A stretch of DNA of 64,000 nucleotides from a virus (lineage: Duplodnaviria; Caudoviricetes). The notes beneath the pieces are model-generated. The model was not told where the DNA came from. It did no database searches and was given only the letters and a program-made list of their open reading frames with translations. The number at the start of each line of letters is the position of its first letter. Within the stretch, counting starts at the first letter, position 1. A program made the position numbers and the translations under genes. Shown here piece by piece: positions 1-64,000 of this stretch. Location of the stretch: the IMG/VR virus record IMGVR_UViG_2657245717_000001, positions 1 through 64,000 of that record; one strand, 5' to 3'.

Positions 1-882
1 GCCTACCTGATCCGGGTCGGCGCCGAACCGCAGGTCATCTACGACCCGGTCACCGACAAGCTCGGCCAGTTCGGGCCCCTCAACCGGTCCGGCCGCGCCC
101 TCCGCAACGACGGCAGCCGCCGCACGAACCGTGAGGGCAAGGTCTGCATCCAGGTCGAGGTACTCGGCCGCGCCGCGTCCCCGTGGACGAAGGGCTTCGA
201 CCCGGCGAAGAAGCCGAACTTCCGGAAGCTCCTCGCGGCGATGCGTGCGCACGGTGTGCCCGACACGTGGCCGGCGGGCAAGCCCCCGGCGACGGCCGCA
301 GCCGCGACGAAGCGGAACAGGTCGACGTGGCAGTCGAAGGGCGGCCACTTCGGTCACTCCCAGGTACCCGGTAACGACCACTGGGACCCGGGCGGCATCG
401 ACACCAGCATCGTGCCGGGCAAGGCCGGCGGCTCAAGCGGCGGCGACACCAAGCCCCCGACGACCAGCGGCACGTACACGGTGAAGAAGGGCGACACCCT
501 CTCCGGCATCGCTGCGACGCACGGCACCACGGTGAAGGCCATGGCCGACCTGAACGGCCTCAAGGACCCGAACAAGCTGTCCGTCGGGCAGAAGCTGAAG
601 GTCCCCGGCAAGGCATCCACCCCGAAGCCGCAGTACGAGCCGTTCCCCGGCGCCGCGTTCTTCCACACCGGCCGGAAGAGCCCCATCGTCACCGCGATGG
701 GCCGTCGCCTCGTCGCCGAAGGCTGCGGCAAGTACAAGCAGGGCCCCGGCCCGAACTGGACCAACGTCGACAAGGCGAGTTACAGCGCCTGGCAGCGGAA
801 ACTCGGCTACACGGGCGCCGCCGCCGACGGCATCCCCGGCAAGACCTCGTGGGACAAGCTCCGCGTCCCCAAGCAGCTCTGA
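1..882 (+). CDS. Endolysin (5'-truncated): probable amidase domain, LysM and C-terminal peptidoglycan-binding domain
   Basis: Frame 1 is open from base 1. LysM motif [13 protein letters not shown]...[10 protein letters not shown]; PG-binding tail [17 protein letters not shown]; H-rich motif [17 protein letters not shown]. Confidence 0.88.
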
Positions 883-911
883 CCACCCCATCCACACCCC
901 AGGAGTCCACC

Positions 912-1274
912 ATGCTCATCTTCAAGCGGGAACCCGCTCTCTTCCTGACCCTCATCGCCGTCATGCTCAAGACCGGCGCCGCGTTCGGCCTCAACGTCAC
1001 CGGCGAGCAGCAGGCCGTCATCAACGCGGTCGCCGCCGCCGGCGTCGGCCTCCTCGTCGCCGTCCTCGCCTCCGACGGCATAGGCGCCGCAGTCCTCGGC
1101 TTCGTCCAGGCCGTCATCGCCCTCGCCGTCGGATTCGGCGCCGACTGGTCCGCGGAACAGCAGGCGATCGTGCTGTCCCTCGTCGCCGCGGTCGTCGGCA
1201 TGTTCGACCGCACCCAGGTCACCGCTCCGGTGCCCGCCACGGCGAAGCCGACCGCCGTCACCCCCTCTTCCTGA
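912..1274 (+). CDS. Holin
   Basis: AGGAG RBS; small protein with several TM segments starting MLIFKREPAL; directly follows the endolysin. Confidence 0.75.
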   Translation: MLIFKREPALFLTLIAVMLKTGAAFGLNVTGEQQAVINAVAAAGVGLLVAVLASDGIGAAVLGFVQAVIALAVGFGADWSAEQQAIVLSLVAAVVGMFDRTQVTAPVPATAKPTAVTPSS

Positions 1275-1300
1275 CCTGAGACCTCACGGGAGCACTTGTT

Positions 1301-1612
1301 ATGGCTGGTGAGCCGTCTCTGGGTGAGCTGGGGCGGCTCATCCAGGCACTCCGCGAAGAACAGCGCGAGAACAACATGCAGGTCAACGCCCGCCTCGACA
1401 AGCTCGTGTCCGCCGAGGTGTACGCGGTGGAGCGGGCCGTCATGCAGAAAGACATCACCGACCTGGAGAAGGACGTGGACGCCATACGGCAGCAGCGGCA
1501 GCAGGACGCGGACCGGGTCACGCAGACCCGCCGCTACCTGCTGGCGTCCGTGGTGATGCCGCTCCTCGGCCTGGTCCTGCCGGTTGTTCTCTTCCTGGCT
1601 GGGAGCAAGTGA
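1301..1612 (+). CDS. Lysis-cassette membrane protein (coiled coil plus C-terminal TM)
   Basis: GGGAG RBS; coiled-coil region then hydrophobic C-terminus; position within lysis cassette. Confidence 0.65.
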   Translation: MAGEPSLGELGRLIQALREEQRENNMQVNARLDKLVSAEVYAVERAVMQKDITDLEKDVDAIRQQRQQDADRVTQTRRYLLASVVMPLLGLVLPVVLFLAGSK

Positions 1613-2295
1613 TGCGCGGGCCGACGCGAGTGGAGGCGTTGCAGGAGCGGCGCCGGGGGAATGTGGCGGCGGGGCTGGTCGCACTGTTCGGTGCGGCTGT
1701 CCTCGCCCTCACCCTGACTGGGTTCATGGTCCTGTACCGGGAGCTGGAGGGCGCGAATGAGGCCCGGGATCAGCTCGCCACGCAGGTGGAGGAGCTGGGC
1801 GCAACTCCGGTCGCGGGCCCGCCCGGGTCCCGTGGCCAGCCGGGCCCTGCCGTTACCGGCCCGCCAGGTGCTGACGGCCGTGACGGGGTCGACGGCGCTG
1901 ACGGGCAGTCGGGCAAGCCGGGGCCGACCGGCAAGCCCGGGTCCGCGGGTGCCGATGGCGTGGACGGGCAGGACGGCGAACCTGGCGCTGCTGGGGGCGA
2001 CGGGGCGGACGGCGCTTCCGGGCAGGTGGGTGCCCCTGGCCCGGCCGGACCTGCTGGCCCGCGGGGGGAGACCGGGCCGCAGGGCCCGGCTGGGCGTGAC
2101 GGTTCGGACGGCAAGGACGGGCGTGATGGGCAGGCGTGCCCGGCGGGTTTCGAGCTGCGGCCGTGGGCGTTGGACGGTGACGTGTTGGTGTGCCAGCGGG
2201 TATCGGGTGGGGGCGGGTCGTCGCCGGACCCTGATCCGGTCGGGTCGTCTCCGTCGGTGGGGATGTTGGCGCCGGAGCGTCGCCGCCTCCAGTGA
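1609..2295 (+). CDS. Membrane-anchored collagen-like (Gly-X-Y) protein
   Basis: N-terminal TM, long GXY run (GPPGADGRDGVDG...), C-terminal CP..F....LVC motif; GTGA overlap with upstream gene. Confidence 0.8.
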   Translation: MMRGPTRVEALQERRRGNVAAGLVALFGAAVLALTLTGFMVLYRELEGANEARDQLATQVEELGATPVAGPPGSRGQPGPAVTGPPGADGRDGVDGADGQSGKPGPTGKPGSAGADGVDGQDGEPGAAGGDGADGASGQVGAPGPAGPAGPRGETGPQGPAGRDGSDGKDGRDGQACPAGFELRPWALDGDVLVCQRVSGGGGSSPDPDPVGSSPSVGMLAPERRRLQ

Positions 2296-2307
2296 CCCCA
2301 TGATCGC

Positions 2308-2350
2308 GTCCGACGAAAAACGGAACTAAATAACGGTTATCAAGCAACCC
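2308..2350 (+). repeat. 43-bp inverted repeat, copy 1 (GTCCGACGAAAAACGGAACTAAATAACGGTTATCAAGCAACCC)
   Basis: Exact reverse complement at 15020-15062; AT-rich and intergenic. Confidence 0.93.
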
Positions 2351-2424
2351 AGAGTGGTCCCCTCAGACAACAGCCCCGCAATCTAGGGGCAACAGGTGCC
2401 CGCACCTGCCCATACGCTCACCTC

Positions 2425-3009
2425 ATGCTGCTCTCCGACTGCCACATACGTGCCGCCATCAGCACCGGCCGGCTCGCCCTGTCCCCGTACGATCCGGAAC
2501 TGGTCCAGCCTGCGAGTGTCGACGTCCGGCTGGGAGCCGAGTTCCGGGTGTTCGAGTCGCACCGGTACTCGCACATCGACCCCGCAGTGGAGCAGCCGGG
2601 TATGACGCGCCTGGTGTCGCCGCCGGCGGGGGAGCCGTTCGTGTTGCATCCGGGGGAGTTCGTGCTGGCGTCGACCCTGGAGCGTGTGGGCCTGGGCCCG
2701 GATGTGGCGGCGCGGTTGGAGGGCAAGTCGTCGCTGGGGCGTTTGGGCCTGGTGACGCATGCGACGGCGGGGTTCATCGATCCGGGGTTCGCAGGCCACG
2801 TAACGCTGGAACTGTCGAACGTGGCGTCGCTTCCGATGAAGCTGTGGCCGGGGATGCGCATCGGCCAGCTATGCCTGGTGGCGCTGTCGGGCCCGGCGGA
2901 GCGGCCGTACGGCAGTGAGGGGCTGGGGTCGCGGTATCAGGGGCAGTCGGGGCCGACGGAGTCGCGGTCGTATGTGCGGTGGCCGTCGGCGGTACAGGGG
3001 AGTACGTGA
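2425..3009 (+). CDS. dcd: dCTP deaminase
   Basis: [49 protein letters not shown] motifs. Confidence 0.95.
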
Positions 3010-3347
3010 GTTCGTTGCAGGTAGCGGTCGCCACCGTTCTGGTTCTCAGCGTGATGCAGCTCGGCGCCCAGATCCTCTGCTACCTGGGGCTCCTGGCTCG
3101 GCGGACCGCGTACAAGACGATGTGCCTGTGCTGGGCCACCTGCGCCACGGTCTGCGTTGCCGTCCAGCTCTGGCCGGGCGTCGCCCTGGCCGCGCCGTTC
3201 GCCGCGGCGGCTGGCGTCCTGTGGTGGCGCCACCGCAACGACGACGATGACGGCCCCGGGCGCCGGCGCCGCAGAGCCCGCTCCAGCATCCGCTCGAAGG
3301 TCCCACGCCCGGTAGCAGTGGCACGGCCGACGCCCACTCGCAGCTAG
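3006..3347 (+). CDS. Small membrane protein
   Basis: GTGA overlap with dcd; about three hydrophobic segments then DDDD and an R-rich tail. Confidence 0.55.
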
Positions 3348-3357
3348 GGTGTCAGTC

Positions 3358-4320
3358 ATGACCTGGTTGATCACTGGCGGCGCCGGATACATCGGTGCGC
3401 ACGTAGTCCGCGCCCTGGACGAGGCCGGCGAGAGCGCCGTGGTCCTCGACGACCTCTCCACCGGTGTCGAAGGCCGCCTCCCCGCCTCCGCCACCCTGGT
3501 GCAGGGCACCACCCTGGACCGGCCCCTGCTCGACAAGGTCTTCGCCGACCACGCCATCACCGGCGTCATCCACACCGCCGCGAAGAAGCAGGTGGGCGAG
3601 TCGGTCTCGGTGCCGCTGCGCTACTACCACGACAACATCGAGGGCCTGCGCGTCCTGCTGGCGGCCACCGTCGCCGCGGGCGTCGACTCCTTCGTCCTCT
3701 CCTCCTCGGCCGCCGTCTACGGGATGCCCGACGTCGACCTCGTCACCGAGTCGACGCCCTGCGCTCCGATGAACCCCTACGGCGAGACCAAGCTGGCCGG
3801 CGAGTGGCTGGTCCGCGCCACCGGCCGCGCCCACGGCCTGCGCACCGCCTGCCTGCGGTACTTCAACGTGGCCGGCGCCGCCGTTCCCGAACTCGCCGAC
3901 ACCGGGGTCTTCAACATCGTCCCGATGGTCTTCGAGCGGCTCACCGACGGTGTGCCCCCGCAGATCTTCGGCGACGACTACCCGACCGAGGACGGCACCT
4001 GCGTCCGCGACTACATCCACGTGGTCGACCTCGCCGAGGCCCACGCCGCTGCCGCCCGCGCGCTGACCGCCGCCGCCCCGGGCGAGGACATCACCGTCAA
4101 CATCGGCAGTGGCCACGGCGTCTCGGTCCGCGAGCTGATCGACCTGATCAACGACGTCACCGGCAAGCACATCGACCCGGTCGTCCTCCCCCGCCGCCCC
4201 GGCGACCCGGCCCGCGTCGTCGCCTCCACCGCCCGCGCCGCCGAGGCCCTGGACTGGCGGGCCCGGCTGACGCCGCGGGACATGGTGACCTCCGCGTGGG
4301 AGGGCTGGCCGAAGCTGTAG
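3358..4320 (+). CDS. galE: UDP-glucose 4-epimerase
   Basis: TGGAGYIG, SSSAAVYG, YGETK (YxxxK), LRYFNV, RDYIHV, RRPGD motifs; TAGGGT -10-like box 7 nt before ATG (probably leaderless). Confidence 0.93.
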   Translation: MTWLITGGAGYIGAHVVRALDEAGESAVVLDDLSTGVEGRLPASATLVQGTTLDRPLLDKVFADHAITGVIHTAAKKQVGESVSVPLRYYHDNIEGLRVLLAATVAAGVDSFVLSSSAAVYGMPDVDLVTESTPCAPMNPYGETKLAGEWLVRATGRAHGLRTACLRYFNVAGAAVPELADTGVFNIVPMVFERLTDGVPPQIFGDDYPTEDGTCVRDYIHVVDLAEAHAAAARALTAAAPGEDITVNIGSGHGVSVRELIDLINDVTGKHIDPVVLPRRPGDPARVVASTARAAEALDWRARLTPRDMVTSAWEGWPKL

Positions 4321-4324
4321 GAGA

Positions 4325-4849
4325 ATGGCGGCTCGTCGCACCAAGGGGTGGAGCATGCCAGATGCTGAGGGTACGTCTCGTAGCGAAGAGCGCAGGGCGG
4401 CGTTGGCAGCGTGGCGCCAGAAGCACGAGAAGAAACTGGCCGTCGCAGCGAAGGCCGCTCTGCTGCTCGGCGGCCTGGCCTTACTGGCCGCTCGCACCGC
4501 ATCCCGCCCGGACAACGACACCGAAAGCGATCCACGCCCATACGGGCACGGAGGCTTCACGAACCACGGCGGCGGCTACACCAACTGCTGGCACTCGGGG
4601 TGCACCAAAAAGGTGAATCCCATGATCCATAGGAACCATGACTGCTGCGGGCGGTGCCGGAACGGCCGTGACTGTTCCCGCGCCTCTCAACTGGCCTACG
4701 ACGGACCCGGCACCTCTGCGCACAACTACTTCGCAACGCTCCTGAACCCCGACGTCTGCAACGACTGCGGTGAGCCGCCAGAAGCGCACCCCTGGGAGTA
4801 CCACCCAATCCGCGGTCAGCGTTTCGCCTCAGAGCACGTCGAGTCGTAG
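4325..4849 (+). CDS. Hypothetical TM-anchored Cys/His-rich protein (moron)
   Basis: Single TM, several Cys clusters, in-frame TTA at 4481; start uncertain (4325 or 4355). Confidence 0.55.
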   Translation: MAARRTKGWSMPDAEGTSRSEERRAALAAWRQKHEKKLAVAAKAALLLGGLALLAARTASRPDNDTESDPRPYGHGGFTNHGGGYTNCWHSGCTKKVNPMIHRNHDCCGRCRNGRDCSRASQLAYDGPGTSAHNYFATLLNPDVCNDCGEPPEAHPWEYHPIRGQRFASEHVES

Positions 4850-4912
4850 CGAATGCTCTGAAGTTGCTCAAGCGGCACCCGTTCGGCTGATGCCCACACC
4901 GACGATGGACCG

Positions 4913-5551
4913 ATGAACTTCGGATGGGGACCAATCATCGGAGGGGTGCTCGGCGCGCTGTTAGCCGGCGCGTTCACCCTGCTCGGGCAGCGGTTTGCGA
5001 GGCACCGCCAACTAGAAGACCACAAGCACGCTCGGCAACTTCACAAGGAAAGCCTGCTGCACAGCGCGGTAGTCCAGCACGAGGACCGGCTGTTCACGCT
5101 ACGCAAGGAGGCGGGGGAGAGGTTCATCAAGGCGGCGATGGGCGTCATGCCGATCTCCGAGTACGCCTTGGCTCTCGCCGGCATGTATGAGCGGTGGGAC
5201 GATGACGATGTGAAGCCGGGTGTGGCGACGATGCGCATGTCTCGCGCTGACTGGGCGCCTCCGGTGGACTTGCGGGCGGCGATCCCTAAGGCGGACCGCA
5301 TGACGGACCTGGTCGCCGCTGGGGCGCTGTTGACCCCGGCGCAGCTTCAGAACCTTACGGAGACAGCGAGACAGATCACCCTTGCGGCCTACGACGTGAT
5401 GGACGCCCGCCCGCACATCGACGAGGGCGCAGACCCGACGACCTTTGTCGCTGGGCGGATTCAGGAGTACATCAAGCTGGTGGACGGTTTCGCTGAGCAG
5501 TTGGCCGAGCAGCTCGACGCACGCGACCGGGTGCAGGTGGCCTTGGGCTAG
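4913..5551 (+). CDS. Hypothetical protein with N-terminal TM helix (moron)
   Basis: Hydrophobic N-terminus then helical domain; TTA at 4961; followed by a terminator. Confidence 0.65.
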   Translation: MNFGWGPIIGGVLGALLAGAFTLLGQRFARHRQLEDHKHARQLHKESLLHSAVVQHEDRLFTLRKEAGERFIKAAMGVMPISEYALALAGMYERWDDDDVKPGVATMRMSRADWAPPVDLRAAIPKADRMTDLVAAGALLTPAQLQNLTETARQITLAAYDVMDARPHIDEGADPTTFVAGRIQEYIKLVDGFAEQLAEQLDARDRVQVALG

Positions 5552-5562
5552 GGTCACGTGAG

Positions 5563-5597
5563 GGTGCCCCCGGCCACTTTCCCTGGCCGGGGGCACC
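5563..5597. terminator. Bidirectional hairpin terminator
   Basis: GGTGCCCCCGGCCA...TGGCCGGGGGCACC 14-bp stem between convergent genes. Confidence 0.8.
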
Positions 5598-5613
5598 TGT
5601 GTTGGTGAAGGTT

Positions 5614-5850
5614 CTACTTCTCGGTGGTGCGTTCGGCGGCAGCCTCCCTCACAGCGTCCACGGTGAACAGCCCACCGCTGGTGATGCCCTTTGTGCCAGC
5701 CTCCTCGCAGAGTGCGAGCACAGCGTTCAGACGCACTCGGAGCGCGCTGTTCTCTGCGTCCAGCTCTCGCATCAGCTCGGCGCCAGCGAACTCACCGTGG
5801 TCGTCCAGGGCGTCGGCAGTCTCTGCGGGATCGATCCCGATCATGCTCAT
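5614..5850 (-). CDS. Hypothetical phage protein
   Basis: GAGGA RBS, MSMIGIDPAE start; ends RTTEK like the upstream gene. Confidence 0.6.
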   Translation of the reverse strand: MSMIGIDPAETADALDDHGEFAGAELMRELDAENSALRVRLNAVLALCEEAGTKGITSGGLFTVDAVREAAAERTTEK

Positions 5851-5857
5851 GGTGTCC

Positions 5858-6169
5858 TCACTTCTCGGTGGTGCGGTGGTGCCGGTTGACGTGGTTGTTG
5901 ATGCTCTCCAGTGCGCCCCGGTACCCGCAGCCGCGCGGGCACTCCTCCCACAACCCCTTGTCGACAGCGGCCTTGGTGACGGAGGTGTCGTCGTCGGGGC
6001 CGTATCCGTGGGCGTGGAGCATCTGGGCGACGGTGCCGCCGTGGTGGATGGCGAGGAAGGCGGCTTCGGCGGTCTTGTCGTGCCCGGCGGCGAAGTAGCG
6101 GCCGTAGCCAATCTCCTTGCCGCAGCCGCAGTAGCAGCGGCCGGTGGGCTGGGCGGTGGTGTCGCTCAT
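5858..6169 (-). CDS. Small Zn-binding protein (CxCGC...GHD, CxxxC...H)
   Basis: GRCYCGCGKE...FAAGHD and ECPRGCGY motifs; GAGGA RBS. Confidence 0.65.
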   Translation of the reverse strand: MSDTTAQPTGRCYCGCGKEIGYGRYFAAGHDKTAEAAFLAIHHGGTVAQMLHAHGYGPDDDTSVTKAAVDKGLWEECPRGCGYRGALESINNHVNRHHRTTEK

Positions 6170-6180
6170 GGTTCGTGTCC

Positions 6181-6435
6181 TCAGTGCTCGGTCGCGGTGA
6201 GCACGTCTTCCAGGCGCTCGGCCTCTCGACGGAGGCTGTCGGCCTGCTCCGGGTGGTCGTGGTTCAGCCGGTCGGCGGCCTCGCGGAGCACGGCCGGGTC
6301 GGTGTGCCGCTGCTCCCACTGGGGATCGGCCAGACTGCCGGGCAGCGGGCCTTCGGAACGGCAGTTCTCGCACCAACGCCGGTAGGCGCCGGGGTACTCG
6401 ACCTCGCACTCGCAGTTCGGGTCTCGGTATCGCAT
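6181..6435 (-). CDS. Hypothetical Cys-containing protein
   Basis: GAGG RBS; first gene of the leftward operon. Confidence 0.5.
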   Translation of the reverse strand: MRYRDPNCECEVEYPGAYRRWCENCRSEGPLPGSLADPQWEQRHTDPAVLREAADRLNHDHPEQADSLRREAERLEDVLTATEH

Positions 6436-6571
6436 GGCGGAGTACCTCTTTCCTCGTGGCGGCTAATGCTCTATCAGCGTAGCCATCCTTGGAATGCTTG
6501 GCAACCCTTGGATTCCTTGGGTTTGATTGAGTGTCGACACGAACGCCATCGACCGCAGGATCGCTCCTGAC

Positions 6572-6599
6572 GAGACGCATAACGTGTGTTAAGAATCGG
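6572..6599. other. dif-like 11-6-11 recombination site candidate
   Basis: GAGACGCATAA-CGTGTG-TTAAGAATCGG, 12 bp upstream of the recombinase start; left arm resembles the XerC arm GGTGCGCATAA. Confidence 0.5.
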
Positions 6600-6611
6600 T
6601 AGAATCGGATC

Positions 6612-7715
6612 ATGAACGAGGTGATCCAAGGGCACGTCATCGCCGAACGGCCCCGCGCCGAACTCACCCAGCCCGGCATGGCGCAACAAGCCGCCGACTG
6701 GCTCCGCGACACCCTCGGCACCGTCGCCCGCCGCAACCCCCACAACCGCCGCCTCGGCCCACGCCGCTACCGACTCGAACTCCTCGCCGAAGCCTGCGAC
6801 CGCGACACCTTCCTCCTCATCACCTCATGGCTCGGCTCCGAAGCCGTCCCCGCCACCACCAGCAAGCAGGCGTACGCCGACGACATCTGCCTCTGGGCCG
6901 ACGTGGCACGGGAGTTGGGCGGCCACGACCGGTTCTTCGTCGGAGCCGTCACCCCCGGCATGATCGAAACCTGGACCAAGCTCCAGAAGGTCCAGGGCAA
7001 AGCCCCCCGCACCATCAACCGGCGCCTGTCCGTCCTCACCGCCCTCACCCAGTACGCCGCGTGGAAGACGAAGGAAACCATCGCGTCCCCCGTCACCAAG
7101 CACGACCGGCCCAAGGTCGACCCCCGAGACGAGACCACCGCCACCCCCATCCTCGAAGTCACCGAGTTCCAGGCCGTCATCAACGCCGCCACCACACCGC
7201 GCCAGGCCCTCGTGCCCACCCTCATCTACACCCTCGCCGGCCGCGTCACCGAAAGCTGCACCGCCCAGCTCCACCACCTCAAGCACCACGACGGCCAGCG
7301 CCTCCTGGACCTCCGCCGTAAGGGCGGCAAGGGCCGCGTCTGGACCATCCCCGAGCGCCTCGGCCAGCTCATCGACGTCGCCACCGACGGCCGTGACGAG
7401 GGCGCGATCCTTGTGAACGACGACGGGCACCCCATGGACCGTCACAGCGTCGACCGTCTCCTCAACCGCCTCGGCCGCCAGGCCGGCGTCCTACCTGACC
7501 GGGACCTGACTCCGCACGTCCTGCGCGCCTCGCGGCTCACCCACATGCACGACGAGGGCCGCCCCGTCGAGGAGATCCAGGAGTACGCCGACCATGCCGC
7601 GATCGAGACGACGTTGCGGTACATCCGCCGGCGCGACTCCGCCGCCCGCAAGGCCGCCCACGCCGCCGCAGCGGTCGCGGTGTACGACCACCTCGTCGAC
7701 CGGTTCATCAAGTAG
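6612..7715 (+). CDS. Tyrosine recombinase (XerC/D-like)
   Basis: Catalytic set: R (AGRVTE), K (RKGGK), HxLR (TPHVLRAS), H (ADHA), Y (TTLRY); SAM-like N-domain. Confidence 0.92.
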   Translation: MNEVIQGHVIAERPRAELTQPGMAQQAADWLRDTLGTVARRNPHNRRLGPRRYRLELLAEACDRDTFLLITSWLGSEAVPATTSKQAYADDICLWADVARELGGHDRFFVGAVTPGMIETWTKLQKVQGKAPRTINRRLSVLTALTQYAAWKTKETIASPVTKHDRPKVDPRDETTATPILEVTEFQAVINAATTPRQALVPTLIYTLAGRVTESCTAQLHHLKHHDGQRLLDLRRKGGKGRVWTIPERLGQLIDVATDGRDEGAILVNDDGHPMDRHSVDRLLNRLGRQAGVLPDRDLTPHVLRASRLTHMHDEGRPVEEIQEYADHAAIETTLRYIRRRDSAARKAAHAAAAVAVYDHLVDRFIK

Positions 7716-7734
7716 CGACCCAGGAGCGCAGGCC

Positions 7735-8397
7735 ATGACGACTTTTCACGAGGCTGCGGCGGCTGACCTCTTCGAGGCGATGTCCCAAGATCCTCATGAT
7801 GCGGCGCTGCTAGCGCAGGTGCACGCCCGGCTCGACACTCGCTTCCCCGACTGGCTGATGGACCTCATCGGGCAGACCTTGCAGAGCCCCGCTTCCTGGC
7901 CAGAGGCGCAGGTCGCAGCGTTCACAGATGTTGTGCACCGGCTATCTCAAGGCCGTGTGGCCAGACGCCGCATTCCCCTCGGCCACGCTCCTGGGTCCGA
8001 CTCAGATCGCACCGGCAATGCCGAGAGGCTGCTGTCTCTACCGGCCCCCTTCGTGGCGCGACTCAGCATGACGCAGAACGGCGCCGACAGCGACGGCGCC
8101 CTGGAGTGGGACAGCCCCGTCACGGCTTGGCGGTCCACCACGGCGCAGATCCTCAACGTTCACGCTTTGCATTCTGCGATTCATGCCCCGTTCGATCTGC
8201 GCCCGTGGTCGGTTCCGTTGGAGGTGGGCTACACCATGCCGAGCCGTACGTGGGCGCATCTCGCGGTTGAGGGAGCTGTCGCTCGGTGGCCGTATGGCTC
8301 CAAGGAGGTTCACCTTCTCGTCTGTCTGGAGCGTCTCGGCAGCTTCGCCCGTACGCGGCCACTACCGGCCGACATCAAGACGTTCTCGCCCCTGTAG
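7735..8397 (+). CDS. Hypothetical protein between the two recombinase genes
   Basis: AGGAG RBS; 220 aa; atypical codon usage. Confidence 0.6.
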   Translation: MTTFHEAAAADLFEAMSQDPHDAALLAQVHARLDTRFPDWLMDLIGQTLQSPASWPEAQVAAFTDVVHRLSQGRVARRRIPLGHAPGSDSDRTGNAERLLSLPAPFVARLSMTQNGADSDGALEWDSPVTAWRSTTAQILNVHALHSAIHAPFDLRPWSVPLEVGYTMPSRTWAHLAVEGAVARWPYGSKEVHLLVCLERLGSFARTRPLPADIKTFSPL

Positions 8398-8449
8398 CCG
8401 GTCAGGCGCGTTCACGAGGGACACTGTGGTGGTCGGTGAGGGAGGCGTT

Positions 8450-9631
8450 GTGGTGTACGAGGTGCGGTCGGTGCGGAATCTCGCGGCGCTGGTCGAACAG
8501 GTCGCGCCCCACGATCGGGACGAGTGGGAGACGCGGCAGCCGGTCCTTGTGCGGCGTGGGTCGCCGCGGCGGGACGTGTGGGAGCAGGTGTCCAGGTCCC
8601 GCGGCCATCAGTTGTGGATGGTGGTCGGCATGTTCGACCGTGCCGTTCAGCGTCCGTCGATGCCGGAGCGAACCAGGACGCGCGGCATGGACCAGCTGTT
8701 CACGTGGGCTGCCCTCGCCGCGTTCTGGGAGCTGGCCGTGCCGGGGGAGTTGCGGGCGCGGGCGGAGGATCGGGGGAAGCGGCTGCCGGTGGCGTCGCAG
8801 CGGATGGTGCGGGACTGTTTGGCGATCCTGGCCCGCCTGGTCGTGCCGGAGCGCATGGTGCGGTTGCCGAAGTTGCCGCAGGCGCCGGCTCGGGCGGTGA
8901 CACGGCCCGCACAGGAGCAGGAGTTGCTGCATCATCTGCTGCGGTTGGCGGCGGACGGGCCGGCGGGCGGGTTCGTGTGGCAGCAGCGGCAGGCGGATGC
9001 TCGTGTGCGGGCGTTGGCGGTGGCTGGGGTGGCGGTGGATACGCGGTCGCGGGTGTCGGAGTTGGCGGCGATCCGTATGTCGGATCTGGGGGATGGGCTT
9101 AAGTGGGTGCGGGTGCGGCGTCAGCCGCAGAATGGTGCGCATCTGCCGGTGGTGGTGGAGGAGCTGTCGTTGTCGAGGGCGACGCGGGAGGCGTTGGGCC
9201 GGTGGTTGGAGGTGCGGGAGCGGCTGGTGGCTGGGTTGGAGGGGGGTCGGGTGGAGGCGTTGTGGGTGCGGGTAGCGCCGTATCCGTTGCGGGCGGGGGA
9301 GCCGGCGGGGTTGCCGTTGTCGGATCAGGTGTTGCGGGAGGCGTATTCGCGGGGTGTGCGGTCGTTGAATTCGGTGATGGCGGGTGAGGTGGGGTGGGAG
9401 CCGTTGCCGGCGTCGTTGGAGTCGTTGCGGCGGGCGGTGACGCCTGTGGAGGAGGAGCGGGTTGCGCAGGTGCCGGTGGGGCAGCCTGGTCGTCCGCGTC
9501 GCGCGTCAGGGGTGGGTTCATCGCATGGTACGGAGGGCCGGTATGTGCATGGCGGGTGCCGGTGCGCGGAGTGTTGTGAGGCTGCTGCTCATGCGCGTAG
9601 GTCGCGGAGGCGGGAGCGTGCTGGTGCGTGA
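8450..9631 (+). CDS. Degenerate tyrosine-recombinase-like protein with C-terminal HG..RY..CRC..C motif
   Basis: Box I TRSRVSELAAIRMSDL is present; box II reads ESLRRA without His; no obvious nucleophile Tyr; GGAGG RBS. Confidence 0.7.
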   Translation: MVYEVRSVRNLAALVEQVAPHDRDEWETRQPVLVRRGSPRRDVWEQVSRSRGHQLWMVVGMFDRAVQRPSMPERTRTRGMDQLFTWAALAAFWELAVPGELRARAEDRGKRLPVASQRMVRDCLAILARLVVPERMVRLPKLPQAPARAVTRPAQEQELLHHLLRLAADGPAGGFVWQQRQADARVRALAVAGVAVDTRSRVSELAAIRMSDLGDGLKWVRVRRQPQNGAHLPVVVEELSLSRATREALGRWLEVRERLVAGLEGGRVEALWVRVAPYPLRAGEPAGLPLSDQVLREAYSRGVRSLNSVMAGEVGWEPLPASLESLRRAVTPVEEERVAQVPVGQPGRPRRASGVGSSHGTEGRYVHGGCRCAECCEAAAHARRSRRRERAGA

Positions 9632-9681
9632 CCGGTTTGCGGGGTAGGCTTCGCCTTGCGTAATAGGTATGTGAATGGCCA

Positions 9682-9934
9682 CCACCCGAGGTTCGGGGCG
9701 GTGGCCATTAGCGTGTGCTGGTGGTTCAGGATGGATCGGAGCCGGTTCCATCGCAGTTCTGGCAGATGCCGGTCTGGTCGCAGTAGTCGCATCCGTTTCC
9801 CGAGCAGTCGGGATCGTTGCCGTCCCCTTCGCATTCAGGGCAGTTCGGCCGGTCACTCATGGGTGCTCCTTAGGTGGCAAGGCGGTGGGTGGCTCACCCA
9901 CCCGAGGTTCGGGGCGGTGGCCATTAGCGTGTGC
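9682..9934. repeat. 37-bp direct repeat pair (9682-9718, 9898-9934)
   Basis: CCACCCGAGGTTCGGGGCGGTGGCCATTAGCGTGTGC twice, each just downstream of a minus-strand stop codon. Confidence 0.9.
9726..9860 (-). CDS. 44-aa DnaJ-type zinc-finger microprotein (absent from the ORF track)
   Basis: AAGGAG RBS; MSDRPNCPECEGDGNDPDCSGNGCDYCDQTGICQNCDGTGSDPS. Confidence 0.7.
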   Translation of the reverse strand: MSDRPNCPECEGDGNDPDCSGNGCDYCDQTGICQNCDGTGSDPS

Positions 9935-9942
9935 CGGGTCGG

Positions 9943-10455
9943 TCAGAAGGGGCCGTCGTAGCCATACATATCCGGGGTGTCGCCACAGCAGGACGGGCAC
10001 ATGCAGCGGCACGAATCCTGGCGCCCCGTGCATCGGCCAGCAGTGCGGGTGCCATCGCCATTGAGGTTGTGGTGGAAGGCGCCGTAGCACAGAGGGCCGG
10101 GCTCGGGACAGTCGTTCACCGCGCACTGATGGGTGTCACACCACGTGCGCTTCGCCGTCTCGTGCTGAACCCTTCCCTTGGCCCCTCGGTATTGCATGGC
10201 GTCGGGGCGCCACGGGCACAGCGCCTCCACTCCCGGCGGCGGGCAGGATGGCGGCACCGCGTCGGGGAAGTTGCCGTCGGGGTAGGTTTCCCACCTCCGC
10301 CCGTCCGGGGCCGCCCAGGTGATCCACCGCTTGACTTGGTATGCGCTGGCGTACCGGCTGCCTGCGCGGCTGTGCTGGGTGACGACGATCCCGCATTCGG
10401 TGCAGTCCTTGCGGTTGGTGTGGACGTCGACCAGGCGGTGCGGGTTGGCGTCCAC
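9943..10455 (-). CDS. Cys-rich hypothetical protein
   Basis: AAGGAG RBS; multiple CxxC motifs; acidic GPF C-terminus. Confidence 0.6.
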   Translation of the reverse strand: MDANPHRLVDVHTNRKDCTECGIVVTQHSRAGSRYASAYQVKRWITWAAPDGRRWETYPDGNFPDAVPPSCPPPGVEALCPWRPDAMQYRGAKGRVQHETAKRTWCDTHQCAVNDCPEPGPLCYGAFHHNLNGDGTRTAGRCTGRQDSCRCMCPSCCGDTPDMYGYDGPF

Positions 10456-10511
10456 GAGGTCTCCTTATGTAGTGAGGTGGTTGAGGTTCGGGCGCGGTCA
10501 CGGGGGCGGGG

Positions 10512-10727
10512 TTAGACCTTTTCCAGTCCGTCCTCGTAGACGGACCAGATGCCGTCAGCCCAGGCGTGCACGGTGATGCGGCTGACGTCCCAGCAGCCCG
10601 CCTGGATCTCCTGGCGGAGCTTGGTGACGCGGGCATACGCCTTGCTTGGGGTGGCGTGGTCGGTTGAGCGGGGCTGCCCGTTGGTGATGGTGGCGACGCG
10701 CCAGGGCTTGCGGGGCTGGGTGGCCAT
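10512..10727 (-). CDS. Hypothetical protein
   Basis: AAGGAG RBS; operon context. Confidence 0.6.
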   Translation of the reverse strand: MATQPRKPWRVATITNGQPRSTDHATPSKAYARVTKLRQEIQAGCWDVSRITVHAWADGIWSVYEDGLEKV

Positions 10728-10736
10728 GGATACTCC

Positions 10737-11096
10737 TTAGGCGGCGAGGCGGTAGGCGGCCTGCTCGAACAGGCGGGCGTCACCAGCGTTGCGGGGGCGG
10801 TAGGTGGCGAGGCGGGCGGTGAACGCGGCCCGGTCGTACAGCTTGACGGGCACGGTCTTGGTGCGGCGTCCCCGGAGCTTAATGGTGGTCTGGCCGAGGG
10901 TGGTGGGGGTGATGGTGCGGGAGAAGGCGCCGGAGTAGCGGCGGGCGAGGGTGGGGTGGATGCCGGCGGCGATGAGGTGGGTGCTGGCGGGCTGGGGGAG
11001 TCCGGTGGCGGTGTTGCGGGTGGCTCGGGTGGTGGTGCGGTTGGTGCGGGTGCGCTGGCGGAGGGTGTGGCGGGCGGTGCGGGTGCGGGCGTTCAT
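10737..11096 (-). CDS. Basic hypothetical protein, first gene after an operator-promoter
   Basis: AAGGGGGAG RBS; R/T-rich; ends RLAA. Confidence 0.6.
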   Translation of the reverse strand: MNARTRTARHTLRQRTRTNRTTTRATRNTATGLPQPASTHLIAAGIHPTLARRYSGAFSRTITPTTLGQTTIKLRGRRTKTVPVKLYDRAAFTARLATYRPRNAGDARLFEQAAYRLAA

Positions 11097-11134
11097 CGGG
11101 CTCCCCCTTCGTGGTGCGGTGGACCCACCATAGC

Positions 11135-11165
11135 CATACTCCATTGCGCAACGCAATGGAGTATG
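11135..11165. promoter_or_regulatory. 31-bp palindromic operator-promoter, copy 1
   Basis: CATACTCCATTGCG-CAA-CGCAATGGAGTATG between divergent operons; leftward TTGCGT-N18-TATGGT. Confidence 0.85.
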
Positions 11166-11227
11166 CGAGACTGGTTCAAGCAAGCCACCCACAACCACCC
11201 GCCCCACCGCCCATGGAGGAAACTGGC

Positions 11228-11767
11228 GTGACCAACACCCCCACGCGCCGCCCCACCACACCCACCAGCCAGCGGCGCCCCTCGAAGGGACACCGCCCCA
11301 TGGCCCGCTACAGCTACGACAAGCGCATCGCCTCCCACGTCGTCGCCGCCGCCGACAAGCTCCGCGCCAACGACCCCGTCCTCGCCGAGTCCCTCGACAA
11401 GATCTCCGCCCCCGGCGGCTGGCAGCTCCTCCGCCCGCCAGCCCCCGCCGGAGGCCGCCCCAACCTGGCCATCTGGACCCCCGTCAGCGTCCGCACGCAG
11501 CTCATGGACGCTTCCCCCGACCTCGCAGCGGATGTCGACGAGGGCTTCGCCGCGTACCTCGCCGGCCGGTTCACGCCCGACAAGCCCCCGCGCGGCCGGC
11601 TCAGCCAGGGCGCCACCGAGGACCGCAAGAACCTCAACGTGCGACCCGACCCGCACCTCGTCCAGCAGATCAACGACAGTGCCGACGCCCGCACGGAGGA
11701 GCTGGGCTGGAAGCCCACCCCCGGTGTGATCGCGCTCGCCTGGCTCCGTCACAAGTACGGGCTCTGA
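11228..11767 (+). CDS. Putative tandem ribbon-helix-helix DNA-binding protein
   Basis: Two beta-helix-helix-like units (PNLAIWTP..VRTQL; KNLNVRPD..LVQQI); start 11228 or 11300. Confidence 0.55.
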   Translation: MTNTPTRRPTTPTSQRRPSKGHRPMARYSYDKRIASHVVAAADKLRANDPVLAESLDKISAPGGWQLLRPPAPAGGRPNLAIWTPVSVRTQLMDASPDLAADVDEGFAAYLAGRFTPDKPPRGRLSQGATEDRKNLNVRPDPHLVQQINDSADARTEELGWKPTPGVIALAWLRHKYGL

Positions 11768-11852
11768 CCTGCCGAGGGGCTGGCCGGGCCCGGACGCCGA
11801 CACCGGCCGGCCAGCCCCTCCACCATCACGCACAACCTCATAGGGAGACCTC

Positions 11853-12827
11853 ATGGCCACGGCCAGCGAGGCCCCCGCCACCATGGCGGAGGGCCCCACC
11901 ACGCACACCCCGAACCAGCACCAGACCAGCGTCTACCAGCTCATGTCCCGCGTCATGCGCGACGTCCGCAACGTCGGGAAAAACGGGCGCAACAACTCGC
12001 AGAACTACAGCTTCCGCGGCGTTGACGACGCCATCGGTGCGCTCGCCCAGCCGCTCCGCGACCACGGCGTGTTCATGACGCCGGAAGTCCTCGACATCCA
12101 GACCGAGGTCCGCGGGAAGATGAACGCCGTCCGGATGCGCGTCGCCTTCCACTTCTACGGGCCCGCCGGCGACCGTGTCACCGCCACCACCATGGGTGAA
12201 GCGTCCGACGTGGCCGACAAGGCATCCAACAAGGCCATGTCCGCCGCGTTGAAGTACGCGCTGATCCACACGTTCATGATCCCGGTCGACGCCGGGTCGC
12301 TCGACGACGGCGACCGCGACCACCCGGTCGGGCAGCGTTCCCCCGCCGACAGCTACATGGAGCGCCTCCGGAAGCCCGCCGTGTGGCACAACGTCACCGC
12401 GCTCCAGGCGATGCACTCCGAAGCGCGTGGTGACGGGCTCCTCGACGCAAGGGTCGAAGGGCCGGACGGGCAGACGACGCTCGGCGAGCTGCTGGTGTCG
12501 CGTGGCACGGCGCTGAAGGAGGCGGCGGCAGAGCAGGAGGCGCAGCGCGCGAAGGAGGCACCGGAGGCGGCCCGTCAGGTTGCGGCCGAGCACGGTGTGC
12601 CCGCGCAGCCGCCGGTGAAAAACGGCCCATTCGATGAGCTGAAGGCGGCAGCGAACGCCTCCTGGGGCAGCAGCCTGGGCCTGATCGAGGTCCGCATGAA
12701 GGCGCAGAGCACCGGCTTCGACGACCAGCTCGTACCGGGCCCCGACGGTACGCAGATCACCTTCGACCAGCTCCTCGCCGACCGTATCGAGCACCTCTCC
12801 CAGCAGCCAAAGGCGGACGCCGCCTAA
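11853..12827 (+). CDS. ERF-family single-strand annealing protein
   Basis: VGKNGRN..QNYSFRGVDD, GEASD..DKASNKAMSAALKYAL...F.IP....DDGD. Confidence 0.85.
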   Translation: MATASEAPATMAEGPTTHTPNQHQTSVYQLMSRVMRDVRNVGKNGRNNSQNYSFRGVDDAIGALAQPLRDHGVFMTPEVLDIQTEVRGKMNAVRMRVAFHFYGPAGDRVTATTMGEASDVADKASNKAMSAALKYALIHTFMIPVDAGSLDDGDRDHPVGQRSPADSYMERLRKPAVWHNVTALQAMHSEARGDGLLDARVEGPDGQTTLGELLVSRGTALKEAAAEQEAQRAKEAPEAARQVAAEHGVPAQPPVKNGPFDELKAAANASWGSSLGLIEVRMKAQSTGFDDQLVPGPDGTQITFDQLLADRIEHLSQQPKADAA

Positions 12828-12885
12828 TTCACTCCGGCCGGCAGGCCACCGTCCATCACCGTCTCTGGCTACCGGGAGGTCCGCC

Positions 12886-13164
12886 ATGTCCCCAGTCCTG
12901 CATGCCTCGCTGATCGTCCTCGTCGTCGCCGGGTCGGGTGTGGGGGCAGCTGTCCACTCGTGGTGGATGCGCCGCCGACCGCACCGCGCCGGCGTCTACC
13001 CGGGCAGTACCGAGCACCAGGCGGTCCTGGACGAGGCCGCGTTGCGGGCCGCGCTCCAGCAGGCCGCGGTCCTCGGCGAAGCCGAAGCTGTCATCGACAC
13101 AGCGTGGGCACGGCTCGCCCCCTACTACGAGAAGGAGGGCGAGCCATGGCCGCCCGCCGCCTGA
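12886..13164 (+). CDS. Hypothetical membrane protein
   Basis: GGAGG RBS; N-terminal TM. Confidence 0.55.
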   Translation: MSPVLHASLIVLVVAGSGVGAAVHSWWMRRRPHRAGVYPGSTEHQAVLDEAALRAALQQAAVLGEAEAVIDTAWARLAPYYEKEGEPWPPAA

Positions 13165-13382
13165 GCAGCACGATCGCCGCCTCCGCCCTCCTCGGGGCGG
13201 GGGCGGCCCTGTATCTGCACACCCAGCGTCTCCGCCGTGCTCTGACCGCGGAGCGTGCCGCGCGTCGCCTCGAAGGCGCCGCCCACGCCCGTGACTACAC
13301 GGCCGTCATGCAGCGGCTCACTGCCGCCATCACCGACCAGCAGCCCGCCGGGCCGCCGAACGCGAAAGGACCCCGCCCATGA
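13146..13382 (+). CDS. Hypothetical membrane protein
   Basis: GGAGGG RBS; TM segment; ATGA coupling to the next gene. Confidence 0.5.
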   Translation: MAARRLSSTIAASALLGAGAALYLHTQRLRRALTAERAARRLEGAAHARDYTAVMQRLTAAITDQQPAGPPNAKGPRP

Positions 13383-14194
13383 CCCGCCTGCCGTCCACCG
13401 CCCGCGGCGCCTACCGCGCGCTCACCGACCACAAGTACTACCGGTACCGGGGCTGCGCACCCGACCCCGACCAGCCCGACCGTGCCGCCGGCAACCCCGA
13501 CGTGCCGTTGAACGCGTGGCTGCCGCACACGGGAGACGGCGCGGAGGAACAGCGGGACCGCATCGACCGGGAGCGCGCCGCCATCTCGGTGTGTGAGGCG
13601 TGCCCTGTGCGGGCCCTGTGTGCGACGTACGCGTGCACGGAGACCGACGGGCAGCTCACCGAGCCGGAGGGCGTGTGGGGCGGCATGCTCGCCCTGGACC
13701 GACACCGCGAGCTGATCGGCCGCCGCACCGCCGAGCCCGCCACCCCCACGGTGACGGAGGTGACGCTGGCCGAGTGCCGACGCGAGCAGAAGCAGACGGT
13801 GCTGGCCGCGTTGGCCTCCCACTGGGACGAGGAGATCGTCGCCACCGCGGCGGGCATGGACCTGCGCACCACCAACTGGCACCGCTCCAGCCTGTGCGGG
13901 CTGCTCGGCCTCGACCGGGAAACCGCGACCCGTGCGCAGCTCCTCGCCGCCGCCGCTGAACACGGCGTACTCCCCGCCGGCGTACGGGTCGTGCGGGAGC
14001 CGTCCCCCGTCGCCGCTGCTCCGACTACGGACGGGGCCCGGCAGCGGCGCATAGCGGCCGGCGCGCCGATACAGCTCACCCTGCCCCTCGCCGGCGCGCT
14101 CCAGCTCCGCCGCCGACGCCGGGCCCGCACCACCACTCCCCGCCCCCGTCCTGCCGCCCGCATCGTGGCCGACACCCTGGAGACCACCGCATGA
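13379..14194 (+). CDS. WhiB-family regulator with C-terminal extension
   Basis: C...CxxCPV...C and GVWGG motifs. Confidence 0.85.
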   Translation: MTRLPSTARGAYRALTDHKYYRYRGCAPDPDQPDRAAGNPDVPLNAWLPHTGDGAEEQRDRIDRERAAISVCEACPVRALCATYACTETDGQLTEPEGVWGGMLALDRHRELIGRRTAEPATPTVTEVTLAECRREQKQTVLAALASHWDEEIVATAAGMDLRTTNWHRSSLCGLLGLDRETATRAQLLAAAAEHGVLPAGVRVVREPSPVAAAPTTDGARQRRIAAGAPIQLTLPLAGALQLRRRRRARTTTPRPRPAARIVADTLETTA

Positions 14195-14595
14195 CCGCCC
14201 CCACCCCTCCCGTCACCGTGCACGCCGACGAGGCCCTCGCCGCGCGGGCCGCGCACAGCGCCGAGCAGATCGCCGGGTTCCTGGTCCTCGGGCAGCTCGA
14301 CACCATCGGCCGCCCCGACAAGCTGCCCCACGACCTGTGGCCCGACCACGACCCGGTGGTGGTGCAGGCCGTGTGGGACCGGGCACTGGCGGTCGGCTAC
14401 CGGGCCGGCCTCCACGCGTCCCGTCCCCGGTTCCACCGCGACGCCCTCGACCGGCTGCGGGGCCAGCTGGAGGAGGCGGGCTGGCAGGCGATGGCCGGGC
14501 GGGCGGCGACGGTCACGGACCTGCTGGCGGTGACGCCGGTGGACGACGGCCTGGACGCGCACGCTGGCATGGGTGTGGAGGAGGTGCTGTGGTGA
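14191..14595 (+). CDS. Hypothetical protein
   Basis: ATGA and GTGA coupling on both sides. Confidence 0.6.
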   Translation: MTAPTPPVTVHADEALAARAAHSAEQIAGFLVLGQLDTIGRPDKLPHDLWPDHDPVVVQAVWDRALAVGYRAGLHASRPRFHRDALDRLRGQLEEAGWQAMAGRAATVTDLLAVTPVDDGLDAHAGMGVEEVLW

Positions 14596-14996
14596 CGGCG
14601 GCGGGGAGGGGCCGGCCGCCGGTTTTCGACGACGAGGCCCGTGCCCGGTACCTGGAGGCGCTGGCCGGGGGCGGGTCGATGGTGGACGCTGCCGCGGCGG
14701 CTGGGATCACGGCACGGTGGGCGTCGCATCTCGCGTCGGTCGACGCCGGATTCGCGGAGGCCCGGCGGACGGCGAAGCGTGACGGGAAGCGGGCTCGGTC
14801 GGCGTTGAGGCCGCACGGGTCGGAGGGCCGGTACGTACACGACAGGTGCCGGTGCGAGCTGTGCACGAAGGCAGCAGCGAAGGAACGGCAGGCTCGGCGG
14901 GATGCGGCAGGTGACGTGACGGATGGGGTTGGTGAGGTGAGTCTGCTGGTGGCGTCCCGGAGTCAGGAGGTCCTTTTGCCTGCTGAAGCTGCGTAG
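14592..14996 (+). CDS. HTH protein with HG..RY..CRC..C motif
   Basis: GRPPVFD...YLEALAGG.S..DAAAAAGIT HTH; HGSEGRYVHDRCRCELC. Confidence 0.65.
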   Translation: MTAAGRGRPPVFDDEARARYLEALAGGGSMVDAAAAAGITARWASHLASVDAGFAEARRTAKRDGKRARSALRPHGSEGRYVHDRCRCELCTKAAAKERQARRDAAGDVTDGVGEVSLLVASRSQEVLLPAEAA

Positions 14997-15019
14997 TTGG
15001 GGTGGGTGGCCGGGAGGCC

Positions 15020-15062
15020 GGGTTGCTTGATAACCGTTATTTAGTTCCGTTTTTCGTCGGAC
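15020..15062 (-). repeat. 43-bp inverted repeat, copy 2
   Basis: Exact reverse complement of 2308-2350. Confidence 0.93.
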
Positions 15063-15452
15063 ACGGGGAGGGGCTGGGACGGGTGTGCGATGAGCTGGAA
15101 TCCCTGACGACCTGTCCGATCATCAACACGATGCGAGAGGGAGGGGACAAGTGACCGGTTCAACGAGTAGGCTGAGCCTTGCGCCAGACGACCCATCACG
15201 GGTTGGAGGGCGTAGGCAGCAGAACGGCCCCACTCCCCCGGCTGGTAACCGGGATCGATGCGGGGCCGGTGCCGCAGGCAGTCACCTACCACAGCGACTC
15301 CTACGGCTGGCCAACACCCAACTCAACGAAGGTGTCGACATGCGAAAGAGTACCCGGGGAACCTCCCGGTCAGACAGGTGGACCAGCGTTTCCGGCGTGA
15401 ACATCACACCGCCGACGCACCCTGGCCCTGTCCCCACTACCCACACCGCACG

Positions 15453-15719
15453 ATGAGCGCCCGGGGCGAAGGGACTCCCGTCCCCGAAGCCATGGTCAGC
15501 AACATCTGCGAGGACAGCCTCGTTGGCATCCCCAGCAACTGGGTCAGGTTCGTAGATCGCGACGCGGACGCCTGGTGGTTGACCGGCCGATCCCACGACG
15601 GTGACAACGTGCTGATGCCCTCGGCCAGCGACGTACCAATGATGCTTCGGCGTGACGTGGAGCGGCTGTACGGCCCTCTTCTCGCGGAGGGCTACGGCCT
15701 GTCGGGTGTCGAGCGATGA
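15453..15719 (+). CDS. Small phage protein (phiSA1p31-like pattern)
   Basis: VDRDADAW.LTG...L.DVER.YGPL pattern; start uncertain. Confidence 0.5.
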   Translation: MSARGEGTPVPEAMVSNICEDSLVGIPSNWVRFVDRDADAWWLTGRSHDGDNVLMPSASDVPMMLRRDVERLYGPLLAEGYGLSGVER

Positions 15720-16069
15720 GCGCCCAGGGCGAGGACATCCTCGCCTGGCTGGACGCTGCCATCGGCGAGTACGAGCAGGCCGCTCTGCTCAGCGTCGACT
15801 GGCAGTTCACTCAGCAGTGGCCCGGCGACGAGACCCAGACCGGCTACGTCCCGCGCATCGACGAGCACGTCCTCTGCTACCGCCCGTCCGACGGCAAGAC
15901 CTTCTGCGGCACCGTCGACGACAACCGATGCGGCCTCTTCCTGACGACCTGCCTTCACGGCCGAGTCGCCCTCACAGCTTCGCTCTGGACGGTCCAACCG
16001 CTTGAGCGATCCGCAACGTGCCCTGGAGGCACACAGACCCCACCCACTGAGGGGGATCAGGTGACGTAG
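15716..16069 (+). CDS. Hypothetical protein
   Basis: ATGA overlap; DILAWLDAAI N-terminus. Confidence 0.45.
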   Translation: MSAQGEDILAWLDAAIGEYEQAALLSVDWQFTQQWPGDETQTGYVPRIDEHVLCYRPSDGKTFCGTVDDNRCGLFLTTCLHGRVALTASLWTVQPLERSATCPGGTQTPPTEGDQVT

Positions 16070-16289
16070 CTCTACTCGGCGGGAGATTTCCTCAACCGCC
16101 TGGCCGCCCACCTGGACCGGTACGCCAATACCTTCCAGGCCACTGCGGCCCACTTCCACGGCTCGACTCGCTACAGCCGAGCTAAGGCCCACCGGACGCC
16201 AATCCGCCGGGCGATCTAACAGGTTCTCCCAGAACCAACACCCACCGAAGCGGGCTTTTTCGTGTCCGCAGAACGGAACGAGGTCCATC

Positions 16290-17714
16290 TTGCAGCACGC
16301 GACGCCGTCTTGTCAGCTTCCGCGCGCCCGCACGGGCGATTCGCGGCAAAAGTCCACCCCACAGGTCAGCGAACTCGCCCCCCTCAACACCCCCGCCAAC
16401 GCCCAGTGGATCTCCACCACCACCGGACGCATCGCCACCGACGGCTACTCCTGGATGCAAGCCGTCCACTGGATCTCCGGCAGCGGCCTCTACACCCCCA
16501 ACCGCAACCACGGGCCCAAATGGGGCCCGACAACCATCGTCATCGCCCAGGAGATCGCCAACCTCACCGAGTGCCGGCCCAGCGTCGACTACCTCGCCCG
16601 CAAGCTCCGCTGCTCCACCCGCACCATCAAGTACCACCTCGGCATGCTCCGTGAAGCCGGGCTCCTCGTGTACCGCAGCAAGGGCACCCGCATCACCGGC
16701 AGCATCCGCCACGCCTCCGTCTACGAACGCATCATCCCCACCGCGTTCGACGAGGCGCTCGGTATCCGTTGCACCCTCCGCGACACCACCCAGCCCGCCT
16801 ACACCCGCACCCCCGTCGGCATCGCCGAGGAGGGCCGCAAGCTCATCGGCCAGCTCGCCAAAAAGGCCACCCGGAAGACCCGCCGCCGGGCTGGCCGCAC
16901 CCCTGTTTCGCGGGGGCAGCGTTGCACCCTAAGGGAGGGTGGTACCTCAGCATCGTCTTCTGCGGGTACTTCTACCGGTCCCTCTGAGAGCAGCAAGCTC
17001 GCAAGCGGGACCCAGATTCCCCCCACCCTGAAGCAGCCGAAGCGGACCCTCAACCGGGTCGGGCGCCGCTACCAGCTCGCCGGTGAACTCGTCGCCCTCA
17101 TGCCGTGGCTGTCCCGCGCGCCCAAGCCGCGAGTCGCTTGGGTCGCTCGCCACGTCGCTGACGCCGGCTGGACCGCCCTCGAAGTTCAAGCCGTCGTCGA
17201 GCAGGACCGGCCCATCACCGACGGCACCGTCCGCCGCGGCAGTGCCCTCCTCGCCTGCCGCCTGCGTGGTGTCCACGAGCTGTACAACACCCCGGCACGC
17301 CGCCAGACCGCTGTTGCTCACTGGCGGGACCAGCGCTGCAACGAGCACGCCCGTCACGAGGCGTACGACCTCATCACCGGCCCCATTAGCAGCAGCACTG
17401 TCCGCCGTCTCGTCCAGGGCGTCGTCAACCGCCTCCACCAGCCCGTGCCGGAGCCCGTCGCCCACGAGGACACGTTCACCATCACCGTCGACACCGACGA
17501 CGCCACCACGGTGCAGCCCGTCGACTTCGACGACGACACCATCCGCGAAAGCCACAAGGCCGCCCTCGCCGACCACAACATCGTCACCGCCGCCCTCGCC
17601 AGCGGCATGACCGAGGACACCGCCAACGCCCTCTACGGGCCCGGAGCCGTCATCCGCGCCCAGGGCATCGCCCGAGCCACCGCCCGCGGCTACCTCCGCC
17701 TCGACGCCCGCTAA
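16290..17714 (+). CDS. Putative plasmid replication initiator (winged-HTH)
   Basis: CRPSVDYLARKLRCSTRTIKYHLGMLREAGLL wHTH typical of initiators; adjacent to DciA and parBA. Confidence 0.7.
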   Translation: MQHATPSCQLPRARTGDSRQKSTPQVSELAPLNTPANAQWISTTTGRIATDGYSWMQAVHWISGSGLYTPNRNHGPKWGPTTIVIAQEIANLTECRPSVDYLARKLRCSTRTIKYHLGMLREAGLLVYRSKGTRITGSIRHASVYERIIPTAFDEALGIRCTLRDTTQPAYTRTPVGIAEEGRKLIGQLAKKATRKTRRRAGRTPVSRGQRCTLREGGTSASSSAGTSTGPSESSKLASGTQIPPTLKQPKRTLNRVGRRYQLAGELVALMPWLSRAPKPRVAWVARHVADAGWTALEVQAVVEQDRPITDGTVRRGSALLACRLRGVHELYNTPARRQTAVAHWRDQRCNEHARHEAYDLITGPISSSTVRRLVQGVVNRLHQPVPEPVAHEDTFTITVDTDDATTVQPVDFDDDTIRESHKAALADHNIVTAALASGMTEDTANALYGPGAVIRAQGIARATARGYLRLDAR

Positions 17715-17725
17715 GGAGCCACGCC

Positions 17726-18478
17726 ATGACCGACCAGACCCCCGTCCAGCGTCCGGCCCTCACCGGCGCCGACCTTGCCCGCGACACCCTCCGCGCCTAC
17801 GCCCGCACCGCCAAAACCCAGCCCGCCACCAAAGCCCCCTTCCGCAAGCGCGGCATCACCCGCGGCTCGGGCCGTGATCCTGTCCGCGCCGGGTCGGTCA
17901 TCGCCGCCATCACCGACCTCCCCGAATGGTCCGGAGGCGTCGCCGGCGGCATCATTGCTGACCGCTGGGCCGAGCTCTGCCCCCAGTACGCAGGCGGCCT
18001 GGTCACCCCCGTCGCCTACGACCAGGAGCGAGGGCGCCTCGACCTGCGGCCGTCCAACGCGGCCTACGCCACCCAACTGCGGCTCCTCGGCGGCGCCCTC
18101 GCCAAACAGATCAACGACAAGCTCGGCGAGCAGCGCGTCCGTGCGATCCGTGTCCTGGCCCCCAGCACCACCACAGCCACCCTCGCAGGCGACCGCCCCT
18201 CGAAGGCCGCCCCGGCGGGCCCCATGCGCACCCGCGAGGACGCCCCCGCCGGCTTCCAGGACGCGCACGACGCCATCCAGCAGATCCGCATCGAGCGAGA
18301 AGCCCTGACCGGTGACGAGCGACGCTGGTCCCGGGAACCCCAGGCCGCGTTCGACCAGCTCGTCGAGTCCGGCGCCGCCTACCACCCCGCCACCATGACC
18401 GGCCGCCGCTCCTGCGAGGAGTCCAGACAAGCCGCCATCCGCGCCAAGAAGGCCGCCCGACAGACAGACGCCGCATGA
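17726..18478 (+). CDS. DciA/DUF721-family helicase loader-like protein
   Basis: DLAR..L, GRDP, RW.EL...TPVAY...L.LRPSNAAYATQLRLL...L...IN..LG...V..IRV. Confidence 0.8.
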   Translation: MTDQTPVQRPALTGADLARDTLRAYARTAKTQPATKAPFRKRGITRGSGRDPVRAGSVIAAITDLPEWSGGVAGGIIADRWAELCPQYAGGLVTPVAYDQERGRLDLRPSNAAYATQLRLLGGALAKQINDKLGEQRVRAIRVLAPSTTTATLAGDRPSKAAPAGPMRTREDAPAGFQDAHDAIQQIRIEREALTGDERRWSREPQAAFDQLVESGAAYHPATMTGRRSCEESRQAAIRAKKAARQTDAA

Positions 18479-18479
18479 A

Positions 18480-18498
18480 GTGATTGCGGGGCAATCAC
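18480..18498. promoter_or_regulatory. parS-like palindrome 1
   Basis: GTGATTGC-GGG-GCAATCAC upstream of parB. Confidence 0.8.
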
Positions 18499-18634
18499 CT
18501 GAGGCACCTCCGGAACCGGCCCATACACAGCCACTTTGGGCGTTCAGCCCCGGGCCGCTATCCGCCCCGGAACGCCGTGACGGATAAGCTCACCCGCTGA
18601 GACCCGCCATCGGCACCACCCACCCGGAGATTCC

Positions 18635-19780
18635 ATGCCCGGAATGCCACGCAAAGACCTCAACGCGACACGCAACCAGCAGGCACAGCAACGCCTCTTC
18701 AGCCAGACAACCGAGCTTCCCGTGGCGGACCTTCTCCCCAGCCCCGAGAACGGCCGCCGCGTACTCCGCGGCGTCGACAACCTCGCCGAAGCGCTGAAGG
18801 TCGCAGGCATGGTCCAAGCGATGACCGTCGTCACCGCCGACACATACATCTCGCACTACCCCAAGCACGAACAGCATGTGCGGAACGCTGGCAAGAAGTA
18901 CGTCGTGCTCCACGGCCACCGACGCCTAGCCGCCGCACAGAAAGCCAACCTGGACAAGGTCCCCGTCTACCTCCGCAAGACGGTCACCAGCATGCGCATC
19001 GCTGCCATCCAGGAGAACGAGAACCGCCTCGGCCTCGACCCAGTGGAACAAGGCGCCGAGTACCAAGCCGCCATGGAAGAGAACGGCATCTCCCAGCGGG
19101 AGCTGGCCCGACAACTCGGCGGGACCTCGCAGACCAACATCTCTCACCGGGTCAAGCTGCTGTCCCTCATTCCGGAGCTTCAGCAGGCTGTCGTGAACCA
19201 CTGGCTGAAGCGGAACGGCCTGGAGCATGAAATGGACGGGGACTTGCTCCTCCCGGTGAAGGAAGCCGCGACCGTTCTGGCGAGCCTCCGCGACGACCTT
19301 CAGCGCGCCTACGCCGCCGGTGAGATCACCTTCGAGCAGGCCGCTGCCATCGTGAAGAGCAAGACGCCGAAGGAACACCAGGAGGTCCCCGCGGGTCAGC
19401 CGCAGGACCAGGCACCAGCGGCGATCACTCCTGCTGCCGCAACGCCCGCTTCCGCACCATCGGTGGCCGGCCAGGAGAACGCCCCACTGCCAAGCCCGCG
19501 TAACGCGCAACCCGCCGCTCCCGAGCCGACACCTTCCATCCCCGCGGCGGCAGGCACGCAGCAGACACGCGAGGCCACTCCAGCCCCGCAAACCGCCCCC
19601 TCACCTGATGCACCAGTCGAACCCGAGCCCGCTCAGCGCGAGCCCGAAGCCGCACCCCACACTCCCAGCAGCCGCGGAGCTATCCCCATCACCACAGTCG
19701 AAGCCATTTACACACGGCTCAAGAAGAGCCTCACGCCTGAGGAGTTCGAGCAGTTGCAGGAACTCATCCTCAGCGACTGA
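18635..19780 (+). CDS. parB: ParB-family partition protein
   Basis: PSPENGR, YVVLHGHRRLAAA (GxRR box), EN.NR..L.PVE, HTH SQRELARQLGGTSQTNISHRVKLL. Confidence 0.9.
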   Translation: MPGMPRKDLNATRNQQAQQRLFSQTTELPVADLLPSPENGRRVLRGVDNLAEALKVAGMVQAMTVVTADTYISHYPKHEQHVRNAGKKYVVLHGHRRLAAAQKANLDKVPVYLRKTVTSMRIAAIQENENRLGLDPVEQGAEYQAAMEENGISQRELARQLGGTSQTNISHRVKLLSLIPELQQAVVNHWLKRNGLEHEMDGDLLLPVKEAATVLASLRDDLQRAYAAGEITFEQAAAIVKSKTPKEHQEVPAGQPQDQAPAAITPAAATPASAPSVAGQENAPLPSPRNAQPAAPEPTPSIPAAAGTQQTREATPAPQTAPSPDAPVEPEPAQREPEAAPHTPSSRGAIPITTVEAIYTRLKKSLTPEEFEQLQELILSD

Positions 19781-19923
19781 TCGCACTCCACCCCACCTGA
19801 AGCCGTCCCGCTCGCACGTGGCGGCTAGCGCACGTCCGGCTGTAAGCGGTAGCGTGCCTACCACTACCCCATTGCCATCCGTGCCCGCCGCGCTGTCCCT
19901 CCGCGCAGGCCCAGAGCGCGAAA

Positions 19924-19942
19924 GTGATTGCGGGGCAATCAC
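19924..19942. promoter_or_regulatory. parS-like palindrome 2
   Basis: Identical to copy 1. Confidence 0.8.
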
Positions 19943-20036
19943 CCTCCTCCCAGCGCTCGGTCCACGCCGGCTGCCAGAGACCAGCGGTCCACGGAACAGA
20001 CCCAGCTCGCCGCGCGGCTCACGCCCAATCCCATGA

Positions 20037-20055
20037 GTGATTGCGCGGCAATCAC
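20037..20055. promoter_or_regulatory. parS-like palindrome 3
   Basis: GTGATTGC-GCG-GCAATCAC, 12 bp before the parA start. Confidence 0.8.
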
Positions 20056-20067
20056 TGTGGAGACGTC

Positions 20068-20916
20068 ATGACCCCTCAGGCCACCACTTCCGCCCGAGTC
20101 ATCTCGATGACCAACCAGGTCGGAGGCTCCGGCAAATCGACCTCAGCCGTGAACCTCGGGGCGCAACTCGCCGAGTTCGGCCTCACCACCCTCATCGTCG
20201 ATGCTGACGATCAGTGCGACGCCTCCGTGGCCCTCGGCTACGAATACCCCGATCAGCTTGACGACCAGAAGACCATCTACCACTGCCTCACGACGCAGGG
20301 CACCAAGCTCACAGAGGCGATCGTCCCCGCCCTCTGCGGCCCCCACGAGGACGAGTCCAGCCGCGCCATCGAAAACCTCTACCTCGTCCTCGGCTCCGGC
20401 GAGATGGAGAACGCCGAGCAGTACCTCACCACGCAGACAGGCCGGGAACTGTGGCTCAAGAACCTCCTGGAGCCCGTCAAGAACGACTATGACGTCATCA
20501 TCGTCGACTGCCCCGGCTCGCTCGGAATCGTCGTCATCGGGGCGATCCTCGCCAGCGACGACGTGATCGCCTGCATCAAGCCGGGCTACAAGGAGCTTCG
20601 CGGCCTCACCCGCATCGAGCAGAAGATCGAGCTGGTGAAGGACACGTTCGGGGCGAACGGCGCACACGCTGACCTGACGGGCGTCCTCCTGGTCGACGTG
20701 CCGACACACCGGTCACAGGGCGCGGTGTGGGACGACGGGAAGAAGATGGCACAGGAGGCGTACGGAGACCTCGTGCTGCCGCCGGTCCGCCGGTCCACGA
20801 AGATCCCCGAGTCGTACGCCCACCAGAAGCCGCTGATCTACTTCGACAGGGCCGGTGAAGCCACCGCTGACTACCTCGCTGTCGCCAAGGCGCTGGGCTT
20901 CAAGCGTCAGCAGTGA
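20068..20916 (+). CDS. parA: ParA/Soj-family ATPase
   Basis: NQVGGSGKST deviant Walker A, VDADDQ, YDVIIVDCPGSLG. Confidence 0.92.
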   Translation: MTPQATTSARVISMTNQVGGSGKSTSAVNLGAQLAEFGLTTLIVDADDQCDASVALGYEYPDQLDDQKTIYHCLTTQGTKLTEAIVPALCGPHEDESSRAIENLYLVLGSGEMENAEQYLTTQTGRELWLKNLLEPVKNDYDVIIVDCPGSLGIVVIGAILASDDVIACIKPGYKELRGLTRIEQKIELVKDTFGANGAHADLTGVLLVDVPTHRSQGAVWDDGKKMAQEAYGDLVLPPVRRSTKIPESYAHQKPLIYFDRAGEATADYLAVAKALGFKRQQ

Positions 20917-20931
20917 TTGCGGGGCAATCAG
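20913..20931. promoter_or_regulatory. parS-like palindrome 4, overlapping the parA stop
   Basis: GTGATTGC-GGG-GCAATCAG. Confidence 0.75.
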
Positions 20932-21369
20932 TGTCGATCGAGCCTGCGTGCAGCAGGAGGTTAGACTCGGTGTCCCCGGGTCGCCGCAAGGCGTTCTCGG
21001 CGGGTCTCAGACGCCCCCACACGCTGGTGTGGGGGCGTCCCCGTTTCATGCGGCGCCGCCTCTATCTCGTGACCGGCCGCACGGCTACAATCACCGTCAT
21101 CTGACGGGCGTGCCCGTGAGGTCTCAGGCCCCCGGCCCGAAGGCGTGTTGTCGGCAAAACTCCATGCCCCGGACCGGGGGCCTACCCGTACCCAAAACCA
21201 GCACACGTCGGCCACCCGTAGTGTCCATTTGGTCACTGTCCGCCGAAATGTGAGCCTGCCCTTACCCACCACCCCACGGTGCTGGCACAGTGACGTACGC
21301 GCACGTGATCTGGCAGCACAGCGCAAGCAGCCCCCACCCTTCCCACTGCCAGAGGAGCGGAGACGCACC

Positions 21370-21738
21370 ATGCCCGGACACCCGGCTGGTCACCCGCACG
21401 CCCACGGCGGCGCCGACGTCATTCCCATGCGACGCGACCGCCGACGCCACCCCGCCGCCGTCCCCCACGGCAACGCCGCCCCACAGCTTGAGGAGCCCGC
21501 CCCCGCCGGCGCCCCCACCCCCGCCGAGGAGCAGCTCCTCCGCGTTGTCGAAGGCGTCTTCGTCGAGCGGGGCCTGACCCTCGCCGACCCGCAGACCGCC
21601 GCCGCGTTCCACGCGGCCCTCGACCTGGCCGTCCTCGCCGTCGATGCGGCACGCGCCAAGGGCACTGTCGACCATGCCGGGCAGGCCACGATCAACGACA
21701 CGATCACCAACATGCGGAACGTCCCCGGATGGCTGTGA
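21370..21738 (+). CDS. Hypothetical protein
   Basis: GGAG RBS; GC3-rich frame. Confidence 0.5.
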   Translation: MPGHPAGHPHAHGGADVIPMRRDRRRHPAAVPHGNAAPQLEEPAPAGAPTPAEEQLLRVVEGVFVERGLTLADPQTAAAFHAALDLAVLAVDAARAKGTVDHAGQATINDTITNMRNVPGWL

Positions 21739-21972
21739 ATATGCCGAACTGTCATGCCTCCACGTTGTGACTGATCGGCAACGCTCCCGCACCCAGCGTG
21801 AATTCACGTGTTGGTTCGCATTCAACAACCCGTCTAACCGTGCCATCATGAGTCGTCCGGAACCACCCGGAACACTCTCTCCGGCCCCCCGGCGCACACC
21901 CGTCCCATGCCCACGCACGGACCCGTCCTGCGCCACCCCTCAACGGGGGCCGCCGATGGATCGGGGACCATC

Positions 21973-22518
21973 ATGGGGCAGCACGAGGACACCATCACCA
22001 CCGCAGCAGCACGCCTGCGGCAGCTCGGCACCGACATGACAGCCCTCCGCGGCCCCGCCGGCGACACCACCCGAACCCCCACCCGCGTCCACGCGCCCGC
22101 CCCCCTCGACCTCGGCATCCTCGACCACATGGTCGCCGCCCGGGACGAGGTCATCGGCCACACCCGCGCCCACCAGCCCAACGCGACGCCCGCCCCCACG
22201 GATGAGGGCATCTACGCGTGGATGGACGCCAACACCGCGCACCTCGACGACGCCAAGCGCCGCGCCGGCCGGGCCCTCGTCGTACGCCAGTCGATGGAGC
22301 ACGCGCTCCTCGCCGGCGACGAGACCGTCGTCCGCCGCGAACCGTGCCCGCGGTGCAACTGCTGGGGCCTGTCCTGGCAGCCCGGCCCGCGGCACGCGGT
22401 GTGCCTCAACCGCAGGTGCTCGACGCTCGGCGGCGGCCCCAGCACGTGGACTCTCGCCCAGCTCGCCCACCACCACACCACACGCCTCGAAACGATCAAC
22501 GCACAGAGCGCAACCTGA
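21973..22518 (+). CDS. Zn-ribbon phage protein (possible transcription regulator)
   Basis: CPRCNC....W...AVCLNRRC motif. Confidence 0.6.
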   Translation: MGQHEDTITTAAARLRQLGTDMTALRGPAGDTTRTPTRVHAPAPLDLGILDHMVAARDEVIGHTRAHQPNATPAPTDEGIYAWMDANTAHLDDAKRRAGRALVVRQSMEHALLAGDETVVRREPCPRCNCWGLSWQPGPRHAVCLNRRCSTLGGGPSTWTLAQLAHHHTTRLETINAQSAT

Positions 22519-22648
22519 CATCTCGCATGACGGTCTAACCAGCACACCCACCCGTAACACCCAACACCCCAGCCCCCTTCACCCCGGGCTGGAACCCGAT
22601 TCGGCGGTCGGAGCTGCGGACGACGGCCCTCGATGAGGGAGGCCCCTC

Positions 22649-22867
22649 GTGGCCGCGTACCAACTCGCCCCTGTCGTCGACCTCGTCACCATCAAGGAGG
22701 CCATCGCCCTGCTCGCCGAGACGGGGCACGGCATATCGGAGAGCACCCTCAAGCGGGCCCTGCGCAGCCGGAATGTGCGCGGTGAGCGGATTGGCAGGGT
22801 GGTGCTCCACTCGTACACGGATGTGCTGGAGGCGCACCGGGACCTGATCGCGGCCCGTACGCGCTGA
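22649..22867 (+). CDS. Small HTH DNA-binding protein (Xis/MerR-like)
   Basis: LVTIKEAIALL...ISESTLKR; GGAGG RBS. Confidence 0.7.
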   Translation: MAAYQLAPVVDLVTIKEAIALLAETGHGISESTLKRALRSRNVRGERIGRVVLHSYTDVLEAHRDLIAARTR

Positions 22868-22921
22868 CTGGCTGGCCCCACTTCTGCTTCGGCAGGGGTG
22901 GGGCTTTCTCATGTCCAAACC

Positions 22922-22952
22922 CATACTCTATTGCGTAGCGCAATGGAGTATG
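22922..22952 (+). promoter_or_regulatory. 31-bp palindromic operator-promoter, copy 2 (one mismatch)
   Basis: CATACTCTATTGCG-TAG-CGCAATGGAGTATG after a terminator hairpin; heads the 23017-28867 operon. Confidence 0.85.
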
Positions 22953-23016
22953 GGAGAGTGGTCGTGCCGACAACACCAGCCCCCAACAAGGCTGATGGAA
23001 CCCAAGGAGCCACGAC

Positions 23017-23364
23017 ATGGCCCTCATGACGCACACCCACACCCTCCCCACCACACGCGACTACCGCGACCTCACCCCCACCCAGCAGGACGCCTTCGAC
23101 TGGCAGATCACCCTCGCCGACAACGCCGGCCCCAACGACTACTTCAACGCCATGGCAACCGCCGCCCGCATCGCCGGCATCCACGCCACCCCCAGCATCG
23201 ACCTCGCCATCTGCGACTGCCTCTGGCACGGCTGCGGCTGCGGCCTCATCTTCGACTCCACCATCGAAGGCGTCGCCGTCATCGACGGATGCTCCCCCGG
23301 CCACAACCTCTCCCGGCTGGTGTGCCCCACCTGCGCCCACGACGCCTGCCACCCGGCGCTCTAA
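23017..23364 (+). CDS. Cys-rich hypothetical protein
   Basis: AAGGAG RBS; CDC..GCGC..CPTC. Confidence 0.65.
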   Translation: MALMTHTHTLPTTRDYRDLTPTQQDAFDWQITLADNAGPNDYFNAMATAARIAGIHATPSIDLAICDCLWHGCGCGLIFDSTIEGVAVIDGCSPGHNLSRLVCPTCAHDACHPAL

Positions 23365-23396
23365 CCCGCACCCACACCACCCAGGAGACCACTGCC

Positions 23397-23819
23397 ATGC
23401 GCACCTACAGCCCCTCCACCATCCACGCCGCGAAGGTCACCGCCGACTACCTCGCCGAATACGGCGTCCACACCGGCCCCAACTTCGCCGACCCTCACAC
23501 CGGGGCCCTCGACCCCTGCGCCGCCGCCTACCGCGCCATCACCGGACGCACCCCCGGCTGGTTCACCGCCGACGACGGAGCAGCCTCCATCGCCGTCCTC
23601 ACCCTCAACGAGGACGCCATGGACGTCATCCGGCTCATCTCCGACCACCTCGACACCGAACCGCCCGTCGATCCCGAGACGCAGACGGTGCCGGACTACA
23701 TCGAGCACATCGCGTTCTGGGTCGACAACACCCCGCCGAGCGAGGTCATCGGTCGCATCCTCCGCGCCGCCCACGCCGCCGAGCACGCCACCGCCCCCAC
23801 CATTCGCCTCGCGGCCTGA
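23397..23819 (+). CDS. Hypothetical phage protein (DUF6197-like)
   Basis: AGGAG RBS; ADYL..YG..TG.F.D...G.LDPCAA pattern. Confidence 0.6.
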   Translation: MRTYSPSTIHAAKVTADYLAEYGVHTGPNFADPHTGALDPCAAAYRAITGRTPGWFTADDGAASIAVLTLNEDAMDVIRLISDHLDTEPPVDPETQTVPDYIEHIAFWVDNTPPSEVIGRILRAAHAAEHATAPTIRLAA

Positions 23820-23832
23820 ACCGGAGCCTTCA

Positions 23833-24138
23833 ATGCTGACCACCACCACCTACGCCGACTGGCTCGTCAACCACCTCCAGGACGCCGCCGACGCTGAGCG
23901 GAACGCGCCGCGCCCCGGCTTCACGGACGCCTACGGCCTCTGCCTCACCTGCGGAGGACACGGCTCGCTCATGGTCGGCGAACAGGAGATCCCCTACGAG
24001 GAACTCAGCCCCCGCCGCAAGCAGGGCCACAACCTCGGCCACCGCTTCTACCGGCCCACGCACATGAACTGCCCCGACTGCGACGGCCGAGACCGCGTCA
24101 CCGACGCCGCCGTGTCCGCCCACGAAGCCTCCCTCTGA
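23833..24138 (+). CDS. Zn-finger hypothetical protein
   Basis: CLTCGG.G and CPDCDG motifs. Confidence 0.6.
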   Translation: MLTTTTYADWLVNHLQDAADAERNAPRPGFTDAYGLCLTCGGHGSLMVGEQEIPYEELSPRRKQGHNLGHRFYRPTHMNCPDCDGRDRVTDAAVSAHEASL

Positions 24139-24156
24139 CTCAGGAGCCCCCACGCC

Positions 24157-24420
24157 ATGAGCATCCAGACCCTCGCCCCGCACCACACCAGCGAGCCCAC
24201 CCCCGGCGGCTACCTCGACGGGGAACTCGCCGCCCACACCGGCCTCAGCGCACGCCGCGCCCACGCCCGCGCCGCCATGGCCCACACCTACGACCCGCAG
24301 TGGGCCAGCGCCTTCCTGGCCGGCTACCAGGCCGCCACCTACCAGGCTCGCGCCGCCACCGAGACCGACCCCGCCCGCCGCGCCGCCTGGCGCATGCTCA
24401 CCAACCTGGAGGACCAGTGA
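24157..24420 (+). CDS. Hypothetical protein
   Basis: AGGAG RBS; coupled to the next gene. Confidence 0.6.
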   Translation: MSIQTLAPHHTSEPTPGGYLDGELAAHTGLSARRAHARAAMAHTYDPQWASAFLAGYQAATYQARAATETDPARRAAWRMLTNLEDQ

Positions 24421-25193
24421 GCGACAACAAGAGCATCGCGGAGCGCTTCGCCCGCGACACCGCCAACCACCAGATGACCGTCAAGCGTGAGGATGGCCTG
24501 TACCGGCACCTCCGGTTCGAGAACCCCAAGCACGGATCGTTCGGCGCGTTCGAGCTGATCACCTGGCCGTACAACCTCGTCGCCAAGACCGGCTGGACGT
24601 TCCACTTCGACATCGACGCGACCGAGGACATCTTCGAGGTCTTCCGGCGCACCTCCTTCCCCGGCGAGATCAACCCCAGCTACTGGCAGGAGAAGGTCCG
24701 CGCGGGCCGGGACGAGATCGAGGGCTACTCCGACGAGCTGTTGAAGCAGGAAATCGAAAATGCCGTCCAGCAGTGGGTCGTGGAGTCTCCTGCCCCGGAG
24801 GCATTCGAGCGGAAGCTGCGCGACGCCGTCAACGAACACTTCTTCGGCGACGCGGCCGAGTACAACATCGAGTACGAGTCCGAGGCGCACCGGGCGCTCA
24901 GCGAGTTCACCTTTGGCAAGCACTACAAAGCGACGTGCCTGTGCGGCGTCGGTCGCCGTCGGGAGAACTATTCGGACGCCTGGCTGTGGCGGACCCGGCA
25001 CCTGAAGCAGGCGGCGAACATCCACCCGGAGGGCGTCGACCCGGTGACCATCGACCGAGTCGAGGGCTACCAGTTCTCCGACTGGCACGAGTGGCGGCTG
25101 AAGGACTACACCCCCGGCTACCTCCGCACCTGCCACGCCATCCGTCGCGGCGTCGACCTGTACGACACCGCCCGGGAGCGGGTGGCCGCGTGA
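24417..25193 (+). CDS. Conserved phage hypothetical protein
   Basis: H.MTV.REDGLYRHLRF...ELITWP...INPSYWQEKV...CHAI..G...YD. Confidence 0.75.
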   Translation: MSDNKSIAERFARDTANHQMTVKREDGLYRHLRFENPKHGSFGAFELITWPYNLVAKTGWTFHFDIDATEDIFEVFRRTSFPGEINPSYWQEKVRAGRDEIEGYSDELLKQEIENAVQQWVVESPAPEAFERKLRDAVNEHFFGDAAEYNIEYESEAHRALSEFTFGKHYKATCLCGVGRRRENYSDAWLWRTRHLKQAANIHPEGVDPVTIDRVEGYQFSDWHEWRLKDYTPGYLRTCHAIRRGVDLYDTARERVAA

Positions 25194-25310
25194 GCGCCTA
25201 CCTCGCGGCGTTCCTCCACCACTGACCCACCCCGCCCCGAGACGCCTGGTGGGGCGGCGGACCACTCCCGCCCCACCAGCGCACCAACCCCGAAACAGGA
25301 GACCCGCGCC

Positions 25311-25640
25311 ATGAGCCAGCAGCCCATCGAAGCCCGCTGCGACCACTGCGCCCAGACCCGCCCCCTGTTCCTCTACGAAGCCGACCACGATTTCCACCTC
25401 ACCGGCATCACCTGCGAATGGTGCGCCCGGGACAAGCAGCCTCTCCTCTGCGCGCGGTGCTGGAGCACAGAGAAGCAGCGCGAGGAGGCCGCCCCCGGCG
25501 ATCCGCAGGACAACGCCATGGCCGCCTTCTTGGTGCGCGCCTGCGAGAACAACGCCCGCATCCTCGCCCGCGAGGAAGCCGACAAGGCCACCTGCGAAGG
25601 CATCGCTACCGCCACCGAACGGACCGAGAAGAACGCCTGA
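25311..25640 (+). CDS. Cys-rich hypothetical protein flanked by 20-bp direct repeats
   Basis: AGGAG RBS; three CxxC motifs. Confidence 0.65.
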   Translation: MSQQPIEARCDHCAQTRPLFLYEADHDFHLTGITCEWCARDKQPLLCARCWSTEKQREEAAPGDPQDNAMAAFLVRACENNARILAREEADKATCEGIATATERTEKNA

Positions 25641-25697
25641 TAGCCCGCCACCCAGGAGCCAAACCGCTCCACCAGCGCACCAACCCCGGAGACCCAC

Positions 25698-25922
25698 ATG
25701 ACCGGACCCGAGCACTACCGCAAGGCAGAAGCACTCCTCGACACCGCCGCCAAGAACTTCCTGCTCGGCAAGGACGCTTCATCGGCCCTCGCCGCCGCCC
25801 AAGCGCACGCCACCCTGGCGCTCGCCGCCGCAACCGCACTACCGCCAGGCGGACCCGACACCGCATCGCGCGGCACATGGGTCTCCGCCGTACACGGCCT
25901 GGACCACGGTCCCCATGTGTGA
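25698..25922 (+). CDS. Hypothetical phage protein
   Basis: MTGPEHYRKAE...AQAHATLALAAA pattern. Confidence 0.65.
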   Translation: MTGPEHYRKAEALLDTAAKNFLLGKDASSALAAAQAHATLALAAATALPPGGPDTASRGTWVSAVHGLDHGPHV

Positions 25923-26382
25923 GCACGCCGCCGCGCTCCGCGCCGCCGAACAAGACCTCGCCACACACCGCCAACGCCACGCCACCCTCACCACCTGGCT
26001 CCACAACCCCACCCACGACCTCACCGCCCGCACCGCACTCGCCCAACTCCTCGACCTCCCAGCCCCCGCCGACACCCCCACGAGCCGCTTCCAGCCCACC
26101 ACCCACAACCTCAAGGCCGACGAGTACGACGGCATCCCCGTCATCGAACTCGACGGCGACCAAGTCATCGCCATCACCGACGACATCAACCAAGCCCTCC
26201 ACGCCATCACCCACTACGGCAACGACCACGACTGGGCCCACATCAAAATCACCGCCGACCGCCTGCGCTCCGAATGGGTCGCCTTCGAATGGCAGCCCGA
26301 AGACGCCGAATGCGAGTGGCTCACCCTCGACGCCCACCCCGGCGACGACAAGGCCGTCCACACCTACCGACTGCCCTACTAA
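25915..26382 (+). CDS. Hypothetical protein
   Basis: Overlap-coupled; GC3-rich frame. Confidence 0.6.
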   Translation: MCEHAAALRAAEQDLATHRQRHATLTTWLHNPTHDLTARTALAQLLDLPAPADTPTSRFQPTTHNLKADEYDGIPVIELDGDQVIAITDDINQALHAITHYGNDHDWAHIKITADRLRSEWVAFEWQPEDAECEWLTLDAHPGDDKAVHTYRLPY

Positions 26383-26404
26383 CCCGACGCACCCAGAGGA
26401 CTTC

Positions 26405-26926
26405 ATGAACCAGTCCACCTACCTCGGCATCACACCCACCACCCAGGCCTCCACCCCGGCTCTCACCATCACTGTCCACGGCCGGCCAGCTCCTCAGGGC
26501 TCGAAACGCTACGCCGGGCACCGCCGCAACGCCGCCTCCGGGCGCGTCTCCGCCGTCCTGGTCGAACAGTCCAAGCGCGTCAAACCCTGGCGAGCCCAAG
26601 TCACCACCGCCACCCAGCACGCCATGCGCGACGCCCACCAAACCGCGCCCCTCGACGGGCCCCTCGCCGCCGACATCACCTTCACCGTCCTCAAGCCCAC
26701 CAGCGCCCCCAAACGCCGCCGAACCTGGCCCACCACCCGCCACAGCGGAGACCTCGACAAGCTCCTCCGCTCAACCTTCGACGGCATCGCAGACGCCGGA
26801 GCTGTTGTCGACGACGCCCGCATCATCCGCGTCGCCGCCACCAAGACCTACCCCGGCGAGCACCCCCTGGCCCTCGACCAGCCCGGCGCCCTCATCCGCC
26901 TGTACACCCTCGGAGACCCCTCATGA
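26405..26926 (+). CDS. rusA: RusA-family Holliday junction resolvase
   Basis: GRPAPQGSK, KPWR, GDLDKLLRSTFDGI......DDARI. Confidence 0.9.
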   Translation: MNQSTYLGITPTTQASTPALTITVHGRPAPQGSKRYAGHRRNAASGRVSAVLVEQSKRVKPWRAQVTTATQHAMRDAHQTAPLDGPLAADITFTVLKPTSAPKRRRTWPTTRHSGDLDKLLRSTFDGIADAGAVVDDARIIRVAATKTYPGEHPLALDQPGALIRLYTLGDPS

Positions 26927-27396
26927 CCAGCCCCAACAACCAGCCCGAATCCGGCCGTACCATAATTCGTGCCAGTAATCACTGGCAGGATCGTGCCGCG
27001 TGCAAGACCCCCGACGCCGAAGCGATCTTCTTCCCCGTGTCGCCCAACGATGCAACGATCTCGGCGGCCAAAGAGATCTGCTACGGCTGCCCCGTCATCG
27101 AGAACTGCAAGCGCTTCGCCCTGGAGAACCGCGAGACGCATGGGGTGTGGGGCGGCATGTCGGAGAAGGAGCTCCAGGCGGCGCGTCGGGCCCCGCAGAA
27201 GCCGCGCGCAGTACGGATCGTCGAGAAGCAGCGTGCCGAGTGGGAAGCGGCCGTCGCGGAGCACGGTGACGACGACAAGGCCATCGCGCGAGCGTTGCGC
27301 GCTGACGTGCGAACCGTCGAGCAGGTCCGGCAGCTCGTGGGCGGCGCGTCCGCGGGAAGCGGATGGCGGCAGGATCAGATGGGAGCAGCGGCATGA
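26923..27396 (+). CDS. WhiB-family regulator
   Basis: WQDRAAC...FFP...AKEICYGCPV..C...AL...HGVWGG.SE.E. Confidence 0.92.
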   Translation: MTSPNNQPESGRTIIRASNHWQDRAACKTPDAEAIFFPVSPNDATISAAKEICYGCPVIENCKRFALENRETHGVWGGMSEKELQAARRAPQKPRAVRIVEKQRAEWEAAVAEHGDDDKAIARALRADVRTVEQVRQLVGGASAGSGWRQDQMGAAA

Positions 27397-28337
27397 GCCG
27401 GCCTGTTCCGAAGGGGGACCCGCCGCCGCACGGTCACGCGAACCGGTACGTGAGGTGGCACTGCCGCTGCACACCCTGCACGCGGGCCGCGTCTCGCGCG
27501 GACGCTGAGCGGCGCCTCGACCGCCTGGCGGGCCGTTCGCGGAAAGTGTCCGCTGAGGCGTGCGCCGCTCACATCGCCGTGTTGGTGGCGGCTGGCCTGA
27601 GTCAGCAGCAGATAGCGGACGCGGCCGGGGTCTGGCAGGTCACGGTGTCTCGGATTCGGTCTGGGCAGCGGCACGTGAGCCGTTTGACGCAGGACGCGAT
27701 TCTCGCGGTGCCTGTCGGGTGCCGACCAATGAAGGGCCAGGTGTCTTCGGTGGGTGCGGTGCGGCGTCTTCGGGCGCTGTACGCGCTGGGCCACTTCGCG
27801 CGGGACATCGCGGAGAGGTCGGGCCTGTCGAAGGATGCTGTGGCTGATCTGGTGGCTGGCCGGCCGGCGACGTTGGATGCGTCCCGGGATGCGGCTGTGC
27901 GGGCGTGCTTCGACGAGCTGTCGATGAAGGTTGGCGGCTCGGCGAAGACGCGGTTGCGTGCCCAGGCTGAGGGTTGGGTGCCGCCTTTGGCGTGGGATGA
28001 GGACGCGATCGATGATCCCGCGGCTGTTCCGCATGTGGATGCTGCGGCGGCTGTTCCGGAGTCGGGTGAGCGGGCTGTGGCTCGTTGGCTGGCGGGGGAG
28101 TCGGTGGTGTTGTCGCAGTCGGCTCGGGCGGAGGTGGTGGGTCATCTCATGGAGTGGTCGTCGTTGTCGTCGGCGGAGATTGGGGTGCGGTTGGGGGTGT
28201 CGACGGGGGCGGTGGAGAAGCAGTGGGAGCGGTTGGTGCGGCGGGCGCGTGTGGAGGGGCGGCCTGTGCCGTGGCGGCGTGTGTCGCGTGATCGGAATCG
28301 AATGTTGAAGCAGAGCGAGATGGGAGAAGCAGCATGA
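27393..28337 (+). CDS. Multi-HTH DNA-binding protein with N-terminal HG..RY..CRC..C motif
   Basis: [20 protein letters not shown]; [10 protein letters not shown]; W.PPLAWDE..IDDP; C-terminal HTH. Confidence 0.75.
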
Positions 28338-28867
28338 GTAACGGCACTGAGATCACGGTGGTCGGGAACCTCGTAGAAGACCCCGAGCTGCGGTTTACTC
28401 CGAACGGTGCGGCTGTCGCGAAGTTCCGGGTGGCCAGTACCCCGCGGAAGTTCAACCGGGACACGAACGCGTGGGAGGACGACAAGGAGGGTGCGCTGTT
28501 CCTGTCGTGCTCGGTGTGGCGGCAGGCCGCTGAGAACTGTGCGGAGTCGCTTCAGAAGGGGATGCGGGTGATCGTGCAGGGCCGGCTGAAGCAGCGGTCG
28601 TACGAGGATCGTGAGGGTGTGAAGCGCACGGTGTTCGAGGTGGATGTTGAGGAGGTGGGTCCGAGTTTGAAGATGGCGACGGCGCGGGTGGAGAAGGCGT
28701 CCCGCGGCGCCGGCGGTCAGGGGCAGGGTCGGCAGCAGGGTGGTGGGTCGCGGTCGGGTGGTTGGGGTGGTGGTCAGGGTCCGGCGCAGGATGCGTGGTC
28801 GTCGGGCGGGCAGCAGGGGCAGGGGCAGCAGGGTGGTTGGGGTGGGGGTGATGAGCCGCCGTTCTGA
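28334..28867 (+). CDS. ssb: Single-stranded DNA-binding protein
   Basis: [28 protein letters not shown]; G/Q-rich linker; DEPPF tail. Confidence 0.96.
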
Positions 28868-28921
28868 GGTGGTGTGAAGGGGGAGGGGCTGGCCTTTGGG
28901 TTGGCCCCTTCTCTCGCTCGC

Positions 28922-28952
28922 CATACTCCATTGCGTTGCGCAATGGAGTATG
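28922..28952 (+). promoter_or_regulatory. 31-bp palindromic operator-promoter, copy 3
   Basis: CATACTCCATTGCG-TTG-CGCAATGGAGTATG; downstream GGA(T/G)AGTGGTC(A/G)TGCCGACAACAC shared with copy 2. Confidence 0.88.
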
Positions 28953-28991
28953 GGATAGTGGTCATGCCGACAACACGCGAAAGAGGCGTCA

Positions 28992-29099
28992 ATGCCCACC
29001 TGCGACTGCACCGACCACGCCGACACCGGCACCCACGGCCACGACTGCATCCACTGGGACCTCCCCACCGACGACCCGTCCGACCACTACGGCCTCTGA
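28992..29099 (+). CDS. 35-aa Cys/His/Asp-rich microprotein
   Basis: AAGAGG RBS; MPTCDCTDHADTGTHGHDCIHWDLPTDDPSDHYGL; first ORF after the operator. Confidence 0.45.
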   Translation: MPTCDCTDHADTGTHGHDCIHWDLPTDDPSDHYGL

Positions 29100-29136
29100 G
29101 CCCGCCCCCGCACCACAACACCCCTCAGGAGGAGAC

Positions 29137-29319
29137 ATGAACATCGTTGCCCGCTGGACCAACAAGAACGGCGGCGAGGGCCGCATCCCCGGCGACTTCG
29201 GCACCGTGCAGGCCGCCGAGGACGCTGCGGCAAACCACCTGGAGAAGCACCCGCAGATGGCGGAGGTGACGATCAGCCACAAGGTCGGCGGCGTCGTGAA
29301 GACCGTGACCCGCGACTGA
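29137..29319 (+). CDS. Small hypothetical protein
   Basis: AGGAGGAG RBS. Confidence 0.65.
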   Translation: MNIVARWTNKNGGEGRIPGDFGTVQAAEDAAANHLEKHPQMAEVTISHKVGGVVKTVTRD

Positions 29320-29338
29320 TCTGCACCGCTCTCAAGCC

Positions 29339-29416
29339 GCCCCGTGTAGGCAAGCCCAGTGCCAGCACCCCCTGTCTGGTCGGGCGCGCGGTTCGAATCC
29401 GCGGCGGGGCACTCCA
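29339..29416 (+). ncRNA. tRNA-like element E1 (non-canonical)
   Basis: Acceptor GCCCCGT/GCGGGGC; T-arm CGCGG-TTCGAAT-CCGCG; 72-nt body plus ACTCCA; no canonical D or anticodon arm. Confidence 0.6.
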
Positions 29417-29444
29417 CAACCACCCCTGATGAGACGAGGCAGCC

Positions 29445-29804
29445 ATGAACTCGAACCTCCCCGCCGTGCCGACCATGACCGCCGACAACCTGCGTGGCGC
29501 GGTCACCGACATCATCAACGACCTCGACGCCACCTGGATCAAGAACGGTGCCGTGCGCATCGTCGACGCTGGCGACGGCTACCCGGGGACGGACGGGCCG
29601 ACGGTCACGGTGATCACCGACAGGATCACCGCTGGTCTGATCCGGACCGCGCTGCGCAACGGGACGCTGACCGCTGACCGGCTGTACGCCCGTGACCGGA
29701 TCGTCGTGGCGCAGCGTACGGCGGGGACGCGGGCGGCCGACCAGCAGCGGGTGGCGACGCGTAAGGCGCAGTTCCTCGCCAGGGCGCAGTTCCCCGCTCT
29801 GTGA
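29445..29804 (+). CDS. Hypothetical protein between two tRNA-like elements
   Basis: GAGG RBS; GC3-rich frame. Confidence 0.6.
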   Translation: MNSNLPAVPTMTADNLRGAVTDIINDLDATWIKNGAVRIVDAGDGYPGTDGPTVTVITDRITAGLIRTALRNGTLTADRLYARDRIVVAQRTAGTRAADQQRVATRKAQFLARAQFPAL

Positions 29805-29811
29805 TCCATCA

Positions 29812-29855
29812 GCCCTGACGGTCGTAGGGGAGGTTCGACTCCTCCCCAGGGCGCC
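29812..29855 (+). ncRNA. tRNA-minihelix-like element E2
   Basis: GCCCTG/CAGGGC stem; T-arm GGAGG-TTCGACT-CCTCC; 10-nt linker. Confidence 0.55.
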
Positions 29856-29916
29856 TCTTCCTCCCTCACCACCCTTGCCGCGCTCGGCGCGGCCTACCTC
29901 TCGACGGGAGACCCCT

Positions 29917-30348
29917 ATGACCATCCCCGCCATCGACCCGCACGCGGTCCGGGACCAGGCCGTGCACGCGTGGCTGATGCACGCCACCACCCACCGGTAC
30001 GACGCCCGCCTCACCACCTGGACCCACAGCGTGAACGCGGCCGGCGAGCCCGTGTGGTCCGCCGAGCTCGCCGGCGCTGACACGGCTACCGCTCTGCCCC
30101 GCTTCGCCTCCACCACCCGCCTGCCGCTGCGTACGGACTCCGACGTCCTGCCGATCCTCAGCGTCGAGCTGGAGGGGCGTGTGGCGGTGTGGTGGCGGCA
30201 GGGCGGGGTGTGGGTGGAGTTGTGGCATCCGGACCCGCTGCTGCCTGTCTCTTCGCCGTTGGGCGGGTTGTGGCGGCGGACGGTCGAGGTCCTGCCGAAG
30301 CCCAGCCCGAGCCTGTTCCCCGCCCAGACCAAGGAGACGACCCGATGA
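29917..30348 (+). CDS. Hypothetical protein
   Basis: GGGAG RBS; ATGA coupling downstream. Confidence 0.55.
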   Translation: MTIPAIDPHAVRDQAVHAWLMHATTHRYDARLTTWTHSVNAAGEPVWSAELAGADTATALPRFASTTRLPLRTDSDVLPILSVELEGRVAVWWRQGGVWVELWHPDPLLPVSSPLGGLWRRTVEVLPKPSPSLFPAQTKETTR

Positions 30349-30860
30349 GTGAGCCCATGACCGAGGAGCGCCTGGCGGCGATCGCTGACCGTGCCGCGCA
30401 CGCCTACGAGTACGACCCGTCCGAGCAGGCTGAGGTGCTGGCTGGCACTGATATTCCGGCTCTGCTCGCCGAGGTGGAGCGTCTCCGCGCCGAGCTGGCG
30501 CAGGTCCGGGAGGCGGCTGCCGCAGCCCGCTACTACCTCGGAGCCTTCGTTCACGACAGTGAGGACCCCGGCACGGGGGCGCTCGGCGCACTCCACATGC
30601 TGGGGGCCGCTGGCATCCCCGCCGAGCGGGGCGACCTGTCCGAGCAGGTGATGGCGCGGCACGTGGCTGTCGCTGTCGAGGAGGCTCTGGCCGCCCGCCC
30701 GACCCGCGCCGAGGCAATCCGCGAGGCGGCAGAAGCGGGAGAGGAGGTGGCGAACCGGATGCACTCCATGGGCTATGACGGTCGAGCAAGCGGCGCGTAC
30801 GACGTGGTTGACGAGCTGCGCCGCGCCGCCGACGACGCCGAGGCGGGTGAGTCGAAGTGA
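30345..30860 (+). CDS. Hypothetical phage protein (Ead/Ea22-like motif)
   Basis: MTEERLAAI..R; DIPALLAEVERLRAEL. Confidence 0.65.
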   Translation: MSEPMTEERLAAIADRAAHAYEYDPSEQAEVLAGTDIPALLAEVERLRAELAQVREAAAAARYYLGAFVHDSEDPGTGALGALHMLGAAGIPAERGDLSEQVMARHVAVAVEEALAARPTRAEAIREAAEAGEEVANRMHSMGYDGRASGAYDVVDELRRAADDAEAGESK

Positions 30861-31048
30861 GCGAGCCGATCTACTGCGGCCTGTGCCTCTACGGCTCTGA
30901 CATCGGCGTACCGGGCTACGACGACAAGGGCCCCGCGTACACCAACCCGGAGTGCCGAGACCACAACCCGAAGGCTCACGAGGCGGGTGAGGCGAAGCCG
31001 TCGGCCCGCGACGAACTGCCTGCGGGTGAGGACGACCTGCCGTTCTAG
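30857..31048 (+). CDS. Small hypothetical protein
   Basis: GTGA coupling; CxxC; DDLPF tail. Confidence 0.5.
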   Translation: MSEPIYCGLCLYGSDIGVPGYDDKGPAYTNPECRDHNPKAHEAGEAKPSARDELPAGEDDLPF

Positions 31049-31131
31049 CCGCGTTGGACGGTGCCGCCCTGCCCGTACCAGGGCGGCACCCGACCACAGG
31101 AGACCACGCCCACCCCGCCAGGAGGACCCAC

Positions 31132-31893
31132 ATGGGAGCAGCACTCCACCTCGCCCACGTCACCGAACTCCCCACCCGCAAGCAGAAGCGCAAGGGCGGA
31201 GGCAGCGGAGGCGACGGGTACGACCAACTCGTCACCCGGGTCTACCAGGACGAACGGATGACCAGCCAGGCCCGCGAGCTCATCCTGATGCTTGCCTGGC
31301 TCGTTCAGCGCGACCCCGACCGGTTCAACGAGGACAAGCCCGAAAGCCCGTGGAACCGGGCCAACACCATCCTGGGTACGTACGGGAACGGCCCCCGTAA
31401 GGGGTCTCGGCTTGCCGACCTCATCGACTCCGACCGGCCCCGATACGAGCCGGACTGGTCCAGCCAAGCGTGGCAGTCCCGCCGCTGCGCCGCCCCGATG
31501 ATCCGACGTGCAGGGGAGTGCGGTCAGACCGCCTCCGGCCATTCGCTGCGGATCGATCCGGAGACCGGTTGGCAGACCCCCGTCTGGTTCTGCTCCCGAC
31601 ACAAGGACTTCGGCCACAGCATCCGGCAGATGCTGAGTGCTGCGGAGCGCCCCGAGCCGATTCCGAACACGGGTGGGTTGATGCCGTCGTACCTGGAGGC
31701 GTCGGACGGTGACGCGGGATGGATTCGGGTCTACCGCAAGGCGTCGGACTGGAAGGGGTCTCGTTGGGAGCCGCCGAAGGCGTACGGCCTGTGCGCCGAC
31801 GACTGGCCGGTGCCCGGCCAGGACCCGATTCCGCAGCGTGCCCGCCTCCGCCTCGTCCTCGGCGGCACCCGACCACAGGAGACCACGCCATGA
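31132..31893 (+). CDS. Hypothetical protein flanked by 29-bp direct repeats
   Basis: AGGAGG RBS; C..PM.RR..ECG and WFC.RH motifs. Confidence 0.7.
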   Translation: MGAALHLAHVTELPTRKQKRKGGGSGGDGYDQLVTRVYQDERMTSQARELILMLAWLVQRDPDRFNEDKPESPWNRANTILGTYGNGPRKGSRLADLIDSDRPRYEPDWSSQAWQSRRCAAPMIRRAGECGQTASGHSLRIDPETGWQTPVWFCSRHKDFGHSIRQMLSAAERPEPIPNTGGLMPSYLEASDGDAGWIRVYRKASDWKGSRWEPPKAYGLCADDWPVPGQDPIPQRARLRLVLGGTRPQETTP

Positions 31894-32114
31894 CCCACCC
31901 CAACCCACTCACCCTCACCACCACCGACATCCACACCCTCCGCACCGCACTCGACACCCTCGCCCCCGACGACACCACCCTCCTCCGCCAACAACTCGCC
32001 GGAGCCCTCGCCGAACTCGACCTGTACCGGCAATGGCTCACCCACCGCACCCAACAGCTCGCCGACGCACACGACCTCATCCACCACCTCACCCACCCGG
32101 AGACCACCGAGTGA
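31890..32114 (+). CDS. Hypothetical coiled-coil protein
   Basis: AGGAG RBS; coupled. Confidence 0.55.
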   Translation: MTHPNPLTLTTTDIHTLRTALDTLAPDDTTLLRQQLAGALAELDLYRQWLTHRTQQLADAHDLIHHLTHPETTE

Positions 32115-32476
32115 CCGTCGTCCAGGTGAGCGTGGGCCCGACACACCACACTGACGGGCCCACCCACCACCACCTCAAAGCCCTCCCCCACCGTCCCGCC
32201 GACCCCCGCTACACCGTCACCCGCCGGCAACTCAACATCCTCCGCCTCATCGCCAACGGCAACACCACCACCGCCATAGCCCGACGCCTCGGCATCTCCT
32301 ACAACACGGTCACCTCGCAGGTCGCCAGCATCCACCGGAAGCTCCGAGTCTCCGACCGGGCGCAGGCTGTCGCTGTGGCGCTGTGTCTGGGCCTGCTGGA
32401 CATGGGCGACGTGCTGGTGCCGGACGGCGCGAACTCCAGCTACCGCACCCACACCACCTCGGAAGGAGCCTTGTGA
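32111..32476 (+). CDS. LuxR-type HTH regulator
   Basis: TRRQLNILRLIANGNTTTAIARRLGISYNTV..Q...IHRKLRVSDRAQAVA. Confidence 0.85.
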   Translation: MTVVQVSVGPTHHTDGPTHHHLKALPHRPADPRYTVTRRQLNILRLIANGNTTTAIARRLGISYNTVTSQVASIHRKLRVSDRAQAVAVALCLGLLDMGDVLVPDGANSSYRTHTTSEGAL

Positions 32477-33204
32477 CTGCCCTGCCCTGCCCCACCCCGA
32501 CCAAGAGCCGCTACGCCACCACCGCGGCCGCCGACCAGGCCGCCCGCCACGTGCAGATACCCGTCGGCACGATCATGCGGGCCTATGAGTGCCAGTGCGG
32601 CTGGTGGCACCTCACCCGCAGCAGCACGCCGGCCGAGCCCATCCCCTACGAAGACCTCACACCGGCTGACGGCGACGAGCAGCTCCTCGCCGGCGTCGGC
32701 CACAACCTATTCGCCGACGTCGTCGCCCGCGACATTCACGGCCGCGGCCCCATTGAGGAAGCCCTCGCCCTCCGCCACCCGACGAACGCACTCCGCTGGA
32801 AAGAAGCCCTGAAGGCGGCGTGGATCGCGTCGGAGAAGCAGATGGCCGCTCGCCGCGGTGACACGTCTGCGCAGGCGAAGGAGTGGCGGGCGCGGGCCGA
32901 GCAGTATCGGGCGGCGTTGCGGGTCCGCCGGCTGGAGGCGAAGCGCCGCGCGCACCCGTACCCGCGCACGCAGGGGCAGGCTCTCTCGCCGGCCGAGCAG
33001 GTGGCGGTTGAACGTGCTCGTGCTGCGGGGAGGCCGCGTCGGGAGCAGCGGCGTATCGCGGGTGATGTGGCGGTGAAGCTGTTGATCGCCGCGCATGAGG
33101 ACGAGTTCTACGGGCTGTTCGCTGCGGAGTGTGAGCGGCTCGGGTTGCCGTTGACGGCTCGGGATGAGGCCCGTGTGCAGCGTGGGTTGGGGGAGGCCGC
33201 GTGA
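32473..33204 (+). CDS. Hypothetical protein with N-terminal Zn-finger
   Basis: CPTPTK..Y.T...A...RAYECQCGWWHLT. Confidence 0.65.
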   Translation: MTALPCPTPTKSRYATTAAADQAARHVQIPVGTIMRAYECQCGWWHLTRSSTPAEPIPYEDLTPADGDEQLLAGVGHNLFADVVARDIHGRGPIEEALALRHPTNALRWKEALKAAWIASEKQMAARRGDTSAQAKEWRARAEQYRAALRVRRLEAKRRAHPYPRTQGQALSPAEQVAVERARAAGRPRREQRRIAGDVAVKLLIAAHEDEFYGLFAAECERLGLPLTARDEARVQRGLGEAA

Positions 33205-33352
33205 GCCCTGGATGTGTGACTGTCACGGCTGGCTGTGGGCATGTGTGGCGGCTGCCCGCGATGGTCGACTTGGCCGGCCGTGTGGTTGTGCCTGCTGAAA
33301 CGTGGTGCCGCGCTCATCAGGTGTGGCACACCGACACTGAGGAGACCGAACG

Positions 33353-33631
33353 ATGAGCGACACCCTTCCCGCCGACACTCTCCGCACGGCCGCCGAACGG
33401 CTGCGCGATGTCGCTCCGCAGATCACTGGGCCTCTCGCTGGACTCGCCGACCCCGTAGCCGACTGGCTGGAGGCAGCCGCACGCGACTACGAGGCCAGCG
33501 TCACCGCCGCCGACCAGGTGTTCCACGACGACCCGGAGGGGCGGCAGGCGTTCATCACCACCGGGCCCGGTGCCCCGTCTCCGCACGCCCTCGCTGTCGC
33601 CCACCACATCCTCGAAGGCGGTCCCCGATGA
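33353..33631 (+). CDS. Hypothetical protein
   Basis: AGGAG RBS; ATGA coupling. Confidence 0.6.
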   Translation: MSDTLPADTLRTAAERLRDVAPQITGPLAGLADPVADWLEAAARDYEASVTAADQVFHDDPEGRQAFITTGPGAPSPHALAVAHHILEGGPR

Positions 33632-34266
33632 CCGCTGGTGGTTCTGCATTTCAGCGCGCTGGCCAGTTAGCCCGCCGGAGCTGGTGGCAGCGTCTCCTCG
33701 CCCTCCTCGGTATACGCACCGCCCACGCCCGCCGTACCGCCTCGGCCGCCGCTCGCTGGGCCCACGGTGCCGAAGGCGAAGCCCACACCGCCCGCCTCCT
33801 CGCCCCACTCCAGACAGCGGGCTGGCACCTCCGCCACGACCTCGCCCTCCCGAAGTCCCGCGCCAACCTCGACCACGTCCTCGTCTCCCCGTGCGGCACT
33901 GCGCTCGTCGTCCTCGACACGAAACACTGGCACCGCGGCAAACCCACCCACCTGGTTGGCGGCCGTATCCACTGCGGTACTGACGACCGGCACGGCCAGG
34001 TCGAGGCCGTCGCACGGTACGCGCAGCGCGTCGCCACCACCCTCGGGCTCCCCGCCGGTCAGGTGGCGCCGCTCCTCGTCATCCACGGCTCCCCGATCAC
34101 CGGCGGCCGGCTCGAAACCCACACGCCCCACGGCCTGGTGCACGTCCTCGGTACGGACGGGTTGTTGCCCACGCTCCACGCCGCACCCCAGGGCCGTCCG
34201 AACGCCCGCGCCGCGGCCAGGCTCACGGCCCGCGTCGACCAGCATCTCCGGCCCTACCAGCAGTAG
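33628..34266 (+). CDS. NERD-domain nuclease-like protein
   Basis: W..GAEGE..TA..L; HDLALP...ANLDHVLV...VVLDTKHW; TTA at 33667. Confidence 0.85.
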   Translation: MTAGGSAFQRAGQLARRSWWQRLLALLGIRTAHARRTASAAARWAHGAEGEAHTARLLAPLQTAGWHLRHDLALPKSRANLDHVLVSPCGTALVVLDTKHWHRGKPTHLVGGRIHCGTDDRHGQVEAVARYAQRVATTLGLPAGQVAPLLVIHGSPITGGRLETHTPHGLVHVLGTDGLLPTLHAAPQGRPNARAAARLTARVDQHLRPYQQ

Positions 34267-34278
34267 CCCGCACCATCC

Positions 34279-34314
34279 GGCGCCCACCCCAGTCCACAGG
34301 GGTGGGCGCCTTCT
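34279..34314 (+). terminator. Hairpin terminator
   Basis: GGCGCCCACCCC...GGGGTGGGCGCC followed by TTCT. Confidence 0.75.
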
Positions 34315-34349
34315 CCCGTTTCGAGCGGAGACCGGCGTATCCTCAGCCG

Positions 34350-34580
34350 GTGGCAATCGAACTGACTCCCGAGTTGATCGCTCTGCAAGAGGCTGCTGAT
34401 GCGGCTGGCCAGCGTGTGTCTGCGACGCCGAATGACGGTAAAGCGCGGCAGGCGTGGTTCACGGCGTCTGCTGAGGTGCAGGCCGCGGTGACGGAGCACG
34501 CTGCGGCTGCTGGGCTGAACCGTTTCGAGCTGGAGAAGGCTCTGCGCCGGCATGTGCGGCATCCGGAGCTGCGGGACTGA
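34350..34580 (+). CDS. Small conserved actinobacterial protein
   Basis: AIEL..ELIALQ.AA...W...VQAAVTEHA.....RFELE.ALRR.VRHP. Confidence 0.6.
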   Translation: MAIELTPELIALQEAADAAGQRVSATPNDGKARQAWFTASAEVQAAVTEHAAAAGLNRFELEKALRRHVRHPELRD

Positions 34581-35151
34581 CACGCCTCTTCCCTCGCCCT
34601 GTTGTGCGCCCGCATCCTGGCCGTGCAGCAGGGCGGTGTCGTGTCCGCCCTCGGGGGAGACGTCGGCTGGCGACCATTTTGCGGAGGTGCGCAATATGGT
34701 CGGGAGGGGGTGGCATCCGTGACGTGTGGCCAGTGTGGCGCGGAGGTGGCGGGCCTGGATGGGCGGTATGCGTGTGGGGTGTGTGGGTGGGTGAACCGGT
34801 ATGACGAGGGGCATCGGGCGTTGCCGTCGGCGGAGGACGATCCGGACTACCCCGGGCCCGGCGCTTGACGGTCTTGGGCGGCGAGGAGCTGCCTGAGGTG
34901 CTCCCGCCGTGCATGGACAGCTCGCCCTAGCTGTTCGACGTCGAGGGCGGCTCGGCGGTGCGCAGCGCTTCCTGGGGTGGCTGCGGCGAGGCGTGCGCGG
35001 GCCTTCTCCAGTGATGCTTCGCGGGCGGCGAGGCGCCGCTGGACGGTGTCGATGTTCTGCATGGGCTCAGGGTCGCTGAGGTGGTGGCCGGCGGGTGGGG
35101 GTTTTGGGTGTCTGGGGGTGAAATCGCTGGTCATGGGGTGCGGCCCTAGAC

Positions 35152-35167
35152 TCGAACGTATGAACGA
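35152..35167. promoter_or_regulatory. LexA (SOS) box-like site over a leaderless start
   Basis: TCGAAC-GTAT-GAACGA versus actinobacterial TCGAAC-N4-GTTCGA; abuts a TAGACT -10 box. Confidence 0.55.
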
Positions 35168-35492
35168 CCTCACGCCCGAGCAGCGCCTGGAGAAGCACCG
35201 CGCCGTGCGGGACTGGCTGGGCTGGCAGTACCGGCAGGCACAGAAGACGGTGAACGACCTGGAGCGGCAGATCACCGCTGACCGGCACCGGGCGGAGAAG
35301 GCCCGGCGGGAGCGGTCGTGGAAGGTGCAGCCGGAGCGTGCGGGTCGTCCGGCGATGCTGCATCGCGGGGGCTGCTCCCTGTTCAAGACGGAGCTGGGCT
35401 ATCTGAACCGCGAGGAGGCGGTGATCGCGTTGGAGGAGGAGGGGTTGGAGGCGTGTGAGGTGTGCCGGCCGGAGGTGGATCTGCGGGGGTGA
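35160..35492 (+). CDS. DUF6233-like Zn-binding protein
   Basis: LHRGGC......L.REEA..AL......ACEVCRP motif. Confidence 0.75.
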   Translation: MNDLTPEQRLEKHRAVRDWLGWQYRQAQKTVNDLERQITADRHRAEKARRERSWKVQPERAGRPAMLHRGGCSLFKTELGYLNREEAVIALEEEGLEACEVCRPEVDLRG

Positions 35493-35742
35493 CCTGGCGG
35501 CGGCATCGGCTTCGAGGTGACGGCGCCGCCAGGACGTGCAGAGCATGCCACGGGGCCCGGACCATGACGGTCGCGGGCCCCGATGTGTTTCGAGAGTCGT
35601 TAGTCCTGGGTGGGCTCTGTCGCGCCCCAGCCGAGGTCGACCACACCCCACCCGATGTCCGCGAACCCCCAGCCGATGTCGCTGCTCATCACGTCCCCCT
35701 CCCTGCTGCTTGTGGTGCTCGGCAGCCTACGCCCGGCCACCG

Positions 35743-36795
35743 TCACGCGGACCAGGTTCCACGGATCGCTGCCGTGTTGAATCCGGGCCCGTAGGCGACC
35801 ATCACGCCCTGCGCCCCGGCTGCGGGCGGCTCCGCGTGCGTCCGCTCCAGAATCCGCAGCACCGACGGCCCGCCCAGGTTCCCTTCATCGGCGAGCGTCG
35901 CCGTCGAGTGGCGCGTGTCGTGCTCGTCCAGGCCGAGAGCCCGCGCCGTATCCGTGATGATCCGCTGACTGCCGGGGTGGATGACAGCCCAGTCCACGAT
36001 GTGCTGCTGGCCCAGCCACCCGGTGACGCCGGGCAGCACGTCGTCCGCAGCGCTGAGGGCTTCCTTCGTGGAGTCGAAGTGCAGGCCCGTGCTGTCGATG
36101 CGGCCGGCGTACCGGGTGAGACTGTCCGGGAGAACGTGCTCGTACGTGTCGGCCGGCCCGGCGAGGGTGAAGCCGGGGCCGTGGGGCTGGTCGCTGACAA
36201 TGGTCGCCGCGGCACTGTCCCCGAACAGCGCCTTGTAGATCATGTGCTCGACCTGGTTGTCGGCGTGGTTGTAGATCGTGGAGATGACCTCCGCAGCCAC
36301 CACCAGGACACGAGACCCGGGCCGGGCGGCCACCATGTCGGTGGCGCGGATGAGGGCCTGTGTGCCGCCGGCGCAGGCGAGGGTGGTCAGCCCGATCCGC
36401 TGCACAGTGGGCGACAGGCCGAGGCGCTGCACGAGGTGGATGTCGAGGCCGGGGACGGCCCAGCCGGTGGAGTGCGTGGTGACGATGCCGGTGATGTCGG
36501 CCGGGTCGAGGCCGTGGAGGGCGAGCGTGTCGCGGGCGGCTTGCTCGGCCATGTCGAGGGCATCTTCGAACGCCGCGGCTGCGCGGTTCCCGACGGGCGC
36601 GGTGCCGGTGATGGTGTCGGCGGTGAGCGGCCTGGTGAAGTGCCGGGTCTGCACTCCGGTGTTGCCGACGATGCGGAGGATGGACCGCAGCCGCGGATGG
36701 TCGGCGTGGTGGTGCCGAATGTCGTCCGCTATCTCAGCGGTGGTGACTTTGTGGGCGCCGAGGATGGTGGTGGGCTGGGCAATGTGGATGGCCAT
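35743..36795 (-). CDS. Type III polyketide synthase (RppA/PhlD/Gcs-like)
   Basis: Cys-His-Asn triad (LACAGG, IHPGS, EGNLGG); ALFGDSAAA; YGPGF; NTGVQTRH. Confidence 0.95.
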   Translation of the reverse strand: MAIHIAQPTTILGAHKVTTAEIADDIRHHHADHPRLRSILRIVGNTGVQTRHFTRPLTADTITGTAPVGNRAAAAFEDALDMAEQAARDTLALHGLDPADITGIVTTHSTGWAVPGLDIHLVQRLGLSPTVQRIGLTTLACAGGTQALIRATDMVAARPGSRVLVVAAEVISTIYNHADNQVEHMIYKALFGDSAAATIVSDQPHGPGFTLAGPADTYEHVLPDSLTRYAGRIDSTGLHFDSTKEALSAADDVLPGVTGWLGQQHIVDWAVIHPGSQRIITDTARALGLDEHDTRHSTATLADEGNLGGPSVLRILERTHAEPPAAGAQGVMVAYGPGFNTAAIRGTWSA

Positions 36796-36961
36796 GAGGT
36801 CTCCCCTGGGCAGTTTCTGAACCGGGTGCGGGGGAGTGCTCACGGTACGGCTCTTTGGCTTGATCGTTGCCCCGGCTTTTCGCCGTCTTGATGCGTGACC
36901 AGCGGCGTGTGGGGCCGCCGCTGGTGTGGTGGTGCGCGTGGGGTGGCTGAGACGCGTGTGG

Positions 36962-44907: not shown

Positions 44908-46302
44908 TCAGCCGTGCTCCATGTCGGTGAACCGGGAGTAGTGCCCCTGGAACGCCACCGTGATCGTCGCCGTCGCCGCGTTCCGGTTCTTCGCCACGAT
45001 CAGATCAGCCTCGCCGGCCCGCGGAGACTCCTTCTCGTAGAAGTCCTCCCGGTGCAGAAGGATCACGATGTCGGCGTCCTGCTCGATCGCGCCGGACTCC
45101 CGCAGGTCAGACATCATCGGCTTCTTGTCGGTGCGCTGCTCGGGCCCACGATTGAGCTGCGACAGAGCAACGATCGGCACGTCGAGGGTCTTCGCGAGGA
45201 GCTTCAGGTTGCGGGAGATGTCCGCGACTTCCTGCTGCCGCGTCTCGGCACGGCCGCCGGACTTCATGAGCTGGATGTAGTCAACGACGATGAGCTGGAT
45301 GTCGTGGAGCTGCTTCATGCGGCGGGCCCGCGCTGCGATCTCCATGTACGTCTGGTTGGCGTAGTCGTCGATGTACAGCGGCGCGGCCTCGATGCTCGGC
45401 ATGACCTTCGCAATGCGGGACCAGTCGCCGTCGTCGAGTTCCCCGGACCGGATGTGGTGGAGCGCGACGCGGCCCTGAGCGGAGAGGATGCGCTCCTCGA
45501 TCTCCTCGCGGGGCATCTCCAGGTTGAAGAAGAGGGCGGGCTTCTTCTCGACGATGGAGCAGTGGCGGAGGAAGTCGACAGCCAGGGTCGACTTGCCGAT
45601 GGACGGTCGGGCGGCGATGACGATGAGCTGGCCGCCGATGAGGCCGGTGGTGAGGCCGTCGAGGTCGGTGAAGCCGGTGGACAGGCCGCGGAGTCCGTCG
45701 CCGGCGTCGGCGCGCTTCTCCAGGCGGTCGATGAGGGAGGCGGAGGTGGCGCTGATGGGGAGGATGTCGTTGCGGTCGGCGGCCTGGAGGACGTTGAAGA
45801 TGTCTTCCTGGGCGGTGCCGACGGCGACTGCGGCGTCGCCTTCGCCGCGGTAGCCGCTCTGGGCGATGCGGGTGCCGGTTTCGGCGAGGCGGCGGAACAC
45901 GGCGCGTTCGGCGACGGTCTCGGCGTACCACTGGGCGTTGGCGGCGGTGGGGACCATCTCCACGAGCTGGTGGAGGTAGGGGGCTCCGCCGACGCGTTCG
46001 AGGTCGCCGCGTTTGGTGAGTTCCGCGGAGACGGTGACGGGGTCGGCCGGCTCGGAGCGGCCGTACATGTCGAGGATGGTTTCGTAGATGGTCTGGTGGG
46101 CGGGGCGGTAGAAGTCGGCGGGGCTGTGGAGTTCTTCGACGACTTCGCCGATGGCGGTCTTGGAGAGGAGCATGCCGCCGAGGACGCACTGTTCGGCTTC
46201 GTAGTCCTGGGGTGGGGTGCGGTCGGTGTTGCGGGGGGTGTCGTCGGCCCATGGCTCGTCGGTGGCGGGGTGGGCGTCGATGGTCTGGTGAGGGATACTC
46301 AC
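44908..46302 (-). CDS. dnaB: Replicative DNA helicase
   Basis: PPQD..AEQ.VLGGML, AARPSIGKST, VVDYIQLM, LSQLNR, DLRESGAIEQDAD, AKNRN. Confidence 0.96.
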   Translation of the reverse strand: MSIPHQTIDAHPATDEPWADDTPRNTDRTPPQDYEAEQCVLGGMLLSKTAIGEVVEELHSPADFYRPAHQTIYETILDMYGRSEPADPVTVSAELTKRGDLERVGGAPYLHQLVEMVPTAANAQWYAETVAERAVFRRLAETGTRIAQSGYRGEGDAAVAVGTAQEDIFNVLQAADRNDILPISATSASLIDRLEKRADAGDGLRGLSTGFTDLDGLTTGLIGGQLIVIAARPSIGKSTLAVDFLRHCSIVEKKPALFFNLEMPREEIEERILSAQGRVALHHIRSGELDDGDWSRIAKVMPSIEAAPLYIDDYANQTYMEIAARARRMKQLHDIQLIVVDYIQLMKSGGRAETRQQEVADISRNLKLLAKTLDVPIVALSQLNRGPEQRTDKKPMMSDLRESGAIEQDADIVILLHREDFYEKESPRAGEADLIVAKNRNAATATITVAFQGHYSRFTDMEHG

Positions 46303-46381
46303 GGTGAGGCTCCAAGGGGTCTCAGAGCGGCGGCCAGTCTCGTGGAAGGGTTCTGGCCGCCGTCTCGCGTTTGAGGGGCTG

Positions 46382-47523
46382 TCAGGCCCGTGTGGCGGCG
46401 TAGGCGGGGTGGCAGGTCTTGCACTTGGCTGCGGGGCCGTCGTCGGGGAGCAGGAACCGGTAGGTGGGGGAGTCGCACTCACCGCACCAGTCGACGTGTC
46501 CGGGCTTCGCTGCCGCTGTTCCTGCGGCCTGACTGGTGGGCTCGGACGCCTCGGCGGCGGCAGCGAGGACGGCTTCCTTCGACTGCATGTCGGAGATCCG
46601 GTAGGCGAGGGTCGCGCCGTGGTTTTTCACGGCTCCCTTGTCCGGCTCGTGGCGGGTGAGGTAGAGCCGCAGGGTGGTGTCGAGGTCCCAGCCGGTTTCG
46701 TCGGCGTTGGCGATGAGCTTGTCGGCGAGGCCGCGTGCGCGGGTGAGGCCGACTGCCCAGGCGCCGGGGAGGTTCATGAGGAACTTGATGGCCTTGTCGC
46801 GTCGGGCGGGGTCGAGGGTGTCGTCGTTGCTGCTGGTCTTTCCCCTTCGCGGCGTAGCCGCGTGCTTGGGGATGGAGGGGGAGGTAGTTCCTACCTCCTC
46901 CTCCGGGGGTGTGGGGGGGACGGCCTAACGCTTCCCGGAACGCCGGAAGCATTCTGACCTGCGGGAACGCGCCTGCCACCACTTCCCGGGACACCGCTTC
47001 CGGCTTCACCGCTTCCGGCGTTCCGGGAAGCATTCCGACCTGCGGTTTCTTCCGCTTCCGGCTTCACCGCTTCCGGCGTTCCGGGAAGCATTCCGACCTG
47101 CATGTTCTCCAACGGGTCGGATGCAACCTGGTGCACCTGCCAGTCCGGGTTCCACGCGGGGTTGTCGTACACCGTGTAAGAGATCGGCCCCTTGCGGCCG
47201 GGGTGCTTCTTGTTCGGAAGCTCAACCCGCCGGATGTAGCCAGCGTCGATAAGGCGGCCAAACGAGCTGTAGACAGCGTCGCGGCCAACCAGCTCCTTGC
47301 TGTTCTTGGCCGACCTGATGCCGCGCGTCTTGAGCTGCTCCCAGACGATGACCGGCGTGGAACGCGCCTGGGAGGAAACGTTGAACAGGACCTGGATGAG
47401 CACCACGTAGTCGATGGCGTGCACCAACTCCGATCCGATGCCCATGTGAGCTGGCACGGAGATGCCGCTGACGGGCGCTTGAGCGGCCTTGATAGTGGCA
47501 GTCTCAACGATTCGATCACTCAC
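46382..47523 (-). CDS. Phage-type replication initiator, split by an apparent 1-nt frameshift near 46905
   Basis: N-terminal wHTH (GRDAVYSSFGRLIDAGYIRR); internal iterons; one extra C gives SPPHPPEEE and joins the 46382-46777 frame, which ends WCGEC...KCKTCHP; lies upstream of dnaB. Confidence 0.75.
46930..47101. repeat. Iteron cluster (probable lytic origin)
   Basis: 50-bp direct repeat at 46994-47043 and 47052-47101; inverted 21-bp core at 46930-46950. Confidence 0.85.
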
Positions 47524-47843
47524 GCTGCCACCCCCGCCGCGAGAGAGGAGGTGCTAGCACTACCAGCCGGGCTCGCACAGTTACTGTGCGTTGCACTTTC
47601 AGTGCTGGGGGTCTTGCGGGTATCGTTCACCAGGAACGACCTGCTTTCTGCTGTGAGGTTCGTTTGACGCAGCGGTTGCGACCCGCTGTTTGTGCTTGGT
47701 GGCCGGTGGAGCTGAGGCTCGCCGGCCACTTGCATGTCTGAACGCTATCGAGCATTTCGCGGGGTATTGCCCCTGCTAAACGCCCCTTCACCAGGGCCAC
47801 CGTCGAGGTCGACGGTCCTGGCCGCGGCCGTGGTGTTTGTCCA

Positions 47844-48482
47844 TCACGACGCCACGTAGAGGGCGACACCTTGCTGGCTGGTGATGACCCCTTTGTCTCG
47901 CAACTGCCGCATGGCGATGCCGACCACCGAGGTCGATACACCGAGGTGGTGGGCCATCCGCGAGATGGTCAGCAAGCGGCTTCCCAGGGGAAGCAGGCCA
48001 TCCTCGATGGCGGTGCTGATGATCTGGGCGATCTGCCTAGACAGGGACAGCTTTGCGCGGCGGTCGAGGCGTGCACTCGTCCACCAGTCCTGCGTGAAGG
48101 CGTCGGGCGCCGCGTGCAGATGGTTGTAGAGAGGGCGCTCGACCTCGATGGCGACGCGCTCGGCCGTTTCAGCCTCAAGCCGTGACCGGAACCAGTGAAC
48201 GGTGTGGTTGTCCACCTGATCCCACCACTCCTTCTCCTCGGAGTGCTGGGCCCATCGGACTCCAGGGTTATTGCTGACGCCGACGTACAGCAGGCGTTCG
48301 TCAGAGCCGAAGAGCCGGTAGAGCCCTGTTGCCTCCTCTTCGACCTTGGAAGGGGGAGGGGGTGCCGTACCGATGATCCGGTAGATGCCGCGCTCGTCTG
48401 GCGTTTCGCTGTACAGGTAGCCCCTGATGGGGTCGGAGCACACGGCGATGTCGTCGGGGAACTCGTAGTAGACGCTAGGCAT
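47844..48482 (-). CDS. GIY-YIG nuclease-like domain fused to a GntR-type wHTH
   Basis: LYRLF....LLYVGVS..P..RW.QH....WW...E..AI..ERP.YN; QIA..I...I..G....GSRL....MA..LGVS. Confidence 0.8.
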   Translation of the reverse strand: MPSVYYEFPDDIAVCSDPIRGYLYSETPDERGIYRIIGTAPPPPSKVEEEATGLYRLFGSDERLLYVGVSNNPGVRWAQHSEEKEWWDQVDNHTVHWFRSRLEAETAERVAIEVERPLYNHLHAAPDAFTQDWWTSARLDRRAKLSLSRQIAQIISTAIEDGLLPLGSRLLTISRMAHHLGVSTSVVGIAMRQLRDKGVITSQQGVALYVAS

Positions 48483-48840
48483 CGGTCGTTCCCGTCCTCT
48501 TGGCCCGCCGGGCGCCCTTGTCGGGGCCGCGTCCAGCGATGGGGTGATTTTGGAAGTAGTCGAGGAAGGGGCCTGTCTCCATAACCGCCGCGTTGGCGAT
48601 CTGCCAGTACGCGTGTGCGCGGCCTTCGCCGAAGGGCCAGTCCGGGTTGGTCGAGGCGATGTGCCTGATGCCCTGGTGGGTGATGTGGTCGACGATGCCG
48701 AGTTGCATCAGGAGGTCCGCCCCGCCCTGGAAGGTGACGACGGGGGGAATGGGGATGTGCTTGGGGTCGCCCTGTTGGGCGCTAGTGAAGCTCACTAGTA
48801 GGCTCCTATACGTGAACAGCTCATCGCTGGGTTGCTTCAC
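48475..48840 (-). CDS. Hypothetical DNA-binding protein
   Basis: ITHQGIRHIA....WPFG; RGPDK..R tail; start uncertain. Confidence 0.5.
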   Translation of the reverse strand: MKQPSDELFTYRSLLVSFTSAQQGDPKHIPIPPVVTFQGGADLLMQLGIVDHITHQGIRHIASTNPDWPFGEGRAHAYWQIANAAVMETGPFLDYFQNHPIAGRGPDKGARRAKRTGTTDA

Positions 48841-48948
48841 ACTGCTGCCGACTCCGCAGGTCGGTAGTGCTCAAAGGACGGCCGGTTGGGGTCCGTAGCC
48901 CCTCCGGCCGTTCGTGCGTCCTGACTGGATGCCCGAACGCGTCAATGA

Positions 48949-49710
48949 TCAGGCGTTCTCGGCTCCCTCCTGCGTCTCTTCATCGCTGGACCGCAGCGAC
49001 GTCGTCCAGCGAAGGATGGTCGAGCCCTCCGCCACCTTGACGGCAACCTCGACAACGCGACCGTCCGCCAACGTCACGGTCCGAACGACCTGGGTGACAA
49101 CCACATCGGCGGCCGTCAGCCCCAGGGCCTCCTTCTCCGCCGTGGTGGCGAGGCGGCTGGTCACTTCCTCCAGCACCTCGTCCTGCGGAGAGCCGAGACG
49201 CGACGCCGCCAGCTCCCGAGAGGCCCCGGTGGACACCGGCTCCTGAAGCTCAGGCGTCACCGCGATCACGTACGCGGGGTAGTAGCTGCTGCTGATGTGT
49301 ACAGGCACTTCGCCACGGCTCACGACGCGCCGACGGACCTGGACGGGCGTACCAGGAGCAACGTCGAGGCGGGGGGCCACCAGCGCGTCTGCGCCGACCG
49401 TGCCCACCTCGATGATTCGCGACGACTCGCCGCCACTCATCGCGCTACCTGTAGCGGCGTGCAGAGCAACCCGCGCGCCGATGCTGGTGCTGGCCGGTGA
49501 CGCCACCACCGTCTTCGCGCCCGGGCGCGTGAGGGTCAACCCCTCCATCTTGAGAACCCGGTATGCGCGGTTCACGGTCGTATGCGCGACGCCGAACTGC
49601 TCCTTGGCCTGCGTGTAGCTCGGCATCTCGTCGCCGGGGCGGAGTGTTCCGTCATGGATCAGCCGGCGGAAGTGGTCGGCGATCTCTGCATACCCGGGGG
49701 TCTCTGGCAT
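48949..49710 (-). CDS. GntR/UTRA repressor (KorSA/TraR-like)
   Basis: GYAEIADHFRRLI.DG.L.PGD.MPS......FGVA..TV.RAY..L plus UTRA domain; divergent from the tra operon. Confidence 0.9.
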   Translation of the reverse strand: MPETPGYAEIADHFRRLIHDGTLRPGDEMPSYTQAKEQFGVAHTTVNRAYRVLKMEGLTLTRPGAKTVVASPASTSIGARVALHAATGSAMSGGESSRIIEVGTVGADALVAPRLDVAPGTPVQVRRRVVSRGEVPVHISSSYYPAYVIAVTPELQEPVSTGASRELAASRLGSPQDEVLEEVTSRLATTAEKEALGLTAADVVVTQVVRTVTLADGRVVEVAVKVAEGSTILRWTTSLRSSDEETQEGAENA

Positions 49711-49793
49711 GGCCTCCTCCTTTCTTAGGTGTGCACTGCCCACCTCGTCGTGTGCAGCGGTGTCCTTCTGAGATTAGTCGAAGAAAACTTGTT

Positions 49794-49809
49794 GCGCTAC
49801 TAGTAGCGC
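49794..49809. promoter_or_regulatory. 16-bp perfect palindrome, probable Kor operator
   Basis: GCGCTACTAGTAGCGC in the kor/tra divergent intergenic region. Confidence 0.65.
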
Positions 49810-50137
49810 TCGCGGCGTAGTGTGGTCTACATTGAGGTGGTCGGCAAGCGCGGGACCCCCCGAAACGCCGAAAGGCCCAGGTGCGCGAACACCTGGACCT
49901 CTCAGGGGCCCCGAAGGACCCGGCGAACCAACGCCCGACCTGCGCAAACAGGAGGTTGATCCGCGTGAACCAGCGTAACCGCATCACCGGAAACACCGCG
50001 ACCACCACCCCCGACGTGAACGAGTGCCTGCGTCAGTCCCGCAGCACCAGCACCACGCCGTCGACCGCCCGCCAGCTCGTCGCCGTCGGCATCCGCCGGC
50101 CCGGCAACGGCCCGCTGATCATCAAGGCGGTCTGACC

Positions 50138-50605
50138 ATGGCGCTCAACGACCCCGCCCGCGACGCCGCCGAGCACCTCTACCAGCAGCTCGCCCGCCTC
50201 GCCTGGATCGACAACGACAACACCGACCGCATCCACGTCACCCTCAGCCTTCCCGACGGCACGCTCATCGGCTCCACCGACCTCGCCGCCACCACCATCG
50301 GCGAACTCGGCGACACCGCCCAGCACAACGCCGACGACTACCAGCAGGCCATCGGCGAGCAGGTCGCCTACTTCGAAGAGACCCTCATCGACCCGCAGCT
50401 CGCCCAGGACGTGGAGGACTGCCTCTCGCCCTACCTCGACGGGCAGCTCCACCCCGACGCGCTCGACGAGATCGAGGAGCACCTGAACAGCCTCGACCTG
50501 ATGGACCTGCTCAACGTGGCACGGAGCGCCCCGGACGAGGAGAGCGGCATCCGCGCTTTCGACTACCTCGTCACCGGCGAGATCGACGAGGACGGAGCCC
50601 TCTGA
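50138..50605 (+). CDS. Acidic hypothetical protein (tra operon)
   Basis: GC3-rich frame; D/E-rich; TGATG coupling. Confidence 0.65.
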   Translation: MALNDPARDAAEHLYQQLARLAWIDNDNTDRIHVTLSLPDGTLIGSTDLAATTIGELGDTAQHNADDYQQAIGEQVAYFEETLIDPQLAQDVEDCLSPYLDGQLHPDALDEIEEHLNSLDLMDLLNVARSAPDEESGIRAFDYLVTGEIDEDGAL

Positions 50606-51024
50606 TGCACAGCCCCTACGGCCCCGTCCACACCCCCGGCAACGCCGTCCCCAACATCGACGACACCGAACTCGGCCGAGCCCTCGACTCCCTCCACGGC
50701 GTCCACCCCGGCCTGACGCTCGTGGCTGACGGACTCCGGCACATCGCCCACGACCGGCACCACATCACCCGCATCCCCACCATCCTCAACGCCCTCGCCG
50801 GCGACCCCCACGGCCACAGCCTCATCGACGTCATCGGCCACCTCGTCGCCCGCCTCACCGACGCCGACCAGACCCCGACCCTCCGGCAGCTCAACCTCGA
50901 CGAGCAGAAGACCGTGCAGCAGCTCGGCGAGGAGTCCCTGTACCAGCTGACCGACATGGACCTTCAGAAGCCGGCTGCGGAAGCGGCGGTCGTCCTCGAC
51001 GAGATCGAGTCGAAGTCCACCTGA
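50605..51024 (+). CDS. Hypothetical protein (tra operon)
   Basis: GGAG RBS; coupled. Confidence 0.65.
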   Translation: MHSPYGPVHTPGNAVPNIDDTELGRALDSLHGVHPGLTLVADGLRHIAHDRHHITRIPTILNALAGDPHGHSLIDVIGHLVARLTDADQTPTLRQLNLDEQKTVQQLGEESLYQLTDMDLQKPAAEAAVVLDEIESKST

Positions 51025-51092
51025 CCATCCCCACCGCGCGGGGGCGGTCGACGCCGACAACGGCCGCCCCCGCCTCACCCGAGAGGCACGCC

Positions 51093-51311
51093 ATGAGCAA
51101 GACCTACTTCTGGGTCGCCACCCTTCACACCAACACCCCTCACGGCCCCCGCATCACCTCCGACAAGGGCCTCGTCACGCCCGGCCTCACCACCGGCCAG
51201 ACCCGAGCCGAGCTGTACACCACCGTCCTCAACGCGGTCTGCGAGCGCCACGGTCTCTCGATCGCCGACAGCGCGGTCACGTTCTGGTCCCTCGAACCGA
51301 ACGACGTCTAG
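51093..51311 (+). CDS. Small hypothetical protein
   Basis: YFWVATL...TR.ELY...V.FWSLEPN pattern; GAGG RBS. Confidence 0.65.
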   Translation: MSKTYFWVATLHTNTPHGPRITSDKGLVTPGLTTGQTRAELYTTVLNAVCERHGLSIADSAVTFWSLEPNDV

Positions 51312-51319
51312 ACCCCCCA

Positions 51320-51371
51320 GCCTCGGCCCAACCGTGACGGTGCCGGATCGAATCCGCGCCCGAGGCACGCA
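51320..51371 (+). ncRNA. tRNA-like element E3
   Basis: GCCTCGG/CCGAGGC stem; CGG-ATCGAAT-CCG T-arm; CCGTGACG linker; ACGCA tail. Confidence 0.55.
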
Positions 51372-51453
51372 CACCGAACGCCCAGAGGAAACGCCCCACC
51401 AGGGCCAGTACCGAAGGAAGCGTCCGCACCTTGAGAACTCCACAGCACCACAA

Positions 51454-51516
51454 GCCCCGGCCCCGCACCCCGCGGGGGCCGTGACGACGCCGACTCAACC
51501 CCGGCCCGGGGCACGC
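51454..51516 (+). ncRNA. tRNA-like element E4
   Basis: GCCCCGG/CCGGGGC stem; GCCG-ACTCAACC-CGGC arm; CCGTGACG linker; ACGCA tail. Confidence 0.5.
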
Positions 51517-51556
51517 AACCACCGCCCGAACCCGCCCACCACCGAAAGGCCCGGAC

Positions 51557-51724
51557 ATGAACCAGCAGGCCACCCCCGCCTACGAGCCCGTCAGCGACGA
51601 CGACGCCCGACTCCACCTCGCCCAGATCATCGGCTCCGACCTGGACACCACCGTCTGGACCGGTGACTGGCACCAGACCCTCCGCGACACCGCAGCCGCC
51701 TGGACCACCGACCTCGCCGCCTGA
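51557..51724 (+). CDS. 55-aa hypothetical protein
   Basis: GAAAGG RBS; MNQQATPAYEPVSDDDARLHL; GC3-rich. Confidence 0.55.
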   Translation: MNQQATPAYEPVSDDDARLHLAQIIGSDLDTTVWTGDWHQTLRDTAAAWTTDLAA

Positions 51725-51735
51725 AGGAGACCCCC

Positions 51736-51912
51736 ATGACCAACCGTCCCATCACCCCCGCCGAAGCCCACCTCGTCGCCACCGCCGTCACCCTCGCCGC
51801 CACCAAGGGCGAGACCGTCTGCCGCGCCGTCGCCAGCACCTTCACCCAGGACCAGCTCGCCGCCGCCAAGGAAGTCCTCGAAAACGACCTCAACCAGAAG
51901 CCCACCCAGTAA
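51736..51912 (+). CDS. 58-aa hypothetical protein
   Basis: GAAGGAG RBS; MTNRPITPAEAHLV. Confidence 0.55.
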   Translation: MTNRPITPAEAHLVATAVTLAATKGETVCRAVASTFTQDQLAAAKEVLENDLNQKPTQ

Positions 51913-51949
51913 CCCCACACCGCACACCAACCAGAAAGGACCCCCAGTC

Positions 51950-53221
51950 GTGACCACCGCCCCGGCCGGCCAGACGCCGCCCCCACTCCCCACCCTCGGG
52001 GACTGGCAGCCCCTGCCCAACCCCGGGGCCACCACCCCCACCAAGCCGACCACCCAGACCCCCGTCAACCCCGCCACCCCCGACGGCGTTGGCGTCACCG
52101 GCTGGATCATCCGCGTCGTCCTCGCCCTCGTCATGACCGCCGCCCTCGGCGTCGGCACCTGGAGCATCTACACCCTCCTCACCGACACCTTCAACGTCCC
52201 CAACGGAATCGCCCTCCTCGGCTGCGGCCTCTTCGACGTCGCCGCCATCCTCTTCGCCCTCCTCTCCCAGCAGTACGCCACCACCACCGACAGCGGCCTC
52301 GCCCCCCGCCTCGCCATGCTCGCCATGGTCACCACCAGCTCCTGGGTCAACTGGAAGCACGCCGAACTAGAGCAGTGGGGCACCGTCGGCGGCGTCATCT
52401 TCGCCTCCGCACCCGTCATCGCCGAGCTCTCCTTCGAGATGTGGCACCGCTTCGAGCACCGCGAAGCGCTCCGCCGACTCGGCCGCGTCCCCGAGGCGCT
52501 CCCCGTCCTCGGCAAGTGGGCGTGGATCGCTCACCCCCTCCGCGCTCGGAAGACGCTCGACGCTCACATCAAGGCCACGCTCACCGAGCACGAGGCCATC
52601 GCCACAGAGCGCGAATCGGTCAGCGCTCAGCGCGCTCGCATCATCGTCCAGAACGCCGCCCCGGCGCTCACCCGAACCGACATGAGCGCCACCAACCCGC
52701 CGAGCGTGAGCGCGCGCATCCGCCCGCTCACCTCCCCTGAGCGCCCCGCGCTCGCAACCGGCACCGACGCTCAGAGCGCGCCCACGCTCACCCAGACGCC
52801 CGACGCTCACACCCCGACCGAGCGCCCCGCGCTCACCCCCAGCCCTGAGCGAGCGCCCGACGCTGACGCTCACACCAGCCCGAGCGCCCCCACTGAGCGC
52901 ACTCCTGAGCGCCCCACCAACACACGCTCAGAGCGCGCTCAGGCCAAGCCCGCCAAGGCTGAGCGCCCCCAGGCGGGCGCTCAGAGCGCGCCCAGCCTCG
53001 ACGAGCGGAAGGCGCTCAAGAAGAAGGAAGACACGCTCACCCTCGCGCTCTACAAGACGCTCAACAGGCGCCCGGAGTGGACGGACATCCGAGACGCGCT
53101 CACGAGCGCCGGACTCCGCACCGTCTCCCGGCCCACCGCTCAGCGCATCCGTGAGCGCGTCGAAGCCGCTCACCCCGACCTGCTCAGTGAGCGCCCCGAC
53201 GCGCTCACCGCGACGAGCTGA
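51950..53221 (+). CDS. SpdB/DUF2637-like plasmid spreading membrane protein
   Basis: Four TM helices, low-complexity linker and C-terminal HTH-like domain; located in the kor-traB region. Confidence 0.8.
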   Translation: MTTAPAGQTPPPLPTLGDWQPLPNPGATTPTKPTTQTPVNPATPDGVGVTGWIIRVVLALVMTAALGVGTWSIYTLLTDTFNVPNGIALLGCGLFDVAAILFALLSQQYATTTDSGLAPRLAMLAMVTTSSWVNWKHAELEQWGTVGGVIFASAPVIAELSFEMWHRFEHREALRRLGRVPEALPVLGKWAWIAHPLRARKTLDAHIKATLTEHEAIATERESVSAQRARIIVQNAAPALTRTDMSATNPPSVSARIRPLTSPERPALATGTDAQSAPTLTQTPDAHTPTERPALTPSPERAPDADAHTSPSAPTERTPERPTNTRSERAQAKPAKAERPQAGAQSAPSLDERKALKKKEDTLTLALYKTLNRRPEWTDIRDALTSAGLRTVSRPTAQRIRERVEAAHPDLLSERPDALTATS

Positions 53222-53243
53222 CTCACCTAAGGAGACCCGCTCA
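52465..53243. repeat. Dense CGCTC(A)/(T)GAGCG motif array
   Basis: About 48 copies by manual count, in both orientations and several reading frames. Confidence 0.85.
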
Positions 53244-53479
53244 TGACCAACCAGTGGACCGCGAACACCGCCGCCGAAGCCCTCAACCTCCTCAAGGCCG
53301 CCCAGGACCGCATCGAAGCCAGCCTCCTCGCCGCCCACCCCGACCTCCAGCAGCACCAGCTCCACAAGGCAGGCCGCGAGATCCCCCTCCGCCTCGACAT
53401 CACCTTCGACATCAGCCACCTCGACCAGCTCGCCAACGACCGCGGCACCTTCAACGCGCAGATCAGGGAGATGCCGTGA
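53243..53479 (+). CDS. Small hypothetical protein (tra region)
   Basis: AAGGAG RBS; W..N...LHK....IPLR.DI....HL pattern. Confidence 0.65.
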   Translation: MTNQWTANTAAEALNLLKAAQDRIEASLLAAHPDLQQHQLHKAGREIPLRLDITFDISHLDQLANDRGTFNAQIREMP

Positions 53480-53822
53480 CCACCAGCCTCGCTTCGGCCG
53501 CCTCCCCCACCACGGGGGCGGCCCCCGCCCCGGCCAGCCCGCAGCCCACCGTCGACCCCGAGCTTGCGGAGATCGCCGACGAGCTGTGGGCCGCCATCTG
53601 CCACATCGAATCCCTCAACCCGTACACCACACACAGTCACCACTCCGACGGCAACACCAACGCCAACACCAATCCCAATCCGGCGCCCCACACCCCGATC
53701 CCCGCCCCCAACCACCCCTGAACAGGCAAAACAGAGCCGGTTGGTCTTGGGATTGGCCTTCCAGTTGGCATCCCGGCCATCACCATCCGTAACCGCCATC
53801 AAGCCCGCGAGGAGCCCCCGAC

Positions 53823-55832
53823 GTGAGCACCAGCCTCAACCTGGCGCCCGGCCAGACACCGCCCGGTGCCGCGCCCCAACCCCCCACCACCCAGCCCCCG
53901 ACCCAGAACCCCACACCGAAGAAGACCAAGACCCCCGACCCCAGCACGGACCCCCACGGCACCGTCGGCGGCGTCATCATCCCCGGCGCGGCCCTCTCCA
54001 GCTTCATCGGCCTGTGCTGGCTCATCCACCAGTACGGCCTGCCCGCCGTCCTCCTCGGCGTCGTCGCCTGCGCGGTCGCCGCGACGGGCGCGCTCATCCT
54101 CCGGGCCAGCCGGTCGAGGAAGCGCAGCCCGCTCCGCCCCGGCGGCTTCTTCCGCTCCGGCGGCGGTGGCGGTGGGCCGGGTCCGCGGGCGCCGAAGCTT
54201 CCGCGGTCGGGTGGCCGGCAGCGGTCGACGCTCGGGTCGCTGGGTGCCTCGAACCGTGCCGCGGGCCGGAACGCTCCTCGCTCCTCCGGCGCCGGCCGTA
54301 CCGGGGGGACCCTCGGTGGCGGGGGTCGCGGTGCCGGGAACCGCAGCGGCAGCCTCGGCAGTCTCGGCGGCGGTACGCGGAAGCCGACCGGTCCCTTTTC
54401 GCAGAAGACGTCGGGCAGCCTCGGCAAGACCAACCAGCCCCGCACCAACACTCCGAACCTCAACAAGCGGTTGTCCGGCAGCATCCTCGCCCCGCACCGC
54501 ACCCCGACCACCAACACCGGATCAGGTGGCGGTGCGGGCAAGACCGGGCGCGGCAGCGGCAAGCACCGGAAGCACTCCAACACCGGCCACGGCACCGGGC
54601 GGGGCGGGCTTCTCTCCCGCATCCACGACCGCCGCACCGCTCCCCTGAAGAACCCCAAGGGACCGAAGGGACCGAAGCTCCCCAAGAACAACAGTGCGGG
54701 CAACGGCGGCACCCTCAGCCCCCATAAGCCCGGCAAGCAGCCGTACAAGAACAAGCCGATCCACACCCCGACCCGGCCCCTCACCAAGAAGGCCGCCGCC
54801 CTCGCCCGAGCCATGGCCCGCGCCGCCAAGCGCAACAACCGCACCCGCCCCCGCCGCACCAAGCCCAACCACCTCAAGGCCACCCCGAAAACCCCCGCCC
54901 ACCTCCGCGGCGCCAAGGCCCGCCGCTACGCCCGCGCCGTCCGCCGCGCCACCGCCCCCCGCCGGCTCCGCGCCCGAGCCCTCCACCACGCCCGCCGCGG
55001 CACCTACCTCGTCGGCGTCAAGGCCCGCAAGCACCTCCCCTACAAGCTCAAGCGCCGTCTCCGCCACGCCAACAAGCTCCGACGCGCCATCACCCGCCGA
55101 GCCGGCCGCCTCATCTCCAAGCCACTCGCCCACGCCTACCGCACCGGCGCCCGATGGTTCCTCAAGGCCCACCTGCGGCTCGGTACCCGCCGCTACACCG
55201 CCGCCGGACCGAACTGGATGCGGCCCCTTACCCGCCTCCTTCACGTCGTCACCAGCCCCGCCGCCCGCCTTGTTTCGGCGACCGGCTCCTGGACGTGGCT
55301 CAACAAGTGGATCTACCGGCACACCACGCCCGGCGCCCTCAACCGCGTCAACCCCCACCCGCAGCAGCCCGCACCCTCCCCGGCCGGGCCCACCGCACCG
55401 ACCGTCCCCACCCAGCGGAACACGATCACACCCCCGCACCTCTCGGAAGGAACCATTCTCATGGCGCAGGCCGCGCAGCCCCTGGAGCAGGCCGTCGAAG
55501 CCGTCCTCAACGCCGGGACGCAGCTCCTCACCAACCCCGCCGACAACATGCTCGGCTACGAGGCTGTTCTCGCCCGACTCGGCGAAGTGCAGAACGCCAT
55601 CAGCCAAGTCCTCGCGCAGGCCGCCGAGACCACCCGGGAGAACTTCAAGGTCAACCCGGCCGTCGCGGACGCCTACAACGACTCCGCGACCTTCGCCGCT
55701 TCCCTCGGCGACCGCCTCAATGAGATCCCGGCCCTGTACCGCAACCTCCACGCCGAGCAGATCGACAACATCGAGAACCCCACGGTCCAGGCCCGCAAGT
55801 GGGACATCGCCTCCAACGAGCACGGCGCCTGA
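53823..55832 (+). CDS. Large membrane-anchored G/R/K-rich transfer/spreading protein with probable internal start at 55461
   Basis: Two TM helices, Gly-rich and highly basic region, acidic helical C-domain preceded by GGAAGGA RBS. Confidence 0.7.
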   Translation: MSTSLNLAPGQTPPGAAPQPPTTQPPTQNPTPKKTKTPDPSTDPHGTVGGVIIPGAALSSFIGLCWLIHQYGLPAVLLGVVACAVAATGALILRASRSRKRSPLRPGGFFRSGGGGGGPGPRAPKLPRSGGRQRSTLGSLGASNRAAGRNAPRSSGAGRTGGTLGGGGRGAGNRSGSLGSLGGGTRKPTGPFSQKTSGSLGKTNQPRTNTPNLNKRLSGSILAPHRTPTTNTGSGGGAGKTGRGSGKHRKHSNTGHGTGRGGLLSRIHDRRTAPLKNPKGPKGPKLPKNNSAGNGGTLSPHKPGKQPYKNKPIHTPTRPLTKKAAALARAMARAAKRNNRTRPRRTKPNHLKATPKTPAHLRGAKARRYARAVRRATAPRRLRARALHHARRGTYLVGVKARKHLPYKLKRRLRHANKLRRAITRRAGRLISKPLAHAYRTGARWFLKAHLRLGTRRYTAAGPNWMRPLTRLLHVVTSPAARLVSATGSWTWLNKWIYRHTTPGALNRVNPHPQQPAPSPAGPTAPTVPTQRNTITPPHLSEGTILMAQAAQPLEQAVEAVLNAGTQLLTNPADNMLGYEAVLARLGEVQNAISQVLAQAAETTRENFKVNPAVADAYNDSATFAASLGDRLNEIPALYRNLHAEQIDNIENPTVQARKWDIASNEHGA

Positions 55833-55842
55833 CACACCCCCA

Positions 55843-55906
55843 GCCCTGGCCCCACCCCACGTGCGGGGCCGTGACGGCGCCGGATCGAAACCGGCCCAGG
55901 GCACCA
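55843..55906 (+). ncRNA. tRNA-like element E5
   Basis: Perfect 7-bp GCCCTGG/CCAGGGC plus ACCA; T-arm GCCGG-ATCGAAA-CCGGC; directly before traB. Confidence 0.65.
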
Positions 55907-55959
55907 GCACCACCCCCAATACCCGCCACCCATAACCCGCCCGACAGGAGACCCCGACC

Positions 55960-58098
55960 GTGCTCACCCGGCCCCGCAACCACGAGCCCATCCCCTGGCG
56001 CCACGGAGTCATCACCACCCCCCTCTACACCGCCGCCACCATCTACGCCGGCGGCACCACCCTCGGCGTCGCCACCGACCTCGGCGCCACCCTCCCCACC
56101 GGCTGGATGATGCTCGGCTCCGCCGCCGGCGTCGCCACCGCCGCCGTCTCCCGCTGGGTCCGCACCGCCCACACCAACGGCATCCCCAACACCAAGCCCC
56201 GCCGCTGGTACCACACCGCGTTCACCACCACCTGGACCACCGCCACCTACGCCTGGCTCACCTGGACCGCCCACGACACCCCCTGGACCCTCGCGTCCGC
56301 CGCGACCGTCGCCCTCGGCGCCGCCGCGTTCACCCCCCTGTACGCCATCGACCGCAGCCTCCGCTCCGACGTCATCGCCGCCCAGTGGGCCGCCGAAGCC
56401 GCCGCCGACGCACCCGCCGACAAGAGCGAGTGGGAGCAGCTTTTCGAAGCGGTCGGTGCCCGCGGCGTTCAGGTCGGCGAACCCACTCAGACCCGAGGCG
56501 GCTACTCCCTGCCCATCACCCTCACCCAGTCCCCCTACGAGGCTGTCGTCCAGCTCCTCAAGTCCGTCGAAACCCGCAAGGGCGACCTCCGGCCCGGCTC
56601 CCTCGACCTGCGCCGCGACATCAACCACGCCGCATCCCAGGCCACCCTCCACGTCACCACCCGCAACGTCCTCGCCGAGTCCATCGACCTGCCCGCCGAC
56701 GACCACCCCCTCACCATCAACGAACCCCTCACCCTCGGCGTCCTCGAATCCGGCGACCCCTGGGAGATCAAGTTCCGGCAGAACAGCGTGTTCATCGCCG
56801 GGAAGAAGGGCTCCGGCAAGTCCGTCCTCCTCCACGTCATCATCAGCGTCGTCACCCGCTGCACCGACGCCGTCATCTGGATGATCGACATGGCCGAAGG
56901 GAACACCGCCAAGCGGTGGCTTCGCCCCTGGGCCCAGCAGTGGAAGGACCGCAACGGCCAGACCATCGACCGGCCCATCCTCGACTGGGTCGCCACCACC
57001 CCCGACGAAGCCGTCCGCCTCCTCCAGGCCTCCGTCGCCGTCGCCGACGGACGCGCCCGCCGCATGCCCGGCGGGAAGATCCGCCCCAAGACGACCATCC
57101 CGGCTCTCATCGTCATCACCGACGAGAACCCCGAACTCATGTCCCGCGTCCCCGACGCGATCGTCGCCAAGCAGCGCGGCATCAAGAAGGGCCGCAAGGC
57201 CGCCGTCGACTACATCGACGCAGCCCAGCGCGGCACCGGCCCCAACACCGGCGGCGGCGAAGTCATGTCCCAGTACGACACCGTCATCGGCGGACGCTTC
57301 CCCAAGCGGCAGGAGGGCCAGTTCGTCTTCCCCGACCACTACCAGACCGTCGACCTGTCCAAGCTCCCCGGCAACGGCGCCTTCTACATCCTCGACGAAG
57401 ACCGCTCCAAGGGCGCCGGCCCCGAGAAGACCAAGGGCTACTTCGCCTACGACGACGACGAGTACCCCGACGGCCGCGAAGCCACCGTCATCGAAGACCT
57501 CGCCGCCGCCCGCTGGACCATCCGCCCCGACCTCGACACCGCCTCCCAGCAGGACGCCGAACCCTACGGCTACTCCACCCGCTGGAACCCCGACCGCATC
57601 GACTGGCTCATCGACGCCCTCAACCTGCCCATGCCCGCCGGCGCCAGGCCCCGCCCGCAGCCCTCCGGGCCCGCCAAGCGCACCACCGGCGGCCCCATGC
57701 CGACCCTGCCGTCCATCAACGACTACATCCAGCGCGGCCAGCAGTACAAGCAGCAGTCCCAGCCGGGCCCCGCCCCCGAGCCGGCCGTTGAGGACGCCGA
57801 CGTCGAGCGGCTCTTCACCGAGCTGGAGGAGTACACCCGGCAGGCCGCCGTGAACCTCACCAAGCCGCAGCCGTCCGCCGACAAGCGCCACCCCCGCCGC
57901 GACGAGGTCACCGACTGGGTTCGTGACGCCGGGCAGGACGGCATCACCGTCGCCGAAGTCCGCGCCCGCCTCGCCCAGCGCTACCCCGGCGAGAAGCCCC
58001 CGTCGGACACCGCCGTCCAGAACTGGTTCACGGCGCACCCGAACATCACCAAGCCCGGCCGCGGCACCTACGTGTGGACCGAAACCCCCGACGCCTGA
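55960..58098 (+). CDS. traB: TraB-like FtsK/SpoIIIE conjugative DNA translocase
   Basis: N-terminal TMs; Walker A GKKGSGKS; W.ID...G; DWVA; Walker B IVITDE; AQRGT; C-terminal wHTH. Confidence 0.88.
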   Translation: MLTRPRNHEPIPWRHGVITTPLYTAATIYAGGTTLGVATDLGATLPTGWMMLGSAAGVATAAVSRWVRTAHTNGIPNTKPRRWYHTAFTTTWTTATYAWLTWTAHDTPWTLASAATVALGAAAFTPLYAIDRSLRSDVIAAQWAAEAAADAPADKSEWEQLFEAVGARGVQVGEPTQTRGGYSLPITLTQSPYEAVVQLLKSVETRKGDLRPGSLDLRRDINHAASQATLHVTTRNVLAESIDLPADDHPLTINEPLTLGVLESGDPWEIKFRQNSVFIAGKKGSGKSVLLHVIISVVTRCTDAVIWMIDMAEGNTAKRWLRPWAQQWKDRNGQTIDRPILDWVATTPDEAVRLLQASVAVADGRARRMPGGKIRPKTTIPALIVITDENPELMSRVPDAIVAKQRGIKKGRKAAVDYIDAAQRGTGPNTGGGEVMSQYDTVIGGRFPKRQEGQFVFPDHYQTVDLSKLPGNGAFYILDEDRSKGAGPEKTKGYFAYDDDEYPDGREATVIEDLAAARWTIRPDLDTASQQDAEPYGYSTRWNPDRIDWLIDALNLPMPAGARPRPQPSGPAKRTTGGPMPTLPSINDYIQRGQQYKQQSQPGPAPEPAVEDADVERLFTELEEYTRQAAVNLTKPQPSADKRHPRRDEVTDWVRDAGQDGITVAEVRARLAQRYPGEKPPSDTAVQNWFTAHPNITKPGRGTYVWTETPDA

Positions 58099-58152
58099 CC
58101 GCCCCAGGGGGCCGCCAGCCCAGGCGGCCCCCTCTGACATCCGGAAGCCCCG

Positions 58153-58752
58153 ATGACCAGCAGCCTCCTCGCCCGCCGCCGGGCCCGCCGCGTGTGGCGG
58201 CAGGCCACCACCCTCACCCACCTCGCCCACCTCACCGCCGACTGGCTCGACGGCACCCTCCCCGCCCACATCACCTACGGACCCAACCCCGACCCCGAAA
58301 CCACCGGCATCACCCGCACCCTCGCCACCGTCAACCGCGCCGGCTACCTCACCACCTCCTCACAGCCCGGCCACCCCCCGACCGTCGGTCACGACGGCTC
58401 CGTGTACGAGCAGCGCGCCGCCATCACCGGCCACATCGCCGACCCGACGCTCCTCCACCGCCTCATCGACACGGTCGAACGCGCCGGCCTGACCGTCATC
58501 ACCCACACCGCGGACATCTCGACCGGCCCCGACTGGATGATCGCCACCCGGCAGGACGGGCAGCCCACGGCAGCGTTCGGTGAGTACGTCACCCCCGTGC
58601 AGCTCCGCGCGGACTGGCGCGGCATCAGCGACCAGGCCCACGCTGCGGTCGCCGCCGCCGTGCAGGTCACTGTCGTCGACCCCGTGTGGGGCCGCAACGA
58701 CCGGTTCTGGCCCGCCCTCGCACACCTCACCGCCGCACCCGCCACCACCTGA
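58153..58752 (+). CDS. Conserved actinobacterial plasmid protein (DUF6919-like)
   Basis: W..A.TL..LA.L.A.WL.G; D.ET; NRAG.LT.SSQPG; QRAA; DPVWGRND..W. Confidence 0.7.
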   Translation: MTSSLLARRRARRVWRQATTLTHLAHLTADWLDGTLPAHITYGPNPDPETTGITRTLATVNRAGYLTTSSQPGHPPTVGHDGSVYEQRAAITGHIADPTLLHRLIDTVERAGLTVITHTADISTGPDWMIATRQDGQPTAAFGEYVTPVQLRADWRGISDQAHAAVAAAVQVTVVDPVWGRNDRFWPALAHLTAAPATT

Positions 58753-58800
58753 CCGCTCACCGCCCCCGACGAAGGGAGGCCCACCAACCCGGAGACCCCG

Positions 58801-59429
58801 ATGCCCGCAACGCTCCTCACCCCCGACCAGCTTGACCAGCAGGCCGCCGCCATCTACGACACCGCGGCGTGGCAGCAGATCGTCTCCGGCTGGACCCTCA
58901 CCGCCGCCGAACCCGCGCCCCGCACCACCGACCGGGCCGGCGAGCAGACCACGGTGGGGGACTGGCGGGACCTCCTCAACGGCACCGTAGACGACCTCAT
59001 CGCCACCGCCACCACAACCCTCCCCCGGCCGCACCCGCCGAACGGCCCCTCCCCGGCAGGCTCGGCGCGATCCTCCCCGACCGGCTCCACGCCTGGCGAC
59101 GCATCGGCCAGCCCGACATCCGGCCCAGCGTCCAGCTCGCCTACGCCCGCCGCCTGCTCGTGGAGTGGGGCTGGCAGAACCGCCCCTACCGGCTCCGCGA
59201 CGGCTGGGGTGCCCGCTGCCTGTGCGGGGCACTGCTGTCCGCCCACCGCCTCGGCTACGGCAGCCTCGACACCGCGAACCGGTCCGCGGCATGGCTGATG
59301 ACGGGGCTGCGACATGAGGGGTGGGCGGGCCTGATCGGCGAGTGGAACCGGGCACCGGGCCGCACGGCGGAGCAGGCCCTCGCCCTGGTCGACACGGTCA
59401 CGGCACAGGCGGCGCAGGCTGGGGAGTAA
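58801..59429 (+). CDS. Plasmid protein (DUF6197-like C-terminus) split by an apparent 1-nt frameshift near 59022
   Basis: One extra C in TCCCCCGG joins MPATLL...TTTLP to PAAPAERPLPGR...GW......G.RCLCGA...WN..PGRT. Confidence 0.65.
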
Positions 59430-59441
59430 ACACACACGAAG

Positions 59442-59470
59442 AAGGCCCGGACCAACCTGGTCCGGGCCTT
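59442..59470. terminator. Bidirectional hairpin terminator
   Basis: AAGGCCCGGACCA-ACC-TGGTCCGGGCCTT between convergent operons. Confidence 0.8.
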
Positions 59471-59483
59471 ACTCATGCCGCCA

Positions 59484-60485
59484 TCACCGCCGCAGCACCG
59501 ACACCAACTTGGTCGGGTCCAGCACCGGCGCACCGTCCGGGCCCTTCATGTGCTGGTCGATCCAGATCGGACGGTTCGCCTTACGGCTCGGGTAGTAGTG
59601 GTTCCGCCAATGTCCCCGCACCAGCCAACGATGCCGGTACGACTTCCCCGCCCCCTCGCCGGCGCCACGCTCCTCAGCGTGGACCGAACGATGCCGCAAC
59701 TGCACGTACCGCGTCGCGGCCAGCAAAGCGGGATCGATCCGTGCGATGCGCTTCGCCGCGGACCGAGGGGTTTCCACCCGGTCTTCCCGTACCAAGGTCT
59801 GCCCCATCAGCAGCCACGTCACCAGCAGAGCCCGCTCAGCCTGCTCCGCCCTCCCAGCCGCCCGCGACAGGCTCTCCATCTCAGCCAGCGAGCGGGCCGA
59901 CGTGTCCTCCGGAGCCGCCGACAACCACCCCGGGACCCGGCCGAACGGCAGGTACCCCGCTCCCAGGCACACCAGCTCCGGAGGGTTGCTCGCGCGTCGC
60001 TGCCGCACCTCGTCACGCGAGAGAGCAGGCAGGCCCGACAGCGGGTTGCCCTTTGCGAGGTCAGTGAGCCAGTCCTCACGGTGACACCACAGCCGGTACT
60101 GGACCCGGCCCTCATGCTCCGCCCAGCTCACCGCGACAACCGGGGAGCCGACCACATCACCGTCGAACCGGTCCGTGACAGGCACCTCCCACACCAGCAG
60201 ACCTCGCGGCGCCGGCACGTCCTCCGGGTGCAGCCGGTACGACGGCAGCGCCACTCCCGCAGCGACCGCCATCCGCGTCATGTCAGCACTCGCGAAGAAC
60301 AGGTCCGCCGAAGGCAGCACGTCCGCCCACGTCCCCGCAGCCAGCCACTCCGGCCGAGCCTCCTCCGGCGGAAGGCCAGCGGCCCAAGCGGACGGCCCGC
60401 CCAGCGGCCCCGGATCGCGGAGCCACTGGACCAGGTCGGCGCGGAGGCCCGGCAGGTCCCGGGCCGTCAGCGTCGTCGTCCCCAC
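59484..60485 (-). CDS. Conserved phage protein with C-terminal VRGHWR motif
   Basis: HRWLVRGHWRNHYYP.....PIWI..H.KGP.GAP; last gene of the leftward operon. Confidence 0.7.
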   Translation of the reverse strand: MGTTTLTARDLPGLRADLVQWLRDPGPLGGPSAWAAGLPPEEARPEWLAAGTWADVLPSADLFFASADMTRMAVAAGVALPSYRLHPEDVPAPRGLLVWEVPVTDRFDGDVVGSPVVAVSWAEHEGRVQYRLWCHREDWLTDLAKGNPLSGLPALSRDEVRQRRASNPPELVCLGAGYLPFGRVPGWLSAAPEDTSARSLAEMESLSRAAGRAEQAERALLVTWLLMGQTLVREDRVETPRSAAKRIARIDPALLAATRYVQLRHRSVHAEERGAGEGAGKSYRHRWLVRGHWRNHYYPSRKANRPIWIDQHMKGPDGAPVLDPTKLVSVLRR

Positions 60486-60495
60486 AAGAGCCCCC

Positions 60496-61062
60496 TCAGA
60501 CGGACGCGCGGTCGGTGCGGGCCCCAGCGCCAGGCCGGGACTTGAGCGCGGCCCGCGCCTGCTCCGCCAGGTACACAGCCCGCGGCTGCGCCCAGCCGTC
60601 AAGCTGCACCCGCGCCAGCGGTTCGACCTTCAGCCGCTGCATCGCCCTCGATGCGGCCTTCGCCGGCTCCTTCGCCTTCGACCCCATCTCCCGGGCGATG
60701 TCGTCCAGCGTCAGCACGTCGAACCGGTCGCAGATCTGCCCCAGGTCGATGCCCTCAAGGCACGCCTTCAGATCCACGTCGCCGTCCTCGGTGGTGGGGT
60801 AGCCGTCAAACTCCCCCTCCTCGATCTCGTACGGGCCGAGGAACTCGTCACCCGCGAGCGACACCCCGGCCGGCAGCGCCTCGTTGATCGCGTCGCGGTA
60901 CGCCTTGCAGATCAGGTCATACGCGCCGGACTTCTCCATCAGCTCGCACCAGTCGCTGTCGCCTCCGCTCAGGTAGTCGGCGACGTCCGCGTCGGGGCTG
61001 GTCGAGTAGGCGCTGACCTTGCTCCAGTTGCCCCAGGACGTGTACGGGCGGTTCGTGGTCAT
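60496..61062 (-). CDS. Acidic domain (paralog of 62588-62914) fused to a C-terminal HTH-like domain
   Basis: Shared AIN.ALP.GV.L.GDEF.GP motif; tail LTLDDIAREMG...RPGAGARTD; AAGGAG RBS. Confidence 0.75.
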   Translation of the reverse strand: MTTNRPYTSWGNWSKVSAYSTSPDADVADYLSGGDSDWCELMEKSGAYDLICKAYRDAINEALPAGVSLAGDEFLGPYEIEEGEFDGYPTTEDGDVDLKACLEGIDLGQICDRFDVLTLDDIAREMGSKAKEPAKAASRAMQRLKVEPLARVQLDGWAQPRAVYLAEQARAALKSRPGAGARTDRASV

Positions 61063-61095
61063 GTCAGTTCTCCTTGGGTGTTGAGGGTGTGAGGT

Positions 61096-61638
61096 TCAGA
61101 GGGCGGCGATGTCGGACTTGATGCCGGCGAAGACCCGGGCGACGAGGTCGAAGCGCTCACGCTCGCCGGACAGGAAGCGGATCTCGTACTCGCGGGCGCC
61201 GGAGTGCTGGGCGTAGAGGCGTCCGTCGGTGACGTCGTAGTAGACCTTGCTGACCGCGCAGGCGATGCCAGCCGCACGCCCGTTGGCGATGCCGCGTCCG
61301 TCGAAGGAGGCGGAGGAGACGTTGCCGGACTTGTAGGCGGTGGTCTCCAGGCCGAGGTGCTGGTGGAAGTCGTTGAGGTAGATGCGGTCCATGCCGTTCT
61401 TCTGCCAGCGGCGCCCGCCGATGGCGAGCATCGTCTCGACGGAGAGGGTGGGGGTCTTGCGGGTGCGGCGGGCCTTGAGGGCGCCGATGGTGAGGCGGTG
61501 GGCGAGGGAGGCGGTGTCGATGACCCAGCGGCCGGCGTTCTTGGTGGCGGTGACCACGCCTCGGCGGCACCAGGCGCGGATGGTGGCGACGGTGACGTTG
61601 GCCTGGGTGGCGGCTGCGGTGGTGGTGATGGTGGTCAT
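61096..61638 (-). CDS. HTH-containing protein (MerR/Xis-like N-terminus)
   Basis: TTAAATQANVTVATIRAWCRRG.V.A.K..GRWVID; C-domain RWQKNGMDRIYLN. Confidence 0.75.
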   Translation of the reverse strand: MTTITTTAAATQANVTVATIRAWCRRGVVTATKNAGRWVIDTASLAHRLTIGALKARRTRKTPTLSVETMLAIGGRRWQKNGMDRIYLNDFHQHLGLETTAYKSGNVSSASFDGRGIANGRAAGIACAVSKVYYDVTDGRLYAQHSGAREYEIRFLSGERERFDLVARVFAGIKSDIAAL

Positions 61639-61664
61639 CGGGTCCCCCTCGGTGTCGATGACAT

Positions 61665-61695
61665 AACCTTGCCGTAGGTACGGCGAGGTTGTCAA
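61665..61695 (-). promoter_or_regulatory. Leftward promoter with overlapping inverted-repeat operator
   Basis: TTGACA-N18-CAAGGT; AACCTTGCCGTA-GG-TACGGCGAGGTT (11 of 12 paired). Confidence 0.75.
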
Positions 61696-61771
61696 GCGGT
61701 AGACCTAAACGGCCTCCGAAACGGGTGGCGTAGCTACCTACGCCTTCGTCCGCCAGCCACGCTTCAGGCGC

Positions 61772-62251
61772 TCACTTCCCGCCCGCACGACCGTCCGACA
61801 ACCCCAACTCCTTCCGTATGCGGTAAACGTTGCTCGGCGCGATACCCAACTTGTTCGCGATCCCCAAGGGGGGCGTCCCGGCCTCCGACTCACGACGCAC
61901 CGCAGAACGAACCTCGGATGAGTGGGATCTGTTCTTACGGGATAGGCCCATCGCTGCCAGTTGACCTTTAACCACGTGCACCTCCACCCCCACCGTGCTG
62001 GCGATCTGCTCCAAACCCACCTTCGCTTCCCTCAGCGCGCGAATCTGTCGCTTCTGCGCTTCTGTCACCTTCGGTGCTTGCCGTAGAGGCAGGCCCATCT
62101 TGTAGCGCAGCATGTAGACAGCGCTGCGTTCGATGCCGAGCAAACGCGCGATCTCCTTGCCAGGGGTGCCTGCACCCCATTCCCGCTTGAAGAGGTCCAG
62201 GTCGAGGCTGCTGAGATCGATCCGTCGACCAGCCTTGGGTGATGTATCCAT
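61772..62251 (-). CDS. Triple-HTH DNA-binding protein
   Basis: Three G....EIA..LG/VG repeats; atypical codon usage. Confidence 0.65.
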   Translation of the reverse strand: MDTSPKAGRRIDLSSLDLDLFKREWGAGTPGKEIARLLGIERSAVYMLRYKMGLPLRQAPKVTEAQKRQIRALREAKVGLEQIASTVGVEVHVVKGQLAAMGLSRKNRSHSSEVRSAVRRESEAGTPPLGIANKLGIAPSNVYRIRKELGLSDGRAGGK

Positions 62252-62504
62252 GCTCAGTCCAACGGTGGAGTCGCCGGGCTGGTCACTTGAGCTACCCGGC
62301 GGGGCATAGCAGCCCGGACAAACGCCCGAATGTGCGCCACGCTAGATCTGCACGGCTCGGGAGACGTATCCCTTGAGCGTCCCCGCGCCTCGATGGGCAC
62401 TACCCGAGCCGTGCAAACAGACTGGTCCGCCCCGTGACGGAGGCGTTGACCACTGGCCCCGCGACCCACATCCCCCAGGGTCGCGGGGCCTCTTCATGCC
62501 CCCC

Positions 62505-62533
62505 TTGTACTTCCTAGAATAGGAAGCTACAGT
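62505..62533 (+). promoter_or_regulatory. Promoter with an operator in the spacer
   Basis: TTGTAC-N17-TACAGT; CTTCCTA-GAA-TAGGAAG; preceded by a strong hairpin at about 62455-62490. Confidence 0.8.
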
Positions 62534-62587
62534 GGTGTCATGAAGTCAGGGGAACAGCCCCAGACTCAACCGGAAGGACCCGGCACC

Positions 62588-62914
62588 ATGGCGACCACCA
62601 CCAGCTACGGCAGCTTCTACAACCACACCAACGCCCTCAACGTCGGCTCCTACATCGCCGACGCATGCAGCTCCGCCGACAGCGACTGGCTGGAGCGCAT
62701 GGAAACCGCAGGCGCCTTCGACCGCATCGAGTCCGACTTCTCCAACGCCATCAACGACGCCCTGCCCGGCGGCGTCGCCCTCTCCGGGGACGAGTTCATC
62801 GGCCCGGCCTACGAGGAGGACTACGAGGACGGTGTCGCCGACCTGGACATCTCCAAGGTCGTCAAGGGCATCGACTTCTGGGCCATCGTCCAGAAGCACG
62901 ACGTCGGCATCTGA
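62588..62914 (+). CDS. Small acidic protein, anti-defence/Acr candidate
   Basis: 108 aa, D/E-rich, GGAAGGA RBS (alternative leaderless ATG at 62540); upstream of an Aca2-like gene. Confidence 0.75.
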   Translation: MATTTSYGSFYNHTNALNVGSYIADACSSADSDWLERMETAGAFDRIESDFSNAINDALPGGVALSGDEFIGPAYEEDYEDGVADLDISKVVKGIDFWAIVQKHDVGI

Positions 62915-62976
62915 GTAGTGAACCCCCAGTGCCCCCGTCCTAGCGCGGGGGCACAGCCATGACGAAGGGCCTACCC

Positions 62977-63399
62977 ATGTCCGAGCAGCAGTACAGCGAC
63001 CCGCCCGGCATGCCCGACGACGAGCGGATGACCGACGCCGAGTTCAAGGTCGTCCGCGAGTACCTGGGCCTCACCGGAGACGGGATCGCCGAATACCTGA
63101 AGGTGACACCGCGTACGGTGCGGCACTGGGAGCAGGGCAAGTACCCCATCCCAGACGGAGTGCGGCTCGCGGTCAAGCGGCTGGAGGCGGAGGCTAGCCG
63201 CCAGGTCGCCGCCGGTGTGAAGGCGCTGATGGACGCTCCCGAACCCGTGCTTGTGCTGGCCCGCACTGAGGCCGAGCGTCCCGCCGGGAACGACTGGCCG
63301 CTCGGCTGGTCGCGGGCCGTGGCAGCTCGTATTGCTCAGGAAGTTCCGGGGCTTTCGATCATGTACAGCGACCAGGTTTCCAGCGCTGAGGAGAACTAG
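62977..63399 (+). CDS. Aca2/YdiL (DUF1870)-like HTH regulator
   Basis: MTDAEFKVVREYLGLT...IAEYL.V..RTVRHWEQG..PIPDGV...W.RAVAA resembles the Aca2 pattern as I recall it; start 62959, 62977 or 63028. Confidence 0.75.
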   Translation: MSEQQYSDPPGMPDDERMTDAEFKVVREYLGLTGDGIAEYLKVTPRTVRHWEQGKYPIPDGVRLAVKRLEAEASRQVAAGVKALMDAPEPVLVLARTEAERPAGNDWPLGWSRAVAARIAQEVPGLSIMYSDQVSSAEEN

Positions 63400-63427
63400 C
63401 GTTCGGGGGCGCCAGGTGACGGCAGAC

Positions 63428-64000
63428 CTACTTCACCTGGCGCCACACACCGCAATCCCGTGTGGTGAACGACCCGTCCGTCGCCTCGATCGTCACCTCG
63501 ATGGACTTCGCGTCACCCGACACGAACTGGTTGTCGATGATGTCGCCGCCGTCTGTGGACCGCTCCCAGTAGCAGTCGCTCAAGCCGTCCTCGCCGCCCG
63601 TCGTCCGATACGTGCCCGGCCGCACCGACCGCGCCCCCACCTCCGACGACACCTCATACGAGCCGCCCAACAGCAACTGCTCCGCCTTCCCGTCGAGCAC
63701 CTCCAGGACGGTCTTCTCCCAGCGCGGGCACAGCACCGGCACCCCCGCCCGCAACGCGAGCTTCTCGTCGCCCTCCGGCGGATTCGCGCGGGTCAGCCAC
63801 GACGACGGCGGCGCGTCCGGGTCGTTCCGCTCCTCATACGAGTCGAGCGTCTCGCACACGTCGTCCACGTAGTCGCTGGCCGTCTCGTACGCCGGGTCCG
63901 GCATCGTCCAGCCCTCAGCCTCCGCGCCGGCATCCACACGCTCCTGCGGCGACTCGATGTGCACCTCCTCCGTCGCCGACGGCGCCACCGACGGACTCGC
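63428..64000 (-). CDS. Secreted/lipoprotein-like protein (5' end outside the window)
   Basis: PGTYRT....DCYWER....IIDN......V.I...D..F.T..CG.W domain. Confidence 0.7.
   Translation of the reverse strand, partial: ASPSVAPSATEEVHIESPQERVDAGAEAEGWTMPDPAYETASDYVDDVCETLDSYEERNDPDAPPSSWLTRANPPEGDEKLALRAGVPVLCPRWEKTVLEVLDGKAEQLLLGGSYEVSSEVGARSVRPGTYRTTGGEDGLSDCYWERSTDGGDIIDNQFVSGDAKSIEVTIEATDGSFTTRDCGVWRQVK

Follow-up and report, generated by a model that had tools for sequence, protein, structure and literature searches.

Widespread families of tRNA top-half-like RNA elements between the genes of Streptomyces plasmid and phage operons

Introduction

The punctuation of messages by tRNAs is textbook knowledge for mitochondria, and the acceptor/T-arm half of a tRNA is sufficient as a minihelix substrate for RNase P, 3' processing, and the CCA-adding enzyme. 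The mascRNA and MEN-beta RNAs are small tRNA-like RNAs that are excised from longer transcripts, vertebrate nuclear lncRNAs, with the cut creating the 3' end of the upstream RNA. At the DNA level, integron attC sites are imperfect palindromes that follow the stop codons of promoterless genes. Like the elements reported here, they have a position after the stop codon and a single orientation, conserved outer and variable inner parts, and borders at which gene content changes, but they have no tRNA features and work as folded single-stranded DNA with a neighboring IntI integrase and attI. No IntI-type integrase or attI is adjacent to our elements, for which recombination is inferred from comparisons between relatives.

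In plant mitochondria, t-elements end mRNAs via RNase P and RNase Z (Forner et al., 2007, PMC1920247). As portrayed in that report, they are tRNA-like, have a conserved T arm and reduced or non-canonical lower arms, and lie in messages near coding regions, and some of them are simple acceptor-like stem-loops. The elements analyzed here likewise have a tRNA-like fold with a conserved T arm inside the message near coding regions. The t-elements of that report belong to organelles, number few per genome, do not form a single sequence family, and have experimentally mapped ends, whereas our elements occur in bacterial mobile DNA, form a tight family with a fixed acceptor stem, A54, and a CGYGA mini-hairpin, and are known from sequence alone.

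Annotated tRNA genes in phage operons (the "tRNA-Gly" of AbbeyMikolon and Lilbooboo) occupy the same sense-strand place among early genes, and their acceptor stem and T arm are those of E1 and the minihelices described below. Their anticodon arms are non-canonical (a 9-nt loop, or a 7-bp stem with a 5-nt loop), whereas the minihelices have none.

Results and Discussion

Five tRNA-like elements of three kinds

The window is a 64,000-nt stretch of viral DNA from a Streptomyces phage-plasmid (positions 1 to 64,000 of IMG/VR record IMGVR_UViG_2657245717_000001). A sequence-only reading had proposed that it contains one family of five intergenic tRNA-like elements, and all five were found where they had been placed (Table 1). 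Each starts with GCC, and in the minimum free energy folds a 6-7-bp outer stem is stacked directly on a hairpin whose loop is 7 nt long. The sense strand carries all five, each after a stop codon, as proposed, and the nearest upstream stop was located by script 19, 7, 8, 142, and 10 nt before E1 to E5, respectively. The D and anticodon arms had been described as missing or replaced; accordingly, E2-E5 have 10-31-nt linkers in place of both, and E1 is without a D hairpin. The CCGTGACG motif is common to E3, E4, and E5, and the ACCA reported at the end of E5 is its discriminator A followed by CCA. The proposal of a single family did not hold, since the elements fall instead into three kinds (E3, E4, and E5 together; E1; and E2).

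Table 1. Elements and genes of the window discussed in the text.
Feature	Position	Strand	Description	Basis
Tyrosine recombinase gene	7164-7637		distant from elements	
E1	29339-29416	+	73-nt tRNA-like RNA 29339-29411, tail to 29416	sequence, ARAGORN, fold
119-aa gene	29445-29804	+	slot between E1 and E2	ORF, GC3 0.91
E2	29812-29853	+	42-nt minihelix	sequence, fold, weak Rfam tRNA-Sec match
72-aa gene	51093-51311	+	stop 8 nt before E3	ORF, GC3 0.93
E3	51320-51367	+	48-nt minihelix, main family	sequence, fold, covariance models
E4	51454-51513	+	degenerate 60-nt copy, main family	sequence, fold, first covariance model
55-aa gene	51557-51724	+	starts 43 nt after E4; protein cluster 9, shared with L149	script
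669-aa gene	53823-55832	+	stop 10 nt before E5; no Pfam family	
E5	55843-55906	+	61-nt minihelix 55843-55903, then CCA 55904-55906	sequence, fold, covariance models
Putative traB, 712 aa	55960-58098	+	starts 56 nt after E5	ORF

ARAGORN, from which a pseudogene or no call had been expected, left E2-E5 uncalled but named E1 a tRNA-Thr(tgt). Such naming is inconsistent among E1-type and phage copies, being Thr here, Gly there, and nothing in Nesbitt. At gathering score, Rfam gave zero matches within the window. In E-value mode, E2 matched tRNA-Sec (18.9 bits, E 0.96), the best match for E1 was mascRNA-menRNA (RF01684; 19.6 bits, E 0.49), and E3-E5 had no relevant match. We rejected membership of E1 in RF01684 because 19.6 bits compares with a gathering score of 42.5, and E2-E5 gave no match to this closest Rfam family of E1. 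Canonical tRNA (RF00005) was not matched up to E 10, where matches to the tRNA clan were limited to tRNA-Sec for E2 and a cyano_tmRNA fragment inside E1. A canonical tRNA identity was thus rejected, as the RF00005 threshold was not reached and the elements lack the cloverleaf, in which a D arm accompanies a 5-bp anticodon stem that closes a 7-nt loop. We also rejected intrinsic terminators: T makes up only 11% over 40 nt of the C-rich 3' flanks, and none of the five is followed by a T run.

A strict descriptor (7+5 bp, loop NTCGANN) matched three places on the plus strand, two of them E1 and E5, and one on the minus strand, with a background mean of 0.24 per strand over 50 shuffles. Our first covariance model, built without E5, E4, and E1, scored these at 43.8 bits (E 7.5e-8), 20.7 bits (E 0.025), and 16.4 bits (E 0.27), respectively, and missed E2. 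With the second model (R2), E3 scored 55.7 bits and E4 went undetected at E<=0.05. In E3, a C is bulged out of the T stem and the loop is AUCGAAU; this element is also present in pCQ3 and NZ_CP109240. E4 and E5 both have an additional 5' hairpin; the former has an A·C at the closing pair of the T stem and the loop CUCAACC, and the latter a CCGUGACGG hairpin and the T loop AUCGAAA.

The E3-E5 type is a widespread family

The E3-E5 type is the main family, with elements of 47-64 nt in which a 7-bp acceptor stem sits on a 5-bp T stem with an AUCGAAU-type loop, accompanied by a CGYGA hairpin and a discriminator A. We collected 112 distinct copies and found the family in at least 26 of 151 sampled Streptomyces genomes, as well as in 15 plasmids, at a density of at least one to five matches per element-bearing genome. 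It has no match in Rfam, and the elements belong to widespread families that Rfam has not cataloged. Most copies (93/112) combine a 15-18-nt linker with the 7-bp stem stacked on the 5-bp stem and a 7-nt loop. The T loop reads AUCGAAU in 62 copies, AUCGACU in 25, and AUCGGAU in seven, with A rather than U at loop position 54. The discriminator is A in 108 of 119 copies, C stands at position -2 in 99 of the 119 and directly after the discriminator in 117, and a CCA after the discriminator is present in only four. The acceptor stem is almost invariant (GCCCCGG/CCGGGGC in 87/112) while the T stem drifts through 17 versions among the 112 copies, although most copies were first gathered with a sequence pattern that fixed part of the T arm and acceptor, which lowers the visible variation and may bias these counts.

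The copies occur only within operons of conjugative or phage modules, where they lie between many unrelated genes; their 155 flanking proteins formed 87 clusters. Some loci have RapZ_C-like neighbors, which are absent from this genome. With few copies per genome (at least one to five) and confinement to operons, as opposed to the tens to hundreds in any intergenic context that are typical of a REP/MITE-type dispersed repeat, this class was rejected.

The fold is under selection on the sense strand

The sequence-only reading had noted stems that vary yet stay paired. Over 88 distinct rows, 95.2% of cells pair and seven of 15 pairs are changed on both sides (47 cells), a value that none of 500 shuffles reached. 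Among 28 copies found by model only, from an even sample of the genus, 94.7% of cells pair and six of 15 pairs are compensated, including four of the five in the T stem, again with 0/500 shuffles reaching the observed value; two of these rows are a real 73-nt tRNA. Cells of the G·U type exceed those of the A·C type in both sets (15 vs. 6 and 9 vs. 3, or 24 vs. 9 in total). Of 111 copies, 68 are preceded within 25 nt by the stop of an ORF on their own strand (range 5-23 nt, median 11), against only five for the opposite strand, and 95 are followed within 150 nt by a same-strand start. The fold is thus under selection, on the sense strand, at a fixed few bases after stop codons.

These data bear directly on whether the elements are non-functional debris, either decayed tRNA genes or att remnants of integrating elements, which we regard as highly improbable. 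Actinomycete mobile elements do integrate into tRNA genes, and E4 is visibly degenerate. Both acceptor strands are nonetheless kept and covary, which largely refutes decay, and the copies sit inside operons between unrelated genes. None of the 73 matches with a paired 5' strand, among the matches listed, has tRNA spacing, and no canonical tRNA with this T arm and acceptor was present among the 143 pattern matches listed. E1 is near-identical over four plasmids with differing flanks. An origin as host-tRNA att remnants, raised as a possible outcome by the sequence-only reading, was rejected on the paired 5' strand, on the lack of such a canonical tRNA among the matches listed, and on the A at loop position 54 of the main family.

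An alternative that keeps a function is that the fold merely blocks 3' exonucleases or damps read-through, stabilizing the upstream message, with its tRNA likeness a relic of the source tRNA gene. The 5-23-nt distance from stop codons is what 3' stabilizers would have, and the element is missing from many relatives. E5 had been described as lying directly before traB, as it does in this window; in the closest relative, NZ_CP109240, a 62-aa gene stands between the two, which places E5 with the end of the preceding gene and not with traB. The putative traB itself has a weak FtsK_SpoIIIE match below the cut-off, and at the nucleotide level it matches a gene whose annotation is DNA translocase FtsK. 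In four related phage-plasmids, the interval from the upstream gene to putative traB is without an element, and all four carry a plain 10-11-bp GC hairpin in its place, so a simple hairpin can fill the slot. Strong hairpins are, however, not general upstream of another conserved gene of these elements (3/29 regions vs. 3/90 control windows), and there is no U tract for intrinsic termination. A relic would also not be expected to keep the 7+5-bp stack, the 7-nt UCGA loop in nearly all 112 copies, and the discriminator A amid compensated change in the T stem. Taken together, we consider a generic hairpin unlikely, though worth some weight.

A candidate processing signal in polycistronic messages

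The element families most likely mark points at which multi-gene messages are cut or stabilized. That the elements are an RNA signal read by tRNA-maturation enzymes is the explanation we tentatively prefer, at somewhat under an even chance. The tRNA-punctuation idea of the sequence-only reading is supported in part: the top-half shape, the sense-strand position after stops, and the compensatory changes all fit, while its single family does not hold. RNA structures within the polycistronic message would copy the acceptor/T-arm half of tRNA, and host tRNA-maturation enzymes would recognize the fold after transcription. RNase P may cut at the first G, a 3' endonuclease or exonucleases may shorten the RNA as far as the discriminator, and this end may next be a substrate of the CCA-adding enzyme. 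The operon message would in this way be split into individual mRNAs, each with ends and a stability of its own, and a small tRNA-like RNA would be released. We infer all of these enzymatic steps from sequence features; a search for RNA runs that contain this DNA found none.

The minihelices keep only the half that is read by RNase P, 3' processing, and the CCA enzyme, which supports the processing signal. Phages phiBT1 and Lilbooboo have a full tRNA-like gene between gp13 and gp14, with a D arm, a 9-nt anticodon loop, and the same T arm and acceptor. A graded series at comparable positions runs from this full gene through E1, without its D arm, to the minihelices, without both lower arms, and we count it in favor of a processing signal, as we do the precedent of the plant mitochondrial t-elements. 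Several observations weigh against it. The element is dispensable, loop position 54 is A, and the folding-energy z-scores are weak (-1.1 to -2.1). Purely shape-reading enzymes would not account for the near-fixed acceptor stem and conserved flank bases. The CCA motif is reported to hinder RNase Z, and the C after the discriminator is part of CCA.

The near-invariance of the acceptor beside 17 T-stem versions is how identity elements behave, and suggests another explanation, in which the released small RNA is itself the product. It would serve as a regulator or decoy and be recognized by a factor specific for the acceptor, be it a synthetase, EF-Tu, the CCA enzyme, or a toxin directed at tRNA 3' ends. 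The retained discriminator A and the CCA in E5 and in the E1-type copies of AbbeyMikolon and Nesbitt would fit, as would a real 73-nt tRNA(CAA) with the same acceptor stem in three of the five Streptomyces genomes searched. The scarcity of CCA across the family does not fit, nor do the low copy number per genome, a position tied to stop codons rather than promoters, and the lack of a co-occurring partner gene, the RapZ_C-like neighbors being missing here. The decoy role suggested by the sequence-only reading is unsupported for anticodon nucleases because E2-E5 lack an anticodon arm. A decoy role would be confined to factors that read the acceptor end, and we judge both this role and the mimic explanation as a whole to be of low probability.

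E1, E2, and changes of gene content at the elements

E1 combines a 7-bp acceptor stem with a canonical T arm, whose loop is UUCGAAU, and a discriminator A followed by CUCCA; the inner arm of E1 folds as a 7-bp stem capped by a 5-nt CCCCC loop. It is identical in pCQ3, pCQ4, and NZ_CP109240 but for one improving change, and five of 23 pairs are compensated in its homologues from phages Samy, AbbeyMikolon, and Nesbitt. E1 appears to be a longer, full-size tRNA-like relative of the minihelix theme, and a decoding role is unlikely. In E2, the outer stem is 6 bp long and a 10-nt linker leads to a T-like stem, also of 6 bp, that bears the canonical T loop UUCGACU; the discriminator is G. Short-linker relatives of E2 were found in six viral contigs, and the L200 copy is almost identical.

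The slot between E1 and E2 is variable. It holds the 119-aa gene here (no Pfam family, and no tblastn match in plasmids or phages) and an unrelated gene in L200, and is empty in three relatives; from the alignment and the L200 sequence, its joints fall directly after the discriminator plus C. In pCQ3, E3 is followed by the flank that here follows E4, and pCQ4 has a single hybrid element with an E3-like 5' half and that same flank. The extra gene of NZ_CP109240 immediately follows E5, and L134 has an array in which a small gene is followed by an element, with three copies about 300 nt apart.

Such changes could mean that the elements are structure- or sequence-specific recombination sites for the insertion, loss, or swap of small genes, whether as an analogue of attC or as pseudo-att sites for tRNA-targeting tyrosine recombinases. 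Of 122 copy pairs whose flanks show similarity, 110 share it on a single side. At the 3' border the similarity stops within 9 nt in 27 of 29 pairs, and at the 5' border within 7 nt in 80 of 81. As in attC, the outer stem keeps its letters while the inner one varies, and the genome encodes a tyrosine recombinase. This gene is, however, more than 20 kb away, no serine recombinase was found in this genome, and the arrays have no dedicated integrase. The extra gene after E5 lacks a second element behind it, and the T-loop consensus and tRNA geometry would have no part to play. Sharp borders are also expected wherever a conserved module lies between unrelated genes that are separated by short spacers, and microhomology at shared 3' ends could yield the same deletions. 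We read the changes of gene order at the elements as arising because these are the only conserved DNA between variable genes. We hold recombination joints to be improbable. The same low standing applies to a combined form, in which structure-specific recombination at the 3' ends, after the discriminator plus C, would insert, remove, and swap small genes of Streptomyces conjugative elements and phage-plasmids; the borders of the gene slots in this integron-like cassette system would be tRNA top halves that, as RNA, also cut the message into single-gene units. What appears to be new in these comparisons is that relatives cease to be alike in sequence exactly where an element begins or ends, that the slot between E1 and E2 has differing genes or is empty, and that the acceptor sequence is near-fixed while the T stem drifts.

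Conclusion

Our literature search returned no description of a family-wide use of tRNA punctuation by bacterial plasmids, integrative conjugative elements, or phages. On either reading, genome annotation mislabels some copies as tRNA-Gly or tRNA-Thr and overlooks the rest. If the elements are recombination joints, they would represent a new mode of gene shuffling. If they are processing signals, they would explain how genes on one transcript reach differing levels in the transfer and early operons of Streptomyces, the lethal transfer gene among them, and could serve as compact parts for operon design in antibiotic producers.

Five elements of more than one kind

All five elements proposed by the sequence-only reading (E1 to E5) are present in the window, and the minimum-energy fold of each stacks a 6-7-bp outer stem on a hairpin whose loop has 7 nt. 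Folding-energy z-scores were weak (-1.1 to -2.1), and a structure-only scan of the window returned 112 and 202 matches on the two strands because a high-GC genome yields many chance stems. A strict descriptor with a T-loop constraint identified three places on the plus strand, E1 and E5 included, and one on the minus strand, against a mean of 0.24 places per strand in shuffled sequence. The expectation of a pseudo-tRNA or no call from ARAGORN held for E2-E5, which were not called, but not for E1, which was called tRNA-Thr(tgt). None of the elements matched Rfam at the gathering score. At permissive thresholds, E1 resembled mascRNA (19.6 bits) and E2 resembled tRNA-Sec (18.9 bits), both far below threshold, while E3-E5 had no relevant match even then.

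The proposal of a single family of five was borne out for E3-E5 but not for E1 and E2, which are of other kinds. The first covariance model (R1) was built from E3 plus three copies carried by other plasmids. Its scores were 43.8 bits for E5 (E 7.5e-8), 20.7 bits for E4 (E 0.025), and a weak 16.4 bits for E1, and E2 was not found. E3-E5 are paralogues, with E4, which the second model (R2) did not find at E ≤ 0.05, a decayed copy. Graded from an almost complete tRNA shape down to the bare top half, the five elements make up a series, and the flanking genes are co-directional in every case.

Coordinates of elements and associated features (L, loci from other plasmids, genomes, phages, and viral contigs; G003, a Streptomyces genome)
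Feature	Locus	Position	Strand	Remark
E1	window	29339-29411	+	
E2	window	29812-29853	+	
E3	window	51320-51367	+	
E4	window	51454-51513	+	
E5	window	55843-55903	+	
E3-E4 spacer	window	51368-51453		
Putative traB	window	55960-58098	+	712 aa
Tyrosine recombinase gene	window	7164-7637		
31-bp palindrome	window	11135-11165, 22922-22952, 28922-28952, 41947-41977		
Plain GC hairpin	L006	477-502		
Plain GC hairpin	L007	7922-7951		
Plain GC hairpin	L008	7926-7951		
Plain GC hairpin	L009	7919-7944		
Minihelix array	L134	2641-3306		
Minihelix array	L027, L051, L092, L133, L162, L165, L167			
Minihelix	L144	7531-7577		
RapZ_C-only gene	L067	5154-5561		
RapZ_C-only gene	L007	11220-11696		
RapZ_C-only gene	L075, L090			
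tRNA(CAA)	L176	1500-1573	-	
tRNA(CAA)	L177	1500-1573	-	
tRNA(CAA)	G003:C1	4066955-4067027		
phiBT1-type tRNA-like gene	L193 (phiBT1)	~954-1026		unannotated
phiBT1-type tRNA-like gene	L194 (Lilbooboo)	940-1027		annotated tRNA-Gly
Second T-loop motif by E2-like element	L198	~9806-9875	-	reversed locus

A minihelix family in Streptomyces

The first copy outside the window came from BLAST, which matched E3 to a similar element in pFP11, an unrelated plasmid, and an R1 search found one element with a compensated T stem in an S. atratus plasmid. A pattern of 18 bases spanning the T arm and 3' acceptor matched at least 120 stretches among species genomes and a further 17 among viral contigs. Of the 143 matches listed for these loci, 73 were preceded by a 7-nt strand of perfect complementarity, with a linker of 15-18 nt in 61 and the 41-45-nt linker of a real tRNA in none. 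The remaining 70 of the matches listed, mostly in non-actinomycete DNA, were treated as chance background. Model searches (57 and 32 matches for R1, 93 for R2) added copies outside the pattern. In an even set of 151 Streptomyces species genomes, at least 26 carried a minihelix match at E ≤ 0.001, with one to five per genome, a lower bound given that 40 candidates per genome were scored. Fifteen plasmid records, all from Streptomyces, contained the minihelix, with no annotation under the matches.

Across 112 distinct copies, the acceptor stem is nearly fixed (GCCCCGG/CCGGGGC in 87) while the T stem drifts (17 versions). The T loop is AUCGAAU in 62 copies and AUCGACU in 25, the linker is 15-18 nt long in 93, and CGYGA occurs within it in 104. 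Exactly the same acceptor stem is found in a chromosomal tRNA of 73-74 nt with anticodon CAA and no long variable arm, present in three of the five Streptomyces genomes searched. The family may descend from this tRNA or have it as an identity partner. ARAGORN made only 12 calls (9 distinct rows listed) in 157 high-GC loci, mostly the tRNA-like elements themselves, which left too few host tRNAs for a comparison of flanks.

Compensatory changes and the folded strand

In the alignment of the 93 R2 matches (88 distinct rows), the share of paired cells is 95.2% compared with 89.7% in shuffles, and changes on both sides were found at 7 of 15 pairs (47 cells). These values were reached by none of 500 shuffles, and pairing fell to 13-62% when the partner was shifted by one to three columns. 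A model-only set of 28 rows from the genus sample, two of them a true 73-nt tRNA, gave 94.7% pairing and 6 of 15 pairs compensated, including four of the five T-stem pairs, again matched by 0/500 shuffles. Both alignments were fitted to the model and the first set was mostly collected by pattern, so these figures lean towards structure. G·U-type cells outnumbered A·C-type cells (15 vs 6 and 9 vs 3 in the two sets), an excess that favors the sense strand as the probable folded strand.

Position and neighboring genes

A sense-strand location after a stop codon, first described for the five elements, was found for most copies of the family too. Among 111 distinct copies far enough from locus ends, a same-strand coding-like ORF ends 5-23 nt upstream (median 11) in at least 68, a floor since the gene test overlooks ORFs shorter than 50 codons, compared with 5 of 111 in the opposite-strand control. 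A same-strand start lies within 150 nt downstream in 95/111 copies, and the distances peak at 31-56 and 74-133 nt. The flanking bases are non-random. Among 119 copies, position -2 is C in 99 and position -1 is A in 67, C in 40, and T in 3; the discriminator, the base right after the acceptor stem, is A in 108 and is followed by C in 117, then G or T, then C in 82. Only 4 of the 119 have CCA after the discriminator.

The neighbors are small genes, whose 155 flanking proteins fall into 87 clusters. They include DUF6284, DUF6251, the RapZ C-terminal domain, NUDIX, primase-polymerase/D5_N, and DUF2637, as is usual for conjugative and integrative elements of actinomycetes. In several integrative elements, minihelix copies have neighboring genes for small proteins that consist of the RapZ C-terminal domain alone (PF22740). 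E. coli RapZ serves as an RNase adaptor. We dropped the idea of such an adaptor here: RapZ_C genes flank some copies, but none is found in this genome.

The phage-plasmid and its relatives

The virus record is a single contig of 88,079 bp (69.5% G+C), of which the window covers the first 64 kb. A circular 86-kb Streptomyces albidoflavus plasmid is ~94% identical to the window across the transfer region, a region without a match among phage records. A search of sequencing runs with window positions 51000-56100 listed no RNA dataset that carries this stretch. More distant relatives, namely pCQ3, pCQ4, and several Streptomyces plasmids of 85-99 kb, also carry terminase genes and are therefore phage-plasmids. 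A search for recombinases in the genome gave one clear tyrosine recombinase gene, a second match that was weak, and no serine recombinase. Four copies of an AT-richer, perfect 31-bp palindrome of the CATACTC..CAATGGAGTATG type occur in the window (0 expected from 100 shuffles), one ~400 nt upstream of E1; it looks like a phage-plasmid operator or promoter site.

Gene-content joints at element borders

In three relatives, identity to the window stops right after the E1 discriminator plus C, and the next sequence is the flank that the window has after E2. The contig L200 has the order E1, an unrelated gene, E2, and then that same flank. The E1-E2 slot is therefore variably filled or empty. The 119-aa gene occupying it in the window had no tblastn match in plasmids or phages. 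In pCQ3, E3 is followed by the flank found after E4 in the window, pCQ4 has a single hybrid element at the E3/E4 place, and the related plasmid NZ_CP109240 has an additional 62-aa gene directly 3' of E5. The 86-nt spacer between E3 and E4, in which no ORF was seen, may be a gene slot that lost its gene; NZ_CP109240 has an identical spacer, and pCQ3 and pCQ4 lack it.

Of 122 cross-locus pairs of copies with similar 200-nt flanks, 12 were alike on both sides, 29 upstream only, and 81 downstream only. Of the 29 upstream-only pairs, 27 lost their likeness no more than 9 nt past the discriminator; of the 81 downstream-only pairs, 80 lost it in the 7 nt that precede the first G. Edges this sharp are partly expected given such short spacers. 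Some loci carry two or three copies spaced by 270-430 nt, with ORFs of 56-88 aa in between, and these look like cassette arrays.

In all four related phage-plasmids lacking E5, its place between the upstream gene and putative traB is taken by a plain GC hairpin of 10-11 bp that has no U tract, and this counts against a strict requirement for the element. Two generalizations were dropped. An element before traB is not a general theme, as the 772-aa protein encoded after 11 copies is not similar to the window's putative TraB; it has no Pfam family, and an R2 search of the 1.5 kb around each of its best 30 homologues gave no element. Nor do plain hairpins fill the slot everywhere, with stems of at least 8 bp upstream of the 772-aa gene in 3/29 regions vs 3/90 controls. 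Partial model matches inside GntR genes of two of the relatives (L007 and L008; E 2.7-3.8) were not significant.

Relatives of E1 and E2

pCQ3, pCQ4, and NZ_CP109240 carry the same E1 sequence, apart from a single change of U·G to U-A. Homologues occur in the phages Samy (83%), AbbeyMikolon (annotated tRNA-Gly), and Nesbitt (unannotated). Five of 23 predicted pairs are compensated among five E1-type sequences, all of which keep the inner arm with its C-rich loop cap. ARAGORN names them Thr, Gly, or nothing, and this inconsistency indicates that the E1 type is without a proper anticodon loop. The accessible part of the Samy paper mentions four induced phage tRNAs and not the E1-type locus. The viral contig L144 holds both a 66-nt "tRNA-Gly(ccc)" of E1 type (ARAGORN) and a minihelix, so the two kinds co-occur outside the window too.

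phiBT1 and Lilbooboo have a fuller tRNA-like gene between gp13 and gp14, with a normal D arm, a 9-nt anticodon loop, and the T arm and acceptor of the minihelix family. Short-linker relatives of E2 were found in six viral contigs (49-70% G+C) with different T stems. In L198, a viral contig of 61% G+C, a second GGTTCGAT T-loop motif lies within ~30 nt beyond the E2-like element, which suggests possible tandem minihelices.

Interpretation

Our literature search, with subscription journals and supplements outside its reach, found no description of tRNA-like elements in Streptomyces plasmids, conjugative elements, or phage operons, nor are they mentioned in the accessible part of a Streptomyces ncRNA survey. 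The best reading of the elements is as a putative RNA signal for tRNA-maturation enzymes, given their shape, strand, position after stop codons, graded series, and the mitochondrial precedent. Nucleases that read shape do not explain why the acceptor stem is nearly fixed and the flanking bases are conserved. Together, these features point to a candidate sequence-specific partner, which would act either at the RNA level, in an identity-like role, or at the DNA level, with the element as a recombination core.

Follow-up and report, generated by a model that had tools for sequence, protein, structure and literature searches.

The region at positions 59484-63427 was analysed within a window of 64 kb (the whole stretch of DNA considered), which belongs to a pZL12-like Streptomyces phage-plasmid of 88 kb that carries a TraB-like gene at 55960-58098 and is itself conjugative. 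Two operons on opposite strands are present (Table 1). The plus-strand operon comprises a promoter, a leader and genes for a small acidic protein (family A) and an Aca2-like protein. The minus-strand operon comprises its own promoter and genes for a MerR-like HTH protein, a second family A domain with a C-terminal tail and a protein named here after its VRGHWR motif. The divergent locus of the original prediction was confirmed, and the case for it was strengthened by comparison with other elements; the interpretation given to it there found partial support.

Table 1. Features of the two operons and the adjoining sequence, ordered by position in the window.
Feature	Position	Strand	Remarks
AcrVA2/FinQ-fold (predicted) VRGHWR protein, 332-333 aa	about 59484-60485	minus	last operon gene
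Family A domain (residues 1-116) with ~70-aa C-terminal tail, 188 aa	60496-61062	minus	pI 4.48
MerR/excisionase-type HTH protein, 180 aa	61096-61638	minus	first gene; start set by homologs
Promoter TTGACA (61695-61690), 18 nt, CAAGGT	61666-61695	minus	
Three-HTH gene, 159-aa basic protein	61772-62251	minus	several weak HTH matches, about three HTH units
Conserved non-coding stretch	62300-62496		upstream of both operons; 92% identity in sister plasmid
Promoter TTGTAC (62505-62510), 17-nt spacer, TACAGT (62528-62533)	62505-62533	plus	
5' leader, 48 nt, two conserved hairpins	62540-62587	plus	from alignments across loci
Family A acidic protein, 108 aa	62588-62914	plus	cargo of Aca2-type cassette
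Intercistronic 10-bp GC-rich hairpin	62929-62954	plus	between cargo and aca2-like genes; z -1.8
Aca2/YdiL (DUF1870) family HTH protein, 140 aa	62977-63399	plus	Pfam PF08965 (Aca2_YdiL)
Perfect 12-bp hairpin	63408-63444		between convergent aca2-like and lipoprotein genes; z -3.4

A sister plasmid (97-97.6% identity) is without the 931-bp segment 62497-63427, and relative to it the plus-strand cassette carried by this segment is a discrete insertion, beginning 8 nt upstream of the promoter. In sister phage-plasmids either the three-gene operon or a pair of family A and DUF1870 genes occupies the slot adjoining the PhlD gene; in CP109516 the pair takes the place of the operon. The conserved non-coding stretch carries two perfect 13-nt inverted repeats (62349-62361/62403-62415 and 62455-62467/62478-62490) and is 91-93% identical in plasmids of Streptomyces sp. 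W9 and W75, where no other part of the query was matched; a comparison with Rfam gave no family at threshold. The three-HTH gene lies in another insertion relative to the sister plasmid, of 603 bp (61697-62299), and has a GC3 of 0.72, as against 0.91-0.96 in its neighbours. It sits between the two operons and had been left undescribed in the original prediction. The hairpin past the aca2-like gene is likely to be a two-way terminator.

The spacer of the plus-strand promoter contains the inverted repeat that had been predicted there, a perfect CTTCCTA-GAA-TAGGAAG (62510-62526) and a candidate operator. The description of this promoter as consensus-like did not hold, as only 7 of 12 consensus positions are matched and a promoter scan of 59300-63500 returned none. 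The motif CTTCCT-N5-AGGAAG has a single exact match in the window and likewise a single one in the 88-kb record, with 0.10 matches expected by chance when up to one mismatch is allowed. Exact copies of the operator, the -10 element and the leader were found in five viral stretches, and of 14 informative viral loci 11 have the operator, with at most one mismatch, upstream of the Aca2-like gene. Seven loci share near-invariant promoter, operator and leader sequences, while the sequence upstream of the -35 element is unrelated and their cargo proteins are just 47% identical, or unrelated. In operons of both types the operator sequences vary but the palindromic symmetry is kept.

The predicted GGGG-AACAG-CCCC hairpin is present (62549-62561) as part of a longer conserved hairpin (62544-62566; GUC-A-GGGG ... 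CCCC-A-GAC), followed by a second one (62570-62583; CCGG-AAGGAC-CCGG) that contains the ribosome-binding site. Two of the 12 predicted pairs show a compensatory change in the leader alignments, in one sequence each; in locus L031, GGGA/UCCC replaces GGGG/CCCC in the stem. The ATG at 62540, upstream of the cargo gene, does not stay in frame in locus L039, so the conservation of the leader is not protein-coding. A two-hairpin 5'UTR has been reported for Aca2 of phage ZF40 (PMC13551039), and the earlier speculation that the leader mediates control at the RNA level gains support because of this shared arrangement and the compensatory stem change. A hairpin of other sequence occupies the matching intercistronic position in L039 (z -3.7), the copy in the window being weaker.

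The protein encoded at 62977-63399 belongs to the Aca2/DUF1870 family, as had been proposed, scoring 25.4 bits with PF08965 (cut-off 23.8) and matching the Aca2 chains 8w35, 7vjo, 7ezy and 7b5j of the PDB with E-values of 2.6e-4 to 2e-3; 8w35 and 7vjo (E ~3e-4) match residues 24-117, and the solved Aca2 chains are covered almost in full. Translation from an alternative start at 62959 would yield 146 aa; the closest homologs have 140 aa. Of its 572 homologs many are named DUF1870, and the family was also matched in E. coli in a control search and is not confined to acr loci. With small acidic cargo followed by this HTH protein, the plus-strand operon has the predicted layout of an acr-aca locus. 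Elsewhere, and again as in acr-aca loci, the same type of repressor with the shared promoter and leader is associated with other acidic cargo families. A survey of the viral loci and of five metagenome loci with the leader identified family A, family B, three further small families (56-71 aa), a 108-aa protein assigned to none of these, and cargo fused to an Aca2 domain; the 14 viral-locus cargoes for which pI was computed range from 4.05 to 5.19. Groups initially kept apart as B and E were merged as family B, being homologous at E 1e-19. The cargo domains recombine, as seen in a fusion of families A and B in P0014 (E 2e-16), of family A and Aca2 in L035 and of cargo and Aca2 in L065. By eye, an A-B fusion was also noticed in orf41 of Thermobifida phage P318.

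Family A, with 187 clusters at E<=0.001, is a folded acidic alpha/beta domain of ~105 aa. The plus-strand member has a pI of 4.05, 20 acidic (D+E) and five basic (K+R) residues and a GC3 of 0.95; as predicted, it is a paralog of the minus-strand protein (BLASTP, 40% identity over 119 residues, E 2e-22). Searches of Pfam, NCBIfam, PHROG and PADLOC gave no family, and the PDB gave neither a sequence match nor a clear fold match. The suggestion that these proteins are DNA mimics found no support, and a structural comparison with known inhibitors gave no match (best Z 4.3). The near-invariant residues are Gly, Pro, Leu and Phe and do not point to a mechanism. Since the family has no Pfam entry, solved fold or known target, an anti-defence activity of this new small acidic protein family is something that we can only infer. 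It is patchily distributed (8 of 401 Streptomycetaceae genomes and nine plasmid records) and linked to mobile elements. Of the 27 copies examined, 21 adjoin a MerR-like or Aca2-like partner, and in 14 the MerR-like gene directly precedes family A. A Phd/YefM antitoxin domain (PF02604) was found in 4 of 83 longer members, which leaves roles other than anti-defence open. Many N-terminal DNA-binding fusions were noted by eye.

On the minus strand, the order of MerR-like HTH, family A with tail and VRGHWR genes constitutes a conserved operon behind a TTGACA promoter with its own palindrome, in agreement with the predicted layout. This imperfect palindrome, ACCTCGCCGTA-CC-TACGGCAAGGT (61689-61666), is a candidate operator, and the architecture TTGAC-palindrome-CAnAGT recurs in 11 further loci with palindromes that differ in sequence and retain their symmetry. 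The first protein has weak matches to Pfam HTH_17 and MerR and to phrog_2474, and is a candidate autoregulator of the operon. The second is matched by the family A profile at 6e-34 and ends in RPGxGARTD. Its tail, described earlier as HTH-like, is probably a winged HTH; HTH_17 was detected in two of eight tail-type relatives (best E 0.0018), and the tail of the window's own protein has no match in Pfam.

The VRGHWR gene starts ~10 nt past the stop codon of the preceding gene, and all its homologs encode ~333 aa. Profile and sequence searches of the PDB gave no match for the protein. Its AF2 model (pLDDT 78, pTM 0.78) aligns with AcrVA2 (7ci1_A) in VIA-align at Z 10.0 over 219 residues with an rmsd of 5.3, the next hit being at Z 3.2, and the top three Foldseek hits are AcrVA2 chains (best E 1.3e-2). 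The predicted AcrVA2 fold is the strongest point of the locus and had been missed in the original prediction. Among the homologs W287, V289, G291 and W293 do not vary, and H292, R294 and N295 hardly do. The VRGHWR motif includes an HxR triplet, which lies in the C-terminal region, and the conserved residues are consistent with the C-terminal HxR motif described for the AcrVA2 family (bioRxiv 10.1101/2022.11.29.518452, section 7), a residue-level correspondence that none of the tools printed. A homolog follows the tailed family A gene in 8 of 14 MerR-type operons and the Aca2-like gene directly in three loci.

Comparison with characterised systems places the locus near several of them. The acrIF8-aca2 operon of Pectobacterium phage ZF40 shares the repressor family and, from its description in PMC13551039, the placing of a small cargo gene before the repressor gene. 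The present locus differs in its actinomycete host and phage-plasmid context, in cargo unrelated to AcrIF8, in a putative repressor ~20 aa longer and marginally above the family cut-off, and in an inverted repeat that lies in the promoter spacer and is therefore not part of the mRNA. The VRGHWR protein matches AcrVA2 of Moraxella bovoculi and FinQ (PDB 7ci1, 7ci2) along the whole length of its predicted fold (219/296 residues), is of similar size (333 aa against ~300-320 aa) and has a conserved HxR-type motif near the C-terminus; both are plasmid- and phage-borne, in hosts not expected to have Cas12a. However, no sequence similarity was detected by phmmer or profile search, the motif is HxRxH rather than H286-x-R288-x-x-H291, and the gene lies in an operon behind HTH regulators. 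AcrIIA1 is an anti-CRISPR protein fused to its own HTH regulator. A similar union of an inhibitor-type and a DNA-binding domain in one polypeptide is seen in the tailed family A protein and in the L035 and L065 fusions, although the domains are unrelated and DNA binding by the tail is putative. AcrIIA1 has been cited as an Acr reducing the level of Cas9 (bioRxiv 10.64898/2026.02.23.707548, introduction).

Taken as a whole, the region 59484-63427 is best explained, with moderate confidence, as an accessory 'inhibitor island' of two self-repressed operons with an anti-CRISPR-like build. The acidic cargo might instead be host-takeover or competition factors, expressed early under Aca2-type control and unrelated to counter-defence, such as inhibitors of nucleoid or transcription proteins or agents of fertility inhibition or of the exclusion of rival plasmids and phages. 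The conjugative nature of the element would suit this idea, as would the AcrVA2 relative FinQ, which inhibits F-plasmid transfer and acts in conflict between plasmids, not against CRISPR, and the occurrence of AcrVA2 homologs mostly where Cas12a is absent (both bioRxiv 10.1101/2022.11.29.518452, section 7); Aca-regulated operons are also reported to carry genes of 'mobile genetic element conflicts' (PMC13551039). It is nevertheless considered unlikely, as variable acidic genes before a conserved Aca, recombining domains and patchiness are the architecture used to find anti-CRISPRs and there is no indication of any specific target of host takeover.

Two further explanations assign family A a role within its own operon. 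It could be an antitoxin-like neutralising domain that, with a fused or adjoining DNA-binding domain (Phd/YefM, RHH, HTH or winged HTH), autoregulates the operon and restrains a harmful partner; the partner in the minus-strand operon would be the AcrVA2-like protein, and the stand-alone copy a spare or trans-acting antidote. The Phd/YefM and N-terminal fusions, with a DNA-binding N-terminal and a small acidic C-terminal domain as in type II antitoxins, agree with this, as do the close spacing of the two genes (a 4-nt overlap in L030 and L037) and the L031 copy within an island rich in toxin-antitoxin genes. Several cassettes of family A and Aca2 (in the window, L039, L052, L056 and L058) are, however, without a toxin-like third gene, no toxin gene adjoins family A in the loci examined, and the family is a folded domain, not a short disordered tail. 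Unrelated cargo also stands under the same repressor and promoter, AcrVA2 works when expressed alone (bioRxiv 10.1101/2022.11.29.518452, sections 5 and 8), and plasmid records with AcrVA2-like genes number 72, as against nine with family A, all of which makes the antitoxin role rather improbable. Even less probable is that the operons are lifecycle regulators (an anti-repressor or a plasmid-versus-lytic switch) with family A as a co-regulator binding HTH proteins, as might be read from its frequent HTH neighbours, a cI-like repressor nearby in three chromosomal loci and a family A domain in the early replication region of phage P318. The plus-strand cassette is dispensable, because the sister plasmid lacks it, the A + DUF1870 pair substitutes for the three-gene operon in CP109516, and the replacement of family A by unrelated cargo before the same repressor argues against a specific partnership with the HTH protein.

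Some observations also weigh against the inhibitor island. Neither the sequence nor the fold of family A resembles a known inhibitor, six of its 27 copies have no adjoining HTH partner, and its Phd/YefM fusions would also fit an antitoxin-like role. The plus-strand promoter is weak by consensus, Aca2/YdiL regulators also occur outside acr loci, FinQ-type relatives do not serve as anti-CRISPRs and the AcrVA2 link is one of a predicted model and its structural comparison.

The analysis establishes the anatomy of the locus, the Aca2 membership, the predicted VRGHWR fold, the conservation and co-variation of operator and leader and the variable cargo, whereas repression, RNA-level control and all inhibitory activities with their targets are inferences. 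The plus-strand operon would be a swap-in cassette in which an operator-overlapped promoter and the leader with its two hairpins precede a single cargo gene and the gene of an Aca2-family repressor. Once accumulated, this repressor would shut the promoter and, if it behaves like Aca2 of ZF40, may bind the leader hairpins as well. The minus-strand operon, under its own putative palindromic operator, would express the MerR-like HTH protein, family A with a probable winged HTH and the AcrVA2-fold protein. Family A may act by binding a target, and the AcrVA2-like protein may bring down the expression of its chosen target in the way that AcrVA2 acts on Cas12a mRNA. Both operons would supply, early and in limited dose, inhibitors that act on host immunity or on competing mobile elements.

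The results support the interpretation of the stretch as an accessory island of the type seen at anti-CRISPR loci, under its own regulation, and the modelled structure of one component links it by fold to a known anti-CRISPR family. The window consists of high-GC DNA (66-73%) and its parent virus record, 88,079 bp in length, is rated 97% complete. For 62% of its length, the region 59400-63450 matches, at 97% identity, a circular 86-kb plasmid of Streptomyces albidoflavus, on which a terminase is also found, and gives partial matches on other 85-92-kb Streptomyces plasmids including pSLE1, which is syntenic with the plasmid-phage pZL12 according to its authors (PMC4487206). These plasmid relatives, the terminase on that of S. 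albidoflavus, the relation of pSLE1 to pZL12 and the TraB-like gene of the window (see the table) therefore identify the element as a conjugative phage-plasmid. Relative to a sister plasmid, a close relative devoid of the cassette described below, the window carries two insertions, 61697-62299 and 62497-63427. No Rfam family was detected above threshold in 59000-64000.

The surroundings of the island contain several further features. A DUF6919 gene (58153-58752, E 2.7e-38) lies between traB and the island; the gene that follows it (58801-59429) is read as two overlapping frames in the window, an apparent frame problem, and as one 630-nt gene in the sister plasmid. On the minus strand and convergent with the cassette lies 63428-63988, whose acidic, lipoprotein-like product contains an Rv1352/Rv1906c domain (NCBIfam, E 4e-16) and is shared by both sister plasmids. 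The 603-bp insertion at 61697-62299 holds the gene of a basic 159-aa protein (61772-62251, minus strand) with about three HTH units, a lower GC3 of 0.72 and weak, sub-threshold matches to a resolvase HTH, the carph-isopro domain and the model of the CRISPR repeat-binding protein Cbp1; it might be a DNA-binding inhibitor or a further regulator of the island. A 197-bp non-coding stretch (62300-62496) with two perfect 13-nt inverted repeats is conserved at 92% in the sister plasmid and at 91-93% in the plasmids of Streptomyces sp. W9 and W75, where it is the sole matching part of the 4-kb query. Its role could be that of a small RNA, of a binding platform, or of a recombination hot spot where cassettes insert.

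The insertion 62497-63427 corresponds exactly to a promoter, leader, acidic gene, intercistronic hairpin, Aca2-like gene and probable terminator hairpin, and every feature listed in the original prediction was found in its place. The description of the promoter as consensus-like had to be withdrawn, as it matches only 7 of the 12 consensus positions and the consensus scanner reported no sigma-70-like promoter. An inverted repeat (62510-62526) overlaps this promoter and is conserved among the loci. In an alignment of seven loci, no variation is seen in the operator arms, the -10 element, the two leader hairpins or the ribosome-binding site, and the sequences upstream of -35 bear no relation to one another. 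Variant operators elsewhere retain two-fold symmetry (CTTCCTA/TAGGAAG, CACCCTA/TAGGGTG, CGTCCTA/TAGGACG, GGTCGTA/TACGACC and CTTCCA/TGGAAG), as expected of a dimeric HTH repressor that co-evolves with its predicted site. A scan with the operator and -10 pattern retrieved 5 viral stretches and 37 metagenome stretches, and the leader is present in five of the latter, the other 32 resembling chance matches; a search with the repressor protein yielded 15 viral loci. The transcription start of the plus-strand operon is a predicted position.

The two predicted leader hairpins are kept across cargo types, with few compensatory changes, one of them (GGGG/CCCC to GGGA/UCCC) in a single locus, and the fold computed from the window alone is little better than that of shuffled sequence (z -1.7). 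They form a close parallel to the two-hairpin leader control of Aca2, although here the hairpins are predicted only. The acidic gene starts at 62588 and not at 62540; a 124-aa product from the ATG at 62540 was rejected because the homologues begin with MxTTTSYG and because in L039, another cassette with the same type of cargo, the upstream ATG lies in a different frame. A strong, GC-rich hairpin lacking a U tract is located between the cargo and aca2-like genes both in the window (62929-62954) and in L039 (5345-5370), with differing sequences; the relative amounts of cargo and repressor may depend on it.

The putative repressor gene, most likely starting at 62977, follows the 108-aa gene on the same strand after 62 nt, and this order of cargo followed by repressor is kept in all 14 informative viral loci. 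Residues 24-92 of its product match Pfam PF08965 at 25.4 bits, a small margin over the gathering cut-off of 23.8, and a six-frame search recovered the same domain at 25.2 bits. Comparison with PDB sequences matched solved Aca2 proteins (8w35_A, E 2.6e-4; 7vjo_B, E 2.9e-4; also 7ezy and 7b5j), with residues 24-117 of the query aligned to 5-102 of chains of 120-121 residues, i.e., over the HTH and the C-terminal domain. The proposed relationship to Aca2/DUF1870 was thus borne out by both the profile and the four solved proteins, and the product of 62977-63399 can be assigned, by a small margin, to the Aca2/YdiL (DUF1870) family.

Anti-CRISPR loci are recognised by a conserved regulator and promoter ahead of exchangeable small acidic genes, and 'inhibitor islands' with Aca regulators are described in bioRxiv 10.64898/2026.02.23.707548. 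The cassettes gathered here carry cargo of several families, as listed in the table. In the plasmid CP109516 of S. anulatus, an acidic protein only 47% identical to that of the window is again followed by a DUF1870 gene, behind a promoter, operator and leader nearly the same as those of the window. The groups first named B and E proved homologous (35% identity, E 1e-19), and the pI values computed for 14 cargo proteins range from 4.05 to 5.19. No Pfam or PHROG family was found for the cargo families B to F; a single TY-Chap3 match (E 0.036) fell below threshold. Domains are also joined to one another, A with B in one gathered protein (P0014) and, by eye, in Thermobifida phage P318 orf41, and A with the Aca2 domain in locus L035; by eye, other acidic tails recur in varied combinations. 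The gene calls in the fetched loci were made with a GC3-based script and several of the domain assignments by eye. The loci were collected by several routes, some via the repressor itself, and their counts are therefore not an unbiased census.

Cargo of the Aca2-type cassette in the gathered loci (L numbers), and the translocase gene of the window
Feature	Position or loci	Remarks
TraB-like translocase gene	55960-58098	just upstream of the island
Family A cargo	window, L039, L052, L056, L058, L031	
Family A cargo with a different operator	L066	
Family B cargo	L053, L054, L059, L063, L103	
Family B cargo with extensions	L088, L089	
Family B cargo behind a MerR-like gene	L051, L069	
Three further small cargo families	L055, L057, L061	56-71 aa
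Fusion of one small (56-71 aa) family with B	L060	
Cargo outside the named families	L062	108 aa
200-aa domain fused directly to the Aca2 domain	L065	PF08965, 27.3 bits

Family A, the acidic domain, is represented twice in the window, and the two proteins, considered paralogues in the original prediction, are indeed so (40% identity, E 2e-22). An exhaustive search gathered 187 clusters at E<=0.001, in which the domain is either a protein by itself (about 105 aa) or has additional parts at its N- or C-terminus; it was found in 8 of the 401 Streptomycetaceae genomes sampled and in nine plasmid records. It has no family in Pfam, NCBIfam, PHROGs or PADLOC and no sequence match in the PDB, and every named homologue, whether of family A or of the VRGHWR protein, is annotated as 'hypothetical'. 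AF2 models family A (pLDDT 82) as a small alpha/beta domain, in which the conserved ALPxGVxLxGDEFxGP block forms a helix end and a beta-hairpin. Structural comparison of the model yielded a best E of 1.1 with Foldseek against the PDB and a best Z of 4.3 in the wide VIA-align search, only orf41 of Thermobifida phage P318 and unnamed proteins in BFVD, and a best score of 0.83, the chance level, in the ESM Atlas. Among the known DNA mimics of the Ocr, ArdA and Arn type, T4 Arn aligns with the model at Z 3.3, among chance-level rows; the acidity (pI 4.05 for the 108-aa protein) is compatible with a DNA mimic and not specific to one.

In most of the fusions with the DNA-binding domain first, among proteins P0024-P0148, the TTTSYG with which family A begins is still immediately preceded by a Met (at least 17 of some 24 examples, counted by eye and not by script), which points to recent gene fusion or to internal starts that may also release the free domain. 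In L044, on the 455-kb linear plasmid pSCL3 of S. clavuligerus (162327-170650 of the record), a gene for family A with a tail directly follows a DEAD/DEAH helicase and a type I-E casA, an adjacency that may be due to chance. DEAD/DEAH helicases are described as frequent in acr-aca2 operons (PMC13551039).

The second copy of family A belongs to the minus-strand operon, in which a MerR-like HTH gene is followed by family A with its tail and then by a gene whose product has about 250-340 aa. Five more pZL12-like plasmids show the same gene order, as do prophage-like regions of chromosomes. A MerR-like gene lies directly upstream in 14 of the 27 family A copies examined. The promoters of the MerR-type operons share a layout of TTGAC, palindrome and CAnAGT, the palindrome differing in sequence by locus and keeping its symmetry. 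Four soil metatranscriptome runs yielded contigs with copies of 59436-60098 and 60571-61705 at 95-99% identity, which turn to unrelated sequence exactly at 59436 and 61705, so the three-gene operon also occurs with other flanks and seems to move as a unit with these fixed ends. The contigs are not proof of transcription, and as none spans 61712-63450 they have no bearing on that region either way. A replication role for the operon was set aside, the corresponding slot in CP109516 holding a pair of family A and DUF1870 genes instead.

The last gene of this operon encodes the VRGHWR protein, for which a length of about 333 aa was preferred over readings of 372 and 278 aa. Its AF2 model (26 homologues, pLDDT 78, pTM 0.78) was compared by VIA-align with 48,161 representative chains, and AcrVA2 (7ci1_A) was retrieved at Z 10.0 with 219 aligned residues and rmsd 5.3, the next chain being at Z 3.2; the alignment spans the whole protein (model 9-315, chain 0-316). 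The top three Foldseek matches are all AcrVA2 chains (E 0.013-0.079). The protein is thus predicted to have the three-domain fold of AcrVA2. Neither phmmer nor a profile of 26 sequences recovered AcrVA2 at E<=10 among all PDB sequences; the VRGHWR protein is therefore named AcrVA2-like, or AcrVA2-fold, and not a proven member. The near-invariant block VRGHWRN (H292-W-R294-N-H) contains an H-x-R that, by its matching distance from the C-terminus, is a candidate counterpart of the AcrVA2 HxR motif (H286, R288, H291), described as necessary for destruction of Cas12a mRNA in a study that also reports the plasmid protein FinQ as an AcrVA2 homologue and the spread of such homologues over mobile elements, mostly where Cas12a is absent (bioRxiv 10.1101/2022.11.29.518452). 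A true member of the AcrVA2/FinQ family would be expected to lower the mRNA of a target recognised via its nascent N-terminus. AcrVA2-like homologues were found in 72 plasmid records (Streptomyces, Rhodococcus, Mycobacterium and others) and in three phage records. The gene follows that of family A with a tail in 8 of 14 MerR-type operons and lies directly after the Aca2-like gene in L051, L063 and L066, and is therefore part of both kinds of operon.

Other explanations may be considered for the acidic proteins. They may be host-takeover or competition factors placed under Aca2-type control and not counter-defence proteins, an unlikely reading. A role of family A as an antitoxin-like neutralising domain draws on the Pfam analysis of 83 longer members, which detected Phd/YefM (PF02604) in four and various HTH families in a few. 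PF02604 is absent from both window copies, no toxin-like gene adjoins them and they do not qualify as Phd/YefM-type antitoxins; this role is quite improbable. That both operons are lifecycle regulators of the phage-plasmid appears very improbable.

Beyond the self-regulated accessory island itself, a more far-reaching proposal is that a mix-and-match set of undescribed small acidic inhibitor domains (A, B and several more) is present in Streptomyces phage-plasmids and prophages, where one Aca2-type cassette takes up different domains as its cargo and the domains are also fused to one another and to DNA-binding domains. In its boldest form, family A would not be a free-standing inhibitor and would instead target or control the AcrVA2-like protein as its partner, so that the A-HTH fusion and the AcrVA2-like enzyme together might effect programmable silencing of a host immune gene of choice, acting on the DNA as well as on the nascent chain or mRNA. 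This proposal is highly speculative and is itself rather unlikely to be correct.

No anti-CRISPR or other counter-defence protein is known to have been characterised for Streptomyces, and the titles and abstracts retrieved on other questions described none. The locus supplies short and concrete candidates in the large new family A with its 187 sequence clusters, at least four more cargo families and the AcrVA2-fold family of the actinobacterial plasmids. The Aca2 mode of control, with an operator and two leader hairpins, is predicted to extend to actinomycete phage-plasmids, and the conserved promoter, leader and repressor can be used to look for more cargo. Inhibitors of this type might account for which plasmids and phages become established in antibiotic-producing strains, and they might also be used in these bacteria to switch off genome editing.
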